Shown: positions 1-41,569 of the stretch, one piece after another | Position numbering within the stretch: the stretch's first letter is position 1 | How the letters are laid out: each line of letters starts with the position of its first letter | IMG/VR virus record: IMGVR_UViG_3300031993_000032 | From: a virus | Lineage: Duplodnaviria; Heunggongvirae; Uroviricota; Caudoviricetes | Length of the DNA: 41,569 nt | Direction: 5' to 3' (one strand) | Translations under genes and position numbers: made by a program | Notes under the pieces: generated by a model | What the model was told of the DNA's origin: nothing | The model's input: only the letters and a program-made list of their open reading frames with translations | Database searches by the model: none

Positions 1-171
1 GTCCGAACTCGCTCTCGGCTGGTGTTCGCCATTATTGGCAGATGGATCGATGAATGGAGCCTGGAACCATACCATCTTTGGGATGCTGATGACGAACTTG
101 AAGGATTCGCCCAGGAAGACACCATTGACGGCGTACGTGTCGTCGCATTCGGTAAATACGGATATTGTTAA
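1..171 (+). CDS. 3' part of a hypothetical phage protein, probable paralog of the two following genes
   Basis: Frame 1 open from base 1 to TAA 169-171; ends DGVRVVAFGKYGYC, matching the NGVVAFGYYGHD end of 181-660. Confidence 0.6.
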   Translation, partial: VRTRSRLVFAIIGRWIDEWSLEPYHLWDADDELEGFAQEDTIDGVRVVAFGKYGYC

Positions 172-180
172 GGAGATATT

Positions 181-660
181 ATGAAGACTATCCGACTGAA
201 CACATTTGAAACCAACTCTTCTTCCACACATGCCATCTGCATGTGTTCCGAGGAAGACTACCAGAAGTTCAAGAACTATGAACTGTTCTGGAAGTGGAGC
301 CACCTCAAAACCGCGGAAGAGCTGTACGACGAGTTCACCAAGCCGTACTCGGCACCGCAATCAGAATGGGAAGACTGGAAGAAGGACGTATGGGAAAATC
401 GTTTCCTCGGAAAGCTTCCTTCGTTCGAACAATTCAAGAAGGCTATCACCACCGAAGGCGAATGGCACTTCATCAATGACGACGATCGTGACAGTTATGG
501 ATCTGACGAAGAATGGATCATTGCCAACATCCACTCGATTCTTGTCGAGGACGAAGTCGCCAATGCAAGCAACTACAACTACAATGGCGACTGGTACTAC
601 GAAACATTCAAGAGTTCGTTCAACGGCGTCGTCGCCTTCGGATACTACGGACACGACTAA
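181..660 (+). CDS. Conserved phage hypothetical protein (FETNSSS N-terminal motif)
   Basis: AGGAG RBS; MKTIRLNTFETNSSSTH start, VAFGYYG end. Confidence 0.85.
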   Translation: MKTIRLNTFETNSSSTHAICMCSEEDYQKFKNYELFWKWSHLKTAEELYDEFTKPYSAPQSEWEDWKKDVWENRFLGKLPSFEQFKKAITTEGEWHFINDDDRDSYGSDEEWIIANIHSILVEDEVANASNYNYNGDWYYETFKSSFNGVVAFGYYGHD

Positions 661-1196
661 TGCGTACAGTTAGAACACATACGTTCGAGACGAATTCCTC
701 TTCGGCGCACTGCTTCGTGACTGCCGACAACGAGGAATTCGCTCGTTTTGTCAACGGAGAGCTGTTCGCCGACGGGTTCGGATACAAGTTCCGCCACGAT
801 GCAAAGCTGATCGACGAAGATGCTGTCTACATGAGGTACGAGAAGTACTTCATCGACTACGTAATCACGATGGACAGCGAGTCAAGGATTTTAAGCAAGG
901 ATACGGTTCTTTGGTTCGTGCGACATCCGGTTGAAATTGCGCCGCTTAGTCAAGGAATCGGCGATGAAGGCAATACCGTCCCGGAAATGCCGGATGCAAT
1001 TTTTAACGAGTGCTATTCCAACCATTGGGGTGTATCGTCGCTCATCTGCTGGCTGGATCAAGAAGAAGCTCCGCTGTCCTATGCTAAACTCGTTGACGAA
1101 ACAAGTAATTTTGAGAATGGCTATGACGGCTACGACAGCGAACCGCCGACCGTGAAGGACGGCAAGACGAGCTGCTACGCCGTTTGGTACTACTAG
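660..1196 (+). CDS. Conserved phage hypothetical protein (FETNSSS family paralog)
   Basis: TAATG overlap with previous gene gives start MRTVRTHTFETNSSSAH; track start at 513 is an over-extension. Confidence 0.8.
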   Translation: MRTVRTHTFETNSSSAHCFVTADNEEFARFVNGELFADGFGYKFRHDAKLIDEDAVYMRYEKYFIDYVITMDSESRILSKDTVLWFVRHPVEIAPLSQGIGDEGNTVPEMPDAIFNECYSNHWGVSSLICWLDQEEAPLSYAKLVDETSNFENGYDGYDSEPPTVKDGKTSCYAVWYY

Positions 1197-1205
1197 GAGA
1201 TATTC

Positions 1206-2111
1206 ATGACACGTGGAAAACTGGTCTACATCGACGAAGAAGGCAACGTATTCGTATCCAACGAATTCAACGGCGACATGTACTACAAGGAAGGGTCGCC
1301 CGGAGAATCCTATGCGGAAGCCCTTGCACAGCTGCCTAGCCATCTAGGCATTGCGGCCATGTCCGATTGGCTCTACGACGTACAGGAACATCTGCACGGA
1401 TACGAGAAGGACGAAGTCCGCTTCATCCACAAAGCCGACGACAAGGTAGACTTGACCAGCAGTTACTATGTGAACAACTGGTTCTCCGACTATCTGTACA
1501 TCAGGAACGACGCCAAGTACTTTACTATCACCAACAGCGACGGTGCCCCGATCGACCTTCCCGAACATACAATTTCTATATTTTGCTTTGGTTGCTTGGA
1601 AAAACAGATAAACATTAGCAATCAGCCAACTACCGAGGACGAAGTGATCGATTCTACAGCAGCTACCGAAGCACACCGCCAGGAAGTCGCACGTAACGTG
1701 CAGGATTTCTGCAGCAAGCTGTCAATGAGGGCGGCTCAGCACGACTTGTCGAAGCTCGTGCCGCCAGAGAAGGCCGGCTTCGACCGTGCCACGCTGAAGC
1801 TCGCTGACATGACCTACGGCTCGCAAGAGTATGCCAAGTCGCTGGAAGACCTTGCGGAGACCCTTGAGCACCATTACGCCCATAACGACCATCATCCGCA
1901 ATACTACAAGAACGGCGTGTCCGGAATGACCCTATACGCCCTTGTCGAAATGTACGAGGACTGGAAGGCCGCCGGTAAGCGTAACAAGGATGGCAATATC
2001 GTCAAGTCCGTCGAACTCAACAAGGACAAGTTCCATATCGACGACCAGCTGTATTCCATCCTACTGAATACGGCAAAACTGGACATGGAAGAGGAAAATA
2101 GCAGCAAATAA
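1206..2111 (+). CDS. Two-domain protein with C-terminal DUF5662-like (HD-related) domain
   Basis: GGAG RBS; HDLSKL...YGSQEY...EHHYAHNDHHPQYY...LVEMYEDWKAA motif. Confidence 0.7.
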   Translation: MTRGKLVYIDEEGNVFVSNEFNGDMYYKEGSPGESYAEALAQLPSHLGIAAMSDWLYDVQEHLHGYEKDEVRFIHKADDKVDLTSSYYVNNWFSDYLYIRNDAKYFTITNSDGAPIDLPEHTISIFCFGCLEKQINISNQPTTEDEVIDSTAATEAHRQEVARNVQDFCSKLSMRAAQHDLSKLVPPEKAGFDRATLKLADMTYGSQEYAKSLEDLAETLEHHYAHNDHHPQYYKNGVSGMTLYALVEMYEDWKAAGKRNKDGNIVKSVELNKDKFHIDDQLYSILLNTAKLDMEEENSSK

Positions 2112-2122
2112 GCTGTTTCCTC

Positions 2123-2151
2123 TTGACAAGACGAGGTAATTAGTATATATT
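2123..2151 (+). promoter_or_regulatory. sigma70-type promoter
   Basis: TTGACA 2123-2128, 17 bp spacer, TATATT 2146-2151. Confidence 0.75.
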
Positions 2152-2160
2152 TCTTGCATT

Positions 2161-2319
2161 ATGATGTGTGTTTTGCTATGTTTACCTCGTGTCAAGAACG
2201 ACTGTGAGTTCTATCGTGGCCCGACAATGGCCGATGACGAATACCCAGTCGTCGATATCCAGTCGAACGAGGTTATTGATGAACCTATTACTAGCGATCC
2301 CGGCGAGAGGGCAGAATAA
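2161..2319 (+). CDS. Possible 52-aa acidic peptide overlapping the glycosyltransferase start
   Basis: MMCVLL...MADDEYPVVDIQSNEVIDEPITSDPGERAE; ATG 9 nt after the -10 box; below the ORF-track cutoff. Confidence 0.3.
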   Translation: MMCVLLCLPRVKNDCEFYRGPTMADDEYPVVDIQSNEVIDEPITSDPGERAE

Positions 2320-3196
2320 GTACCTTCAAGAAATGAAGGACGCTATCCATGCCATGCCGGTAAAGCCTTGCCATGTCCTCTACATGGCCGACCGACCGAC
2401 CGCCAAGGAACGTGTGGAAGCATTGTCGATACTCGACAACGATCCGCTGATCGAATACTATCCCATCACATCGAAACCAGCTTACGTAGGCCGTCCCAAG
2501 ATGACCTACGGTGTCGAGTGGTTCCTTACTGGGCATGTAAGGAACTGCGCCGTTGACTACATCGAGAAGCACCAAGAGATCGATGCAGTAGTCTTCATCG
2601 ACGGAGACTGCATTCCGGAGCCGGACTTGGTCAAGTCCCACATGGCAGTGCTTGACTGCGCCGATCCTAAGGTGTCAGTCGGCAAGCGCAAGGAGGCCAT
2701 GTTCAACTGGAAAGACCAGCGAGAGACCGAAGATGCCCTTGCTAATATCTTCTACGACGTACCAAACGAAGTGTTGTCCGAAGGCATGTTTGTGGATTCT
2801 GGCGTGGTATGGACATGCAACTTCGGCATGAACAAGGCGGCGCTCGGCTACTTGAAACAGCTCAACTGTACTCTGTACGGGCGTGAGGAGACCTTCTGCA
2901 GCGAATTCCTCGGTACGTGGGGCGGAGAGGACGGCTTCATCGGTATAGAGTGCTACTATACTGGCGTCCCGGTTATCGCTCTGGAACACGGCAACAACGG
3001 AATACGTCACAAGTACCATATCAGGGACAAGTCTAAGTATGATCACATCGCCTTTATAGATTTCCTAGAGAAAAACCGTGAACGGCTTCTATATCTGCTG
3101 GACTTGTACAACATGAACGTCCGCCACTGCAAATTTATCCGAAGAGAGGATCTGATCGAGTTCGGATACGACTTCAATCAAAATAAACTAAAGTAA
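2279..3196 (+). CDS. GT-A fold (family 2-like) glycosyltransferase
   Basis: N-terminal LLLAIP strand, VVFIDGDCIP DxD motif, TCNFG and GTWGGED C-terminal motifs; GAGG RBS before ATG 2279. Confidence 0.8.
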   Translation: MNLLLAIPARGQNKYLQEMKDAIHAMPVKPCHVLYMADRPTAKERVEALSILDNDPLIEYYPITSKPAYVGRPKMTYGVEWFLTGHVRNCAVDYIEKHQEIDAVVFIDGDCIPEPDLVKSHMAVLDCADPKVSVGKRKEAMFNWKDQRETEDALANIFYDVPNEVLSEGMFVDSGVVWTCNFGMNKAALGYLKQLNCTLYGREETFCSEFLGTWGGEDGFIGIECYYTGVPVIALEHGNNGIRHKYHIRDKSKYDHIAFIDFLEKNRERLLYLLDLYNMNVRHCKFIRREDLIEFGYDFNQNKLK

Positions 3197-3197
3197 T

Positions 3198-3404
3198 ATG
3201 TTCTTTGATTTATCCAAAATAGGCGAATGGCTCGGTAAGAAATTGTCCCCGAATCCGGAGGAACTTACAGATGACGACTTGCAGAAACTACGCAAGGAGG
3301 ATTTAATCCTCGTCGTTAAGGAACTCCAGTACAAGAACAAGACTCTTGCCAAACAGCGGAAACAGCTGTCCGACAAGCTGTACGACATCTTCCTCAAGCT
3401 CTAG
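3198..3404 (+). CDS. Small coiled-coil hypothetical protein
   Basis: ORF 1 nt after upstream stop; heptad-rich C-terminus. Confidence 0.65.
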   Translation: MFFDLSKIGEWLGKKLSPNPEELTDDDLQKLRKEDLILVVKELQYKNKTLAKQRKQLSDKLYDIFLKL

Positions 3405-3440
3405 CTGGATAAACTGCTTGCAGCTTCAAAAGGATTAATC

Positions 3441-4574
3441 ATGCCTAATAAATGGCTCAATTGTGCCATACCTGGAGTGGCATTGACCACGTGCATAGGT
3501 TCGGTGTACTGCTGGTCTCAGTTCGCCGCCAACTTGATGGAGACCTTCGCTCTGACTAGGTTCCAGACTGACATCGGCTTCATGTTAATCATCTTCTTCC
3601 TCGGTATGTGCGCCGCAGCTTTCGGGCGTGTCATCGAGAAGAATCCAAGACTCGGTGCGTGGTTGTCCACCGCAGTGTTCATAACTGGCTTCATGATGCT
3701 GGGAACTGCAGTCGCTGTCGGATCCGTACCAGCCTTCTACATTTCCACGGCGATCATCGGAGCTGGCACTGGCATAGGATATGTCACACCAGTCAAGACG
3801 CTGATGGCTTTCTTCAGCGACCATAAGGGACTCGCGTCGGGGCTCGCCATAACAGGCTTCGGTCTGGCGAAGTTCATAGCCTCTCCAGTAATCGAGTGGC
3901 TACTCGCCAATGTTAGCCTATCCAACATGTTCTTCATAATGGGCGGAATCTATGCCGCAGTGATGGTCGCATCGTCGATGCTTCTGCGTAAGTATCCGTA
4001 CAGCGTGACCGAAGAGAAGTACGACAACGGATTCGAGTACTCCTACATACTGAAGAGCAAAGAATGGTGGTCGATCTGGTTCATGTTCATGACCAACATA
4101 TCGTGCGGACTAGCTATTATCTCACAAGAGAAGGGACTGCTTACCGCACTTGGTATCTCGGCTATCGCAATGGTTCTGTCCGGAACCGCACTGTCCAACG
4201 CCGGTGGCCGTCTCGGATTTTCGTCGATTTCGGACAAGATAGGAAGGAAGGCAGCATACCACTTTGTATGTAGTTTCGGAATCCTCGGTGCTGTGTTCTG
4301 TATTACCGGGAGCCCTATGTTGTCCGTAATAGGCATACTTCTGTGCGAGGCCGCATACGGCGGAAACTTCAGTGTACTTCCTAGCTTGTTGGCAAAACGG
4401 TTCGGAATGGCTAACGCATCACGTGTACACTCGATGACTCTGACTGGCTGGAGCTTCGGAGGAATCTTCGGCCCGTTGCTCGCCAATACGTTTACTGGCA
4501 ACTCTCTGTACATCGTTCTGGCCGTTCTGTACTTCATCGCATTCACGGTCATGGAAATGAACGTGAAGAAGTAA
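3441..4574 (+). CDS. MFS transporter, oxalate/formate antiporter (OFA, OxlT/YhjX-like) family
   Basis: About 12 hydrophobic segments; GSVYCWS, GIGYVTPV, KGLASGLAITGFG, GRLGFSSISDKIGRK, YGGNFSVLP motifs. Confidence 0.85.
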   Translation: MPNKWLNCAIPGVALTTCIGSVYCWSQFAANLMETFALTRFQTDIGFMLIIFFLGMCAAAFGRVIEKNPRLGAWLSTAVFITGFMMLGTAVAVGSVPAFYISTAIIGAGTGIGYVTPVKTLMAFFSDHKGLASGLAITGFGLAKFIASPVIEWLLANVSLSNMFFIMGGIYAAVMVASSMLLRKYPYSVTEEKYDNGFEYSYILKSKEWWSIWFMFMTNISCGLAIISQEKGLLTALGISAIAMVLSGTALSNAGGRLGFSSISDKIGRKAAYHFVCSFGILGAVFCITGSPMLSVIGILLCEAAYGGNFSVLPSLLAKRFGMANASRVHSMTLTGWSFGGIFGPLLANTFTGNSLYIVLAVLYFIAFTVMEMNVKK

Positions 4575-4657
4575 ACGAACTTTACATAACTATGCCACAT
4601 ACCGACTGGCCAAAACCAGTCGTTTTTGCTATATTTCGGCACATGGAAAATGTCAAT

Positions 4658-5845
4658 ATGAATTACGTAAAGTCCGGATCGGTATACACTCCGATTGGCA
4701 GCCTCCGAGAAGTTACGAACATTCTCGAACCCCATGTCTATCAGATCATCATGCCGCCCATGTCGGGAGCCAAGCTTGAAATTGTCGATAACATCGATTT
4801 GTCCGTCCCAAAGAAAGTCTATGGCAAGGTTCCGTCCCAAGTGATCAAGGGCTTTGCCGCATATGACAGACGTCCACGCAACACTGGCATCCTCTTGTCC
4901 GGCGAACGTGGCATGGGCAAGACCTTGTTCATCCGCATAGCGATGAACGAAGCCCTCAAGAGAGAGATTCCAGTCATCATCCTTAGCCGTACCAAGAGCC
5001 TCGAAGCCTATGTCGGACTCATCAACAGCATCACGCAGCCTGTTCTCGTGGTGATGGACGAGTTCGAGAAGAACTTCGACACGGACGACAAGAGCGAAGA
5101 CCAGGGAACGTTCCTCTCTATGCTCGACGGTCTAGGATCCAGCCAGAAGCGCATGTTCATCGCTTCTGTCAACTACCGTCACAAAATTTCCCAGTTCATG
5201 ATCAACCGTCCGGGCCGCTTCTACTACCACTTTGAGTTCAAGCCGCTGTCCGACGTGGAAATGATCGAGTACTTGACCAACGAGACCACTGGCGTCGACC
5301 AGAAGTCCATCAAGTACGCTGTCCAGATCATGCAGAACTATCCGATAAACTACGACGGCCTTTCCGCCATCGCAGCCGAACTCAACGCCGGTATCGACAT
5401 CAACGAGACCTTGCGTGACTTGAACCTCGACCGTATCGGCGTGTCTGCTCTGCAGTGCAACGTGAACATCAACGGATACGAATACTCTGGTACGCTGAAC
5501 ATGAGCATCGACTCTCTCCAAGCAAGGGAGACTGTCGGTATCGACATGCGCAGCGTGAAGTACGTCGGTTCTACGTCCAAGATCAAGCCGTCAACGAATG
5601 GATTCATCGGAAACGAAATCTCTATATATCTCTCCGTGGTCAAGATGACGATGGACGAGACCGGCATCGTGCGTTTGAACGTGGACGAAAGCCTCGACTA
5701 CATCTACTTGGAAGAAAGCATTCCGCATCCGACCAAGAAGGGCGACACCATCTGCTGCCTTCACATGAAGGACATCAAGAGCGTGTCGGAAATCAGCATC
5801 CGTCCGAAGCCGATCCGTTCGGCTCCGATGTATCTCACTGTCTAA
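4658..5845 (+). CDS. AAA+ family ATPase
   Basis: Walker A GERGMGKT, Walker B VVMDEFEK, LSMLDG, NRPGRF arginine finger; start moved to MNYVKS downstream of a TTTTGCTATATT -10-like box. Confidence 0.85.
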   Translation: MNYVKSGSVYTPIGSLREVTNILEPHVYQIIMPPMSGAKLEIVDNIDLSVPKKVYGKVPSQVIKGFAAYDRRPRNTGILLSGERGMGKTLFIRIAMNEALKREIPVIILSRTKSLEAYVGLINSITQPVLVVMDEFEKNFDTDDKSEDQGTFLSMLDGLGSSQKRMFIASVNYRHKISQFMINRPGRFYYHFEFKPLSDVEMIEYLTNETTGVDQKSIKYAVQIMQNYPINYDGLSAIAAELNAGIDINETLRDLNLDRIGVSALQCNVNINGYEYSGTLNMSIDSLQARETVGIDMRSVKYVGSTSKIKPSTNGFIGNEISIYLSVVKMTMDETGIVRLNVDESLDYIYLEESIPHPTKKGDTICCLHMKDIKSVSEISIRPKPIRSAPMYLTV

Positions 5846-5965
5846 GGTACGTTGAAGCTAAATAGCCGTCTAACAAGACGACTTGATATTGTAACGAGTT
5901 TGACACGGTCTTATTCAAGGAAACAGTCTGGTTCATGAAGTCACCGACGTCTATACCCAGTTTCC

Positions 5966-5994
5966 TTGACATTAATCGATAAATAAACTAATTT
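5966..5994 (+). promoter_or_regulatory. sigma70-type promoter
   Basis: TTGACA-N17-TAATTT. Confidence 0.55.
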
Positions 5995-6013
5995 GCAACT
6001 CAGAAGGAACAAT

Positions 6014-6190
6014 ATGTTCAAGCGAGTTGCATTTTTTGTTATAGCCATGATACTGATCGCTTTCCTTGCGTTCAGCGTCTTTGCGCTGTTCAACTACGAT
6101 GAACCTGACTGCTACGTCGGCTTACCCGGCTGTGCCATATTCGGGGCAATCCTATGCGACTGGCTGCTGGACAAGTTCAACAAGTTTTGA
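6014..6190 (+). CDS. Small membrane protein
   Basis: AAGGA RBS; two hydrophobic segments. Confidence 0.7.
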   Translation: MFKRVAFFVIAMILIAFLAFSVFALFNYDEPDCYVGLPGCAIFGAILCDWLLDKFNKF

Positions 6191-6197
6191 GGTTCGG

Positions 6198-6635
6198 ATG
6201 AAGTTTACTCTAAAAGCATACAGCGATCTCGGTAGATACAGCATGGGCACCTTTCTGGACGAGTTTGATACGGACACCTACAAGATACTCGATAGGGGCA
6301 AGGAAGTCACTATCCGTTCCGTAGAGGACTTGTTCCCCTACCTATGGCAGTCACCTGGCGTAGCCTTCCATTCCGAAGGCAAGCACGTCGCCGATTTCTG
6401 CGGTACGGGTACACACTGGCACCATGACTTTGACGACAGCATCCTTGAATACGAAAAGGACATCCGCAAGCTGGAGAAGAAGGTAGACAAGGCCACTACT
6501 CCCAGAAAGAAAGAAAAGTACCAAAAAGAATTGGACTGGACGGTAAAGCATGCACATAGCTTAAAGGACATGCTGAAACGTCTGGACACCGAAATGGAAG
6601 AAATGAAACAGAAGCTGATCGAGGAGAACAAGTGA
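6198..6635 (+). CDS. Hypothetical protein with coiled-coil C-terminus
   Basis: GAGG RBS before MKFTLKAYS; typical codon usage. Confidence 0.75.
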   Translation: MKFTLKAYSDLGRYSMGTFLDEFDTDTYKILDRGKEVTIRSVEDLFPYLWQSPGVAFHSEGKHVADFCGTGTHWHHDFDDSILEYEKDIRKLEKKVDKATTPRKKEKYQKELDWTVKHAHSLKDMLKRLDTEMEEMKQKLIEENK

Positions 6636-7039
6636 CCCAGTTTCTCGTATCAATTTACCGAAAGGCTTTTATAGACACGTTGCCGATGGTAAAGTTCCCT
6701 CTGACCCATGCAATGTGCGACAAGAACGACTACGAGAACCTTGAAGGCGATGACGTACTCGTCATGCTGCAAGTGCGATACGGAAAGCTCATGTCGGTCG
6801 TCATCTACCAGGAAACTGCAGAAGGCGAGATCCGTGTGTTCTCGTTCGAGGTTACGTCGGACTGCCACCTTCTCGACTTCGGCACCAACGCCATGAACGA
6901 ACTCAAGACGGGCTATAAATTCATAACATTGAACAGCTTGCCGGAAAGCAAGATATTCTACGAGAAGCAAGGTTTCGATCCTAACGGAGAGAACTCCTAC
7001 ATCTGGAGACGCCATGATACGAGACCTTATTTTCTTTAA
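6632..7039 (+). CDS. GNAT-fold acetyltransferase-like protein
   Basis: GTGA overlap start; FEV...FGTNAMNEL...ITLNSLPESKIFYEKQGF matches GNAT motifs A/B. Confidence 0.65.
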   Translation: MTQFLVSIYRKAFIDTLPMVKFPLTHAMCDKNDYENLEGDDVLVMLQVRYGKLMSVVIYQETAEGEIRVFSFEVTSDCHLLDFGTNAMNELKTGYKFITLNSLPESKIFYEKQGFDPNGENSYIWRRHDTRPYFL

Positions 7040-7355
7040 AACCGTCGAGGACTTGGAAGAGCTCACCGGGCTGTCCAGAAACGAGCTGTGGGAACACGGC
7101 GCTAATCTCGACGACTGGGACTACGGCTTCTGTTGTACGCAACAGCTCCACAAGGAAGTCACCGAGGAGAAGGAGAAGTACGAGATCGACCCTTGGGACA
7201 AGCCAGCCGAAGACGGCAAGTATTACAAAACATACAACACTTACGACTACGACGACCCCACATGCCAGCTGATGCAGAGCGCCGAGAACTACTGCGTCGG
7301 ATGGAACCACTTCACCATAGACGGAAAGCACTACTACACGGTACACCACGCATAA
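7014..7355 (+). CDS. Hypothetical protein
   Basis: Acidic/aromatic phage-type ORF, typical codon usage. Confidence 0.7.
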   Translation: MIRDLIFFKTVEDLEELTGLSRNELWEHGANLDDWDYGFCCTQQLHKEVTEEKEKYEIDPWDKPAEDGKYYKTYNTYDYDDPTCQLMQSAENYCVGWNHFTIDGKHYYTVHHA

Positions 7356-7371
7356 CCGCACACTAGGCAAG

Positions 7372-7400
7372 TTGACAGACAATGGCCTTTTTGCTATATT
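7372..7400 (+). promoter_or_regulatory. sigma70-type promoter (probably leaderless transcript)
   Basis: TTGACA 7372-7377, N17, TATATT 7395-7400; ATG at 7408 with no SD. Confidence 0.75.
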
Positions 7401-7407
7401 CTGATAC

Positions 7408-7665
7408 ATGGAAAAGCTATATATTCTCATGTACCGTCAAATTCAGTTCACTGGTAAAGGTGATCCGTCCCACTGGAGCGAAACTATCATCGCCCAGTCC
7501 ACAGACAAGGCTTTCATCGACAAGATCGTCAAGGACAACAACCTTGCACTCGGCGACATCAACGACAGCTATGACTTCAATCACACTTACTTCGTCAAGG
7601 AAATGGACATACCGTTCATCAACAAGTACGTATTCAACCTCTATCACCTCAAGAGACCGCAATAA
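7408..7665 (+). CDS. Hypothetical protein
   Basis: ORF directly after promoter, TAATG-coupled to next gene. Confidence 0.75.
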   Translation: MEKLYILMYRQIQFTGKGDPSHWSETIIAQSTDKAFIDKIVKDNNLALGDINDSYDFNHTYFVKEMDIPFINKYVFNLYHLKRPQ

Positions 7666-8012
7666 TGGAAGTGTTTGTTATTGTCGTCTTCTTGGGATGG
7701 CTGTATATTATTATAACGACACCAAAGCAAGTTGACTGCTTACCTCTATTTGCGTTTTCTTGCTTATTGCCAGTACCAGTTGTCGTAGTTTCTCGTTGGA
7801 TATACAAGGCGAAGTATGACCAAGAGTTCATCAAGGAATGGATACTAGATCACAAGCCTACATGCCATGATGAAACAATCGAATGTATGAATGATAGGAT
7901 ACAATGGTACAAGGATTCATTACGCTACATCGTTCCATTTGATTACCAAAAGAAGGTCTGTATCGACTCGCTCAAGAACGAGCTGAACCGTTTTGAAGGA
8001 AACCCCAAATGA
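7665..8012 (+). CDS. Membrane-anchored hypothetical protein
   Basis: Two N-terminal hydrophobic segments. Confidence 0.7.
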   Translation: MEVFVIVVFLGWLYIIITTPKQVDCLPLFAFSCLLPVPVVVVSRWIYKAKYDQEFIKEWILDHKPTCHDETIECMNDRIQWYKDSLRYIVPFDYQKKVCIDSLKNELNRFEGNPK

Positions 8013-8632
8013 ATTACCTAGAAAAGCGTACTATCGAAAAGTTTGAGATCATCAAGCAGTGGGCTGTATGCGACCAGCCGAGCCAGAACCGCTATAAGCA
8101 ACTGGTAGATGCCGCAGTCAAAGCGAAGCGCAGCAAGAAGCACCGCCATCTCGATACGGACTATTCCGAAGAAGAACGGAAGCTCATGGATATCTTCTAT
8201 CTCATGATCTTAGACAGCAAGTCGTTCAACGACGAGCCGAACCCTTCGATGGGATACTTTGACACCGTGGACGATTTTGCCGTTGACGCATTCTATTACG
8301 AAGGCTACTTGCGGTTCAGACTGTCCGTCGGCTGTGGATCCTACATGACGTGCGAATACGTCCGTACGGTTCCCAAGGAGCTGACTGTGTATTCCTACGA
8401 CCACCTTCTCGAACTAATCAACCTCAAGTACCGCATCTTCAAGAAGCATGCGGATGCGATCGAGAAGAAAACCAAGGAGGCGCAAGCTCGCCAAGCCGAG
8501 CTGCAGAAGACGCTTGCCGCCGTCGATACGGCGAACACGCTGATGTCCATTTTCGGACTTCACTTGGACGAGAAGTCCGAACAGAAGGTTATCGAATGGC
8601 GAAAAGAACTTGAACAAGTAAAACAGGTATAA
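8009..8632 (+). CDS. Hypothetical protein
   Basis: ATGA overlap, AAGGA RBS. Confidence 0.75.
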   Translation: MNYLEKRTIEKFEIIKQWAVCDQPSQNRYKQLVDAAVKAKRSKKHRHLDTDYSEEERKLMDIFYLMILDSKSFNDEPNPSMGYFDTVDDFAVDAFYYEGYLRFRLSVGCGSYMTCEYVRTVPKELTVYSYDHLLELINLKYRIFKKHADAIEKKTKEAQARQAELQKTLAAVDTANTLMSIFGLHLDEKSEQKVIEWRKELEQVKQV

Positions 8633-8633
8633 T

Positions 8634-8906
8634 ATGAACATTGTATTTGTCTTGGTCATGATGATGACTGTTGGCGGAATCAACACCGACTTGACATTCA
8701 ATACTCTTCAGCAGTGCGAGGTTGTTGCTGCTACCGCAAAGGAGAACGGAATCGAGCGTGCGTTCTGTATTGAAAAGCAAGTAAAGAAGAAAAAGCTGAA
8801 CTGCAAGATCGAGAACCGAACGGACTACTATAGCGGCCACGCTGGCAACAATCACAACATGGACGGATATCCGTATCCGGTCGGAATTAGCTGCGTAGAG
8901 GAATAG
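8634..8906 (+). CDS. Small Cys-containing, possibly exported protein
   Basis: Hydrophobic N-terminus; FNTLQQCE...AFC motif. Confidence 0.65.
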   Translation: MNIVFVLVMMMTVGGINTDLTFNTLQQCEVVAATAKENGIERAFCIEKQVKKKKLNCKIENRTDYYSGHAGNNHNMDGYPYPVGISCVEE

Positions 8907-8907
8907 T

Positions 8908-9396
8908 ATGCCAGTAGGATTCTCAATCTTCGACGACATTTATGGTCATGTCGACAAGATGACATTAAACAACATGTCCGAGAAGGAACTTCTCGAACGT
9001 GCCGAATGGATTGCCCAAGACATGGAGCGTCGTAGTATCATCAGCGATGATGAATTGGCGACGTTACGCATGCGTTCAACGCAAGACGCCGACTTGTATG
9101 CCGAACGATGGGGATCTAAAATCCATAACCTTAGTTATGTGCAGCACTTTGCCCAGTGTATCAAGATCGCTTGGAAGAAATACATCGCAATCTTGCTGGC
9201 CAGTCCAGACTGGTACACTAAAGCGACTATGCAACTGACCGAGGACAACCGCCTGACGATCATCGACCGCCTGACGATCATCGACTTGCCGAGCGACGAG
9301 CTGCAGAGCATTTATCATATATGCGTCAAGCGAATTGACAAACTTTTGAACCAAACAGATATGATGGAAACCGATGAAGAAGAATCCGACAAGTAA
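8908..9396 (+). CDS. Hypothetical protein
   Basis: GAGGA RBS; contains RLTIID duplication. Confidence 0.7.
   Translation: MPVGFSIFDDIYGHVDKMTLNNMSEKELLERAEWIAQDMERRSIISDDELATLRMRSTQDADLYAERWGSKIHNLSYVQHFAQCIKIAWKKYIAILLASPDWYTKATMQLTEDNRLTIIDRLTIIDLPSDELQSIYHICVKRIDKLLNQTDMMETDEEESDK
9250..9285 (+). repeat. Perfect 18-bp tandem duplication (CGCCTGACGATCATCGAC x2)
   Basis: Seen directly; in frame RLTIID-RLTIID. Confidence 0.95.
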
Positions 9397-10141
9397 GCAC
9401 CACAAGCGCCGCCGCAACAAGCGCATATTCATAACACTGGAAACAATTATCCTCATTGCACTGGTATGTCTGGTGTGTTTCTTCGCCGGAGAGGCGTCCA
9501 CTAAGTTCAACGCTATCGAGTCCCACATAACCGATAGCAAGACCTTTACTGACTCGATGGTGGCACGTCTGGACAGCCTTGACAGCCACGTGGCCGCACT
9601 GCACGAGATTACTGAGACAAGCCGATCAAGATCAAAGCAGATCGCCATCGGTGCCAACATCATCCGTCATTCTAGGAAGGATATCGACCTCAAGTACGCC
9701 GCCAGACTGGCAAGCATCCTCTACGAGGAATCAGAGTTCAACTCGTCGGTAGAGTACGCCTTCTTGCTGGCGATGGTAGAATCCGAATCCAAGTTCAACA
9801 AGGACATCGTCTCTCCGGCTGGTGCGATCGGTCTAGGACAGCTCATGCCAAAGACCGCTGAAGCCATGGCAAGGCATGCCGGTATGAAGTACGACTTGAA
9901 GCTGCTGACAGAACCACGCTACAATATCAAGCTTTCCGTACAGTACCTCTCGAAGCTGTACAAGCAGTTCCAGAACAACGTACTGGTCGCTGCCGCATAC
10001 AACGGCGGCCCCGGCGGTGCTCTCAAGTACCAGCAGTGGATCGAGGGCGAGCTAGAGAAGGAAGCCGTACACCCAGAGACTGTAGCCTACGTGGAAACCG
10101 TCATGCAACGTTACTACACATACAGGGCTATGTTGCAATAG
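9374..10141 (+). CDS. Lytic transglycosylase (SLT domain) with N-terminal membrane anchor
   Basis: Basic N-terminus plus TM helix; ESKFN, GAIGLGQLMPKTA, AAYNGGPG motifs. Confidence 0.85.
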   Translation: MKKNPTSKHHKRRRNKRIFITLETIILIALVCLVCFFAGEASTKFNAIESHITDSKTFTDSMVARLDSLDSHVAALHEITETSRSRSKQIAIGANIIRHSRKDIDLKYAARLASILYEESEFNSSVEYAFLLAMVESESKFNKDIVSPAGAIGLGQLMPKTAEAMARHAGMKYDLKLLTEPRYNIKLSVQYLSKLYKQFQNNVLVAAAYNGGPGGALKYQQWIEGELEKEAVHPETVAYVETVMQRYYTYRAMLQ

Positions 10142-10174
10142 AGTTAATTAGTTGCTATATTATAAGTTGATTCT

Positions 10175-10696
10175 ATGAGGTTTGATATGTCCGAGAAGGA
10201 TAACTGGAAAGAAGTGGCCAATGTGATTGAATCGTGCGACAGCGAGACTGTTCTCCGTGAGTTGAGGCAGACTGCTGATAGTCGTCTCCAGAAGGTCAAA
10301 CGTCTCAATACCGAACGATACCTGGCGAAATACAAGGAACTATACGAGGGAAAGACCGTTCTTATATATGGAACGAATGGTGTAAAACTGTATTCCGTAC
10401 AAAATCCGCTGGACATACACATTGTACGTATTATCAGTATCAGCGATGCGATGGACGACCGGTTTGTAGCGTCTACTAGCACTTTACACATCGTTTACAA
10501 AGATGTGCTTAATACGGTTAATTTCGGAAATGCTATCTCAATAAGTATCAAGCAAGCGACCAATGACCATCAATCTATATACAAAAGCGATATCGACCAT
10601 GTGCTGACGGAACATGAAATCGCAGAATGTATTGCACATGCAAAGAAACAAGCACTTAATATAGCAGACACTTGGAATAAAGAGAATCCAGCATGA
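10175..10696 (+). CDS. Hypothetical protein
   Basis: ORF after TTGCTATATT -10-like box; start could be 10187. Confidence 0.7.
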   Translation: MRFDMSEKDNWKEVANVIESCDSETVLRELRQTADSRLQKVKRLNTERYLAKYKELYEGKTVLIYGTNGVKLYSVQNPLDIHIVRIISISDAMDDRFVASTSTLHIVYKDVLNTVNFGNAISISIKQATNDHQSIYKSDIDHVLTEHEIAECIAHAKKQALNIADTWNKENPA

Positions 10697-11295
10697 TTTT
10701 TTACTTTATCAGGCATGCGCCCACTGCGGCCAACTTTACCGGATCCATGGTAAACGGCTACGACAATGCCGATATCGTCTCCATGGATAAGCCAGCCGAC
10801 TGGGAAGAACGTATCGGCAAGTTCATCGATGCCGACGCAAGGAAGCATATCTTTTGCTCTCCAGCAAAGCGTTGTCGGCAGACCGCACAGATGCTGTTCG
10901 GCGACGTGGAGATCATCGAGAACGACTTGTTCCGTGAATTCGACTGCGCCGGACTTGGTAGTCGTAAGTTCTGGGAAATCGACGAAGCTGAGTTCAATGC
11001 TTGCGTTGACGTTACCAATACCGACATGATCAACCGTGCGTTGGAAATCTTGCACGGCTTCGGTAGGCAGCTGGAACGGGACTACGGCATATTCCGCTGC
11101 GTGATCGTTTCCCACGGCATGCTGATCCGTTACCTTTACCACTTCATGACTGGAAACATGGACATATCCCCGTTCGAAGTAATTCGTTCGAGGGGGTTCA
11201 AGTTTGCTAACCTGGACATGCTGAAGATCGTAGACGAACCCGGCTACAAGTGTGTCCGTGACTACCACTACAAACCACCTATGGAGCACGTATAA
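10693..11295 (+). CDS. Histidine phosphatase (phosphoglycerate mutase-like) family protein
   Basis: FIRHA, CSPAKRCRQTA, LFREFD, IVSHGMLI catalytic motifs. Confidence 0.8.
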   Translation: MIFYFIRHAPTAANFTGSMVNGYDNADIVSMDKPADWEERIGKFIDADARKHIFCSPAKRCRQTAQMLFGDVEIIENDLFREFDCAGLGSRKFWEIDEAEFNACVDVTNTDMINRALEILHGFGRQLERDYGIFRCVIVSHGMLIRYLYHFMTGNMDISPFEVIRSRGFKFANLDMLKIVDEPGYKCVRDYHYKPPMEHV

Positions 11296-11627
11296 TGGCT
11301 GAAGACTATATCGTTCTAGGTATCATTGCCTTCGTCGGACTATTCTGTCTGGGCATTACTATCTTCTGTATTGCAACGAAAGACGACTCCGAATTGCCGT
11401 TCTACACGACGGTCATCTTCTTGGTAATGGCAGCGCTGTTTTTCGGTATACTGTTCTTCGACTGGAACAACCGTATAATGAAGCATGCAGACACGTTTTT
11501 CAAGACTCGTGACGAAGTGTACAGATGCGAAGGACAGTCCCCAGAAGTCTGCAAGTACAAGAAACTCATTTGGCAAAAGGATTCTACCATATGGCAAAAA
11601 CGAATGGACAAGATTCTCAAGGACTAA
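11295..11627 (+). CDS. Membrane protein
   Basis: Two TM segments; TAATG coupling. Confidence 0.75.
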   Translation: MAEDYIVLGIIAFVGLFCLGITIFCIATKDDSELPFYTTVIFLVMAALFFGILFFDWNNRIMKHADTFFKTRDEVYRCEGQSPEVCKYKKLIWQKDSTIWQKRMDKILKD

Positions 11628-12697
11628 ACACAGTCAAGACAGCACTGCGCTGGCACACTCGCTTCCACGTTTGCTTCAAGCAATGTACTAGCGACTATAC
11701 TACTAGCGAGTTTGTACGTGTAGAGAAGTTCGGTCGGTACGATTCTGCCGTCAAATTTGCGAACGACCTTAGCAAGAAGGAATTCCGTGAACAATTCTTC
11801 GGCAACGACTATACGATCCCAGTGAATATCCGTATCGTCGAAGTCGGCGAATATGAATCCGAAGTTCCATGGGAATCTTGGTGCGAGCTTGCTCCGAGTA
11901 TCGACAAATCTATCAAGAAACTGGACGGTCAGCCGAAATTCAAGGTATGGTACACCACTTTCCGTGACTGGGGATTCGAAGACGTTGCGATTGAATTCGA
12001 CTCGTTTGACAAGGCAAAAGATGCGGCAAACAAGCTATACAAGGAAAACTGTTGCTATGCGTATGCGTTGGCAAAGTGTGGTCAATTAAAGACCAATATC
12101 CGTATAGAATTCATCGGTACGACATCACGTTTTCTGGATACGTCGGAATGGTTGATTAACACTAGCGGAATTCCGGCAGACAAAGACATCCCAGACAAAT
12201 ACAAGAAGGAAGGAATGTTCTTTGAAGTAGAACACTCTCGTGTACCGAAGGCTCTGAGCCAGCATAGCGAAGCATTCCCAATGTTCGTCACAGACAAGTT
12301 CACTCGGTTCGACAATGCACGGAACTTTGCTCGTTGCCTTGATAGCCGAAACCCAGAGAACCTTTATGTAAAGGAAACCAGTAAACATTATTGGTTCTTC
12401 AATATCAATATATATGCGGTCGAGAATGGCGTTCGCACTCTTATCCCAACAGATGATTGGATGGATCCACGCTGCCCTGGAACCGAAAACTTATCCGATA
12501 TTCTGGAATACTGTTCCGAAGTAGCCGGTATCAAGGGAGAGCGTGACATTCTCAATGACGAAGTAAAGCGACTGAACGCTGAACTTGAAAAATCAAATGC
12601 AGAGATCAAACGTCTTAACAGCATCATTGATGCATCAGCAAAAATGCTCGAAAGCCAGATGAACGTACTGAAACGTGCTGGACTGACGGAGGACTAG
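11591..12697 (+). CDS. Hypothetical protein with three internal repeats and coiled-coil tail
   Basis: Repeats around EKFGRYDSAVKFAN / IEFDSFDKAKDAAN / DKFTRFDNARNFAR; start uncertain. Confidence 0.7.
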   Translation: MAKTNGQDSQGLNTVKTALRWHTRFHVCFKQCTSDYTTSEFVRVEKFGRYDSAVKFANDLSKKEFREQFFGNDYTIPVNIRIVEVGEYESEVPWESWCELAPSIDKSIKKLDGQPKFKVWYTTFRDWGFEDVAIEFDSFDKAKDAANKLYKENCCYAYALAKCGQLKTNIRIEFIGTTSRFLDTSEWLINTSGIPADKDIPDKYKKEGMFFEVEHSRVPKALSQHSEAFPMFVTDKFTRFDNARNFARCLDSRNPENLYVKETSKHYWFFNINIYAVENGVRTLIPTDDWMDPRCPGTENLSDILEYCSEVAGIKGERDILNDEVKRLNAELEKSNAEIKRLNSIIDASAKMLESQMNVLKRAGLTED

Positions 12698-12700
12698 ACT

Positions 12701-13288
12701 ATGGAATTCATGCTTAACGGACAACTTATTACTTGTACTCCGGACGAGTACGCAAGGCTCATTCAGCTAGGACTCATTCCGACCCAGTCGGCTGAAACCA
12801 AAGCTGCTCCTATACAGATTACCCCGAAGCCGAGTCTGCCGGACGATATCGTTCCTCTGCCAAAGGAAGACTTTCCGCAATATCCGAAGGTTGGGGACAC
12901 GCCTGACTGGCTCCGTAACGGAACGAATGTAGTGGCTCTCTATGGCTGCGTGGTAGACCAACATACGCAGATCGGTGATCCGTACATGATCAAGGCATAT
13001 CCGAAGGATACAGTTCATATCGAGGTTACCAATCCAGGAGATATCATCGGTACTATTACGCCAAAGATAACTGCTATCGCAGATGTACAAACCGATGATA
13101 GGACTAAATACTATGTCCTTAAGAAGAAAGGCGCTGATGAATGGTGGTCTACCAAGGGTGACGAGTTTACCACTACCGACGAAAAATACGCACGGCTGTT
13201 CACCGATCCTGAGGAAGCTCGCCGCATCATCGATTTCACCGGGAGCCGTTTCGGTGAACTGGAAATCGTCCCCTATATCAAGAAGTAG
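12701..13288 (+). CDS. Hypothetical protein (Pro-rich linker)
   Basis: GGAGG RBS. Confidence 0.75.
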   Translation: MEFMLNGQLITCTPDEYARLIQLGLIPTQSAETKAAPIQITPKPSLPDDIVPLPKEDFPQYPKVGDTPDWLRNGTNVVALYGCVVDQHTQIGDPYMIKAYPKDTVHIEVTNPGDIIGTITPKITAIADVQTDDRTKYYVLKKKGADEWWSTKGDEFTTTDEKYARLFTDPEEARRIIDFTGSRFGELEIVPYIKK

Positions 13289-13293
13289 GAACT

Positions 13294-13626
13294 ATGAACG
13301 TTATCGACATCAACATGAAACCGGAACTCGACGAGTTCGGACATCCGATCCATTACGTCTCCAAGGTATTCCCTGGTCTCCACATCGGGGAATATACGGA
13401 GAACTGGGCACACTACTGGAAGACCGAGAACGGCACTTGGGACGTGGAAATCTATAAGACCAGGTACGAAGACGGTCACATCCGAGACTGGCCTAGAAAG
13501 CACGTTTCTGACGCAGAATTGGCCGATGCAGCAATGACCGTGGCTGAGACATTGATCAAGGAGTCCAAGCCACTTGATCCGGAAGACCAGAAGATATTGA
13601 ACGACAACGTGTGGGAGCTTACATAA
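13294..13626 (+). CDS. Hypothetical protein
   Basis: AGGA RBS, typical codon usage. Confidence 0.75.
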   Translation: MNVIDINMKPELDEFGHPIHYVSKVFPGLHIGEYTENWAHYWKTENGTWDVEIYKTRYEDGHIRDWPRKHVSDAELADAAMTVAETLIKESKPLDPEDQKILNDNVWELT

Positions 13627-13831
13627 TGAAGCTTGGCGAACTTGTCCAAATCTACAAGCAGCACGGCAACTTGCCGATCTATTACCGAGACTTCGACTAT
13701 CGACAATGACAAGGTGGATTCTGAAATTTGTTAGGCGTATGAAGCGACGCTGGCTATGCTTCAACGAAATAGAAGACCGAAAAGAACTGTCTGGACACCA
13801 TTTCTATGGTCCCGGTGGAACTGTTATTTGA
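13626..13831 (+). CDS. Two translationally coupled mini-ORFs (13626-13709, 27 aa; 13706-13831, 41 aa)
   Basis: TAATG then ATGA overlaps; below track cutoff; could also be one frameshifted gene. Confidence 0.45.
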
Positions 13832-13856
13832 CACCCACGCCGATTTTTGCTATATT
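13828..13856 (+). promoter_or_regulatory. sigma70-type promoter
   Basis: TTGACA-N17-TATATT. Confidence 0.75.
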
Positions 13857-13880
13857 GCAAATAACACAAGGAGATATTAT

Positions 13881-14186
13881 CTAGTATGCCATAGGATATA
13901 TAACCATAAATTATTGTATAAAGAAATTGATATAAACTTACGATCAAGGAACCCGAAGTCCAGCCGCAGCGAAGCGCGAGTCGACCTAACAAAACCGAGA
14001 AAGAGAACCTTTCTTATCCGACGTTCGAGCGTTAGCCCGTAGATTGCGAGTAGTCAAGTGGAAAGCATCAAGGATGGTTTGGCGTCGGACGGATGCGACA
14101 TTCCAGTCTACGTGAAGTATTTCTACGCATTTGACCTGTGATGGCAAGACTAGAAGCTCACACCCTTTAGGGTGTGGGTAGTTCAC
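13881..14186 (+). mobile_element. Non-autonomous IS200/IS605-family remnant (right end / omega-RNA-like), no tnpA or tnpB
   Basis: Subterminal hairpin CTCACACCC-TTTA-GGGTGTGGG (14157-14178) followed by TAGTTCAC, the usual right end of this family; separates an AAGGAG RBS (13868) from an ORF body at 14187; left end approximate. Confidence 0.7.
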
Positions 14187-14465
14187 TCGGACAAGAATTA
14201 TGCGATGAACTCTACTTCTATGTACGTTCTGGTAGAGAAGCTGGTGCATGTTACTCCAGTATCGTCGCTCGTAGACTATGTACACGTCATTACGACCTAC
14301 TGTGCCGAAATTCTGCCTGGTGGCGGACACTCTTTCCTCTGGAAGACTGGAAAATGCGGCGAAGAATTCTACTCGAACCGCTACAAGGTAGTAGATGCCG
14401 AGTACGTCGCCGAATCCCTCAAGCAGATCGAACTTACGAACAAAATCATCAAGACTATCACCTAA
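14187..14465 (+). pseudogene. Hypothetical gene whose 5' end is separated from its RBS by the IS remnant
   Basis: Frame SDKNYAMNSTSMYVLVEK...KIIKTIT has genome-typical codons and TAATG coupling to next gene; may still translate from an internal ATG. Confidence 0.55.
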
Positions 14466-15388
14466 TGAAATACTTACTGTTGAGTGACATACACGTCGAT
14501 ACGCATTTCGAATCAGCGGTCAGCAAGGATTGTCTCGTGCCGGATGATCCAGACGAATCCGTAACCATAGATACCCTTGAGTACCTATGGAGTTTCTACA
14601 AGATTCCTGAGACTGAAGGACTTATCCTTGCTGGCGACTATTCCAATGACTACTTGACGTTCACCCGCATGGTGACGTGGCTCAGCAAAAAGTACAAGAA
14701 GGTCATCATGGTTGCTGGCAACCATGACTTGACTGTTCGTGGCGGAACCCCGTCCAAGGCGAATCTGCAGTTCGCATCGTCCGAGCAGAAGTATTATCGG
14801 ATGAGGGACTTCTGCAATCAGTTCGACAACGTAGACTTGATCAACGAAGAGTCTACCCATACGTTGCTCAAATACCATATCGGCGGCTGTATGGGATTCT
14901 GTGACTTCAAGTGCGAACCGCCTACATACGGACTAGATCCAGCCACAAAATGGAGAAGACGCTGGTATGACGGCAAGCACTGGAGGCTATTCGGGCAAGA
15001 ACCAGGTCTTATATGGAACCATGCGGATGCGGCTTTGACGAAGATTGTCGCTTTCAATCCAAAGGTAATCGTCACTCACTTCGCTCCTTACCAGATGGGA
15101 GTTCCGTACAAGTACCGCACCGATCCGTGGAACTACGTGTATTTCTTCAATGCGGAGAAGTATCTGGAGCAGATGGCCGACGATACATACTGGTTCTGCG
15201 GCCACACGCATAGCCGTATGAAGACGGAATATGTCAACTCCAAGGGAAACCATATCCACATCTGGTGCAATCCTCTTGGCTATCCAGACGACCGAGAGGA
15301 CATCATCGAGTTCGTCGACTATACCGGCGACAAGCTGCTGCGTGGATCCGTAGACGGAAACGACGCGGCGTTCATCATTGATTTGTAA
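14465..15388 (+). CDS. Calcineurin-like metallophosphoesterase
   Basis: SDIHVD, AGDYSN, AGNHD, THFAP, CGHTH motifs; true start MKYLLLSD. Confidence 0.85.
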   Translation: MKYLLLSDIHVDTHFESAVSKDCLVPDDPDESVTIDTLEYLWSFYKIPETEGLILAGDYSNDYLTFTRMVTWLSKKYKKVIMVAGNHDLTVRGGTPSKANLQFASSEQKYYRMRDFCNQFDNVDLINEESTHTLLKYHIGGCMGFCDFKCEPPTYGLDPATKWRRRWYDGKHWRLFGQEPGLIWNHADAALTKIVAFNPKVIVTHFAPYQMGVPYKYRTDPWNYVYFFNAEKYLEQMADDTYWFCGHTHSRMKTEYVNSKGNHIHIWCNPLGYPDDREDIIEFVDYTGDKLLRGSVDGNDAAFIIDL

Positions 15389-15418
15389 GAGGTTGTATGT
15401 ACAAGGTAAACAAGTATA

Positions 15419-15446
15419 AGCCACCTAGATAACTAGGTGGCTTTTG
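15419..15446 (+). terminator. Intrinsic terminator between convergent genes
   Basis: Perfect stem AGCCACCTAG-ATAA-CTAGGTGGCT followed by T run. Confidence 0.8.
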
Positions 15447-15461
15447 TTAATTTCATAGTGT

Positions 15462-16163
15462 TTATTTTGTTGCGCCGAGAACCTCAAGTCCGGTATCGTC
15501 AAGCAACTTGTAGCCAGCGTCTCCACATCCATCGTCCGGATATCCGAGACCCATGTTCTTGTATGTCAACGAGCAATCCCTTACCTCGTCCGGATTGACT
15601 ACGCCAGTAGCTGCTGGGGTATGTCCCTTAAAGTTTCCCTTATTGTCAGTAGAAGCGTTAGCAAATGTCTGTCCCTTCGGCATTTCATATACCTCTCCCG
15701 TGACAGTAGAATAGTATGTACGTTCATCAGGTGATACCCACCAGCCGACTTGCACGTACGGCTCTTTATCCATCTGTTCAAGGTTAATGCCATTCAGTTC
15801 GTCAGAATAGAGACCCGGATGATCCTTTACGTCGACGTAATGGTAGCCCTTGTTCTTGAGTAGCTTCTCGCCTTCGAATGCACGGTTCTTCACTCGCTGG
15901 ATCGTTGCCGGATCGTTGACAAAATGCTCATAGGAAGTCTTGGCGTCGTTAATTGCGCCCTTGATCTTGTCTGCATGCGTAACGCCCATTGTACCAGCGG
16001 CACCCAAAGCGGCACCAAGGGCAGCAGCGCCCACAGTACCCTTGAGGCTTTCCAGTTCGGCCTTCTTCTCGCAAGTGCGGTACAGAAGCTCTACGGACTC
16101 GATGAGAGCCTTGTTCGATTCGGTCATGCTTTCGTGAAGCTTGTCAATAAACAGTTGGTTCAT
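15462..16163 (-). CDS. Hypothetical protein with Gly/Ala-rich hydrophobic segment
   Basis: AAGGA RBS; GTVGAAALGAALGAAG segment. Confidence 0.75.
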   Translation of the reverse strand: MNQLFIDKLHESMTESNKALIESVELLYRTCEKKAELESLKGTVGAAALGAALGAAGTMGVTHADKIKGAINDAKTSYEHFVNDPATIQRVKNRAFEGEKLLKNKGYHYVDVKDHPGLYSDELNGINLEQMDKEPYVQVGWWVSPDERTYYSTVTGEVYEMPKGQTFANASTDNKGNFKGHTPAATGVVNPDEVRDCSLTYKNMGLGYPDDGCGDAGYKLLDDTGLEVLGATK

Positions 16164-16245
16164 AAGAAAATCCTTGTAAGATACATGCAGTTTATACTTT
16201 TTGCTAAACTGGTATTCAAAAGGATTTTAACCTAATTTATTACGC

Positions 16246-16929
16246 ATGAGTATTTACGTTGTCGGTTCGTCCAAGAACCTTTTCCTTGAATGCGACGATA
16301 TAAGAGAAAAATTTATCGTCGACGCACCGCACGAAGGTGCAAATATCGATATCTTGAACCCCTGGTACTGTGAACTTACCGGACTGTACTACCTATGGAA
16401 AAATTCGACCGCCAAGTATGTCGGTCTGGAGCACTACAGACGGTTCTTCGCTTCTCCCAAGAAGAACAAGCAGAGGATGAACAAGGAGGAAGTAGAGACT
16501 ATCCTCAAGGATCACGACATAATCACTTGCCGTTTCCGCCATCATCCACGTGTGACTGGCTTCAAGTCCGGATTCGACTGGTTCCAGACAGCTGGCCCCG
16601 CAGACGAGTTCAACGCCTTTATCGGAATAATGAACAACAAGTTCGACGGACTGGGTGACAAGTTTGTCGCCTATACGCAAGAAAGGGAACTAGTCCAGTG
16701 CAACATGTTCATCGCTACCAAGCCGGTAATCGACGAATACTGCGAATGGCTGTTCCCTAAGCTGGCCGCTTTCGACAAATACAGAGGTCTGAGCGACGAA
16801 AATAAAAGGATCGACGGATACCTGTCAGAACATATTTTCGGCTACTGGATACGCTCCAAGGGGCTTAAGAACTACATTGCGACGAAGGTCGAAATGAGTT
16901 TCGTCCCAAGGGCCGGATCCAAGGTCTAA
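16246..16929 (+). CDS. DUF4422-like glycosyltransferase-associated protein
   Basis: NPWYCELTGLYYLWKN, VGLEHYRRFF, CNMFI, RIDGYLSE motifs. Confidence 0.75.
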   Translation: MSIYVVGSSKNLFLECDDIREKFIVDAPHEGANIDILNPWYCELTGLYYLWKNSTAKYVGLEHYRRFFASPKKNKQRMNKEEVETILKDHDIITCRFRHHPRVTGFKSGFDWFQTAGPADEFNAFIGIMNNKFDGLGDKFVAYTQERELVQCNMFIATKPVIDEYCEWLFPKLAAFDKYRGLSDENKRIDGYLSEHIFGYWIRSKGLKNYIATKVEMSFVPRAGSKV

Positions 16930-17249
16930 AACACGTTCAGCCAGTGTCCCCACGACGGTGCCTTGATATAGCTGTTCGTGGCCTTGACATAGCTCTGATC
17001 GATCTGCAAGAAGGCACGGTCACGGCCTTCAGCATCGACAATCTTAGCCTCAGCCAAGTACTTGTACTTGGCTTCTCCTATACGGCGCTTGAGGTTGTCT
17101 TCCATCATCTTGCCAGCGGTGACTGGCGTATCGGCATCGCATTCTCCGGCTACCATGTTAAGTGTACCTATACCGGGCACGTTCTCCAGACGGAACTTGA
17201 GCTGGAACTGCTTGCCCTTCTTCTGTTCTGGTTTGAGAAAATCAATCAT
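16926..17249 (-). CDS. Hypothetical protein
   Basis: AAGGA RBS. Confidence 0.75.
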   Translation of the reverse strand: MIDFLKPEQKKGKQFQLKFRLENVPGIGTLNMVAGECDADTPVTAGKMMEDNLKRRIGEAKYKYLAEAKIVDAEGRDRAFLQIDQSYVKATNSYIKAPSWGHWLNVF

Positions 17250-17251
17250 TT

Positions 17252-17701
17252 TTAATCCTTATGTTCTGAGATTTGAACTAAAATTTTCTTGACGGCATTT
17301 TTAATCGGTTTACTGCTGTATGCATAACAATGTATATGAAAATTCGAACACCGTTCCTTATCTGCATTTTCATGCTGGAAGAAGTTCTCCCAATACGTAA
17401 AATGCGGTTTGCATCCACCTGCAAGACACGTACGATCATAGATGAACGCTAATTTGTCTTTGTAATAATAGCCAACCTTGTCTTTATACTTTGGATTAAA
17501 TACTTTCTGGACAAAATCAATGTTCGAACTTTTGATAAGGTCGTCAATTTCGTTCTTAACGTCAAAATATTCTTGACTAGGCGGTATATTTAGAAAATCT
17601 GGGTCTTGTTTCTTGACATCAAGGAATTCTTCGAGAATTTCTGGATGTACAAGACTAACCCAGCCAGCAAGATCTTTAGCATCATATGCCTTCATCTTCA
17701 C
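17252..17701 (-). CDS. Hypothetical protein
   Basis: AAGGA RBS; lower-GC codons than neighbours. Confidence 0.7.
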   Translation of the reverse strand: MKMKAYDAKDLAGWVSLVHPEILEEFLDVKKQDPDFLNIPPSQEYFDVKNEIDDLIKSSNIDFVQKVFNPKYKDKVGYYYKDKLAFIYDRTCLAGGCKPHFTYWENFFQHENADKERCSNFHIHCYAYSSKPIKNAVKKILVQISEHKD

Positions 17702-18290
17702 AGTCCTTTACTGCCTGGTCGAAGCAGTGTTCGTTGAAATACTGGATCTTGAACGCATCGATCAGTCGGTGTACGTTCTGGCGAGTGCAGTTTTCCTTGT
17801 TGGCGATGTCCTGGATCGACAGAAGCGACTTGGCATGCATGAGGAAAAACTTTTTTCCACGTTCGGCGGCTTGGTGTATGGCCGCAGTGTTCTTGACCTT
17901 GAACTCCTTAAGCGACGCATCGTTAGCCGCCATGATCAGCATGCGGTCGTCCTTAGATAGGCCGTCTAGTCCATTAGTGTCCATTTTCTCATAAAAGAGC
18001 TTAAGGAAATCTACGCCAAGCTCGATACCTCGCTGTATAGCCCTATCCAATCCCTTATCCGGAGGAACGATGCCGTTGCGCACCATGTTGTCCTGCTGTT
18101 CGCTCCATCGTCCTTCATGTTTATTCCTGGCCTTGACAAACTTGAAACCAAGCTTCCGTGCACGGAGCAAGCAATTGGCATAACTGGGATGGTTCGGAGG
18201 AATTTCGCCACGGCGAATCATTTCGTCCTCTTCCGGAGTCCACTTGTTATATACACGCTTGTGAAATTCTTCGTTCATAGAAATCCTCAT
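17682..18290 (-). CDS. Putative transcription regulator: Myb-like repeats plus C-terminal HTH
   Basis: KWTPEEDEMIR and RWSEQQDNMVR repeats; SIQDIANKENCTRQNVHRLI sigma-region-4-like HTH; start may be 18278. Confidence 0.6.
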   Translation of the reverse strand: MRISMNEEFHKRVYNKWTPEEDEMIRRGEIPPNHPSYANCLLRARKLGFKFVKARNKHEGRWSEQQDNMVRNGIVPPDKGLDRAIQRGIELGVDFLKLFYEKMDTNGLDGLSKDDRMLIMAANDASLKEFKVKNTAAIHQAAERGKKFFLMHAKSLLSIQDIANKENCTRQNVHRLIDAFKIQYFNEHCFDQAVKDCEDEGI

Positions 18291-18301
18291 AGGGATAAGA
18301 A

Positions 18302-18325
18302 GGGACCCGGCACTCGCCGGATCCC
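18302..18325 (-). terminator. Hairpin terminator/attenuator between the two regulator genes
   Basis: Minus strand GGGATCCGGC-GAGT-GCCGGGTCCC then TTCTT. Confidence 0.5.
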
Positions 18326-18340
18326 CCGTCGATGGGAAAA

Positions 18341-18820
18341 TTATTTTATGCGTAGAGCGGCGGCAAGATCAATGGCCAACTGTACGGTGGACATGCTCTT
18401 TCCTGTCTGTTCGGCAATTTCCTTGGCGGTCATGCCACTCTTGGAAAGTATGTCAACGGTACGGGCGAACTTGCCGACGATTTCCGATATGTGCTTAGTG
18501 GAATGCACTGACATCGGAATCAGAGTAAGTTCCATCTGGCCAGTCTTGGTAAGGCTCACGTTCTTTGTTATTCCGAGCTTATTGCGCAGACAGCGCAACG
18601 CCGCCTTTGTACGTCCTTCAGGTACGATGTTATGCTTGGCCAGTTCGATCTCGTCGGGAGTCCACTTCGCCGGTTTCACTAGTCCGAGTTCACGGCGACG
18701 CTGATAGACGGCCTTCTGTGTACGTCCCGGAAGCATGGTGGCTCCGTCACGGAGCATCTTGTCTTCCTTGACCGTATATGGCATGTACTTTCTGGATGTT
18801 ATTATGGGTTCATTTTTCAT
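18341..18820 (-). CDS. Putative transcription regulator: Myb-like repeats plus C-terminal HTH
   Basis: YTVKEDKML..GRTQKAV and WTPDEIEL..GRTKAAL repeats; MTAKEIAEQTGKSMSTV HTH. Confidence 0.6.
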   Translation of the reverse strand: MKNEPIITSRKYMPYTVKEDKMLRDGATMLPGRTQKAVYQRRRELGLVKPAKWTPDEIELAKHNIVPEGRTKAALRCLRNKLGITKNVSLTKTGQMELTLIPMSVHSTKHISEIVGKFARTVDILSKSGMTAKEIAEQTGKSMSTVQLAIDLAAALRIK

Positions 18821-18851
18821 GACTGGTTCCTTTGTGTTGATGTTTGTTATA

Positions 18852-18880
18852 AATATAACTTGTACATTTTAAAATGTCAA
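18852..18880 (-). promoter_or_regulatory. sigma70-type promoter for the regulator pair
   Basis: TTGACA-N17-TATATT on minus strand. Confidence 0.75.
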
Positions 18881-18898
18881 GAGGTTTAAAATATTTTT

Positions 18899-19237
18899 CT
18901 ACTTGATTTTTAATGCAGAATTCTTTAAGCTATAGTATGTATTGATAATATGGTTTGGAACTATCGACGTCGAGTCGGACCCGTTCACTACGCATATATA
19001 GTTCATGTAAGGCGCATTGAACTCGCAGTAATAATATTTTTCGGCATCCAATACCCAGACTTGATCCAGTTTAGACGAAAAAGCCGCCATCGACTCTTTT
19101 TCCGCATAGCATTCGTCCGGATACGATACTGAACCTCGTGTGATAGCCTTCCATGCGCCGTTGAACACCTTGCATTCAAGTCGCATAGAGGCGAACAGAA
19201 GAGTAGGAAGGAACAAGAGGAAAAGTATTTTACGCAT
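18899..19237 (-). CDS. Secreted hypothetical protein
   Basis: Signal peptide MRKILFLLFLPTLLFA; GGAGG RBS. Confidence 0.75.
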   Translation of the reverse strand: MRKILFLLFLPTLLFASMRLECKVFNGAWKAITRGSVSYPDECYAEKESMAAFSSKLDQVWVLDAEKYYYCEFNAPYMNYICVVNGSDSTSIVPNHIINTYYSLKNSALKIK

Positions 19238-19601
19238 CGGATACCTCCCCAGACACGTCCTTCATTTCGATGGAATTCAGCATCTGTTCGATGGTTTCCT
19301 TCGTAAGACGGTCGTACATGAGTTCGTACATCGGCGCAATTGCTCCGGCGATGTCGTTCACACGCTGGGAACGAGTCTTGGATTCGTCGCAAGCCAGTTC
19401 GACAAGGTGGGATGCGTAGTTACGAGCGATGATAACGATGGCAGCCTTGCCGATATCGGCATGGTCGGCCATGATTTCCTTGAAGGTGGTATAGGACTTT
19501 TCAGTAATGCGGTTGAAGTTCTGAATCGCAGCATTGATCGAACCAGGCTTCTTCTGGTAGAGCGCATAGCGCTGATCGATATTGTCGTCTGGATGTCTCA
19601 T
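19230..19601 (-). CDS. Hypothetical protein
   Basis: AAGGAG RBS. Confidence 0.8.
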   Translation of the reverse strand: MRHPDDNIDQRYALYQKKPGSINAAIQNFNRITEKSYTTFKEIMADHADIGKAAIVIIARNYASHLVELACDESKTRSQRVNDIAGAIAPMYELMYDRLTKETIEQMLNSIEMKDVSGEVSDA

Positions 19602-19961
19602 AATGAACTCCTTTTGTTAAGAATTTAGCGGCCACGCAGATATGGCGCTGCGTGACCGCCCGTGCTGGTGTTTCCAGCAATTTTGCTCGCCTTACTGATG
19701 CCGTCGAGAGGCAATCCCGTAACCTTTCGGTTCAGTCTACGGCTGATCATCGGTAGGCGTCGGAACCACTTTCTGGAATGCGTGGAACAAGTCTAGCGCC
19801 ACGTCGACATCTTCTTCGCCAAGCAGATTCAAGTCGATTGCGTCGAGCTGATCCTTGAAGTCTTTAAACATAATACAATAAATATAGCAAAACACTGACA
19901 AATATGCACATAATGTACTAATTTAAACGACAGAAAAATTAATCGCTATATAAACTTATGT

Positions 19962-20058
19962 ATATACGAGTTCGTGGTGGTTCTTGTATATTGGAATGAG
20001 TTTTTGAGTGCCAGTTGGATGCTAACCACCACAATAAGCGTCCGACTGGCACTTCTAG
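19962..20058 (+). other. Two-hairpin structure with complementary loops upstream of tnpB
   Basis: Stem 19962-19970/19983-19991 with loop GTGGTGGTT; stem 20006-20023/20037-20054 with loop AACCACCAC. Confidence 0.6.
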
Positions 20059-20069
20059 TTGGTTGTCAG

Positions 20070-21398
20070 ATGATACGAGCCACAAAACATACGCTGAAAT
20101 TCGCCAATACCGGCAAGCGTTCGTCTATCGACACACTGCTTGCTGAATGGCGACGCGTCATGCAGTTGATGTGTGATGACATGTGGCTAAATGGATACCG
20201 ATGGAAAGAGGAAGACGGCTGGCACGAGTTCAAGCCAACCCAATTTAAGTACGAATTGCCGAAATATCTTGATTACAATAGGTTCAATATAGATACGTGG
20301 CTTTCTGCAAGGATGCTTAGTTCTCTTGTTACACAGCTCAGTGGCAAGCTACGCGCAATATGTAGCAAGAATGCTGCCAGATTGTATGTATTCGACAAGG
20401 AAGCCGGAAAAGGAAACTACCTTGAACGCCTATGGGAAACAATCGAAACACGGAATCCGTCAAAGCCGGATTTATCAGATGCCGCTATTGAGATATCGAG
20501 CAAGTGCGCCGAGTTCATCCATACGCCAGATGGCGAGTTCTATGGCTTTCTCCGCATCAAGTCGACTGGATTGCCTATTTTCCATGTACCAATATGCCGG
20601 CAAAAGCATTTATCCAAGTATATGGACGGTACATGGACTAGATGTAACGGTTACCTTATAGACGAATACGGAATCCAGCTCCGCTGGGAGAAGGAATTTG
20701 TCGAGAAAGAGATAGGTAACAAGGTAGGCGCTGACCAAGGATTATTGACTTGCGTATCACTATCTGATGGACAGACTACACCAGATATGGTCGTCAGCGC
20801 ACCTAGAAGTGGCGAACCAGATAGGACTATAACGGTTAATTTAGACACTATAACGGACAAACTGGCTCGTAAGAAGAAAGGCTCCAAGTCATTCGAGCGA
20901 ACTCAGACTGAACGAAGGAATTACATCAACTATGCGGTTAAACGGTTAGATTTTAGCAACATCAAGGAAATCGGCCTTGAGAAAATAACGAATATCAACT
21001 ATGGACGGAATACGTCCAGAAAGATGAAACATTGGTCCAACCCGGAGATAGTCACCAGGTTGACGCAAGTCGCAGAGGAGTTCGGTGTCCGAATCAATCT
21101 GCAATCGAACGCCTACCGATCTCAACGCTGCTCCGGATGTGGACACGTACTCAAGAAGGCGAGGAAGGGAAAGCTATATGTCTGCCCGCTATGCGGGCTT
21201 ACGATGGATGCCGATCTCAATGCGGCCAAAAACCACGCAATAGAGCTACCCGCTATACCTCACTCAACTGAGTTCTCCAAACTGGCAAAGACCGAAGGCT
21301 TCTTCTGGTTGTCTAACGGTTTGTTCAGAATGGATGGTTCGGAGTTAAGAGTCCCGAATACGTCAAAAAGTCAATCGGTATATTTGGTTATATTTTGA
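20070..21398 (+). CDS. tnpB: RNA-guided endonuclease TnpB
   Basis: RuvC-I GADQG, RuvC-II IGLEK, zinc finger RCSGCG...CPLCG, RuvC-III DADLNAAKN; start set to MIRATKH. Confidence 0.9.
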   Translation: MIRATKHTLKFANTGKRSSIDTLLAEWRRVMQLMCDDMWLNGYRWKEEDGWHEFKPTQFKYELPKYLDYNRFNIDTWLSARMLSSLVTQLSGKLRAICSKNAARLYVFDKEAGKGNYLERLWETIETRNPSKPDLSDAAIEISSKCAEFIHTPDGEFYGFLRIKSTGLPIFHVPICRQKHLSKYMDGTWTRCNGYLIDEYGIQLRWEKEFVEKEIGNKVGADQGLLTCVSLSDGQTTPDMVVSAPRSGEPDRTITVNLDTITDKLARKKKGSKSFERTQTERRNYINYAVKRLDFSNIKEIGLEKITNINYGRNTSRKMKHWSNPEIVTRLTQVAEEFGVRINLQSNAYRSQRCSGCGHVLKKARKGKLYVCPLCGLTMDADLNAAKNHAIELPAIPHSTEFSKLAKTEGFFWLSNGLFRMDGSELRVPNTSKSQSVYLVIF

Positions 21399-21437
21399 CT
21401 AACTCTTCGATATTCTCGATAGCCATAATGAAGCACC

Positions 21438-21677
21438 TTATATGGACGGTGTAGTGAATCCAGCTTCGTGTTCGTAGCGGCGCATCAAAGAAAGAAGATT
21501 CTTGGACGCATGGCCAGGGTCACGAGAAGATCCCGGGACGGTCACCCATACGGCGAGGTTGCTTGCCATTACGAGCTTCATGTGCTTGCGACCATTCTTT
21601 TCTATCCAACGGCCACCCTTGATGGCAGCCTTTACCAGGTCGGACATAGTCTTGTCTATTTTTCGTGGTCCACAACG
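21438..21677 (-). CDS. HicA-like dsRBD-fold small protein
   Basis: GRWIEKNGRKHMKL...VTVPGSSRD resembles the HicA GSH-x-K...TVP pattern; AAAGGA RBS. Confidence 0.45.
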   Translation of the reverse strand, partial: RCGPRKIDKTMSDLVKAAIKGGRWIEKNGRKHMKLVMASNLAVWVTVPGSSRDPGHASKNLLSLMRRYEHEAGFTTPSI

Positions 21678-21705
21678 CATTTGATTTTTCCTTTTTGTTA
21701 AGTTG

Positions 21706-21948
21706 TTAGTCTTTCTGTTCGAAGGTAATTTGGGCATCCACATCACCCTTCATGGTCATCGTCCCAGTAAGGTTAGCCTTCATATTGGTAATTGCATACA
21801 AAATGAGCCAACCGACCATAAGTATTGTGCCGTTAGCGACATAGAGTAAGCCGAGAACAAAGTCGTTGTTTACAAAAACCTCATATGCACCGGCTGCATC
21901 GCATGCTATACCGCCAATCGACATCACGATTTTGTAGAATTTCATCAT
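21706..21948 (-). CDS. Small membrane protein
   Basis: GGAGG RBS before MMKFYKIV; two hydrophobic segments. Confidence 0.7.
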   Translation of the reverse strand: MMKFYKIVMSIGGIACDAAGAYEVFVNNDFVLGLLYVANGTILMVGWLILYAITNMKANLTGTMTMKGDVDAQITFEQKD

Positions 21949-21958
21949 CGGTAACCTC

Positions 21959-22255
21959 CTAGTAATCGTACCTTGAATCGTAGAAGGCATCCATTTCCCA
22001 TGTCATGCGACAGTAGCAAGTGTAGATGTCCTCGAACTGTTCGCCTTCGCTCATTTCACGGAACTGTTCACTGTCCTCCAGACGATTCTTGATCAGTTCG
22101 TAGACACCGTCTGGTACGGTGAATGGCTCGATCTTGGTGACAGCCAAGGATTCCTTGGCTTCGATAGTAGCGGCTTCTTCCTGGGAGTCTACCCAAGTGA
22201 CTTTAGGCAGATATGCTGGATTCGGATGAGTCGAGGTTACTTTATACTTTATCAT
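21959..22255 (-). CDS. Hypothetical protein
   Basis: AAAGGA RBS before MIKYKV; first gene after element 22304. Confidence 0.75.
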   Translation of the reverse strand: MIKYKVTSTHPNPAYLPKVTWVDSQEEAATIEAKESLAVTKIEPFTVPDGVYELIKNRLEDSEQFREMSEGEQFEDIYTCYCRMTWEMDAFYDSRYDY

Positions 22256-22328
22256 TGATAATCCTTTTGTTGAAGGGGACGCCAAATGCATACGAGACTA
22301 GGGCAGTCCCGTATGCATTCGATTCAGT

Positions 22329-24005
22329 CTAGGCTACGTTGTTCAAGTAGGTCAGCGAAGCGTTGATCGGACTGGTGCGGTTATATGCGGCTTGGATATC
22401 ATCCATACTGAAGCCGAAGCCGTACACGCTAGAAGTCTTCAAGCGGAGCAGAGTTTCCATGGCATCATGTTCCACATTGTCCAAGAACGTCTGCGAGTGT
22501 GCCGCACTCGTATCGTTGACAATGTGAGCGATGGAGCTACGGAACGCATCTACTTCCTTGTAGTACGCTGCCATACGAGCAATCAGCACACCCAGGTTAA
22601 ACTTGTTGCCTTCCACGTTACGAACCCATACCTTGCGGTTGATATCGACAAGGCAACGGAGCCAGTAGGGGACGACACCAAGTTGACGATGACGGCATTC
22701 GCTCATGGTCTCAATCAGCCAACTAGGTACGTTCAGCGAATTGGTAGTAGTACCATTCACGTAATCGTGGAAAATACTGATTGAGTTGATGGTGCAAGAG
22801 AACACAACGCGAGTGAACAGACGGATTTCATCGTCATTGATGTACACGCCATGCAGACGCTCGTCGGCATCGTTGTTGCTGAGAATCATGTCGCCGTTGC
22901 CGAGCAAGCGTTCGGCACCGCCATGTCCGAGAATGGTCACGGAGTCGGTAGCCGAGCTGACCTTGAACGCAATGCGGCACGGAAGGTTGGCCTTGAGATC
23001 GCCAGTCACCACCTTCACAGAAGGTCTCTGCGTGGCAAGCACCAAGTGGATGCCGACTGCACGGCTCTTCTGTGCGAGTCTCTGCACTATGGAAGTGAGT
23101 TCTGCACCAGCAGTCATCATCAAGTCGGCGAATTCGTCAACCACGCAGACTACGTAGCGCATCTTTTCAACGCAGTCCACACCGATCGGCTGAGTATTCA
23201 CCCATTCGTTGTAGGACTTGATGTTACGATGGCCGTACTTGGTGAGAATAGCATAGCGGCGTTCCATTTCGGTGACGAGCCAACGGAGACCATCGAGTGA
23301 TTCGTTAGGGTCAACGAGGATCTTGCCGTTGATGCAGTTCGGCATCTTCTGGTAATCGTTCAGTTCCACGCCCTTGGGGTCAACGAGCATCAATTCAAAG
23401 TCATTCAAGGACACGTTGCGGAGCAACGAGCAGAGAAGGGAGTTGATGCAGACGGACTTTCCAGAGCCGGTCTGACCAGCAATCAGAAGGTGCGGTGCCT
23501 TCGCCAAGTCGATGGCACGTGCTTCGCCATTGACGGTAACACCGAGTTCAAGCGGAAGCGCCATACCTTCGGTATTGGCCGTATGCACATTACCGAGACG
23601 GACGACCTTGCGTTCCTTTGCGGGAATATCCAAGGCGAGAACACCCTTTTCGGATACGGAAGTGAAGGATGCGCACTTGACCTGGAGCTGCATAGCGATA
23701 TCGTCAGCAAGAGCTTCAATAGTCTTGATGCGGACACCATGCGGCAACTTCAAGTTGACACGAGTAACCACGGGACCGCATTCGATGCTATGCACTTGAA
23801 CGCCAGTCACGCCGAAACTAGAGATAGCGCTAATCACACGGTCACCGAGATCTTCGTCGGCAGAGCCAGAGAGATCGGTGGTCACGTTGAAATAGGTGCT
23901 GTTCTTTATAAATCCGATATTGCTAGTGTCAATGCCATAGAAGGCCACCGAATGGGTGGCGGTCATGTCAAGACCAAAGCCGTTTTCGAAAGTTTCGTTA
24001 GTCAT
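22329..24005 (-). CDS. FtsK/SpoIIIE-family DNA translocase motor lacking TM and gamma domains
   Basis: Alpha domain (GPVVTR...GVRIKTI), Walker A AGQTGSGKS, LVDPK, Walker B VVDEFADLM, ATQRPS, GAERLLGNGDM; GGAGG RBS before MTNETF. Confidence 0.9.
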   Translation of the reverse strand: MTNETFENGFGLDMTATHSVAFYGIDTSNIGFIKNSTYFNVTTDLSGSADEDLGDRVISAISSFGVTGVQVHSIECGPVVTRVNLKLPHGVRIKTIEALADDIAMQLQVKCASFTSVSEKGVLALDIPAKERKVVRLGNVHTANTEGMALPLELGVTVNGEARAIDLAKAPHLLIAGQTGSGKSVCINSLLCSLLRNVSLNDFELMLVDPKGVELNDYQKMPNCINGKILVDPNESLDGLRWLVTEMERRYAILTKYGHRNIKSYNEWVNTQPIGVDCVEKMRYVVCVVDEFADLMMTAGAELTSIVQRLAQKSRAVGIHLVLATQRPSVKVVTGDLKANLPCRIAFKVSSATDSVTILGHGGAERLLGNGDMILSNNDADERLHGVYINDDEIRLFTRVVFSCTINSISIFHDYVNGTTTNSLNVPSWLIETMSECRHRQLGVVPYWLRCLVDINRKVWVRNVEGNKFNLGVLIARMAAYYKEVDAFRSSIAHIVNDTSAAHSQTFLDNVEHDAMETLLRLKTSSVYGFGFSMDDIQAAYNRTSPINASLTYLNNVA

Positions 24006-24025
24006 GTTCAAATCCTCCAAGAGTT

Positions 24026-24054
24026 AATATAACTCTTATTTTTGAATTTGTCAA
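24026..24054 (-). promoter_or_regulatory. sigma70-type promoter for the FtsK-like gene
   Basis: TTGACA-N17-TATATT. Confidence 0.75.
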
Positions 24055-24106
24055 GTGGTTTGCGCAAATTTTATAGAAAAATATCGCAGCCCCGTGCAGA
24101 ATCGCA

Positions 24107-24661
24107 TCAGTCTCCGAAGGTGATGACCTGGTTCTTCTTGTCCTTGCGCATGTTGATTCTGCGGTAGCGGATCTGTTCTTGAACCTTGGGGAACAAGTCG
24201 AAGTCGCCCTCGAACGTCTGCGTGAGCAATTCTTCTGGGTAGTACAGCTTGAAATTGTCAACAGAATCAAAGTACACGCCACGGAAGAAGTTCAGTCCGT
24301 CGTAGGCGGCTAGGATGTCCGGACAGTTCTGTTGATTGTACACTGAGAACATGAAGTCCTTGCCGACTGTATAATCGTAGTAGCAGTCCAGACCCTTCTT
24401 GGACCTGGCGATGCGTACCAGATGGTACACGTTCACAGCCGGACACGTGCCGTCCTTGTACGGCTCGGAGAAGATGCTCCCCACGTAGGGGCACGTAACC
24501 TTTCCGTCCACAATCACTGGCATGGTAGTGTAGCGGTCGCCGGTATTCCAGTTGCCGGAGCGCATGTAGATGCGTACTTCCTTGCGGTCAATGACATTGT
24601 CGAACGCGACCGCCATGGCGGACACGGCGAACACGAGCATGATTATTAACAGGTTCTTCAT
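24107..24661 (-). CDS. Secreted hypothetical protein
   Basis: Signal peptide MKNLLIIMLVFAVSAMA; AAGGAG RBS. Confidence 0.8.
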   Translation of the reverse strand: MKNLLIIMLVFAVSAMAVAFDNVIDRKEVRIYMRSGNWNTGDRYTTMPVIVDGKVTCPYVGSIFSEPYKDGTCPAVNVYHLVRIARSKKGLDCYYDYTVGKDFMFSVYNQQNCPDILAAYDGLNFFRGVYFDSVDNFKLYYPEELLTQTFEGDFDLFPKVQEQIRYRRINMRKDKKNQVITFGD

Positions 24662-24720
24662 AGTAATTCTCCTTTGTGGATGCTATCAAAATGGTCCGCG
24701 AGGGCAGTCCCGCAGACCAT

Positions 24721-24864
24721 TCAGCCAGTCTTGCCGAATCTGATTCGGTCTCTCTCAAGTCGTTCCTTGGTGATCTTCCGGAACAACAGTACGGCATGTT
24801 CCTGTACAGTCAGTCCAGACCATCCGACATCAAGTCCTTTCTTGTAGACTTCGTTGTAGTTCAT
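24721..24864 (-). CDS. 47-aa hypothetical protein
   Basis: ATGA overlap start MNYNEVYKK; last codons lie inside the repeat element. Confidence 0.6.
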   Translation of the reverse strand: MNYNEVYKKGLDVGWSGLTVQEHAVLLFRKITKERLERDRIRFGKTG

Positions 24865-25067
24865 CGGCGTTTCGGGAATTCGCTGTCCAGACCATGCGCC
24901 CACGTACCGTCTATGACGGATAGACCGACCTTCACGCCAAGATGAATCTGGCTAATCTTGTCACGGTCAACCGGACGGCCTTGGACGTATTCGTCAGCAA
25001 GTTCCCTCATCTGGTCAGCGGCCTTGTACAGCATGACCCTTACATCATGTTTCGTATAAATAGCCAT
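24861..25067 (-). CDS. Hypothetical protein
   Basis: AAGGAG RBS. Confidence 0.75.
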   Translation of the reverse strand: MAIYTKHDVRVMLYKAADQMRELADEYVQGRPVDRDKISQIHLGVKVGLSVIDGTWAHGLDSEFPKRR

Positions 25068-25261
25068 AAAAACTCCTTAGTTGAATCTGCGGTGTGCATT
25101 TTGAATGAAACGAAGGGGCAGTCCCGTGCTAGACGGAACCAGTCCCTGCGTATATCTTGTCTTCGGTAGGACAGAACACTTCTTCGCTGTTGCAATCCCC
25201 ACGTAGGTGGGTTGTATATTTTTTTGGTGTCCGTCTTAACTTGGGTAGTAGTCGATGATTT

Positions 25262-25696
25262 TTACTCATTCGGCGCGAGAATCACCTTGAAGAACTTCTG
25301 GTGAACACGCATGAGTTTGTTGTACATACGGTCGCCTTCGTACTTAGCCATGCTATACTTGAGCACGATAGCTGCGGCGAATATCGGATCGTTGTTACTA
25401 GTCGCATAGTGCAAGTAGACGCCATTTTGAACAAGCGTGAGAACACCAACATACTTGTGAGTCTTTCTCACTTCGAGCCAGTTACCGAATCCGTCGGCAG
25501 GGCGCTTCTTGTTCCATCCTTCGTCAAACTCTTTCTTAGTTAGTACACGAAAGTCAGACACGGCTCTGCTATGACGTAGAGACTTGTTGCAAGCGAAATT
25601 GGTGTGGTCGAACTTGGTCTGCATTTCTTGCTTCTTTTGGATATTCAGATCCTTGTTCCATTCGGTAAGATGGCGTTCAAATTCATTGGAAGTCAT
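25262..25696 (-). CDS. Hypothetical protein
   Basis: AAGGAG RBS. Confidence 0.75.
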   Translation of the reverse strand: MTSNEFERHLTEWNKDLNIQKKQEMQTKFDHTNFACNKSLRHSRAVSDFRVLTKKEFDEGWNKKRPADGFGNWLEVRKTHKYVGVLTLVQNGVYLHYATSNNDPIFAAAIVLKYSMAKYEGDRMYNKLMRVHQKFFKVILAPNE

Positions 25697-25720
25697 ATGT
25701 GTCTCCTTGCAAAGTATTGA

Positions 25721-26416
25721 TTATAATTCCACGTTATATACGTCACCAGTGTCGTTAGCTACGACACGAGCGAAATTCGGGAGAAATCCGTCTCCGTTAC
25801 GGAAATCAGTGATCGAACGCATGACACGTGCGGCCTCGAACATCACGCATGCTCCGTAATTGTCCATTATATCACGTACATGATTAATCCTGTACTCCAC
25901 GGTGGATGCCAAGACCTTTCCATTGCTGTCCATCTTATGGAAGCTCACAACGAAGTTGTCGTTGCTTACCAGATGGAATAAGTGTTCCAAAACTTCACTG
26001 AACCGGACAACCAGTCCAGACCATCCACCCAGGCTGACATCACCGTTATTATGGGGAACCTCAATCTTCACCGGAATATGGTAGTTGGTGAACGTGAAGT
26101 ACAGTTCCTTGTCACGGCTACAGTGCGAGAACTGAACGTCCGTGTCATCGCCAACGAACTCGTCGGACATCGACTTAGCGAGGGCCTCGGCCTTCTTCGC
26201 CACGGTCTTCTTGAGCCATCCATATCCGCTGCTCGTCTCGTAGCAGCTATTGGACATGTAGATGGTCACTCGACCGATCCTACGGTTCACTGAATAGGCC
26301 ATACGGCCAGTACCTACATCTGCATGGTACTTCTTGTAAAAATCGGACTCTAAAACCAGCTTCTCAAGCCGAGCTATTAGTTTTTCCTCTGTCGGCGTAA
26401 TCGTCTCATAATTCAC
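25721..26416 (-). CDS. Hypothetical protein
   Basis: AAAGGAG RBS before GTG at 26416. Confidence 0.75.
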   Translation of the reverse strand: MNYETITPTEEKLIARLEKLVLESDFYKKYHADVGTGRMAYSVNRRIGRVTIYMSNSCYETSSGYGWLKKTVAKKAEALAKSMSDEFVGDDTDVQFSHCSRDKELYFTFTNYHIPVKIEVPHNNGDVSLGGWSGLVVRFSEVLEHLFHLVSNDNFVVSFHKMDSNGKVLASTVEYRINHVRDIMDNYGACVMFEAARVMRSITDFRNGDGFLPNFARVVANDTGDVYNVEL

Positions 26417-26487
26417 GGTAAATCTCCTTTGTATGTGCAATTTTCATATAATGACGAGGCAGTCCCGTACACGGGACCGCCAGTCCG

Positions 26488-26655
26488 TCACTTGAACGTC
26501 TTCTTGGCCAGGTGCGGCTTCCCATCGTCTCCGATCACCGGCCACACGACTTGCTTGCCCTTCGTCACGAAGTGGCAGAAGATGTCCTTCTTGTCTACGC
26601 CCTGTTGTACGAGGGATTCGATGAATTCGTTTGCTTGTGTAGTGTAATCAGCCAT
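26488..26655 (-). CDS. 55-aa hypothetical protein not in the ORF track
   Basis: AAAAGGAG RBS; MADYTTQANEFIESL...HLAKKTFK; stop 3 nt from repeat element. Confidence 0.75.
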   Translation of the reverse strand: MADYTTQANEFIESLVQQGVDKKDIFCHFVTKGKQVVWPVIGDDGKPHLAKKTFK

Positions 26656-26680
26656 AATGAGTCTCCTTTTGTTTGACTAG

Positions 26681-27205
26681 TTACCAGTTTCTTGTAGGTT
26701 CGGTTTCTTCGATGCTTGCAGTTCCTGCGTCATATGCGAGACCATACTTGGACGCATCAACGTCTGTATATCCATTGTCTTCCATATGTTCCTTGGCCGT
26801 CTTGAACAAGGACTCGACTTGTTCATCGGTCACGTCGGACACCAAAATCACATCAACCGGAATACGGTTCCTATATACTTCCTCACGTGCGTAGATGCCT
26901 AGCTGCTGTGCAGCACCAACAATTGCCGAACGGATGCTAGAAATACTGTTGATTGCGTATTGCGGTGCGGGAGCGCCGACATACACGTACTTTATGACCT
27001 TTTCCGGCTGTACGAGGATATGGAGTTCCTTCTTGTTCGTGTCACCGTCATCATTAATGACCACATAGTCTCGTGCGATGTCATGGTCGAAGTCCACCGA
27101 CTGCTCGGCAATTTCAGTGGAATCCTCAAATCGAGTTCCCTCTTCGATTACGAGCACGTCGTAGTTATCGACTCCGATTTCGTCTATTACGTCCTGTATT
27201 GTCAT
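26681..27205 (-). CDS. Acidic hypothetical protein
   Basis: AAGGAG RBS. Confidence 0.8.
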   Translation of the reverse strand: MTIQDVIDEIGVDNYDVLVIEEGTRFEDSTEIAEQSVDFDHDIARDYVVINDDGDTNKKELHILVQPEKVIKYVYVGAPAPQYAINSISSIRSAIVGAAQQLGIYAREEVYRNRIPVDVILVSDVTDEQVESLFKTAKEHMEDNGYTDVDASKYGLAYDAGTASIEETEPTRNW

Positions 27206-27226
27206 GATTAAAACTCCTTTTTAATA

Positions 27227-27255
27227 AATATAACTTTTAAATTAAGTTTTGTCAA
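27227..27255 (-). promoter_or_regulatory. sigma70-type promoter
   Basis: TTGACA-N17-TATATT. Confidence 0.75.
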
Positions 27256-27272
27256 TACTTTTTTACTAAAAA

Positions 27273-27761
27273 TTATTTTCTTGCCTTCTGGCTTGCGGCC
27301 AAGTTAGCGTTCATCACCATGTTGTTCAGTTCGCTCTCGGCGGAAAACATCGTCAGCATGTTCTCGAACAAGTCAATAACCTTGTGAGCAAGACCACGGC
27401 GATCGATGTGCCACAACGCGTCGGCGGGTAGCTGTCCGTCAGCATGGATGCTACGGCTGTCATACATGCGGTAGTTCCACCAGATGGTACCGCTGTCGCC
27501 ACTATACAGACGGATTTCGCTGCCCATCCCCCAAAGGCACAGCTCCTCGTAGACGCCCTTCTTCATAAGCAAGCCCAATCCCTTGCTTGCATAGGAGAAA
27601 TTCCAGAACGGACTCTCTCCCCACTTCTCTACGAACGCCTCAAGACGCTCACGGAGACCTCGGTTGATGTCCACGTCGCCGTAATAGCATGATGCATTGT
27701 CGTGGATGAACATCGTCACCGCATCGTTGCGCTTCTGCATTTCCATGTCGATCGTATTCAT
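27273..27761 (-). CDS. Hypothetical protein
   Basis: GAGGA RBS. Confidence 0.8.
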   Translation of the reverse strand: MNTIDMEMQKRNDAVTMFIHDNASCYYGDVDINRGLRERLEAFVEKWGESPFWNFSYASKGLGLLMKKGVYEELCLWGMGSEIRLYSGDSGTIWWNYRMYDSRSIHADGQLPADALWHIDRRGLAHKVIDLFENMLTMFSAESELNNMVMNANLAASQKARK

Positions 27762-27770
27762 TGGTTCCTC

Positions 27771-28103
27771 CTAGTATTCCTTGATGTCGTAGCCACACAG
27801 AACGTTCATGGCATCCTCGATGCCCTGGTCGATACGTCCGCATGCCTCGGCGACCTCACGAAGGATGTCTTCTGCTTGAGGCTCACGATGGTCAAACTGG
27901 TTCAAGAATGAGCGTTCACAGAGCACTCCCACGTCCGAAGGGTCACGGCATTCGTTCGTCAGCACGAAGTAGCCTTCTTCCGGATGCACCGTTGCCGAAA
28001 CATGTTCGTAGTTGCTAGTGTAGGTCAGCACTCCGTCGGATTCATGATCCCACACAATGCCTTCGGATTCTAGCTTCTTTAGTAATTCGTCTGTGAATTC
28101 CAT
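27771..28103 (-). CDS. Acidic hypothetical protein
   Basis: AAGGAG RBS. Confidence 0.8.
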   Translation of the reverse strand: MEFTDELLKKLESEGIVWDHESDGVLTYTSNYEHVSATVHPEEGYFVLTNECRDPSDVGVLCERSFLNQFDHREPQAEDILREVAEACGRIDQGIEDAMNVLCGYDIKEY

Positions 28104-28205
28104 GTCGATTCTCCTTGTTTTGGTTGTGGTTGATATAAAATGGTAGGGCAGTCCCGCCGTCGGCGGAACCAGTCCTTTGTTGATATACTGTGAATAACTT
28201 GTTGA

Positions 28206-28577
28206 TTACTTGTTCGGAAGTTTCGCGTCCAGTAGACGCTTCATTTCTGCAATCGACTTGGCAGTAATATTCGAGCCTTCAATCGCCCAGAAGTCAGTCG
28301 ATCCGATTCGGGTCAGATTGCCGTTGTGACGGCGAACGATCTCGATACGAACCTTATCTTCCTTCGGATAGAAGTCGATCTCGTAATCGTAGGTCACGTC
28401 GTCGTTCTCGAATATGAGACCGTGGATGAACACTTCTCCGTCGTCATTGGAGTCACAGCTCGGAGAGCCGAACTTCATCCCCTTAAAGGCAGGGAGCAAG
28501 TAAGACTGGATTTCCTTCATGAGCGTCTGGTCGAAGCACTTGACTGCGGACAAAAATTTTATTTCTCTCTGTTTCAT
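28206..28577 (-). CDS. Hypothetical protein, paralog of 36351-36722
   Basis: EIKF...YLLPAF..MKFGSP...GEVFIHG...RRHNGNLTRI...FWAI shared pattern. Confidence 0.8.
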   Translation of the reverse strand: MKQREIKFLSAVKCFDQTLMKEIQSYLLPAFKGMKFGSPSCDSNDDGEVFIHGLIFENDDVTYDYEIDFYPKEDKVRIEIVRRHNGNLTRIGSTDFWAIEGSNITAKSIAEMKRLLDAKLPNK

Positions 28578-28579
28578 GG

Positions 28580-29158
28580 TTAGATCTCCTGTGCTTTAAT
28601 GATTTTGTCGATTAACGGCTTTGCCTTTTTGAGTACAGCTCTCGCTTCGTCCTCACGTTCCTTGGCGGCACCAAGCATTTCTTTGATATCCGCATCGAAA
28701 GCGTCCTGGGCATCCTTGATCGCAGTCAGCGGCGAGAAATAGACTACATAGTCCGAGCTAGATTCGATCTTTACACCTTCAGTTTCCGGCACGTCATCGT
28801 CGTCTGCTCCGTTGAACAAGGTAAACTTGCCTTCCTTGGACACCTTGCGCCATTCAATTTCACGAGTGCGATCGTTCCAGAGAAGGATTGAAGCCGGATA
28901 CTCTTCGGTAGCCTTCGGACGTAACGTGATAAGCTTCTGTGCGGCCTTCTTGAGATTGGCGTCATTCGTCAAGTTGATGAACACGGCCTTGTCCATGTTG
29001 TAGCGGCCTTCCCTGTAGATCTCGCCGAAGGCGCTGTTTTTTTCGGTCTTGCTGTGTTCCACGAAGCGACGGTCAGTCACGCTGTAGATATGGAAATACG
29101 GAAGTCCGGTCATGAAGCTTAATACCGGAATGAGCTTTGCCTTGGAAGATATTAACAT
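28580..29158 (-). CDS. Hypothetical protein
   Basis: AAAAGGAG RBS. Confidence 0.8.
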   Translation of the reverse strand: MLISSKAKLIPVLSFMTGLPYFHIYSVTDRRFVEHSKTEKNSAFGEIYREGRYNMDKAVFINLTNDANLKKAAQKLITLRPKATEEYPASILLWNDRTREIEWRKVSKEGKFTLFNGADDDDVPETEGVKIESSSDYVVYFSPLTAIKDAQDAFDADIKEMLGAAKEREDEARAVLKKAKPLIDKIIKAQEI

Positions 29159-29235
29159 GATTGAACTCCTTTTGATTAGGTTGTGCCCCTTGTATAAGGG
29201 AATAAGGCAGTCCCGTGGACGGGACCGCCAGTCCG

Positions 29236-29994
29236 CTAGAACTTGGTGATCAGTTCCTTCGGCTTCTTAAGGAACTGAATGGACTCGGTGTCACCTCGGT
29301 CGGTAGCCGCCTTGATAGCCGCCTTGATGGCCTGGTCTCTCTGTTCGGCCTTCCAGTAAATCTTGCTAGAAGAATTGCATCGGCGTCCGTAACTGATGAA
29401 GAATCCAGTACCGCCGTGGTTACAGCCCAGGCCGAACGTGGTGTACGTGTACAGAGGTTCTTCCGTCTGTTCCCACAGAACGCCCTTGAATACCACGAAC
29501 TGCTTTACGAGCTTCTTGACTTCGGCAAGTCTTTTCGTGTAGTCGTCTCCGACCACGATGGACTTTTCCAAGTCGAACTGCGGATCGTCCTTCGGCTGTC
29601 CGACAAAGCAGAATGCGGAACGGTTCTGGAACCAGTCAACCTCGTTGGCAACGTGTTCCTTGGGGTTCACGAACGAACGTGCGATTACGGAGCCGTAGCC
29701 GTGACGGACTGGCTTGTAGAGCTTGTTCTTGTAACGGCGGATAGTCTCCGTGAACCACATGCCCCTGCCGCCGTCGCCGTGATGGCAGAGTTCCCAGGCT
29801 TCCTCGTTGTCACGCACCTTCGGCAATACGGTCTGGTAGTCACGCACCTTGTATGCGACTGGGAAATCCCTTTCGTCGAGCACGTCCTTCACGTAGACTG
29901 CATAGTCAATAGAAAGCACTCGGTCACGAACCTTCGTGCAGCGCACGTTCGGATAGAAATACTGTTTGTACTTGAATGTAACTATTACGTCCAT
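29236..29994 (-). CDS. Hypothetical protein
   Basis: AAAAGGAG RBS before MDVIVTF. Confidence 0.8.
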   Translation of the reverse strand: MDVIVTFKYKQYFYPNVRCTKVRDRVLSIDYAVYVKDVLDERDFPVAYKVRDYQTVLPKVRDNEEAWELCHHGDGGRGMWFTETIRRYKNKLYKPVRHGYGSVIARSFVNPKEHVANEVDWFQNRSAFCFVGQPKDDPQFDLEKSIVVGDDYTKRLAEVKKLVKQFVVFKGVLWEQTEEPLYTYTTFGLGCNHGGTGFFISYGRRCNSSSKIYWKAEQRDQAIKAAIKAATDRGDTESIQFLKKPKELITKF

Positions 29995-30063
29995 GGTTAA
30001 TCTCCTTTTGGTTGTGTCCTTGGTATAAGCAGACAAGGCAGTCCCGCAGACGGATCCGCCAGT

Positions 30064-30267
30064 CTACTTGTCGAGATCCTTCGCTATTCCGAAATAGATG
30101 ATGAACGACGGCACTAAGATCTGCACAAGAATCAGCACAATGCCGACAAAGACATCGAATGCGACCTTCTTGTCCAGAGTGTCCATGTACGGAATGAGGA
30201 TGAAAAAGCTGATGGCTAGGCATGCGGAAGCCGCCGCCAGAGATACGAATTTCTTGACAACCTTCAT
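30064..30267 (-). CDS. Small two-TM membrane protein
   Basis: AAGGAG RBS; two hydrophobic helices. Confidence 0.75.
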   Translation of the reverse strand: MKVVKKFVSLAAASACLAISFFILIPYMDTLDKKVAFDVFVGIVLILVQILVPSFIIYFGIAKDLDK

Positions 30268-30276
30268 AATTACTCC

Positions 30277-30504
30277 TTATCCGTATAGTGCTTCGATACA
30301 CTCGTCCAACGAGTCACCACCGCCGACATATGCCCCTTTACCGCAGTCAAAGATACTCCAATGGTCTTCCTGGCGAATCAGCTTGATTAAGGGGTCTGGT
30401 AGCTCGACGATCCGTCCGGATGTCGATTCGTGGACTTTACTGGGGTCAAATTCCACCTTCTGCGCCTTCAGCGCATCTATTACGGTCTGTTCGACTTGTG
30501 TCAT
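30277..30504 (-). CDS. Hypothetical protein
   Basis: AAAAGGAG RBS. Confidence 0.75.
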   Translation of the reverse strand: MTQVEQTVIDALKAQKVEFDPSKVHESTSGRIVELPDPLIKLIRQEDHWSIFDCGKGAYVGGGDSLDECIEALYG

Positions 30505-30530
30505 ACGTAACTCCTTTTAAAGAAAGAAAT

Positions 30531-30581
30531 GCCCCACAGACTTGACAAACGAAAAACTTACTGAAACCAAGTCTATGGGGC
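30531..30581 (-). terminator. 14-bp stem, 23-nt loop, followed by U-rich run (terminator/processing site)
   Basis: GCCCCATAGACTTG...CAAGTCTGTGGGGC-ATTTCTTTCTTT on minus strand, one U-G pair. Confidence 0.55.
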
Positions 30582-30595
30582 ACCCACAGGAAAAT

Positions 30596-31462
30596 TTATT
30601 TCGTGTAGCTGAACTTGTCGGAGCTTCTGTCGTAGCTCCACTCGCCATCGGAAGCGCTAGTCAGCCACTCGGCAAGGTCTGTCTTGTCATCGTCATAGAC
30701 GATTACGGTAGGATGGGCGTACTTGCGGATGTCCTTCTCGGTGTCCACCTCGAAGTAGGCTTTATCCACGAAATCGTCCAGATTCACGATTCCAAAAATG
30801 TTTTCGATGCCGTTCGCCTTGCCGAACTCGTCAAGGAACTTCCTTGCGATCACTTCCTTGTCAACGAGGTCGGTACACCAGACCCAAGAATCCATTTCGC
30901 CAGCTCCACCGGCATAGCGGCCAGAGCTGTACTGGCCCTGTTCCTCGTAGGCGTAAACGTCGATCGTGACATCTGGGTACAAGTGAGAGAGCTTCTCGAT
31001 GAACTCACGAGGCACGTTCCATGCCGTGTCGAAATTGATCACGAGATCGTCTCCGACCCAAGCAAGCCTAGTCTTGCATGCGTCCCACTTCGTGCCCCAG
31101 TTGTCGCAGTTCCAGTCGTACCAGTTGAACACGGTGGCACAGTTGTGCTCCTTGCCGTTCTGGTAACGCGGATCGTCCTTCTGCTGAGGGGCGAAGTTCT
31201 CGAACGAGAACACGTCCTCCTTGCCGAACACGTCGATCATCGGAATGCGGCCTTCCTCGTCCGGAACGATGTCCTTGTAGCGGTCGATAAGGCCGTTCAC
31301 GAGTTCTTCCTTGTAAAGGCTGTTCTTGTACTGCTCTCGGATGTAGTCTGGCACGGACATGCCCTTCGGAACCGTATAGTAAGGCTTGCCCTTCTTGGCT
31401 ATTTCTTCGAGAGTGGATTTGTCGCCCTTGATGACTAGCTGATTATTCACCCAATTCGGCAT
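30596..31462 (-). CDS. DUF1281/YubB-like ferredoxin-fold protein
   Basis: MPNWVNN start, WYDWNCDNWGTKWD and FDTAW motifs; AAGGAG RBS. Confidence 0.75.
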   Translation of the reverse strand: MPNWVNNQLVIKGDKSTLEEIAKKGKPYYTVPKGMSVPDYIREQYKNSLYKEELVNGLIDRYKDIVPDEEGRIPMIDVFGKEDVFSFENFAPQQKDDPRYQNGKEHNCATVFNWYDWNCDNWGTKWDACKTRLAWVGDDLVINFDTAWNVPREFIEKLSHLYPDVTIDVYAYEEQGQYSSGRYAGGAGEMDSWVWCTDLVDKEVIARKFLDEFGKANGIENIFGIVNLDDFVDKAYFEVDTEKDIRKYAHPTVIVYDDDKTDLAEWLTSASDGEWSYDRSSDKFSYTK

Positions 31463-31832
31463 AGTGGTCTCCTTTGCTAGTAGTTTCTGTAACCTTCTCG
31501 CAATCCTCGATATCGTCCAACGGCAGTCCCGTGGGATGCTCGTCAGTCGGATACAGTTCAGCCGTGTGGCTTGCAAGCCAGTCGAGGAACGCCCTCATGA
31601 GGTTGACCTCCTCGGCTGTATAGGCCAGGAACGTGTCCGACATGTTCGGCGTGATGAACGAGAAAAATTTCTTTCCGTCTGGCGTGAAGTAGATGAAAAC
31701 GTCCACCTTGGTGGATCCGTCCCTACTTTCCACGAAGAAGGCTCGGCAAAGGGTGCCCTCTGGGTAAGTTTCCCCATAAGGACCTCTGTCAGCCCTCGCC
31801 AACGGGGTTTTCATCTCGAACTGCATCTTCAT
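31443..31832 (-). CDS. Hypothetical protein containing a repeat element inside its 3' coding region
   Basis: TAATG coupling; element 31524-31548 within the frame. Confidence 0.7.
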   Translation of the reverse strand: MKMQFEMKTPLARADRGPYGETYPEGTLCRAFFVESRDGSTKVDVFIYFTPDGKKFFSFITPNMSDTFLAYTAEEVNLMRAFLDWLASHTAELYPTDEHPTGLPLDDIEDCEKVTETTSKGDHYAELGE

Positions 31833-32353
31833 TAGTCCCTCGCCTTGGTAAAGGGTGACTCGGTGTCAAGCTCGGTGACGGTACGGATGGTAGACTGGAG
31901 AGCGTTGTTGGCGTTCACCAAATTGTCTGCCCTCTCAAGCACCGAACGGATCTTCAAGAAGGCTAGCTCGAAGTCGAACTGGGTCTGGCCGTCAATCTTG
32001 AAGTAGCCGACTGGCATTGTGTAGTCAGTACCCAAGTTGCGGAACACGCTAAGACCATCGGTCATGCGGATGTGTACGGAAACGTGGCGTGTCTTCCTCA
32101 TGAATTCGCCCATGGGCGGAATGGTGAGACATGCGTGGGAATGCTTGGAGTAGATGTACAAGTTCTCCACGCAAGAGCCAGGGTATTCCACGGCCACCTT
32201 CATCTTGAGAGTGTCGGCGGACACCTTCAGCGCATTCGTGAACGCCTTCTTGTCCAAGGTGGTGCGGTCTACGCCGGAGAAGGCTATGAACTTGTCGTCC
32301 TTCAACAGCTTCTTCGTGTCCTTGATTATTTTTTCGAGATTATTGTCAGCCAT
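31832..32353 (-). CDS. Hypothetical protein
   Basis: AAAAGGAG RBS. Confidence 0.8.
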   Translation of the reverse strand: MADNNLEKIIKDTKKLLKDDKFIAFSGVDRTTLDKKAFTNALKVSADTLKMKVAVEYPGSCVENLYIYSKHSHACLTIPPMGEFMRKTRHVSVHIRMTDGLSVFRNLGTDYTMPVGYFKIDGQTQFDFELAFLKIRSVLERADNLVNANNALQSTIRTVTELDTESPFTKARD

Positions 32354-32374
32354 GGTAAAACTCCTTTTGCTATA

Positions 32375-32403
32375 AATATAACTCTTAATTTCGATTCTGT
32401 CAA
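32375..32403 (-). promoter_or_regulatory. sigma70-type promoter in tandem with a repeat element
   Basis: TTGACA-N17-TATATT; AACAGAAAA/TTTTCTGTT inverted repeat at 32402-32426. Confidence 0.7.
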
Positions 32404-32468
32404 CAGAAAAATTAAAATTTTCTGTTATATCTTGAATAAAAAGTGGGCGCAGTCCCGCCGATCACGGA

Positions 32469-33110
32469 TCAGTGGTACACGGCCTTCTTGAACATTTCCT
32501 CGGTCATGCGGTCAAGCAACGCACCGCAAGCCTCCACCCTACCGAAGCACGTGCCGTCGTACTTCTTGCGGAGTTCCTTGCCGTCAGCACCGATACCTAT
32601 ATTGCCGTTCTTCAGCTTGTAGGCGATTTCCTTCTCGCTGATGTCTCGGAATGCGCCTACGAGGTGGCTGTCGTCGTCGGCTTCCCCATACCCAAGGAAA
32701 TAGACGAACACGGACGAGCTGCCCTCGACTGGCTTCTGTCCCACCCAGTAGTGTACATGCTCGTGCATGTAGTCCCCGAACTCCATGTCGGCATACTTCT
32801 TCATGATGGCTCGGACGGCCTCAACGTACTCGCCGTACCGCAAGAGCCATACGGACTTGATGTCTATGCTGACGCCCGCATACGGCATCCACATGTGGAC
32901 TGCGTTGCCTTCCTTCTTCGAGACGGTAAACTCGAATCCGGACACGTTGTACTGCGAAGCCTTCGTCTCGTGGCAACGGAACCTATATTCGAGCTTGCTG
33001 TTATCGTAGCCCAAAGCCAACTGTCCAATCAGCTCACGGATCTTTTCTGCCCCGTGCCTCAAGTAAAGCCTGTCTGGGCTGTAGCCCTTCCTTCCATGTA
33101 CGTGTGCCAT
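32469..33110 (-). CDS. Hypothetical protein
   Basis: AAAGGAG RBS before MAHVHG; stop overlaps the element ACTG. Confidence 0.8.
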   Translation of the reverse strand: MAHVHGRKGYSPDRLYLRHGAEKIRELIGQLALGYDNSKLEYRFRCHETKASQYNVSGFEFTVSKKEGNAVHMWMPYAGVSIDIKSVWLLRYGEYVEAVRAIMKKYADMEFGDYMHEHVHYWVGQKPVEGSSSVFVYFLGYGEADDDSHLVGAFRDISEKEIAYKLKNGNIGIGADGKELRKKYDGTCFGRVEACGALLDRMTEEMFKKAVYH

Positions 33111-33165
33111 ATTATCTCCTTTGGGTTGTGCATTCCCCATAAAGGGGCTAGGCAGTCCCGCAGAA

Positions 33166-33633
33166 CTAGCCGCCAGTCTTCCCCAAGAGTCCGTCAATCA
33201 GCCGCAAGTTGTCCTCTGCGCTCGACAGACAGTCGAAGTCGTGCGGCAATGCGTACAGAATCTGGCCGTCCTCGGCATTCTCCTCGGCATATCCGCATGA
33301 GTCGCTACGCATCCCACTCACCACCGAATCCGTAACGCCTTCGGCAATGTCACGGATGGCACCGCCAGAAGGCGACCATCCCTTCGGAACCCACGAGAGG
33401 TTCACGTATTCACGCTTCTCGCACTTCCAGTAGCGAAGTACAGCCCTTTCCGTCTCCGTCTTCACCTTCTTGAAGATTCTGTACGTGCCGTCATGCAGTC
33501 GGACGATGTAGTAGGCCCTTATCTTGAAATCGTCCGGTATGGCCACGCCGTCCACCAGGAAGGTGTACTCCACGCCGCAAGTCACCATGTTCGTGCAATG
33601 TCTCGGATCGCTCCTCATAAGAAATTCTCCCAT
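33166..33633 (-). CDS. Hypothetical protein
   Basis: Typical codons; ends GKTGG inside the element; start 33633 or 33618. Confidence 0.75.
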   Translation of the reverse strand: MGEFLMRSDPRHCTNMVTCGVEYTFLVDGVAIPDDFKIRAYYIVRLHDGTYRIFKKVKTETERAVLRYWKCEKREYVNLSWVPKGWSPSGGAIRDIAEGVTDSVVSGMRSDSCGYAEENAEDGQILYALPHDFDCLSSAEDNLRLIDGLLGKTGG

Positions 33634-33635
33634 TG

Positions 33636-33797
33636 TTAAAAATTATTTTCACAAGACCATCCCGCCATGCGGCTAGGATTCTCCTCGGTCAGCTTCACCC
33701 AGTCCACCGAAGAAAGCTTCTTCAGCGCACTCATGAACCGCTTCCTACTCTTGGTCTTGCACAGACGTAAAGTCTGCCGACCGTGAGCCTCGCCCAC
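33636..33797 (-). CDS. Possible 53-aa basic protein with atypical start
   Basis: Open frame with typical codons (GEAHGRQTLRLCKTKSRKRF...), but the first GTG is 18 nt from AAGGAG. Confidence 0.4.
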   Translation of the reverse strand: MGEAHGRQTLRLCKTKSRKRFMSALKKLSSVDWVKLTEENPSRMAGWSCENNF

Positions 33798-33895
33798 GTA
33801 GTAGACCGGACCCGACTCCTTGGTTAAAGGTTGTTAGTGTTTCCGTACCCATACATATACGCTAGGTGCAGTCCCGCCCACAGTACAATCAGTCC

Positions 33896-34261
33896 CTACT
33901 CGAACGTGACATCATCAAGGCAGACTCTTTCCCTAGTGTCCACCAAGTAGTGACTCTGGTCATATCGGTTAGTCAAGCTGTCATAGCCCTCGACTAGCCA
34001 CCTAGCGCACAGACCCTCATAGTATTTAGCCAACGAATCTCTGATATGCTCGTTCATGTATTCTTCTATACTATGGTTAGCCGCCCAGTTACCGCACACA
34101 TCCTCATAGTACAACTTCTTTCCGTAGCATATTCTGCTAGGCGCACTTACCCCATCGTCGCTACCGCACCCAGTAAATACTCCACAGCAGAACAGACAGA
34201 ACAGTACAACGAGTACCGTACCTACAACCGATTCCACGATAGTCTTTGTTTCATTATTCAT
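33896..34261 (-). CDS. Putative lipoprotein
   Basis: Hydrophobic leader ending VFTG-C-GSDD (lipobox-like); AAAGGAG RBS. Confidence 0.65.
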   Translation of the reverse strand: MNNETKTIVESVVGTVLVVLFCLFCCGVFTGCGSDDGVSAPSRICYGKKLYYEDVCGNWAANHSIEEYMNEHIRDSLAKYYEGLCARWLVEGYDSLTNRYDQSHYLVDTRERVCLDDVTFE

Positions 34262-34299
34262 AGTTTCAATTACTCCTTTGGAATGTTTTTACCCCATAT

Positions 34300-34914
34300 A
34301 TGCACAGCGGACAGTCCCGCACATAGGTCGGCCAGTCCCAGACTGTCCCCACAGTCCCCAACGGTCGCCCAACGTGGCAAAACGTGGGAAATAGTGGGAC
34401 ATTGTGGATATGTTGACAAAATGTTGATAGAGTGTGATTATAGTGGGAATAGGTATAAAAAATTTTTCCTTGTGTCGTACCTTGGGAACGAGTCGGAACG
34501 CAGACAGAACTGGTAGGCCGTTTGGGGCCTGGCTTGTTCTGAAAATTCCGGACTGGGGGGAAAGGGGCGGTTTCTGTATTAAATAGGCGCACAACGATCG
34601 GTCTGGGGTCTCGCGTGTGTGCCCTTTTCTTTCCCCTTCGGAATCCATGTGGCGAGATGTGCGGTGAAGTTAGCCCAGAGTAAGAAAGTTAGCGAATTTT
34701 GAAACATTCCCTAGATATTGTTTGAAGTGGAGACAAAATCCCAACATAGTGGAAAAGTGTCGAAAATGTTGATAAGGTGTTGATAAGTGTTAATTTTAGT
34801 TTACATAATCAAGGTTATCTCGCCGTGCTCAAATGAGCATTATAAAATGTATGGAAATTATAATAAAAATAAACTATATTTACATATAGAAATAAACCGA
34901 AAACGAGGAATGCT
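34300..34914. other. Non-coding strand-switch region with DnaA-box-like/iteron-like repeats (candidate origin or terminus)
   Basis: TGTTGATAA 34767 and 34778; TGTGGATAT 34403, TGTTGACAA 34411, TGTTGATAG 34422; repeated GTGG(G/A)A; AT-rich end. Confidence 0.4.
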
Positions 34915-35655
34915 ATGTCAACAATAGATTACTATACCGATGATGCCGAACGTACTTATCTAATAAGCCACGTATACCAGACTCCATACTTCGCCCCTGG
35001 TGAATTATCCAAGATTGAAAACTATGCCCAAGCGTTGGCAAATAATTTCGTTGGTTGGGTCATTCACCACAGATTAGAACTGAACCCAGATGGTAGCGTT
35101 AACAAACGTCGTGATGAATTAATACTATCAAACCAGTATTACTATCGTCCGGCAAATGAATTGATCTTTTTAACCAGTATCGAACATGGCAAACTACATG
35201 GGCACTCTATAAAGCCGAACCCCACTATAGTGTCACACGAAACGAGGAATAAACAGAGTAACGCCAAGTTGGTCGCCAATAACACCGAGGAACGTTACCG
35301 AGTAGTTTCTGCGTTGGTGGAGTCTGGCGAACTGTTATGCATGTCTGACTATCAGTTCTACCGTCGGTATTGCCAACGTAACGGCATAGCGTTTACTGGG
35401 GCAAAGGTTGACAAGAGTCATACGGTTAGTCGAGTCGATGTGCCGAAGGTGAATGTAACTAAAAATAAACAAAGTCGAACTGAACGTACTGAAGCTCGAT
35501 ATAAAGATGTCATGGAACGCTTAAATAATGGTGATGTTCTACCGATGAAGGAATTTTCGTTTCTCCGTCGGTATTGTGATAGGCGTCTCATAGACGTTCC
35601 GTCGATCATTATCGTAGACGACGGATTCAAATTAAAAAATATATCTGGCGTGTGA
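34915..35655 (+). CDS. HNH endonuclease with duplicated C-terminal module
   Basis: WVIHHRLE...YYRPANELIFLTSIEHGKLH; repeats TEERY...YQFYRRYC and TEARY...FSFLRRYC; lone plus-strand gene in the array. Confidence 0.7.
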   Translation: MSTIDYYTDDAERTYLISHVYQTPYFAPGELSKIENYAQALANNFVGWVIHHRLELNPDGSVNKRRDELILSNQYYYRPANELIFLTSIEHGKLHGHSIKPNPTIVSHETRNKQSNAKLVANNTEERYRVVSALVESGELLCMSDYQFYRRYCQRNGIAFTGAKVDKSHTVSRVDVPKVNVTKNKQSRTERTEARYKDVMERLNNGDVLPMKEFSFLRRYCDRRLIDVPSIIIVDDGFKLKNISGV

Positions 35656-35718
35656 TCCCATTATTTGGGAAATTTCCGGTCCCGTCGGAAACGTGCCAGT
35701 CAGTCGGCGCTGGAGGCC

Positions 35719-35751
35719 AAAAAAAGCCCCAGGTCCCGAAGGATCTGGAGC
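35719..35751 (-). terminator. Intrinsic terminator (cUUCGg loop)
   Basis: GCTCCAGATCC-TTCG-GGACCTGGGGC-TTTTTTT. Confidence 0.8.
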
Positions 35752-35814
35752 TTTTCCAACCAAGGAGAAAAAAGACTATATAACTGGAGTATGTTCTAAA
35801 CCGATCAACCGCCC

Positions 35815-36345
35815 TTAAAACAATTTATGTAGCTTGAGTTCGTTTTCCGCGATTTGGTCATGGATTTTATTGATTTTGTCCAAGTACTGCTGTTCTCTGT
35901 AGTTAGCAATGACTTTATGGATGAACCCTCTAGGGTCATCCAGGTCGGCCATGGCGCTATCTTTTGTGGACGCTTCCTCGAAGAGGACAGTATCACCTTC
36001 GTCAGCCAGAATCCGGCACATGAGAGCCGGGTTAGGGTCATTCTTGTCAGTATCGACGAATAGTCTTAGGTTTATGATAAGGTCCGGAAGATTAGCGATC
36101 CCTACTATATCGGATTCGAAAATTAATTCGGAGACATTATCGGACACGAACGGAGCGATAGGCGTAGGTCCATCCCCTAGGGCGAGTTTGAGTTCAGTAC
36201 CGAATCTATCCCCATAGGGACACTGTTGGTGCAGTCTGGCAATGAAAAGATCATTATCCAGCGGTTTACCGTTATCCTCTGGGAGTTGTCTGGAATTGAT
36301 CCAAGGGATAACGAGGTTATCTATAAAGGATTTGAGTCTGGACAT
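35815..36345 (-). CDS. Hypothetical protein
   Basis: AAGGAG RBS. Confidence 0.75.
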   Translation of the reverse strand: MSRLKSFIDNLVIPWINSRQLPEDNGKPLDNDLFIARLHQQCPYGDRFGTELKLALGDGPTPIAPFVSDNVSELIFESDIVGIANLPDLIINLRLFVDTDKNDPNPALMCRILADEGDTVLFEEASTKDSAMADLDDPRGFIHKVIANYREQQYLDKINKIHDQIAENELKLHKLF

Positions 36346-36350
36346 GATAC

Positions 36351-36722
36351 TTACTCCTTACTGATAAGGTTGTCGAGGATATGTTTTTGCGCTAGGATAA
36401 CGAGTTTAGACGGGTTATCGGAAGCTATGACCCACAGTCCGTTATCATTGATTCTGGTAATGGTTCCGTTTACGGATCTCATGATATTGATTTTGGTCAC
36501 GTTATCGGCCATCAGGAACGATATTGTATATGAGAACATGACGTTATTCTGGTCATAAACATAACCGAGAATGACGATATCACCGTTTTTGCTTGATTCG
36601 ACCTTAGGAGAACTGAACGACATGTTATCGAACGCTGGGGAGAGATAAGTTTTTACTTGGTTCAAGACCATCTGGTTATAATCGTTGACCTTTTTCATGA
36701 AACGGATTTCGTTTTTATTCAT
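36351..36722 (-). CDS. Hypothetical protein, paralog of 28206-28577
   Basis: EIRF...YLSPAF..MSFSSP...GDIVILG...RSVNGTITRI...LWVI. Confidence 0.8.
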   Translation of the reverse strand: MNKNEIRFMKKVNDYNQMVLNQVKTYLSPAFDNMSFSSPKVESSKNGDIVILGYVYDQNNVMFSYTISFLMADNVTKINIMRSVNGTITRINDNGLWVIASDNPSKLVILAQKHILDNLISKE

Positions 36723-36807
36723 ATAAGCCTCTGGTTGTTAAGTCTTTGTAGGTTATAAGGGACCGAGTCAGTCCCGTTGGAAATGAGTCATTATGGAACT
36801 GTGGCAC

Positions 36808-36840
36808 AAAAAGGCCCCAGTACCCGAAGGTACTGGAGCT
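36808..36840 (-). terminator. Intrinsic terminator (cUUCGg loop), related to 35719-35751
   Basis: GCTCCAGTACC-TTCG-GGTACTGGGGC-CTTTTT. Confidence 0.8.
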
Positions 36841-36863
36841 TTCCAACCACGGAGCATGAAAAC

Positions 36864-37193
36864 TTAAAAGTGTGGAATGTCGGTAATAAGGGTAAGGCTG
36901 TTGACGTACTGCCAAGCCTGGGTCAGAGTACGTTCGAGCGCATTCTTGTTACTGGATAGGTAGGCGGCGTTGAACGGAATGGTTCGGAACAGATCCGGAT
37001 GATGGTTGAAGTGAGCGACCACTCGACCCGGTTCAGCCTTGACAACCACGGATCCATGGTCGAACTCGATCATACCTTCCTCGACTGCGTTATTGAACAG
37101 TTGACGGAAGATGATTTTTTGGTTATCGATACGGTTTTTCTGTTGTTGAGCCTGGTGATGTGCATACCAAGCGATAGGATCCGCGAAGTTCAT
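36864..37193 (-). CDS. Hypothetical protein
   Basis: AAGGAG RBS. Confidence 0.75.
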   Translation of the reverse strand: MNFADPIAWYAHHQAQQQKNRIDNQKIIFRQLFNNAVEEGMIEFDHGSVVVKAEPGRVVAHFNHHPDLFRTIPFNAAYLSSNKNALERTLTQAWQYVNSLTLITDIPHF

Positions 37194-37217
37194 GTAAAAG
37201 CTCCTTATGGTAACAGT

Positions 37218-37424
37218 TTATGGGGTTACTCCACTGGTTCCAGTGACTTTTGTGTCTACGGAAACGGCACGGTTTGCCAGATCCGGATATTGGCCTTTGA
37301 ATGTATCGAGAGCCAGGGTTCTGGCCATAGACTTTGCCAAGTCGATCGACGGAGCTTCGACATTATTGATATGTACATTTACTTTGACGGTGATTTCGAC
37401 GAGAGTGGATAATACTTTAGCCAT
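37218..37424 (-). CDS. Hypothetical protein
   Basis: CAACCAAGGAG leader. Confidence 0.75.
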   Translation of the reverse strand: MAKVLSTLVEITVKVNVHINNVEAPSIDLAKSMARTLALDTFKGQYPDLANRAVSVDTKVTGTSGVTP

Positions 37425-37514
37425 GATGGATCTCCTTGGTTGTGTGTGCCCTTAGTATAGGTGATGCATGCAGTCCCGTGGGGAACGTGCCAGTCCCTGG
37501 TCGGCGGAGGCCAG

Positions 37515-37547
37515 AAAAAAGCCGAGACGGAGATCATCCGTCCCGGC
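37515..37547 (-). terminator. Intrinsic terminator
   Basis: GCCGGGACGG-N7-CCGTCTCGGC-TTTTTT. Confidence 0.8.
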
Positions 37548-37557
37548 CAACCAGGGA

Positions 37558-38006
37558 GCTACAGAAAAGTGTAAGATCTTCTCGTGACTGACTCGTCTGG
37601 GCGAGCCGTCTCCCAGTCACTCGATACTCGGCGTTGGACATCTATCGCCACATCGCTACCGAGCATGAAGATTTTTTTTCGTGGTCTGACCAAGTCGAAC
37701 ACGAACCGTTATCTGAAACCTACCTAAATCTACCAAGAGATAGACCTATGTGATTTCCTACCTTGCTCGTTGCCGAGTAGGCCGTAACGGCACTTAATCA
37801 ACCATATCTACGCGATATTCCTAATATGCATCAAGCAATATGGCTGACTTGCCTAGTCCTACTCCATTGATGGAGAGCCTTAACACGGTCGGCATATCAA
37901 ACTAGACATGAGTAAATATAGTTCAATCGTTATCTATTTTCAATAGCAGATTTAAGTATATTTAGTTAAATTTTGTTAACATTTGTGACTGCAGTCGGTT
38001 ACCCAT
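37558..38006 (-). pseudogene. Promoter-to-terminator unit with no intact ORF (decayed gene or ncRNA)
   Basis: RBS plus 14-aa ORF MGNRLQSQMLTKFN (37962-38006); distal protein-like frames joined by a frameshift at an A8 run (37672-37679) end at TAG next to the terminator module. Confidence 0.4.
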
Positions 38007-38078
38007 GATTAAATCTCCTTGATTGGTTGTGCCGAATGAATAAGCTGGCGAGGCAGTCCCGCCAGCTGGCGGACAGTC

Positions 38079-38633
38079 CTACAGTTCCGTCTCGATAGTC
38101 CACTTCGTCCAGACGGGCCAGGTGTTCGGCGACTCCGCGCACTTGGTCTGGAGCAGCATTTTCGCCGTGGGGAACATGATACCGTCAGACTCTTCCTTGT
38201 ATGCCTCGGCGAGCCTCTTGAAGTCGTCGATGACAAACTGGATCGCCTCGCCGACGGTGGCGCAAATCTTGACAAAGGAACGGAGATCGCCGTTCTGGTT
38301 GTCATACTGTGCGCCGTGGACAGCAACGAAGTTGCATTCGTGTTCCCAGACGGAGCAGTCGATGTAGTCGCCGCCAGTGGTTTCAAAGGACACGCTTTCG
38401 GTCGTCTCTCTGATGGCAGCCAGCAGTGCTTCGGTGTCGTCCAGATCGCCCTCGAACATCTTGCCGTCGAAGTAGACGTTTTCCAGACGGCTTCTGAAGT
38501 ACTCGTCTTCCTCGATCTTCTTACGTGCCCAAGCGTGAAGCTCGTTGATGGCTTCCTTCTCGACTGGATACATATCGACGGATTCGGCGGTTCTGTCGTC
38601 CTGATGGAAAATAATCAAGCTAAACTGTTTCAT
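38079..38633 (-). CDS. Acidic hypothetical protein
   Basis: Follows element 38689; stop abuts element 38054. Confidence 0.8.
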   Translation of the reverse strand: MKQFSLIIFHQDDRTAESVDMYPVEKEAINELHAWARKKIEEDEYFRSRLENVYFDGKMFEGDLDDTEALLAAIRETTESVSFETTGGDYIDCSVWEHECNFVAVHGAQYDNQNGDLRSFVKICATVGEAIQFVIDDFKRLAEAYKEESDGIMFPTAKMLLQTKCAESPNTWPVWTKWTIETEL

Positions 38634-38714
38634 TTCTGATCTTCTTGATTGGTTTGGTTGGTTGTGTAGAATGAATAAGACGGCGGAGCAGTCCCGCCGT
38701 CCGGCGGCCAGTTC

Positions 38715-39074
38715 CTAGAGCTTCTCGATCTTGTCTGAAACGGTCATCAGCGCCTTGTAGTCTGTGCCGCCGTCGAGATCGGCGATATCGTTGATGTACT
38801 TGCTGAAGAAGTATTTCAGCCAATCGGCTTCACGCTGGGTGAGCTTAAGGGTCTTTGTCTTGAGTTGGTCTGCCTTATCCAGCTCGATAAAATTCTCGTC
38901 GAAGAACTTTCGGCTCACTTTAGTTGCGTCTAGGTACATTCCGGATATAAGCACTTTTTCCGGGTCATTAAATACCCAGAGACAGGTATATCGGTTGCCC
39001 TTCTTAATCTTGACACCGCCCAGACCTTTGGTATGGGTAGCGACGTAAATTCTAGATACTACAGGTATTGGCAT
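38715..39074 (-). CDS. Hypothetical protein
   Basis: CAACCAAGGAG leader before MPIPVV. Confidence 0.8.
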   Translation of the reverse strand: MPIPVVSRIYVATHTKGLGGVKIKKGNRYTCLWVFNDPEKVLISGMYLDATKVSRKFFDENFIELDKADQLKTKTLKLTQREADWLKYFFSKYINDIADLDGGTDYKALMTVSDKIEKL

Positions 39075-39168
39075 GGTTGATCTCCTTGGTTGAGGTTTGT
39101 ATGGAATAAATATTATCTGAAAGCAGTCCCGTCGGTTCTTTACCAGTAGCCAGGTGCGGCTGGCAAAT

Positions 39169-39197
39169 AAAAACTGGGCGGAATTGCTTCCGCCCAG
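39169..39197 (-). terminator. Intrinsic terminator (GCAA tetraloop)
   Basis: CTGGGCGGAA-GCAA-TTCCGCCCAG-TTTTT, perfect 10-bp stem. Confidence 0.85.
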
Positions 39198-39222
39198 CAA
39201 CCAGGGAGTTAAAAATTATTTT

Positions 39223-40014
39223 TTAGTGGTCATGGCAAGCGATAACCTTGACCTTGCTGTCAATGCATAGTCTGCAGTTCTCGCAGTGCGACTTGGGATC
39301 GGGGTTGAGCTTGGCTTTGCCAGTTTTACCGACTACCAGGTAGGCAGGGCAGTAGCACTTGGTAGGCAAGCACATATCCACGCCGTCATCGAAGACGAAT
39401 GCCTTGACGTTCGGCAAGTGAGAATATTTTTTGTAGGCTTCGACGCCCACGTCGTGCCAGACCGAGAACAAGATCGTGAAGTTGGGCGGCACGTCGCCGT
39501 TTTCGAGGAATTTTCCCACGATATCGTACATTTTCGTGTACAGATAGAACTTGGTATCAGGGAAACGGATCGCAAGGCGGCACCACATGGCCATTTGGCG
39601 TTCGTTTTCGAGTTCGCCAGACTGGTTGATACGGGCGATCTTGACGTGGCGGCGTTCGATCTGGTTGGCCAGATCGGCTTCGACCTTCTTGAGTTCGTGA
39701 CGGAGACCCCAGGTGTTGATTGCCTGGGACTGGACGACTCCAGGGAAGCGGTAGGAAGCTCTGACGTAGCAGCTCTTCTTACAGGCGCTGCAGTTCTTGC
39801 AAGTGCCCTTGATACCTTCGAGTTCGTCGTTGAGACCTTCGTAGGTGTAGTCGCCGAGCAGCGTAGACCACGTGGCGATACGGCCTACCTTGATGTTGCC
39901 AGCGAGACTGAAGCCGTAGGTGTGAGCCTTGGGATCGAAGGTATAGCGTTCGATTCCGTTGGGCGTGACCGTCTTGGTGTCTTCGTGGAACAGTTTCTTA
40001 GATTCTTTAGCCAT
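39223..40014 (-). CDS. Gp88-like protein (radical-SAM-related Cys cluster)
   Basis: GNIKVG, GTCKNCSACKKSCY, RINQSGE, FYLYTK, terminal CENCRLC motifs. Confidence 0.7.
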   Translation of the reverse strand: MAKESKKLFHEDTKTVTPNGIERYTFDPKAHTYGFSLAGNIKVGRIATWSTLLGDYTYEGLNDELEGIKGTCKNCSACKKSCYVRASYRFPGVVQSQAINTWGLRHELKKVEADLANQIERRHVKIARINQSGELENERQMAMWCRLAIRFPDTKFYLYTKMYDIVGKFLENGDVPPNFTILFSVWHDVGVEAYKKYSHLPNVKAFVFDDGVDMCLPTKCYCPAYLVVGKTGKAKLNPDPKSHCENCRLCIDSKVKVIACHDH

Positions 40015-40100
40015 AATGTAGCTCCTTAGGTTGAATTGGCTTTGTGCTTAAATTATATCAGAAAGGGGCAGTCCCGGAGAACTGCCGCCAGTTTCCAGAA

Positions 40101-40646
40101 CTACTGAACCTTCATGCCAAGCTGTTTAGCAGCGGCAATCAAGCATCGCTTTTGCAATTCAGCATTGAATGTATTAAAGGCGGCCTTGATTTCCTTGACT
40201 GTATGTACTTCGACCTCATCTTTAACTTCGACATCATCAAAGTCGCTGGACACGTACAGTATACAGAGTTCGCATTTGGTCTCGCCAGAATCATGTCTGG
40301 TCAGACGAATTGTGAAATCATACCGGTTATATTCAGCGCTCAATTCGAGCTTGGTGTCATACAGCCCATGGAAAACTCGCTTCGTCAGATTATTGACGCA
40401 ATCGGCATACTCTTCAAACACCAGTAGATTCAATTGATCCACGCATGACTCGACAAAATTCAAGTCACGATCGGTATTGAACACGTCCGGCAATCTATAC
40501 GGTTCATCGAAATCCAGATCGCTTGGATTGATTTCAGACATCTTGTCCAGGAGTACCTGGAGGATCGGGTCGAACGGTTTGGCTACCGGCTTGACGGCGG
40601 CCTTCTTGGTAGTCTTCTTGGTGGATTTCTTGATAGTTGTTTTCAT
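40101..40646 (-). CDS. Hypothetical protein with Lys/Thr-rich basic N-terminus
   Basis: CAACCAAGGAG leader; MKTTIKKSTKKTTKKAAVKP. Confidence 0.8.
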   Translation of the reverse strand: MKTTIKKSTKKTTKKAAVKPVAKPFDPILQVLLDKMSEINPSDLDFDEPYRLPDVFNTDRDLNFVESCVDQLNLLVFEEYADCVNNLTKRVFHGLYDTKLELSAEYNRYDFTIRLTRHDSGETKCELCILYVSSDFDDVEVKDEVEVHTVKEIKAAFNTFNAELQKRCLIAAAKQLGMKVQ

Positions 40647-40722
40647 AAAAACTCCTTGGTTGATTGTATAGGGGAAATAACCCGGCTAGGCAGTCCCGCA
40701 GGGCTGCCGCCAGTTTCCAGAA

Positions 40723-41205
40723 CTACTGATAGAGACAGCTGTTTCTGTCAATGAGGGTCACCAGGTGTTCTCTGGAGAGAGGCTTCGTGAAGCTCATGAC
40801 TTCTGTGGCATTGAGTCCCTCGGAGTCGTCAACCGACAGCTTGCTGGGGATAGCCGTCAGCTCGTAGTCACCAGTGGTGTCAATCGCCAGCTTGTAGCCA
40901 GTCTCCTTGAGGGCGGCGAACAGCGGCTCGGCAGCCTTCTGGAGCTTCTCAATCACACTGCCATAGTTGACGCCGAGCAGTGCCTCTGCACGAGAGGTGA
41001 ACGGGCCGTTCACCTCGGACACGACCCAGTCGTCAGTGCGTACGGACGGACACAGCTTGTGTGCGTACTCAATTGCCAAGTTGTTGAACTCCTCAGAATG
41101 CGTGTCGTAGTCGGTCTCCACGCCTACCCAGATCTCAGGGCTAGCGACCTGTCCTGAAGGAACAACCTTGCTGGAACACAAAACAAAATACTTGGACTTT
41201 TTCAT
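40723..41205 (-). CDS. Hypothetical protein
   Basis: AACCAAGGAG leader. Confidence 0.8.
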   Translation of the reverse strand: MKKSKYFVLCSSKVVPSGQVASPEIWVGVETDYDTHSEEFNNLAIEYAHKLCPSVRTDDWVVSEVNGPFTSRAEALLGVNYGSVIEKLQKAAEPLFAALKETGYKLAIDTTGDYELTAIPSKLSVDDSEGLNATEVMSFTKPLSREHLVTLIDRNSCLYQ

Positions 41206-41287
41206 GATTAACTCCTTGGTTTGGGTGTATAGGGAAAATAACCCGGCAGGGCAGTCCCGCCGGGTATCGGCCAGTTCCTAGACTGTA

Positions 41288-41506
41288 TTAATCGCACTCC
41301 TTGACAAGTTCCTTGAGTTTCTTGCCAGCGGCTGCCATTCCGTCTTCGTCGTCTTCGGCGACGGCGTCGTCATAATCATTGAGCGCAGCCCTCACCTTCT
41401 GACGGAATTCTTTGTCCTTGGTAGCCTTGGCGTCGAGCTTCCAAGCATCGCCGTAATCAATTTCCCCAGTAAGCTGGGCTACGTCTTCGAGTCTGGATTC
41501 AAACAT
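41288..41506 (-). CDS. Small acidic hypothetical protein
   Basis: CAACCAAGGAG leader. Confidence 0.8.
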   Translation of the reverse strand: MFESRLEDVAQLTGEIDYGDAWKLDAKATKDKEFRQKVRAALNDYDDAVAEDDEDGMAAAGKKLKELVKECD

Positions 41507-41569
41507 TGTTAATCTCCTTGGTTGATTGTGTGTAACGGAAATAACCCGGTAGAGCAGTCCCGTGACTGG

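Follow-up and report, generated by a model that had tools for sequence, protein, structure and literature searches.

We observed that a short bipartite element is repeated along one strand of a 41,569-nt stretch of DNA from an uncultured giant phage (the window, meaning the whole stretch that was analysed), where each copy stands before an open reading frame and almost all genes of a long, unidirectional array of small orphan genes have such a copy ahead of them (23 copies in 22 kb). The repeated element itself is confirmed, and its sequence indicates that it is most likely a phage-specific promoter. Its geometry, with TAT at a set distance, a pyrimidine-purine step where the start is expected, a leader and a ribosome-binding site, supports a promoter of the kind used by bacterial RNA polymerase (RNAP). 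We consider it probable that the element belongs to a compact control cassette of ~85 bp, in which the predicted promoter is often fused to a terminator hairpin, and which would give each downstream gene its own transcription unit.

The core CGGGACTG was found in 21 exact copies, all on the minus strand between 22304 and 41562, against a chance expectation of 0.97 and a maximum of 4 in shuffled sequences. Two more cores, CGGGGCTGCG at 24094 and CGGGATTGCC at 19719, differ by one mismatch (positions refer to the first base of the core), bringing the total to 23 copies from 19719 to 41562 (Table 1). The motif scan detected no copy on the plus strand of the window and none in 1-19600. These counts bear out the original prediction of a 23-copy element facing one direction and absent from the plus-strand operons of 1-15400. 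The ~22 kb array that it had placed at 19698-41569 is likewise present, but does not end at the window edge; it runs on past it, and the syntenic block in a 348-kb relative measures 65 kb.

All 23 copies carry NAT exactly 10 nt after CGGGACTGC (TAT in 20 and CAT in 3; 19 and 2, respectively, among the 21 exact cores), and copy 40076 is the only one reading TATAAT. The distance from an upstream A(C/A)TG to the ACTG of the core is 20 bp in 10 copies and 21 bp in 12, that is, in all 22 assessable copies. Copy 36776 has AATG as its upstream box, the other 21 have ACTG, and copies of either spacing cluster by region. TTGACA was found at -35 in no window copy. The fixed N10-TAT/CAT distance, the single TATAAT copy, the upstream ACTG at 20 or 21 bp and the lack of TTGACA had all been noted beforehand, and each of them held. 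Numbered from the predicted start, GACTG(G) occupies roughly -48 to -43, the core CGGGRCTGCC roughly -31 to -22 and, after nine variable bases, TAT -12 to -10, so that the core ends 9 bp and the upstream box ~30 bp ahead of TAT, and the core is ~5 bp nearer to the -10 region than a canonical -35. Conservation in the -10 region is limited to TAT, and only 4 of the 23 hexamers end in T (count from aligned copies), unlike a sigma-A -10. The boxes hold ~2 bits of information and the spacers between them ~0, which implies that the boxes are held by selection and not by descent alone.

At 12 nt past the T of TAT, 20 of 22 window copies have a purine and none has T, the base there being preceded by C or T and followed by CA; at the same position in the 348-kb relative a purine occurs in 68 of 72 copies and T never. 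In most copies AAGGAG and a start codon follow 50-63 nt past the core, with an A/C-rich leader between, while about half of the copies have the stop codon of the previous gene at the 5' side of the cassette. We infer that bacterial core RNAP would start at this purine, with the pyrimidine-purine step at -1/+1 followed by 20-30 nt of A/C-rich leader, AAGGAG and the start codon, and that starting would require a phage-encoded specificity factor on the core box, perhaps also on the upstream box, in place of the -35 contact.

Table 1. Predicted cassette promoters and terminators in the window (w/o, without)
Feature	Core first base	Span	Strand	Remarks
Predicted cassette promoter	19719	19688..19737	-	variant core CGGGATTGCC, CAT; long leader to gene 19230-19601
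Predicted cassette promoter	22311	22280..22329	-	precedes gene 21959-22255
Predicted cassette promoter	24094	24063..24112	-	variant core CGGGGCTGCG; tandem host-type TTGACA-N17-TATATT (24054-24026) after; both ahead of FtsK/SpoIIIE-like gene 22329-24005
Predicted cassette promoter	24712	24681..24730	-	CAT; hairpin merged with core; gene 24107-24661
Predicted cassette promoter	25126	25095..25144	-	CAT; gene 24861-25067
Predicted cassette promoter	26467	26436..26485	-	upstream arm is inverted core copy, hairpin -27 kcal/mol; gene 25721-26416
Predicted cassette promoter	28156	28125..28174	-	gene 27771-28103
Predicted cassette promoter	29215	29184..29233	-	10-bp hairpin via inverted core copy upstream; gene 28580-29158
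Predicted cassette promoter	30046	30015..30064	-	gene 29236-29994
Predicted cassette promoter	31531	31500..31549	-	gene 30596-31462 (DUF1281_C-like)
Predicted cassette promoter	32457	32426..32475	-	tandem host-type promoter 32403-32375 after; gene 31832-32353
Predicted cassette promoter	33160	33129..33178	-	gene 32469-33110
Predicted cassette promoter	33876	33845..33894	-	AAGGAG, then GTG-started 53-codon ORF 33797-33636, then gene 33166-33633
Predicted cassette promoter	34319	34288..34337	-	gene 33896-34261
Predicted cassette promoter	36776	36745..36794	-	upstream box degenerate (AATG); genes 36351-36722 and 35815-36345
Predicted cassette promoter	37478	37447..37496	-	gene 37218-37424
Predicted cassette promoter	38061	38030..38079	-	merged 10-bp hairpin; only 14-codon ORF downstream
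Predicted cassette promoter	38696	38665..38714	-	merged 10-bp hairpin; gene 38079-38633
Predicted cassette promoter	39131	39100..39149	-	w/o internal hairpin; gene 38715-39074
Predicted cassette promoter	40076	40045..40094	-	TATAAT; gene 39223-40014 (GP88 family)
Predicted cassette promoter	40698	40667..40716	-	gene 40101-40646
Predicted cassette promoter	41259	41228..41277	-	merged 10-bp hairpin; gene 40723-41205
Predicted cassette promoter	41562	41531..41569	-	upstream box lost to window end; gene 41288-41506
Predicted canonical terminator		39173..39198	-	11-bp stem and T-run, directly upstream of copy 39131
Predicted canonical terminator		37520..37548	-	12-bp stem and T-run, directly upstream of copy 37478
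Predicted canonical terminator		36814..36839	-	11-bp stem and T-run, directly upstream of copy 36776

Scanning related huge-phage contigs for the motif, a check proposed with the original prediction, recovered the same element at the same spacing. The 348-kb relative (IMG/VR, G001; 91% complete) carries 72 copies with identical spacing, all within one 65-kb block, and AT stands at the 10-nt offset in 72/72 of them, or 95/95 together with the window. Two further relatives hold six spaced copies (L154) and two copies with the core CGGGGCTGAC and the same N10-TAT (L157). In about 31 copies of the 348-kb relative the core contains CGGGGCTGCC, yet the upstream box is still GACTGG; the two boxes thus do not co-vary, which weakens the earlier idea of a tandem direct-repeat operator. 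Across bacteria and archaea (one genome per species, 185,579 species) there were 25 single matches, near a rough chance estimate of ~35, and no genome had several. This supports phage-specificity as originally claimed, the motif being no generic repeat of a host, with at most one chance-level match per bacterial genome in a scan that demanded the full bipartite pattern.

The same genomes also contain promoters of the host type. Near-consensus promoters of the TTGACA-N16/17-TATATT type number 8 in the window; in the 348-kb relative there are 44, compared with 8-15 in five shuffles. Four lie within the 22-kb array, some in tandem directly behind the element. Since such promoters share the window with it, the element forms a separate class. 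For the earlier term 'non-sigma70', 'not host sigma-A type' is the better label, because the leading candidate reader is a phage sigma factor of the sigma-70 family. We regard it as unlikely that the array is an immediate-early block read without any phage factor, by a host alternative sigma or by host sigma-A with a host activator. Small orphan genes, each with a promoter of its own, are usual in early host-takeover regions, bacterial RNAP has the same TAT-to-start geometry, and a host regulon using core and TAT alone would escape the bacterial-genome scan. Against this, not even two full matches occurred in any bacterial genome scanned, the motif is restricted to one 65-kb block of the relative, near-perfect sigma-A promoters are already used for other genes, and we know of no Firmicutes sigma consensus that fits the motif.

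The reader that we favour would be one of the phage's own sigma-70-family factors; the second option is a DNA-binding activator acting with host sigma, in a geometry comparable to that of T4 MotA. In the 348-kb relative, two genes code for sigma-70-family proteins that have both region 2 and region 4, and host-type promoters lie upstream of both; these genes are far from the array and nothing ties them to the motif, and no sigma-70-family gene was found in the window. In known sigma-70-family factors regions 2 and 4 are a fixed distance apart, which the core-to-(-10) distance does not fit, so that reading by an ordinary sigma is not straightforward. The earlier proposal of a phage activator or sigma regulon thus gains from the two sigma factors and the bacterial-RNAP promoter geometry, but its likeness to MotA is one of geometry only. 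We suggest tentatively, at somewhat less than an even chance, that promoters of huge Firmicutes-type phages may be recognised in a new way, in which a phage protein would read the 10-bp spacer-region box (-31 to -22) and the second box two helical turns upstream and would bring host core RNAP to a minimal -10 of TAT. Either a sigma of unusual compactness or an activator not related to MotA could do this, the Myb-like/HTH pair that adjoins the array being one example. If this new mode is true, sigma redirection would have been invented independently and would govern a hyper-variable block of ~60-70 orphan genes.

Divergent polymerases are often carried by huge phages, and known non-canonical phage enzymes include the split phiKZ/AR9 type, the YonO type and the N4 type, which recognises hairpins. 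A phage-encoded enzyme of this sort, possibly virion-carried and missed by profiles, might read the element, the hairpins at the core being reminiscent of N4 early promoters; we consider this very unlikely. Pfam searches, which may miss very divergent enzymes, found neither RNAP beta or beta-prime domains nor, in a search run without a positive control, a T7-type domain in the 91%-complete relative, and a pyrimidine-purine step at a constant 12 nt from TAT is characteristic of sigma-dependent bacterial RNAP. Moreover, the hairpins are facultative and vary in register, unlike those of N4 promoters, and the phage encodes sigma factors, which implies use of the host core enzyme. As a promoter type in its own right, the N4 hairpin promoter was rejected on the varying register, a co-varying stem in only about half of the copies and the T7-type search already mentioned.

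Over the 100 nt that precede TAT, the median energy of the best hairpin is -17.9 kcal/mol, against -11.6 at control positions (p = 3e-6). Hairpins overlap or precede most copies, about a quarter being without a strong one; they are merged with the core, built on an inverted core copy or present as a separate upstream terminator, in varying registers, and where a copy has no internal hairpin, a canonical terminator stands immediately upstream. Often the conserved core forms part of the loop or stem, and outer-stem pairing exceeds that of shuffles, with many pair types, in about half of 94 copies. These hairpins look like terminators; a GC-rich hairpin at or just upstream of the core, ending before the T-rich -10 region, would most likely stop transcription of the previous gene. 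The original prediction had overlooked this terminator part and the shuffling of cassettes.

Gene order and content of the array are shuffled between the window and the 348-kb relative, and of 30 ends of nucleotide homology blocks 12 lie inside elements, although weaker intergenic conservation could look alike. As part of the explanation that we hold to be probable, the many near-identical cassettes would be sites of homologous exchange, and this would account for the differences in array gene order and content between related phages; orphan genes of this phage clade seem to be gained, lost and reordered in units marked by the cassettes. The enriched hairpins, the frequent placing of the core in a loop or stem with co-varying outer arms, and the homology blocks stopping in elements amid shuffled gene order could also be accommodated if the element were mainly an RNA-level or recombination signal (an intergenic terminator, a site for cassette exchange or a processing hairpin whose loop is bound by a protein) and the genes were transcribed from elsewhere. 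We find this improbable, as the hairpin register is inconsistent, the co-varying stem is absent in about half of the copies, and copies with a separate upstream terminator retain core, spacing and TAT. It also leaves the invariant AT at a fixed offset (95/95) and the purine 12 nt later unexplained, and four host-type promoters in 22 kb are too few for every terminated unit.

The closest known system appears, by analogy, to be that of the promoter-early stem-loops (PeSLs) of T4-like phages, here with a predicted non-host promoter. PeSLs are short cassettes repeated by the dozen before orphan genes in a plastic region, each with a promoter, a ribosome-binding site, a start codon and a stem-loop terminator that takes varying positions with respect to the promoter boxes; they coincide with points where related phages differ in gene content or order, their promoters match the host sigma-70 consensus, and both promoter and terminator activities were proven experimentally (Arbiol et al. 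2010, PMC2839356; Comeau et al. 2014, PMC4122927). The window likewise has many short intergenic motifs directly before orphan genes of a variable region, with a stable stem-loop, here predicted from sequence alone, at a variable position in or beside the promoter. Unlike PeSLs, its element has no -35 hexamer and only TAT at -10, the other conserved parts being the 10-mer (about -31 to -22) and the second box further upstream (about -48 to -43). A host sigma-70 consensus for the promoter part was rejected: nothing like TTGACA stands at -35, the -10 is conserved only as TAT, and its sixth base is T in 4/23.

In T4 middle promoters, a MotA box near -30 stands in place of the -35, with AsiA-remodelled sigma-70 and 11-13 bp to a sigma-70-type TAnnnT. 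The window element, in which a box near -30 is likewise paired with a -10-like element, has a similar but not identical geometry: its box is ~3 bp closer to -10 (9 variable bases vs 11-13), T at -7 is not conserved and a second upstream box is present. The proposed principle, redirection of host RNAP by a phage factor, would be shared. The MotA/AsiA system was rejected, since in the relative MotA (PF09158) gave only an 11.9-bit match containing an internal stop, with no MotA C-terminal domain, and AsiA (PF09010) gave no match in a search without a positive control; no T4-like marker gene was noticed among the window proteins scanned. A sigma-54 promoter was also rejected: GG-N10-GC with a TGGCAC-type -24 occurs in 0/22 window copies and 10/72 in the relative, the 20/21 bp variation breaks the spacing, and invariant bases fall outside the GG/GC positions. 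As in the gp28, gp33/34 cascade of Bacillus phage SPO1, the lineage encodes sigma-70-family factors behind host-type promoters and has promoter classes distinct from those of the host. SPO1 middle and late promoters have -35 and -10 at normal spacing, whereas the core-to-TAT spacing here is too short for elements ~17 bp apart, and the regulon is one contiguous orphan-gene block, not replication or structural genes.

To our knowledge, huge uncultured phages are known almost only by gene content, the timing of their expression being largely unknown. Here DNA alone yields ~95 aligned examples of one regulatory signal over two genomes, with an exact predicted start and the host-type promoters of the same genomes as an internal contrast. 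If the reader is a factor recognising the spacer-region box, it would represent a new way to redirect bacterial RNAP, and the cassette could serve as an orthogonal promoter-terminator part.

Twenty of 20 array proteins scanned in Pfam matched no family, nor did the 10 of these also scanned in PHROGs, and two other array proteins gave only matches of the domain-of-unknown-function type. For some proteins, homologues occur in phages of Firmicutes, SPO1-like ones among them.

Each checkable detail of the observation in the original prediction, which had described a 23-copy bipartite element facing one way, with TAT or CAT at a fixed distance from a core and an upstream ACTG 20 or 21 bp from it, was confirmed. 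The octamer CGGGACTG occurs 21 times in the window, on the minus strand every time (22304-41562), against a chance expectation of 0.97 copies on average and 4 at most in dinucleotide-preserving shuffles. A mismatch-tolerant search added two copies with the same flanks, with cores starting at 24094 (CGGGGCTGCG) and 19719 (CGGGATTGCC), which brings the total to 23. Neither the plus strand of the window nor the region 1-19600 held a copy, in agreement with the absence from the plus-strand operons of 1-15400 noted there. The upstream A(C/A)TG box is ACTG in 21 copies, while copy 36776 has AATG (copies are named by the first base of the core); it stands 20 bp from the ACTG of the core in 10 copies and 21 bp in 12, the 20- or 21-bp spacing being common to neighbouring copies. 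Exactly 10 nt after CGGGACTGC we found TAT in 20 copies and CAT in three (23 of 23 at that offset). The base 12 nt past the T of TAT is a purine in 20 of 22 window copies and a T in none, with a pyrimidine before this purine and CA after it. An A/C-rich leader, AAGGAG and a start codon follow, usually 50-63 nt from the core. Information content is about 2 bits per position in the boxes and nearly 0 in the stretches between them.

Near-identity DNA searches with both window halves gave no match in phage and plasmid collections. In IMG/VR, scans guided by proteins and scans guided by the motif arrived at the same viral contig, IMGVR_UViG_3300037512_000782 (G001; 348,092 bp), with which the window is syntenic at 262-320 kb in reverse orientation. 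Proteins of the plus-strand operons are 77-94% identical to those of G001; in the array, the one-way minus-strand run of small orphan genes, identity is patchy and far lower, and genes are missing, replaced or reordered. G001 carries 41 forward copies of CGGGACTG and about 31 of a variant core, CGGGGCTGCC; these 72 copies share a strand and fall within 232-297 kb, with NAT at the same offset in 72/72 and a purine at +12 in 68/72. The roughly 31 cassettes in which CGGGGCTGCC replaces CGGGACTGCC concentrate in the upstream half of the array (232-265 kb, loci L094-L096), and this clustering suggests local homogenisation or two sub-classes. Among further relatives, found via homologues of a gene neighbouring the array, locus L154 has six spaced copies of the element and L157 two, with core CGGGGCTGAC and the same N10-TAT. 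A strict-pattern metagenome scan returned only one further true copy, with N9, in fragment L131, the other multi-GGGACTG loci being coding or simple repeats, and two huge-phage contigs with distant FtsK-like genes (L070 and L074) contained no such cassette.

If the element were a generic host repeat, it should recur in prokaryotic genomes. An 18-base version of the pattern was scanned against one genome per species from 185,579 species and gave 25 single matches, compared with about 35 by a rough chance estimate, and no genome had two; the host-repeat reading was ruled out by these single, chance-level matches. Combined with the copies in L154, L157 and L131, they establish the element as a trait of a small huge-phage clade, and the phage-specificity proposed originally was thereby upheld. 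Nucleotide comparison with G001 further placed 12 of 30 homology-block ends inside elements, which make up about 9% of the region, and in one case the element itself was the sole homologous segment. This is suggestive of recombination between cassettes, and we rate it only so because weaker conservation of intergenic DNA could give the same pattern.

At promoters of sigma-dependent bacterial RNA polymerases, a pyrimidine-purine step marks the start site at a set distance of 12 nt from the TAT of the -10 element. Because the element repeats this geometry we regard it as a predicted promoter, its activity and start site being inferred from sequence. Numbered from the predicted start, the core would occupy -31 to -22, with the upstream box at about -48 to -43; most copies continue into a short leader that carries a strong ribosome-binding site. 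The cassette copies contain no -35 hexamer, and by our own count no more than 4 of 23 have T at position six of the TAT hexamer. A sigma-54 promoter was considered, since CTGGCAC is a frequent form of the upstream box in G001, and was rejected for lack of the -12 element and of the spacing that such promoters need. In T7 promoters the spacing that corresponds to GACT-to-TAT is 3 nt; it is 11 nt here, and no T7-type polymerase domain was found, so that this reading was also rejected. Despite the similarity of GGGACTG to the ECF-type GGAACTT, nothing is conserved 16 nt downstream, and an ECF-type promoter was discarded. G001 copies commonly have a further TATACA, 9 nt past TAT; it was rejected as the true -10 because the start would then fall within the ribosome-binding site and most window copies lack it.

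Promoters of the host type, close to the sigma-A/sigma-70 consensus, are present in the same genomes. The window has eight near-consensus sites (see the table), seven of them TTGACA-N17-TATATT and the one at 23932 with N16 and TATAAA, and G001 has 44 host-type sites against 8-15 in five shuffles; a host-type class therefore exists, distinct from the cassette. Many of the G001 sites have an ATG 7-10 nt past the -10, a proximity which suggests that their mRNAs may be leaderless. Cassettes 24094 and 32457 are in tandem arrangement with a host-type promoter just downstream (24054 and 32403), before one gene each. A variant cassette plus near-consensus host-type promoter before the FtsK/SpoIIIE-like gene is kept in G001, L154 and L157. 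Motif discovery upstream of strong ribosome-binding sites in G001 outside the array yielded no further promoter class.

Host-type promoters, genes and other features of the window
Feature	Position	Strand	Remark
Host-type promoter	2123-2151	+	near-consensus
Host-type promoter	7372-7400	+	near-consensus
Host-type promoter	13828-13856	+	near-consensus
Host-type promoter	18880-18852	-	near-consensus
Host-type promoter	23932-23905	-	near-consensus
Host-type promoter	24054-24026	-	near-consensus
Host-type promoter	27255-27227	-	near-consensus
Host-type promoter	32403-32375	-	near-consensus
Host-type site	37943-37915	-	weaker
FtsK/SpoIIIE-like ATPase (translocase)	22329-24020	-	563 aa; inside orphan-gene array; 70% identical in G001
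TnpB	19974-21398	+	Cas12f1-like TNB domain; transposase PHROG
MFS transporter			recognisable gene
AAA ATPase			best relatives in SPO1-like and other Firmicutes phages
Lytic transglycosylase			recognisable gene
Metallophosphoesterase			recognisable gene
Myb-like/HTH protein	18341-18820	-	159 aa
Its distant relative	17682-18290	-	
Terminator	39173-39198 (39173-39210 with the preceding sequence)	-	after CTGGTTG-type sequence
Terminator	37520-37548 (37520-37560 with the preceding sequence)	-	after CTGGTTG-type sequence
Terminator	36814-36839 (36814-36855 with the preceding sequence)	-	after CTGGTTG-type sequence
Orphan ORF	34915-35655	+	own sigma-70-like sites

Folding around each copy revealed strong hairpins in many of them, in differing registers. 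In copies 41259, 38696, 38061 and 24712 the core sits within a stem-loop of 9 or 10 bp, the 3' arm of which stops immediately before TAT, and an inverted copy of the core is found between the boxes in 29215, 26467 and, in part, 40076. Copies 39131, 37478 and 36776 have no internal hairpin, and a textbook terminator with a T-run stands directly upstream of each. Over the 100 nt that end at TAT, the best hairpin had a median of -17.9 kcal/mol versus -11.6 at 60 same-strand control positions (p = 3e-6). Outer stem positions pair in 49-57% of 94 copies versus 38-41% in shuffles, with many pair types, and such pairing is limited to about half of the copies. Since core, spacing and TAT are kept with or without it, we read the hairpin as a predicted terminator of transcription from the gene before it, in many copies built into the promoter, and not as part of the recognition signal; the terminator activity is likewise deduced from the sequence. 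The terminators upstream of the hairpin-free cassettes are those preceded by a CTGGTTG-type sequence, which is complementary to the CAACCAAGGAG leader. Cassette 38061 leads only to a 14-codon ORF, beyond which come a TTGAAA-N17-TATATT site and then about 390 nt that lack a convincing ORF and run up to a strong terminator (37548-37520). No Rfam family matched this minus-strand segment (37520-38061), which is a non-coding RNA or else a gene unit in decay; scanning the whole window for Rfam families and tRNAs gave no hits.

As to what might read the element, G001 encodes two sigma-70-family proteins (14688-15506 and 198197-198937), both with regions 2 and 4 and of no defined subfamily, and both genes have host-type promoters upstream. 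Profile searches of G001 detected no RNA polymerase beta or beta-prime domains and no T7-type polymerase, the latter search lacking a positive control. A phage sigma would be the simplest candidate for the putative trans-acting factor; the core, though, lies some 5 bp nearer the -10 than an ordinary region-4 contact by it would require, and an activator working with the host sigma would be the alternative. Because the upstream box remains GACTGG beside the G-variant core, the two boxes are not simply two sites for one reading head, which weakens the idea of a tandem direct-repeat operator proposed originally. Beside the array's last copy, two genes downstream of the host-type promoter at 18880 encode distantly related products (22% identity, E = 3e-4). 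The first, with two Myb-like repeats and a C-terminal helix-turn-helix, is a candidate for the protein that reads the cassette boxes. Metagenome assemblies yielded 34 clusters of its homologues (59-83% identity, contigs up to 440 kb), and its AlphaFold model (mean pLDDT 77.5) matched nothing significantly in the PDB, where sigma factors and a Myb domain ranked first at E above 0.1. According to gene tables, more distant relatives in ENA, ERZ27256871 (28.6-kb contig) and ERZ27256846 (33.8-kb contig), encode an HTH protein about 63% identical; CRISPR-Cas genes of type I-C-like kind (Cas5d, Csd1, Cas7, Cas3) lie within a few kb of its gene, and a Tad3-family gene is also present.

The closest described system is that of the PeSLs of T4-like phages, repeated promoter and stem-loop cassettes before orphan genes in hyperplastic regions, in which the position of the stem-loop relative to the promoter boxes varies and a role in modular shuffling has been demonstrated (PMC2839356; PMC4122927). 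The PeSL promoter is of host sigma-70 consensus, whereas that predicted here is not. The analogy to MotA-dependent T4 middle promoters drawn in the original prediction is one of resemblance in geometry; the spacing differs, and of the defining proteins, the MotA C-terminal domain was not above noise and AsiA gave no hit in the profile search of G001. With SPO1 the likeness lies in phage-encoded sigma factors, the promoter layout being unlike. Because PeSLs are closest but differ in their promoter, and the likeness to T4 middle promoters and SPO1 is partial, we consider the element a variant of a known cassette type, new relative to PeSLs in that a repeated cassette carries a predicted promoter not of host sigma-70 consensus.

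Twenty array proteins matched no Pfam family, and ten of these likewise no PHROG. The TnpB gene lies between the last two cassettes on the opposite strand and is probably a recent insertion, since the syntenic place in G001 has no counterpart. A low-GC stretch of the array (34400-35800; GC 0.44 over 34-36 kb) contains a plus-strand orphan ORF, and no cassette copy occurs between 34319 and 36776; the stretch with this ORF is absent from G001 and looks like an inserted gene.

Follow-up and report, generated by a model that had tools for sequence, protein, structure and literature searches.

PeSLs, described in the T4-type phages RB49/phi1 and KVP40/nt-1, are repeated intergenic units of a terminator, a promoter and an SD located between orphan genes, and hypervariable-region genes come and go there through exchanges spread along the unit, often located from the -10 to the SD (PMC2839356, PMC4122927). 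Similar to PeSLs, the repeated intergenic unit reported here separates orphan genes in a hypervariable region, and exchange inside the unit shuffles these genes. However, PeSLs carry strong sigma70-like promoters (-35/-10) with an adjacent stem-loop, whereas the putative promoter here has no -35 box (its consensus lacks TTGACA), and the stem-loop coincides with the core of that promoter, takes several registers and is restricted to copies that lack a separate terminator (about half of the copies have a stem overlapping the core, and a separate upstream terminator occurs at 82 of 328). Moreover, 70+ copies are gathered here in one block.

In T4 middle promoters, an invariant box near -30, the MotA box, replaces the -35 element and lies 12+/-1 bp before an excellent sigma70 -10 (PMC2988021). 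The spacing from box to TAT is about 10-11 bp here, a likeness of geometry only that is counted from a predicted start site, while the core sequence is different, a second box lies 20-21 bp upstream and the -7 position is weak. Intrinsic (Rho-independent) terminators share with the element a G+C-rich sense-strand stem after the stop codon (present in about half of the copies); their T-rich tail has an imperfect counterpart here, enriched in T, which would double as the -10/discriminator or spacer of the next promoter. The N4 vRNAP promoters likewise combine a conserved loop/core with arms that are free to vary if paired, but their template-strand hairpin is needed at every promoter and centred at -11 (PMC4496689), whereas the hairpin here is optional, forms on the sense strand and is centred near -25 or elsewhere. 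The single crossover point and fixed bottom-strand fold of integron attC sites were not found here, and a 91%-complete relative yielded no IntI-type tyrosine recombinase. As well, the EGeRS of pLS20-family plasmids, a repeated upstream sequence, defines an entry-gene regulon including ardC (PMC8708921); here, by contrast, the motif is found both in a jumbo phage of lytic type and in chromosomal islands, and no sequence likeness to EGeRS is expected.

Architecture of the repeated element

The window, the whole 41,569-nt stretch of viral DNA that was analyzed, comes from a jumbo phage whose host is probably Fibrobacter. The sense (minus) strand motif is rigid and occurs once per gene, reading GACTG-N12/13-CGGGRCTGC-N10-TAT-N9-YR-leader-SD-ATG, in which 20-21 bp separate two GRCTG boxes, TAT lies 10 bp past the core and a pyrimidine-purine step follows 9 bp beyond TAT. 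In a 348-kb relative, all motif matches are on one strand inside a single 66-kb block, and AT is found at +20 in 71 of 72 plus-strand cores. Megablast against cultured phages gave no match, nor did Rfam at E<=1. The clade consists of uncultured rumen jumbo phages. The array and its elements, all on the minus strand, are as follows.

19690..41569 (-), small-gene array with an element in each intergenic gap; 21 cores exact, three degenerate
22282..22329 (-), element following an ftsK-like gene; hairpin of 16-19 bp in register 18, spanning core and TAT; z -6.05 on the sense strand
24063..24112 (-), degenerate element without hairpin, then a sigma70-type promoter at 24026-24054
24681..24730 (-), element; hairpin of 12-14 bp spanning the core, with two G-U pairs and a TTT tail
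25095..25144 (-), element; weak hairpin of the upstream-arm type
26436..26485 (-), element; upstream arm and core pair in a hairpin at 26458-26481, z -5.3; tail poor in T
28125..28174 (-), element; upstream-arm hairpin in the same register as in orthologues; tail poor in T
29184..29233 (-), element; upstream-arm hairpin 29206-29229; 5 T per 10 nt in the tail
30015..30064 (-), element; upstream-arm hairpin; z -3.0
31500..31549 (-), element; marginal hairpin
32426..32475 (-), element without hairpin, then a sigma70-type promoter at 32375-32403
33129..33178 (-), element; weak fold
33845..33894 (-), element without hairpin by the folding test
34288..34348 (-), first element past a non-coding stretch; no within-element hairpin
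35653..35741 (-), standalone terminator 35727-35741, then a degenerate element; weak hairpin
36745..36839 (-), standalone terminator 36814-36839, then an element; short stem only
37447..37548 (-), standalone terminator 37520-37548, then an element without hairpin
38030..38079 (-), element; core-centred (register 12) hairpin 38043-38067; T-rich tail
38665..38714 (-), element; register-12 hairpin 38678-38702; T-rich tail; arms swapped yet paired in homologues
39100..39198 (-), standalone terminator 39173-39198, then an element without hairpin; hairpin likewise weak or absent in orthologues
40045..40094 (-), element; upstream-arm hairpin 40067-40086; T-rich tail
40667..40716 (-), element; upstream-arm hairpin with chimeric arms
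41228..41277 (-), element; register-12 hairpin 41241-41265; T-rich tail
41531..41569 (-), element truncated by the window end; stem 41555-41568 weak, z -1.1

Folding of the element on the sense strand

An earlier note on this DNA had listed twelve hairpin strings and claimed that most copies fold, with a shuffle holding the core fixed as the check. All twelve strings are where it had placed them, the one at 41242-41263 ending one base short. In shuffles with box A, core and TAT held fixed, the sense strand of the window gave a mean z of -1.98 (p<0.05 in 12 of 22 copies) against -0.37 for coding controls, and the plus strand gave -1.31 (p<0.05 in 5 of 22). Among 342 non-redundant copies from relatives, the mean z was -1.50, with p<0.05 in 37%, and the sense strand folded better than the opposite one (p 2e-5), these p-values being optimistic because the copies are related. 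Mismatches showed a modest preference for sense-strand G-U (G-T:A-C 51:23, against 134:113 when columns were shuffled; p 0.03). The excess over shuffles is thus real, but the hairpins are facultative and belong to about half of the copies. They also form on the minus strand and not on the one read earlier, whose bulged a/c pairs are G-U pairs on the minus strand.

The arms vary in sequence, as the earlier note had it; the registers are not free, since four classes dominate (i+j = 12, -1, 20 and -4, with 54, 27, 14 and 11 of 148 stems, respectively). Family-wide covariation is clear only for i+j=12 (z 6.1), with two weaker peaks near 3.5. The invariant core caps the stem in the commonest class, where the arms covary freely (13 distinct perfect arm pairs), and the consensus flanks around the core are themselves inverted. 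Register classes are kept between orthologues with compensatory changes. For instance, all 16 pairs of the stem at 22282..22329 are kept, with two compensatory and five G-U-consistent changes. At 38059 and 38694 the strings noticed earlier exist, but the core-centred folds listed above are better; the long-loop stem at 34309-34348 is present and arises from additional partial core repeats upstream, with an arm that precedes box A, and reaches no significance within the element; and the stem at the window end is real as a string but weak and cut. Selection on structure, as previously proposed, is supported.

The hairpin (z<-2) depends on what precedes the element. Among 328 non-redundant copies from relatives, it was found in 6% of the 82 preceded by a separate standalone terminator vs 47% of the 246 others (p 9e-10, likewise optimistic for related copies). 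Within a single genome it occurred in 1/13 terminator-preceded vs 34/60 other copies (p 3e-5), and the few cases of the window gave 0/2 vs 11/19 (p 0.12). In relatives, copies adjacent to a stop codon had z -2.4 vs -0.9. Of the chromosomal copies, 1 of 21 had a hairpin.

T enrichment follows the end of the stem. Register-12 stems are followed by 5.2 T per 8 nt vs 3.1, at positions outside the shuffled region, while for upstream-arm stems the T excess shifts to +10..+17 (3.6 T of 8 after the stem), a test that is partly circular because the tail positions were among those shuffled. Four window copies were called terminator-like, so the absence of U-tracts asserted earlier does not hold on the sense strand. 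Compared with standalone terminators, the elements have weaker tails, and those at 26460 and 28149 are poor; some stems may therefore only pause or protect.

Candidate promoter and terminator functions

We consider it likely that the element overlays an intrinsic terminator serving the upstream gene on a promoter of non-sigma70 consensus, and that homologous exchange within the element shuffles genes. The DNA signal of boxes, TAT, YR step, leader, SD and ATG, which is in every copy, is probably a promoter at which host RNA polymerase works together with a putative specificity factor (activator or alternative sigma), which would bind about -31 to -23 and stand in for the -35 box. The second, facultative signal would act in RNA where the upstream stop codon runs directly into the element. 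Variable spacers would have evolved complementarity to one another or to the G+C-rich core, and the upstream transcript would fold and end in a T-rich tail just ahead of the next start site, giving an intrinsic terminator, or a pause or 3'-protecting stem where the tail is poor. Where the gap leaves too little space for a stop signal of its own, the stop hairpin would be built on top of the start signal. Each gene would thus be a monocistronic, self-contained unit, and genes would be swapped by homologous exchange at any point of the common element. Downstream partners do change: of 104 clusters of upstream genes, 67 are followed by more than one gene.

As for the promoter, 75 of the 82 terminator-preceded copies lead to an SD and start, and only 14 of them have a sigma70-like site. 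YR is found at +30/31 in 292/328 copies, and T at -7 in only 138/342. Separate sigma70-type promoters are also present beside some elements, and the phage has two sigma70-family proteins. A degenerate sigma-like Fibrobacter family was considered as the motif reader and rejected, since the motif precedes only a few of its members; it has no homologue among the phage ORFs listed, and an HMM search run without a positive control was empty.

Stems might instead define or protect 3' ends in nuclease processing of read-through mRNA, or act as pause sites, which is in keeping with a sense-strand fold directly after stop codons and with few T at several strong stems. We regard this as unlikely, since T enrichment tracks the stem end and the stems are lost where a true terminator precedes the element, so that stem and terminator appear interchangeable. 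The RNA 3'-end alternative of the earlier note belonged to the right family of ideas, but it had excluded a sense-strand intrinsic terminator because U-tracts were read on the wrong strand.

Its other alternative, ssDNA or cruciform structure as in attC or N4, is not supported. Site-specific cassette recombination at attC-like sites, with the core as crossover point, would explain one site per gene, chimeric arms and massive gene swapping. However, the estimated breakpoints are scattered, with only 2/79 and 4/100 events in the core and most from TAT to SD, and the core was rejected as crossover point. Arms flanking one gene pair no better than those of other neighbours, by which terminal inverted repeats were also rejected, and searches of a 91%-complete relative gave neither a tyrosine integrase nor a resolvase, making this explanation very unlikely. 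A promoter in hairpin or cruciform DNA that a virion polymerase would recognize, as for N4, is slightly less probable still. It would fit the commonest class, with its invariant capping core and freely covarying arms, but the motif is invariant in stemless copies, array starts included, the register varies by class and the wobble bias is toward the non-template strand. Moreover, no large ORF has a DxDGD-type motif, and the relative gave no RNAP beta match and, in a search run without a positive control, no T7-type RNAP match, five very large ORFs being without assignment. Template switching, a known mutational process, could as a neutral by-product perfect quasi-palindromes seeded by the self-complementary consensus at the core, in keeping with the inverted flanks and several discrete registers, but it does not predict that stems depend on a preceding terminator or stop codon, nor moving T tails, G-T over A-C or long-term compensatory conservation, and is largely refuted by the conditional occurrence, leaving it as improbable as the N4-like promoter.

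If the overlaid terminator and promoter are correct, a terminator would have re-evolved repeatedly over a fixed promoter sequence, and the hundreds of natural variants provide test pairs with and without it. PeSL-type modular shuffling would be extended to a promoter of non-sigma70 consensus in an uncultured rumen jumbo phage clade.

Motif copies in Fibrobacter islands

Fibrobacter chromosomal islands carry the same promoter motif and an array-start motif; both findings, like the dissociation tests above, are new. Tentatively, and with considerable doubt, the motif may define a class of promoters dedicated to the entry phase, at which host RNA polymerase would act with a reader factor supplied by the phage and possibly delivered in the virion. 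The array would then start at the first-entering DNA end, which a conserved 14-bp motif would mark. The tRNA-Arg-linked islands might be satellites that copied the end motif and promoter, so that the helper's factor switches on the anti-restriction genes they carry, and the islands and phage would possibly be the first phage-satellite pair in the genus. Fibrobacter is a culturable cellulolytic genus, and its island promoters offer a route to the putative motif-reading factor.

Element anatomy and the putative promoter

From 19.7 kb to the end, genes of the window read as a minus-strand array, and in the sense direction each gap carries GACTG-N12/13-CGGGRCTGC-N10-TAT-N9-YR, followed by an A/C-rich leader, an SD and ATG. 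All 22 copies have AT at +20/21, counted from the first base of the core, a dinucleotide that was not part of the search criterion; it also accompanies 71 of 72 plus-strand cores of the 348-kb relative G001, where they form a single block on one strand. Pattern scans yielded 674 copies in total (342 non-redundant), with YR at +30/31 in 292/328 and an SD and start downstream in 304/328. Sigma70-type promoters form a separate class within the same genomes, and near-consensus examples (TTGACA-N17-TATATT) are interleaved with the window array:

18852-18880, minus strand, sigma70-type promoter
24026-24054, minus strand, sigma70-type promoter
27227-27255, minus strand, sigma70-type promoter
32375-32403, minus strand, sigma70-type promoter

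In hybrid copies (G001 244450 and 247949; loci L076 and L083), TTGACA lies just 5' of the core and TATATT 17 bp on, a sigma70-type promoter overlaid on the element.

Among the 82 copies preceded by a standalone terminator, 75 lead to a gene and just 14 have a sigma70-like site, which leaves the motif as the only candidate promoter there. The geometry of this putative promoter (invariant box at about -31 to -23, 11 bp 5' of TAT) is similar to that of T4 middle promoters (PMC2988021), although the box sequence is different and the element here has a second box. G001 carries two sigma70-family genes; no match to RNAP beta was found in it, and its large ORFs contained no DxDGD-type catalytic motif.

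Hairpins over the core

The earlier note, which read the plus strand, had claimed that most copies fold into a hairpin over the conserved core, with arm sequence and register different each time. Its 12 strings are all present. When the conserved boxes were held fixed and the remaining bases shuffled, the sense strand gave a mean z of -1.98 with p<0.05 in 12 of 22 copies, about half rather than most, while the plus strand was weaker (mean z -1.31, 5/22 at p<0.05); coding controls gave -0.37. Across the 342 copies, folding z was -1.50 on the sense strand versus -1.26 on the other (paired p 1.6e-5), and a strand-neutral stem finder returned 148 copies with a stem versus 34-54 in column shuffles. 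The folding excess is real and confined to about half of the copies. With consensus pairs left out, G-T outnumbered A-C at non-Watson-Crick stem positions of the sense strand (51:23 versus 134:113 in shuffles, p 0.03), and the bulges drawn at 22287 and 24691 are in fact G-U pairs on this strand, both of which point to an mRNA-like strand as the folding molecule.

The arms do vary, with 13 distinct perfect arm pairs in register 12, but the registers (i+j classes of stem position) are few: core-centred 12 (54 copies), upstream arm with core at -1 (27) and -4 (11), and downstream 20 (14). Register 12 shows family-wide covariation (z 6.1), which lies inside single elements and not across a gene, and register is mostly conserved between orthologous copies. 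In the stem 3' of the ftsK-like gene, 16/16 pairs are conserved with two double and five wobble-consistent changes, in a comparison of three sequences only whose shuffle control was not significant.

Stem, terminator and gene shuffling

Folds of z<-2 occur in 6% of the 82 terminator-preceded copies (standalone hairpin plus U-tract) versus 47% of the 246 others (p 9e-10; p-values here are optimistic because related copies are not independent), and stop-codon-abutting copies have a mean z of -2.4. In G001 alone, 1/13 terminator-preceded copies folded versus 34/60 others, and Fibrobacter chromosomal copies, mostly terminator-preceded, folded in 1/21. Window copies 3' of standalone terminators (35677, 36769, 37471 and 39124) have weak or short stems. 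T excess tracks the stem end, at +22 to +29 in register 12 (5.2 versus 3.1 of 8) and at +10 to +17 for upstream-arm stems (3.6 versus 2.2 of 8, a partly circular comparison); a simple scan for terminators picks up four of the window copies. Stem and standalone terminator thus act as substitutes for each other, whereas the motif itself is constant and does not depend on the hairpin.

We propose that polymerase from the upstream unit would run through the next promoter, that nascent RNA would fold over the G+C-rich core, and that transcript release would follow within the tail, only a few bases 5' of the next start. The feature is judged real, with a putative terminator nested on a putative promoter core. 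It resembles PeSLs (promoter plus stem-loop units of T4-type phages) in its working, but is set apart by its promoter and by this nesting.

Copy pairs share the upstream flank only (356), the downstream flank only (479) or both (147), and 67/104 upstream-gene clusters occur with several different partners downstream. Breakpoints are scattered, mostly between TAT and SD and rarely in the core (2/79 and 4/100), suggesting that the hairpin tends to move together with the gene it ends. Homologous exchange has been reported at PeSLs (PMC2839356, PMC4122927), with which this pattern agrees; no integrase or resolvase was found in G001 (91% complete).

An anti-leader, CTCCNTGGTT, complementary to the leader/SD, lies just 5' of each standalone terminator, and could shut off translation of finished transcripts by 3'-to-5'-end pairing:

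39208, minus strand, anti-leader
37558, minus strand, anti-leader
36854, minus strand, anti-leader
35767, minus strand, anti-leader

As well, window 37520-37943 (minus) holds a sigma70-type promoter, about 390 nt with no 60-codon ORF on the same strand, and a strong terminator; it has no Rfam match and is a candidate non-coding RNA or decayed gene.

Phage, probable host and islands

The window, a phage fragment carrying FtsK-like, TnpB, transglycosylase and GP88 genes, matched no cultured phage searched. G001, an IMG/VR contig, has much of it in common at 68-93% identity, and among its genes are matches to a terminase, a family-B-type polymerase and a tail sheath. Fibrobacter is the probable host, since a Fibrobacter MAG bin contains near-copies and Fibrobacter genomes show enrichment of the motif. 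The TnpB/Cas12f-like gene (19974-21398, plus) is inserted opposite to the array direction. Within the array, an orphan ORF of 246 aa (34915-35655, plus) lies on the opposite strand, with A+T-rich non-coding DNA on both sides that contains a 37-bp repeat (34399, 34744). Five of the relative's ORFs, each 1500-2150 aa long, had no PHROG match:

L349:1220-7675
L350:1070-5740
L010:10377-15296
L351:1344-6362
L011:8238-12794

The motif was found in 11/101 Fibrobacter genomes, five of which carry short arrays of 2-5 copies at island edges (L331, at G010:C2 23.0-26.2 kb, L333, L337, L340 and L342). Four of the five islands adjoin tRNA-Arg genes and carry two tyrosine integrases at their opposite end. 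Island genes include ArdC, SpoVG and a resolvase, some gene content is in common with the phage array, and the elements precede ArdC, SpoVG and phage-shared genes. One island encodes a DUF5906 protein. These islands are candidate satellites.

A 14-bp motif, CCTTACGGCGWTTT, lies 32-70 bp 5' of the first element in islands and phage, and occurs only twice in the 348 kb of the relative, both at the array start:

L015:12127-12230 (G001 232127 and 232216), CCTTACGGCGWTTT, also at island array starts

It is a candidate genome-end, packaging or nick signal. We hypothesize a satellite-helper relation between islands and phage with a common entry promoter; alternatively, the islands might carry an EGeRS-like entry regulon of mobile elements (PMC8708921).

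Finally, single copies on Fibrobacter chromosomes (L207, L197, L275, L278 and L279) lie 215-700 bp 5' of degenerate sigma-like genes, and their neighbours resemble the window gene at 19230-19601 and the FtsK-like gene.

Follow-up and report, generated by a model that had tools for sequence, protein, structure and literature searches.

Gene shuffling between putative terminator-promoter cassettes in the early-gene array of a huge uncultured rumen phage

A huge uncultured phage carries early genes in the hyperplastic block described here, and the rearrangements of this array belong to a kind of gene shuffling already known from phages rather than to integron-like cutting at one fixed site. They are probably the product of general recombination over short homology, together with gene conversion, among composite terminator-promoter cassettes, which would make the array an analogue of the promoter-early stem-loops (PeSLs) of T4-type phages with a promoter that is not of the sigma70 type. 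Comparison with relatives documents the exchange as a process, and from it we infer the mechanism. Non-allelic cassettes would recombine by crossover and short-patch gene conversion, both within one genome and between co-infecting relatives. Crossover could fall in any conserved block (the stop codon and box, the core and stem, the ribosome-binding site), with no single site, and would yield chimeric cassettes and deletions or insertions that span one to six cassettes, besides tandem duplications and single ORFs in new places. Selection would then retain only junctions whose terminator, promoter and ribosome-binding site still work.

The window, the whole analysed stretch of 41,569 nt, holds 21 occurrences of the core CGGGACTG, spanning 22304 to 41562 and confined to the minus strand, against 0.97 (at most 4) expected from shuffled sequence. 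The core belongs to a composite cassette that lies on that strand ahead of each small gene. Each cassette begins with the stop codon of the upstream gene, usually a TAG fused to a GACTG box, followed by a 12-13-nt spacer and the invariant core CGGGACTGCC; about 8-10 nt past the core come TATTnn, TATACAA, the leader CAACCAAGGAG and the ATG. An alignment of 35 copies contains all parts of a PeSL-type element: intergenic stop codon, promoter, stem-loop, Shine-Dalgarno sequence and start codon, the promoter and terminator activities being predicted. Two spacings between box and core had been described as regionally clustered, and the split by position agrees: 20 nt in every copy from window position 37471 upward and in every copy past the window end, and 21 nt in every copy at or below 34312, with 32450 and 31524 as exceptions and copy 36769 left unscored. 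The relative G001 carries 62 copies on one strand, at 232-293 kb of its 348 kb, and a pattern scan found multiple copies within IMG/VR only in this 348-kb contig. The region has no megablast match among GenBank phages, and for most array proteins neither Pfam nor PHROG gives a match. Reading the core as a trans-acting ribozyme or RNA family was rejected, the window having neither Rfam matches nor tRNAs. The features from the upper window end down to the last degenerate copy are given in Table 1.

Table 1. Cassettes, genes, terminators and repeats between 41569 and 35677 of the window
Feature	Coordinates	Strand	Remarks
Cassette of 72-aa gene	41507..41569	-	core 41555-41562; cut by window end; left flank (read in L001) like copy c3177, right flank like c6493; right half-stem ACCGGG without partner
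72-aa gene, family 19	41288..41506	-	three different contexts among relatives; TAATG overlap with next gene
Cassette, core 41252-41259	41206..41287	-	7-bp terminator-like hairpin ACCCGGC / GCCGGGT, core in loop; far-left string TCTAGGAACTGGCC common to copy 38689
160-aa orphan gene, family 20	40723..41205	-	directly after 59-aa gene in L022
Chimeric cassette, core 40691-40698	40647..40722	-	left half and core 100% identical to L022 ortholog; right half, immediately past CGGGACTGC, of local CCGGGTTATTT family
26-bp perfect direct repeat, first copy	40704..40729	-	downstream of 160-aa gene; last Gln codon, TAG, upstream box, part of spacer
181-aa orphan gene, family 21	40101..40646	-	only in this genome among those compared
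26-bp direct repeat, second copy	40082..40107	-	downstream of 181-aa gene
Cassette of GP88-family gene	40015..40100	-	core 40069-40076
GP88-family gene, 263 aa	39223..40014	-	conserved anchor of array
Canonical terminator 39173-39198 and cassette, core 39124-39131	39075..39222	-	cassette without own hairpin
Cassette, core 38689-38696	38634..38714	-	hairpin GACGGCG / CGCCGTC; different upstream gene in L022, switch at stop codon and box
Cassette, core 38054-38061	38008..38078	-	hairpin AGCTGGCG / CGCCAGCT; only a 13-codon remnant left to drive, the breakpoint against relatives falling within the gene start
Terminator 37520-37548 and cassette, core 37471-37478	37425..37548	-	left flank GACTGGCACGTT common to copy 35677
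Terminator 36814-36839 and cassette, core 36769-36776	36723..36839	-	degenerate upstream box
Orphan/degenerate copy, core CGGGACCG 35677-35684	35677..35741	-	intact left half behind terminator; no promoter-like right half, no downstream gene

Sharing of flanks between copies is extensive. All seven strings quoted in the earlier note were recovered where it had placed them: a perfect 26-mer (40082 and 40704), AAATAACCCGG (40675, 41236 and 41539), GGCCAGTTCCTAGA (38706 and 41269), GAATGAATAAG (38034 and 38669), a 16-mer (26472 and 29220), CGGAACCAGTCC (25134 and 28164) and AACGTGCCAGTC (35690 and 37484). As the note had also held, the 26-mer covers the last codon (CAG) and TAG stop of two unrelated genes, whose 181-aa and 160-aa products are dissimilar (BLASTP E 0.37). 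Because the flanks are only 13-30 nt long, run-sharing, Mantel and independence tests took the place of flank trees. The sharing test used 37 copies, from the window and 9.6 kb of the identical contig L001, with identical runs of at least 10 nt as the threshold and a null in which every aligned column was shuffled among copies. Sixteen pairs share left flanks, against a null mean of 0.52 and maximum of 4, and the longest identical run there is 26 nt (null maximum 14); on the right, 41 pairs share flanks where 2.6 are expected. Of the 16 pairs that share on the left, just 2 do so on the right as well (0.98 expected if independent, p = 0.24), which upholds the proposal that left and right halves are reassorted between copies. 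The same near-independence holds in four relatives, giving five genomes in total, and a Mantel test of near-left against near-right similarity gave r = 0.18. Copies that lie closer together are more similar (r = 0.32-0.38, p = 0.0002). The sharing is real, with one correction: within the genome the tracts usually end slightly ahead of the core, at a distance of 5 nt for the 26-mer. The 181-aa cassette appears to have been inserted by recombination in the left half of the element, which the bracketing 26-bp direct repeat would fit.

Alignment with six related phage contigs confirms an array of extreme plasticity, whose genes come and go, are duplicated and change place from one relative to another, and base-resolved junctions bear out the view that breakpoints fall inside elements and leave chimeric ones. 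Copy 40691 and its counterpart L022:6894 are identical over 70/70 nt and the core and diverge right after CGGGACTGC; since one flank is 100% and the other <50% identical, point mutation cannot be the source. The element L024:1324 joins a left half of the rel:20906 type to a right half of the comb:8071 type. The right half of the GP88 promoter is orthologous in all relatives and is joined to three different left halves, the switch lying at or adjoining the core. Compared with this genome, the direct succession of the 59-aa and 160-aa genes in L022 amounts to an indel of 3.4 kb that comprises six cassettes; the L022 junction switches close to the ribosome-binding site. The 72-aa ORF moves bare, from ribosome-binding site to stop codon and without a promoter, and gene 23 is tandemly duplicated with a near-identical element. 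Indels and replacements between relatives are bounded by elements and leave chimeric elements. The identity blocks common to cassettes have a median of 10 nt and reach 29 nt. By the standards of classical homologous recombination, tracts of 10-29 nt are short.

The earlier note had centred recombination on the core, a claim that the junctions do not support: switches range from the upstream stop codon to the downstream ATG. Of 29 informative junction comparisons, not all of them independent, 5 switch at the stop codon or upstream box, 9 in the spacer, 4 in the core, 2 in the right stem and 9 between the ribosome-binding site and the ATG, five zones that run from -30 to beyond +36. About 9 of the 29 switch points lie in the core block (-4 to +14), which makes up 18 of the 67 scored positions, so that 27% would be expected by length alone. 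These per-junction change-point calls replaced averaged 'up-only' and 'down-only' identity profiles, which paralogs had left too mixed; some calls are imprecise because the core-anchored alignments of diverged sequences are gapless.

In about a third of the copies, the bases flanking the core can pair into a GC-rich stem with a T-rich tail behind it, a terminator-like hairpin whose loop contains the core; copies lacking such a hairpin follow closely on a canonical terminator that is separate from them. Of 160 unique elements, 46 have at least 6 contiguous pairs in one register. Stem pairing is 0.568, against 0.504 +/- 0.008 when partners are shuffled, and the pairs at a given position are of several types. 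A terminator scan recovers the element hairpins and the separate terminators alike, and the predicted hairpins are thus supported by covariation and by the scan. Such hairpins might suggest copy-choice, in which forks stall at the extruded structures and resume on another cassette without strand-exchange proteins. The very short homology tracts (median 10 nt), the many elements able to form hairpins and the mostly local exchange, seen in the correlation of similarity with proximity, are all consistent with this. We nevertheless consider it unlikely, as many junctions lie outside the hairpin, at a stop codon or ribosome-binding site, and about half of the elements have no hairpin. Sequence alone cannot separate template switching from UvsX-type recombination. 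It is also quite improbable that the core-in-loop terminator hairpin is a structure-directed recombination hotspot, with cruciform or hairpin cleavage or fork stalling there. If it were, a phage promoter would double as a dedicated cassette-exchange site without an integrase, and junctions elsewhere would be secondary events.

Integron arrays rely on the integrase IntI, which recombines attI x attC, and their promoterless cassettes are read from a common promoter, Pc. Like them, the present array consists of small, mostly orphan genes in one direction with a repeated hairpin-capable element between them, and its gene content differs between relatives. The earlier note took it for integron-like; a dedicated recombinase would then read the hairpin or core and always cross within CGGGACTG. 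The junctions exactly at or adjoining the core in copy 40691 against L022, in the GP88 cassette and in L024:1324 would agree with this, as would the frequent placement of the core in a hairpin loop, reminiscent of folded attC sites. However, we judge site-specific exchange very unlikely. There is no fixed crossover position: switches spread over the whole cassette, stop and start codons included, with the core block hit at about the rate expected from its length; the 26-bp repeat stops short of the core, and no element accompanies the 72-aa gene when it moves. Every cassette comes with a promoter-like element and a ribosome-binding site of its own, unlike integron cassettes. The inventory of recombination genes was taken from the relative G001, 348 kb and an estimated 91% complete, rather than from this genome; no Phage_integrase, Resolvase, RecT or Y1_Tnp was found there, and hence no tyrosine or serine recombinase or Y1 transposase. 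PF00589 had no match in this relative, where 14 of 14 control genomes were positive, and no tyrosine recombinase (IntI) turned up among the window proteins that were scanned. G001 does encode a UvsX-like recombinase (phrog_97, E 3e-45), and the machinery behind short-homology recombination between cassettes is probably the phage general recombination system.

Least tenable, and highly improbable in our estimation, is that nothing is exchanged, the flank families being functional promoter or terminator sub-classes kept by selection or convergence and the variant orders being assembly artefacts at repeats: sub-types such as ACTGGCGGCAGCCCTG do recur in both genomes and stem complementarity does constrain the flanks, but identity reaches non-functional positions (last codon, spacers), elements anchored by orthologous genes match fully on one flank only, the repeats (at most 29 nt) are probably shorter than usual final assembler k-mer sizes, and the arrangements recur in independent samples and assemblies. 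Nine contigs, drawn from several samples in JGI, ENA and Logan, have the window arrangement; the L029-type arrangement occurs in four samples, and the L022 13*20 junction also in an independent Logan run. Left-flank subtypes that recur across genomes, ACTGGCGGCAGCCCTG among them, may owe their persistence to function and not to recent exchange.

Short-homology exchange between terminator-promoter cassettes has its closest parallel in the PeSLs, known from the T4-type phages RB49/phi1, T4/PST and KVP40/nt-1 (Arbiol et al. 2010, PMC2839356; Comeau et al. 2014, PMC4122927). The likeness, drawn in the earlier note, is apt in light of the published PeSL descriptions (PMC2839356). Both are intergenic composites of an upstream stop codon, promoter, stem-loop terminator, Shine-Dalgarno sequence and start codon, present in dozens of copies in a hyperplastic block upstream of small orphan genes. 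In both, the elements bound indels and replacements between relatives, neighbouring copies recombine into chimeric elements, and the stem-loop varies in position relative to the promoter. PeSL-type exchange is also marked by excised mini-circles, each with one chimeric element. In contrast to PeSLs, the putative promoter here is bipartite, GACTG-N12/13-CGGGACTGCC plus TATTnn, and does not match the host sigma70 consensus; its invariant core is often the loop of the terminator hairpin; the carrier is a ~350-kb uncultured rumen phage; and the cassettes are dense, almost one for each gene along about 30-60 kb. Huge phages beyond the cultured T4 group would also turn over orphan early genes through recombining terminator-promoter cassettes, and the PeSL principle would extend to a phage-specific promoter that is not of the host sigma70 type. 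The comparison across natural relatives gives a base-resolution view of usable homology (10-29 nt) and of where crossovers land, and it cautions against an integron-like reading of such arrays. In practice its value is modest, as an aid in accounting for the orphan-gene flux and mosaic promoters of megaphage genomes.

None of the sigma70-type sites coincides with an element (4 sites found, 7.2 expected), and the distance from core to TATTnn is unfit for a -35/-10 pair. Perfect TTGACA-N17-TATATT promoters form a separate class in the same window. A search for a T7-like RNA polymerase gave no match anywhere, its control included. Middle promoters of T4 combine a MotA box centred near -30 with a -10 element. 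Judged by spacing, the elements may resemble these, with a conserved box ~-30 to -21 from the likely start, no -35 hexamer and a -10-like TATTnn; they differ in the sequence of the box and in having a second upstream box two helical turns away. The relative encodes two sigma70-family proteins, which may be the readers of the element promoters.

The window holds 21 copies of the core CGGGACTG, all of them on the minus strand and against 0.97 expected from shuffles, and a small minus-strand gene lies downstream of every copy. L001, a JGI contig, matches the window at 100% identity across 10,847 nt and continues the array 9.6 kb past the window end, which brings the count to 36 exact cores, or 37 with near-exact ones. 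Aligned on the gene strand, the copies comprise the stop codon of the upstream gene, often a TAG joined directly to a GACTG box; a spacer; the core, CGGGACTGCC; 8-10 nt followed by TATTnn; TATACAA; and CAACCAAGGAG, then 7-9 nt and the ATG. The left flank faces the stop codon and the right flank the ATG, and copies are named by the window coordinate of the core. The 20-nt and 21-nt spacing types cluster by region, as had been noticed before. The two sub-arrays have an oppositely oriented 246-aa ORF between them. The element-driven array ends with a gene for an FtsK/SpoIIIE-family ATPase; the copy in front of this gene has the core CGGGGCTG, followed by a sigma70-type promoter. A TnpB-like ORF with a Cas12f1-like TNB domain lies at the lower array border.

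The earlier note had proposed that element halves are reassorted between copies. All seven shared strings on which it drew are present and correctly placed, including a 26-mer that spans the CAG-TAG of two genes with unrelated products. Against a null in which every aligned column was shuffled among copies, 16 pairs of left flanks match without a break for 10 nt or more (null mean 0.52), up to a run of 26 nt (null maximum 14), and 41 pairs of right flanks have such a run (2.6 expected). Only two of the 16 left-flank pairs have a shared run on the right as well, against 0.98 expected under independence, and four relatives gave the same result. In Mantel tests, near-left and near-right flanks are weakly linked (r = 0.18), which stem complementarity alone would produce, and the far-left flank is linked to nothing else. 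Since sharing is far above the null and the two sides are nearly independent, the halves are truly reassorted among copies. Flank similarity clearly correlates with genomic proximity. Non-allelic copies share only short tracts of identity (median 10, 90th percentile 13, maximum 29 nt). The two occurrences of the 26-mer form a direct repeat on both sides of a lineage-specific 181-aa gene, a pattern that would be expected after cassette insertion by recombination within the left half.

Relatives were found by protein-anchored searches, and all carry the same element on one strand. They are G001 (also labelled rel), an IMG/VR contig of 348 kb, from the window's sample; L022, with 98% amino-acid identity in a 184-aa gene; L024 and L025; and the L029 type, four near-identical contigs from different samples. 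G001 is backed by a second metagenome record (L023, Ga0265298; 99.995% identical) and has 62 copies on one strand, all inside 232-293 kb and none elsewhere. A pattern scan of IMG/VR yielded, beyond G001, no contig above a chance single match. Synteny among the relatives is extremely plastic, with genes gained, lost and moved as had been suggested, and lineage-specific genes make up about half of the array. For example, a six-cassette run of 3.4 kb between the 59-aa and 160-aa genes is absent from L022, and the 59-aa/160-aa junction of L022 is also present in an independent Logan assembly. Support for the 20*98 junction of L022 comes from its JGI contig and from one further, similar place. In the L029 type, gene 23 and its element are duplicated in tandem. 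The 72-aa gene occurs in three contexts, between which only the stretch from ribosome-binding site through stop codon is shared, so the ORF moved on its own.

Individual junctions locate the exchanges. Past the end of the 160-aa gene, copy 40691 matches L022 at every base over 70 nt plus CGGGACTGC; after that the two diverge completely. The L022 ortholog keeps the native partner GCTGCC, which pairs with GGCAGC, whereas copy 40691 carries the CCGGGTTATTT-type right half of its neighbours; copy 40691 is therefore the chimera of the two. The promoter of the GP88-family gene, a conserved anchor of the array (copy 40069), has a right half orthologous in all relatives and a left half in three versions. 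L024:1324 is a similar composite, its left half being that of rel:20906 and its right half that of comb:8071. Other switches lie near the ribosome-binding site (L022 indel junction), at stop codon and box in the cassette for the 184-aa gene, and inside the first codons of the gene after copy 38054. Change-point analysis covered 29 informative, partly non-independent junction comparisons and used 10,611 non-orthologous pairs to set the background identity at each position. Switches fell at the stop codon or upstream box in 5, in the spacer in 9 (5 of these at -3/-4), in the core in 4, in the right stem in 2, and at +20 or beyond in 9 (ribosome-binding site or ATG where alignments were inspected), the counts being approximate because the alignments are gapless. 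The core block (-4 to +14) holds about 9/29 switches in 18/67 scored positions, so the core is not preferred beyond its length. Thus the proposal that crossover is centred on the core is not borne out; switches spread from stop codon and box to ribosome-binding site and ATG.

The likening to an integron array also fails, as we found no integrase (in G001) and no fixed crossover point, and the cassettes carry predicted promoters of their own. The inventory comes from G001 (91% complete by CheckV) rather than from the window's genome; there, Phage_integrase, Resolvase, RecT and Y1 transposase gave no match, with positive controls. G001 does encode a UvsX-like recombinase (phrog_97, E 3e-45; RecA profile 25 bits) and two sigma70-family proteins. 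The comparison with the promoter-early stem-loop (PeSL) elements of T4-type phages fares better. In that model, composite promoter/terminator cassettes, conserved over roughly 100 bp, serve as portable homology for general recombination, yielding chimeric cassettes and flanked orphan genes that are gained, lost or moved (Arbiol et al., PMC2839356; Comeau et al., PMC4122927). The array data fit this model. Here the portable homology would consist of short identity tracts (median 10 nt), and the mapped crossovers are found in each conserved block. Unlike in PeSL, the predicted promoter here is non-sigma70 and bipartite and its invariant core is placed in the terminator loop; the host phage also differs.

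Promoter and terminator roles of the elements are predicted from sequence. In many copies the bases on both sides of the core are complementary and a T-rich tail follows, suggesting a terminator-like hairpin with the core as its loop (ACCCGGC/GCCGGGT in copy 41252, GACGGCG/CGCCGTC in 38689, AGCTGGCG/CGCCAGCT in 38054). Seven contigs supply 160 unique elements, and in 46 of these six or more pairs run contiguously in one register. Pairing across the core is 0.568, versus 0.504 +/- 0.008 when partners are shuffled, and positions show several pair types each. A terminator scan detects the element hairpins; just upstream of each hairpin-less copy (39124, 37471, 36769 and 35677) it finds a canonical terminator. 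A promoter scan of the window found no sigma70-type promoter coinciding with any element. Seven perfect TTGACA-N17-TATATT sites, a class apart from the CGGGACTG elements, constitute a predicted second, host-type promoter class; they often end in AGTTATATT, and two of the seven have an element core a short way upstream.

Features of the window and their coordinates
Feature	Position	Strand
CGGGACTG cores	22304-41562	-
TTGACA-N17-TATATT	32403-32375	-
TTGACA-N17-TATATT	27255-27227	-
TTGACA-N17-TATATT	24054-24026	-
TTGACA-N17-TATATT	18880-18852	-
TTGACA-N17-TATATT	2123-2151	+
TTGACA-N17-TATATT	7372-7400	+
TTGACA-N17-TATATT	13828-13856	+
TnpB-like ORF, 474 aa	19974-21398	+
FtsK/SpoIIIE-family ATPase, 563 aa	22329-24020	-
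246-aa ORF	34915-35655	+
72-aa gene	41288-41506	
13-codon ORF and the ~450 nt after it	37549-38007	
CCAACCA[ACG]GGAG	35758	+
CCAACCA[ACG]GGAG	36845	+
CCAACCA[ACG]GGAG	37549	+
CCAACCA[ACG]GGAG	39199	+

The only ORF behind copy 38054 has 13 codons (ATGGGTAAC...) and is the remnant of a family 70 gene that is intact in relatives; the stretch after it holds no convincing gene and has no Rfam or tRNA match. All four canonical terminators are adjoined by an inverted leader/ribosome-binding motif, CCAACCA[ACG]GGAG, which on the minus-strand RNA reads CUCCNUGGUUGG, directly 5' of the terminator stem, and is kept in relatives. This motif might mask the ribosome-binding site of the next gene on read-through transcripts. 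In G001 a frequent form of the core is CGGGGCTGCC (at L020/L019 merged positions 5903-7665 and 20883, among others), and one subtype has a putative terminator stem, GGGGCTGC-CAC-GCAGCCCC, whose 5' arm is the core itself, so that at least three predicted hairpin designs carry the same core.

Follow-up and report, generated by a model that had tools for sequence, protein, structure and literature searches.

The window, by which we mean the whole stretch of 41,569 nucleotides analysed, derives from an uncultivated huge phage and carries a minus-strand array (22.3–41.5 kb) in which PHROG matches among the unit genes were absent except for one GP88-family protein. Genes of the array are headed by a leader/Shine–Dalgarno (SD) sequence, CAACCAAGGAG in its canonical form, which is the tail of a repeated promoter-like module of about 70 nt (GGACTGG..CGGGACTGC..TTATAC..GCACAACC..AAGGAG) found at the head of around 24 genes in the window (Table 1). 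The leader is common to dozens of phage genes, and about one initiation region in three has the canonical form; in no case examined was the leader of the GP88 gene itself canonical. Exact leader copies and boxes, the latter also in sequence, lie where the initial annotation had placed them, and its variant leaders were confirmed, with an extra one at 41212.

Table 1 Leaders, promoter-like modules, boxes and terminators of the minus-strand array
Feature	Position	Strand	Remarks
Canonical leader	41514–41524	−	Another regulon member
Canonical leader	40652–40662	−	Farther upstream, in the terminator-free run containing the GP88-like unit
Variant leader CAACCTAAGGAG	40022–40033	−	GP88-like gene (unit 4)
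Box T4, CTCCCTGGTTG	39198–39208	−	Extended form AACTCCCTGGTTG; 14 nt past stop codon of GP88-like gene 39223–40014
Terminator T4	39166–39198	−	Stem GCTGGGCGGAAGC..CCGCCCAG and U-tract; stem covaries among orthologues
Promoter-like module	39093–39165	−	ACTGG box, CGGGACTGC core, −10-like element; from terminator T4 to next leader
Canonical leader	39082–39092	−	Gene after terminator T4
Variant leader CAATCAAGGAG	38015–38025	−	Unit 3
Box T3, CTCCCTGGTTG	37548–37558	−	Ends unit 3
Terminator T3	37513–37548	−	12-bp stem and U-tract
Promoter-like module	about 37443–37512	−	Equivalent module
Canonical leader/SD	37432–37442	−	Unit 2
Box T2, CTCCGTGGTTG	36844–36854	−	9 nt past stop codon of ORF 36864–37193
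Terminator T2	36808–36839	−	11-bp stem, TTCG loop, U-tract
Promoter-like module	about 36739–36807	−	Equivalent module
Variant leader CAACCAGAGGC	36728–36738	−	Unit 1
Box T1, CTCCTTGGTTG	35757–35767	−	Perfect complement of canonical leader
Terminator T1	35719–35752	−	Hairpin GCTCCAGATCC-TTCG-GGACCTGGGGC and U-tract

On the transcribed minus strand, all four U-tract terminators carry the box CTCC-N-TGGTTG 0–5 nt 5′ of a GC-rich hairpin that is followed by a T-run, and comparison within the window identified this box as the complement of the common leader. The conserved element is slightly longer than first stated, AACTCC-N-TGGTT(G). The pattern CAACCANGGAG has eight matches in the window against 0.06 expected, a count reached in none of 100 shuffles, and its four antisense-orientation copies are all at the four array terminators. 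The fraction is four of four because the array holds no other canonical U-tract terminator. Thus the initial claim that every terminator is preceded by an anti-leader stands for this array and fails beyond it: an anti-initiation-region flank is found at 4 of 17 true terminators in a 348-kb relative and at about 30 of 123 dereplicated terminators across the clade. An unbiased scan likewise recovered a discrete terminator subclass with a 5′ flank complementary to initiation regions (z of −2.5 to −6.8 versus shuffles, with other terminators near 0), the flank of box T2 scoring −4.8 to −5.1. Unit 3, running from 38015 down to 37548, has no intact ORF, yet closes with box and terminator. Terminator T1 is the last of the array, convergent with a plus-strand ORF (34915–35655) and followed by a degenerate module without a leader.

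Conservation was examined in the window, one 348-kb IMG/VR relative and 38 metagenomic relatives or loci. The motif is retained before terminators, as the initial annotation had proposed to check: of 44 distinct contexts of CTCCNTGGTT on the sense strand, 42 have a GC hairpin beginning 0–6 nt later, and at least 15 unrelated hairpin sequences stand next to the box. Box T2 is kept in a relative (L121:13890), and box T3 has orthologues in L157 and others. The GP88 3′ regions of ten orthologues share an almost unchanged box, next to which the terminator stem has drifted by compensatory substitutions, and among relatives of 71–94% protein identity the box persists with drifting flanks. Two lineages, L166 and L168, lack the GP88-gene box as a clean indel, although terminator and following module are both kept; the box of this gene is hence dispensable.

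The initial annotation had offered, among other options, that leader and anti-leader are inverted repeats in the DNA with invertible or mobile ORFs between them. On such a reading they would act as recombination sites that invert the ORFs or the terminator–promoter segment, or as ends of a mobile cassette. The 11-bp inverted repeats do bracket units and 120-bp terminator–promoter junctions. The array also resembles the PeSLs of T4-like phages, composite terminator/promoter cassettes described as recombination hot spots that mediate shuffling (PMC2839356, PMC4122927), in that repeated intergenic terminator-plus-promoter units punctuate small accessory gene arrays in large phages; the PeSL definition does not include an SD-complementary anti-leader, which the phage array has. 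However, orientation was constant at about 40 loci from many samples, with no flipped configuration (cores 473:8, leaders 277:1, boxes 56:2), and 12 of 12 aligned junctions were collinear. Around 50 leaders against four or five boxes per genome do not fit terminal repeats, and no recombinase was noticed near the array. Some terminators, moreover, carry alternative boxes that do not repeat the leader in inverted form. We therefore regard DNA inversion as very improbable.

These alternative boxes (CCATAGGTAGCTCC, CCATATTAACTCCT, CTATCTAGCTCCCT and TTGCCTCCTT) keep CUCC and complement the SD, spacer and AUG, not the upstream leader. For the CTATCTAGCTCCCT box, the initiation region of its own gene ranks first as partner (1/28 and 1/31), and for a variant box in L168, CTCCATGGTT, its own region CTATGGAGG ranks second of 23; the next gene's initiation region is not preferred by such non-generic boxes. 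Box flavour and SD flavour also match when clades are compared. Of 272 initiation regions in clade I, 8% contain GGAGG, and none of 20 boxes has CCTCC; the corresponding figures for clade II are 73% of 49 initiation regions and 3 of 3 boxes, the clade II boxes comprising only two or three sites, two of them orthologous; CCTCC is thus found only where GGAGG dominates. Finally, the sense strand is poor in anti-SD-like 5-mers, both in the window (CCTCC, 3 versus 14.1 expected; CTCCT, 4 versus 15.2) and in the 348-kb relative (8 versus 30.8 and 15 versus 33.1), and the boxes are therefore retained despite background avoidance. Together, the alternative boxes, the flavour match and this depletion argue for RNA pairing with translation-initiation regions instead of DNA inversion.

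The same three observations would go unexplained if the complementarity were incidental and the box had no pairing role, being either a terminator-context element recognized by a protein (for instance a phage factor acting in termination or antitermination, or a DNA-binding protein with the leader DNA among its targets), or the relic of an inverted leader duplicate hitch-hiking with terminators. A neutral relic is further opposed by conservation at 71–94% protein identity. Nevertheless, several features fit such an origin. The strict hairpin adjacency of 0–6 nt is not needed by a pairing model, and two lineages do without the box. Across 47 contexts the central base is C in 25, G in 15 (including the T1 orthologues), A in 4 and T in 3, whereas the leader has A; pairing is not maximized, because the box centre usually mismatches this A, and a true N at which the sole pairing base is the rarest gives the box the look of two half-sites. 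Within the GP88 paralogue family, a comparison of own with swapped box and leader pairs gave no covariation (−14.6 versus −13.8 kcal/mol). On balance we consider a box without a pairing role rather unlikely.

Predicted folds are consistent with pairing in the finished message. In full-length terminated units, each box pairs with its own 5′ leader with mean probabilities of 0.58–0.89, values from equilibrium folding, which has a general bias to end-to-end pairing and ignores co-transcriptional translation. The highest value is that of box T2 with leader 37432 (0.89); the variant leader of unit 3 is still compatible with box T3 through U·G wobble (0.84), and that of unit 1 pairs partially with box T1 (6–7 bp, 0.58). 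In a fold of a 1.5-kb transcript the preferred partner of box T4 is leader 40652 (0.88). Pairing of the GP88 gene with its own leader is weaker, unless transcripts begin farther upstream. Box–leader duplexes have predicted energies of −15 to −21.6 kcal/mol (about −21.5 for box T1 with canonical leaders) against −8.5 for a 16S-like anti-SD. Scrambling the box raised predicted SD accessibility from 0.15–0.22 to 0.35–0.54, a box-dependent effect of only about two-fold.

We favour, with a probability of roughly 0.4, a model based on sequence and folding predictions in which the box acts in cis. The box would be an RNA element in the short 3′ untranslated tail, right against the terminator hairpin. 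After termination, AACUCC-N-UGGUU would pair with the leader/SD of the same mRNA to form a 4+6-bp helix with a central mismatch, able to stack on the terminator stem; the ribosome-binding site would be hidden and each finished message translated less often, and mRNA decay may also change. Against this model we count the lack of own-versus-swapped covariation, the central mismatch, the non-canonical GP88 leader and the box-less L166 and L168.

A related possibility concerns RNA that passes the terminator, in which the box could close onto the SD of the next gene. As the box lies upstream and the leader downstream of the terminator, that gene would be translated only from own-promoter transcripts, the same logic as in T4 genes e, soc and I-TevI. 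The minimum free energy, centroid and RNAalifold consensus folds of read-through RNA close box T4 onto leader 39082 and box T3 onto leader 37432, the closure is predicted in 9 of 10 orthologues, and a module with leader directly follows three of the four window terminators. But the junction at 36844 has no such fold, box T1 and a box at L121:15816 have no downstream leader, and L166 and L168 retain the junction without the box. As partners, next-gene regions rank mid to low; where the box is non-generic, the region of its own gene clearly outranks them. Read-through into polycistronic RNA is evidently tolerated, given that most module junctions lack terminator and box. Silencing of read-through RNA thus appears distinctly improbable.

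A third way of using the complementarity would be in trans. A 3′-end fragment of box, hairpin and U-tail could pair with the common leader of around 50 regulon mRNAs and, building up with the transcripts, might turn off a whole gene class as an RNA counterpart of T4 RegB. It could be released by cleavage in the upstream AU-rich stretch or when a tRNA-like RNA is processed at its 3′ end; in relatives, one box lies about 14 nt past an aberrant tRNA-like RNA. The layout of AU-rich tract, 5′ seed, hairpin and U-tail is similar to that of 3′UTR-derived sRNAs, and CpxQ, SroC and the P1 c4 RNA are further examples of 3′UTR-derived or base-pairing sRNAs. In Staphylococcus aureus, UCCC-motif sRNAs target SD sites, and the Rsa RNAs, as in the phage, combine a C-rich SD-targeting seed with a terminator hairpin and U-tail (PMC2790875). 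The seed is in the loop in those sRNAs, whereas in the putative phage RNA it would be a linear stretch on the 5′ side of the hairpin. In the free fragment the box is predicted to be mostly unpaired (probability 0.53–0.76), the type 1 box fits the generic leader and not one specific gene, and the non-coding unit 3 still ends in box and terminator. By contrast, the non-generic boxes fit their own gene best, which better matches cis action, and the central mismatch weakens pairing between two RNA molecules more than pairing within one. We consider a trans-acting fragment possible but unlikely. The two RNA options of the initial annotation, a cis translational lock and a trans anti-SD RNA, thus both gain indirect support from the conserved box beside drifting hairpins, the diversity of those hairpins, the alternative boxes, the SD-flavour match and the folds, which do not separate cis from trans; we infer in vivo pairing, cis action and lowered translation.

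Type I toxin mRNAs such as hok (fbi/tac) and aapA1 are kept translationally inert at full length by 5′–3′ end pairing, as predicted here, but they are gene-specific, are activated by 3′ trimming and have an antisense antitoxin RNA, partners of which none was seen in the phage. Closer to the cis model is S. aureus icaR, in which the 3′-UTR motif UCCCCUG pairs with the SD of its own mRNA (Ruiz de los Mozos et al. 2013, PMC3868564). Both motifs are pyrimidine-rich, and in the phage too the predicted result would be an initiation block, possibly with an RNase III substrate. The icaR case concerns one bacterial gene, its 3′ UTR exceeds 100 nt and the effect was demonstrated by experiment; the phage tails are 10–50 nt, with the box adjoining the terminator hairpin in several units. 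An icaR-type fold-back would here be made generic, because the whole regulon has one common leader. In Bacillus subtilis, anti-SD-like 8-mers hundreds of nucleotides downstream pair with the ribosome-binding site, inhibit initiation, promote decay and so repress expression, and such words are depleted from genes (Gill et al. 2025 preprint, PMC12697547), as on the phage sense strand, and a 5′/3′-UTR interaction is described for hbs (PMC5737220). Those cases are general constraints or synthetic insertions, whereas the phage word has 11–13 nt, is conserved and lies at terminators, features that imply an anti-SD word favoured, not disfavoured, by selection. Most likely, finished phage messages use the boxes to fold back onto the leaders, or to act on them, which would damp translation.

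All genes from ~22.3 kb to the end of the window lie on the minus strand, and the initial annotation had counted, in this array, four terminators out of four preceded by a short anti-leader box complementary to the Shine-Dalgarno (SD)-containing leader of the regulon genes. Coordinates and sequences agreed with this claim, and the count is correct because no further canonical U-tract terminator was found in the minus-strand array. The pattern CAACCANGGAG had 8 matches against 0.06 expected, a number reached by no shuffle. Each box lies in the 3' UTR, 9-47 nt past the stop codon and ahead of the terminator hairpin. The terminator at 35757 ends the array; a convergent ORF faces it, and the module behind it is degenerate. 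We rejected coding on the opposite strand, as plus-strand CAACCANGGAG has no usable start codon or ORF after it at any of the four sites.

Boxes, leaders and associated elements in the window and in related loci (L-numbers; L121 is a stretch of the 348-kb relative)
Feature	Sequence	Position	Strand	Remarks
Box	CTCCTTGGTTG	35767-35757	minus	GC-rich hairpin, then T-run, 0-5 nt 3' of box
Box	CTCCGTGGTTG	36854-36844	minus	GC-rich hairpin, then T-run, 0-5 nt 3' of box
Box	CTCCCTGGTTG	37558-37548 and 39208-39198	minus	GC-rich hairpin and T-run 0-5 nt 3' of both
Leader, exact box complement	CAACCAAGGAG	37432, 39082, 40652, 41514		directly ahead of start codons
Leader variants		36728, 38015, 40022, 41212		one or two mismatches
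Other box	CCATAG(G/A)TA(A)GCTCC			behind second GP88 paralogue; member of the ~30-flank class
Other box	CCATATTAACTCCT			member of the ~30-flank class (duplex scan)
Other box	CTATCTAGCTCCCT			member of the ~30-flank class (duplex scan)
Other box	TTGCCTCCTT			member of the ~30-flank class (duplex scan)
GP88-family paralogues		window 39223-40014; L122:10001-10768	minus (window)	PF17338
Complete inserted sigma-70-like promoter		window 32403-32375, 27255-27227; L121:13994-14022		examples; in some modules
tRNA-like RNA		L121:12682-12802; L169:8864-8980; L162:5812-5932		Rfam tRNA, 36-52 bits
Hairpin insertion, ~55 nt	GGTCTTACTGGAGTT..AACTCCAGTAAGACT	L158:4307-4400; L159; L181; L185		between stop codon and box
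GP88 terminator stem	AACCTGGGGG and CTCCCAGGTT	L176:2228-2257		leader-like and anti-leader-like arms

The leader forms the tail of a ~70-nt module present in ~24 copies, all in a single orientation, that reads GGACTGG, ~12 nt, CGGGACTGC, a -10-like TTATAC or TGATATAAT, GCACAACC..AAGGAG, ~7 nt and ATG, with CGGGACTGC often at the apex of a hairpin whose arms covary. The module's -10-like elements, TGATATAAT among them, suggest that it is a promoter; a start near GCAC-A would place the leader in the first ~20 nt of primary transcripts. The promoter-like module and its leader stand directly behind three of the four window terminators, and these composites of stem-loop terminator and putative promoter between genes resemble the PeSLs (PMC2839356, PMC4122927). 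Each module carries two direct GGACTG boxes ~21 nt apart (window 22300-41569, minus strand; L121 and L122), the second topping a hairpin whose arms covary from copy to copy. Modules of the relative mostly have CGGGGCTGCC, with a 3-nt CTG loop, in place of CGGGACTGCC, and some modules contain an extended -10 (TGATATAAT) or an entire additional promoter. The host may be SD-dependent, judging by the strong AAGGAG(G) sites.

A megablast search of the array against a phage collection gave no match, and a scan of IMG/VR with a loose core pattern gave single chance matches only; relatives were gathered instead by protein-anchored searches, with which we fetched 38 metagenomic loci containing GP88 relatives (44-94% identity). 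A 348-kb IMG/VR contig, here called the relative, carries a GP88-like gene 89% identical to that of the window and, at 236-286 kb, ~50 of these leaders. Gene content around the units differs between the window and its relatives. Among 10 ORFs scanned against PHROGs (the unit genes and the convergent ORF), nine had no match and the GP88-like protein matched families of unknown function; Rfam and ARAGORN returned no family for the box, for the hairpin or for the non-coding unit of the window. Relatives have two GP88-family paralogues ~16 kb apart; the pair shares ~48% identity and numerous invariant Cys and His residues, and a different anti-initiation-region box stands behind each.

Behind the GP88-like gene, the box AACTCC[C/G]TGGTT is almost constant in 10 orthologues (71-94% protein identity), with a variable AU-rich spacer ahead of it and a terminator stem behind it that occurs in at least four versions related by compensatory substitutions. 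In two loci, L166 and L168, exactly the box is missing while the terminator and the next module are kept, and the box is dispensable in these two lineages. Over all loci, CTCCNTGGTT has 44 distinct sense-strand contexts; 42 of them have a GC hairpin 0-6 nt downstream, drawn from at least 15 unrelated sequences, and the other two are inside coding sequence. When the whole record of the relative was searched, its regulon zone yielded only four sense-strand copies, clustered in the syntenic stretch: three ahead of terminators and one ahead of a hairpin without a U-tract, just after an aberrant 121-nt tRNA-like RNA. The box does not mark every terminator: of 17 true terminators in a 36.6-kb stretch of the relative, 13 have ordinary flanks, mostly 0-8 nt past the stop codon.

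Aberrant tRNA-like RNAs of 117-121 nt lie inside a module-headed unit in three relatives; the one in L121, which ARAGORN did not detect, ends ~14 nt ahead of an anti-leader box. The homologous unit of the window (37558-38010) contains no ORF and no RNA match, and its homology to the stretch just past the L162 tRNA-like RNA is confined to the last ~135 nt. The ~55-nt hairpin insertion in four other loci is present after both GP88 paralogues, and a duplicate of the gene's last bases (GACCACTA / ACCATTAA) comes after it, giving it the look of a small mobile hairpin that duplicates its target site. In L176, a relative with 58% identity, leader-like and anti-leader-like sequences form the two arms of the GP88 terminator stem itself. 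In GP88 homologues of 54-58% identity (L173-L175, L177 and L193), the simple box is replaced by a conserved ~60-nt structured element between stop codon and terminator, a long hairpin CTGGCGGCCGG..CCGGTACCGCCAG containing GGTTCA.

We next scored the 18 nt ahead of each of 123 dereplicated terminators for duplexes with translation-initiation regions of the same locus, relative to shuffles of the flank. Around 30 of the 123 flanks form a discrete class with z-scores of -2.5 to -6.8, the others centring on 0. The differing boxes of this class all keep CUCC beside the hairpin, and the alternative boxes complement the SD-spacer-AUG part of the initiation region rather than the leader part upstream. 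Between clades of relatives, box flavour appears to track SD flavour: in clade I, 8% of 272 initiation regions contain GGAGG and none of 20 boxes contains CCTCC, whereas in the L173-175 clade (clade II) the corresponding figures are 73% of 49 initiation regions and 3 of 3 boxes, the clade II side comprising only two or three sites. One box of that clade is a perfect 10-nt complement of AAGGAGGCAA, and the variant box of L168 matches its own initiation region. The type 1 box (AACTCC-N-TGGTT(G)) and its leader showed no variation, the own-versus-swapped matrix for the GP88 paralogue family was flat, with no covariation, and variation among orthologues of the CTATCTAGCTCCCT box, which overlaps the stop codon, was uninformative. 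That the box has a non-pairing role or is a relic we consider doubtful.

The sense strand of the arrays is poor in anti-SD-like pentamers (z -3.0 to -4.0): CCTCC and CTCCT are reduced three- to five-fold in the window array (22270-41569, minus) and two- to four-fold in that of the relative (236-273 kb), and AGGAG is ~two-fold enriched in both. Anti-SD-like words have been found experimentally to repress expression from a distance (PMC12697547). Given this depletion and this repressive effect, the boxes are kept against the grain, and the arrays offer evidence from nature for the selective pressure that long-range anti-SD sequences have recently been reported to exert.

To identify the partner of the box we turned to RNA folding, all structural evidence here being thermodynamic prediction. 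In the four full-length terminated units the box paired with its own 5' leader with mean pair probabilities of 0.89, 0.84, 0.73 and 0.58, and in a 1.5-kb transcript begun further upstream it took the canonical leader at 40652 (0.88). When the box was scrambled, the SD became more accessible in the prediction (0.20 to 0.54, 0.22 to 0.39 and 0.15 to 0.35), such that the native box corresponds to ~two-fold lower accessibility, a modest predicted change. Duplexes with canonical leaders reached -15 to -21.6 kcal/mol, compared to -8.5 for a 16S-like anti-SD, and the central box base is usually mismatched (C 25, G 15, A 4, T 3). As in icaR, an anti-SD motif in the 3' UTR is thus complementary to the SD of the same transcript, with predicted intramolecular pairing. 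Cis fold-back of the box on the terminated transcript is our leading reading, with a probability of roughly 0.4. Because the box abuts the terminator, the leader:box helix (~10 bp) could stack on the 11-12-bp terminator stem, which would give about two helical turns.

The box might instead act only in read-through RNA, as in T4, where an anti-SD segment upstream of an internal promoter pairs with the SD downstream. At 39198 and 37548, the MFE and centroid folds of stop-to-next-start RNA had the box closing onto the leader that follows, as did the RNAalifold consensus of 9 of 10 orthologues, giving the required geometry and fold at two of three internal junctions; this fold was absent at 36844. 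However, two box sites lack any downstream leader, and the partner-rank test did not find the initiation region of the next gene to be a preferred partner. In that test the type 1 box was generic, and for the non-generic boxes the own gene ranked best or near best (1/28, 1/31, 2/23 and 8-10 of 21-46). Silencing of read-through therefore seems improbable. Pairing of the box with sequence just 3' of the terminator (GACCAGGGACTGG) was good only at 37548 and is not general. Reciprocal regulation of the two GP88 paralogues was rejected: in the relative, the best target of the group 1 box is the group 2 GP88 initiation region, but this match was not reproduced in other genomes.

A 3' fragment carrying the box could also act in trans. 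In folds of the isolated fragment the box is mostly unpaired (0.53-0.76), providing an accessible seed next to a Rho-independent terminator hairpin with a U-tail, as in sRNAs derived from 3' UTRs; hints of a discrete RNA species are limited to the AU-rich tract upstream and the tRNA-like neighbour. We regard trans action as unlikely, and hold the same of its broadest form, a self-timed shut-off in which terminated transcripts of box units release, or act as, a generic anti-leader RNA that would build up with each termination and titrate the leader/SD of ~50 genes. If true, such a shut-off would be the RNA-only counterpart, in function, of early mRNA inactivation by T4 RegB, and the diversified box types would target different subsets of initiation regions.

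The initial annotation had offered both RNA-level roles and DNA inverted repeats bracketing invertible or mobile ORFs. The RNA-level interpretation is favoured; inversion, or a mobile cassette with terminal inverted repeats, is highly improbable. Across ~40 loci the sense:antisense ratios are 473:8 for cores, 277:1 for leaders and 56:2 for boxes, the one leader in antisense is the perfect box of the window itself, and the aligned junctions are all collinear. Together, the fold, partner-rank, swap and downstream-leader results place pairing in cis first, ahead of a trans-acting fragment and a non-pairing or relic box, then read-through silencing, and inversion last.

Only a handful of bacterial 3' UTRs are known to pair with their own ribosome-binding site, and our literature search turned up no account of pre-terminator anti-leaders in phages. 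Closest is the interaction between the 5' and 3' UTRs of icaR (PMC3868564), a likeness that the general long-range anti-SD effect (PMC12697547) and the hbs case (PMC5737220) reinforce. Unlike in icaR, the phage tail is very short and the box adjoins the terminator, recurs at several units and is generic for a regulon-wide leader, with sister boxes aimed at other parts of the initiation region. In the gene arrays of a huge phage this principle appears in repeated, conserved and diversified form, placed at terminators and tuned to a leader that dozens of genes share. If this is true, a CUCC-containing box abutting a terminator and complementary to the local initiation consensus would be a search signature for uncultivated phages, such boxes would be compact parts for synthetic gene-expression limiters, and temporal or dosage control of large phages could be hard-wired in mRNA ends without a regulatory protein.
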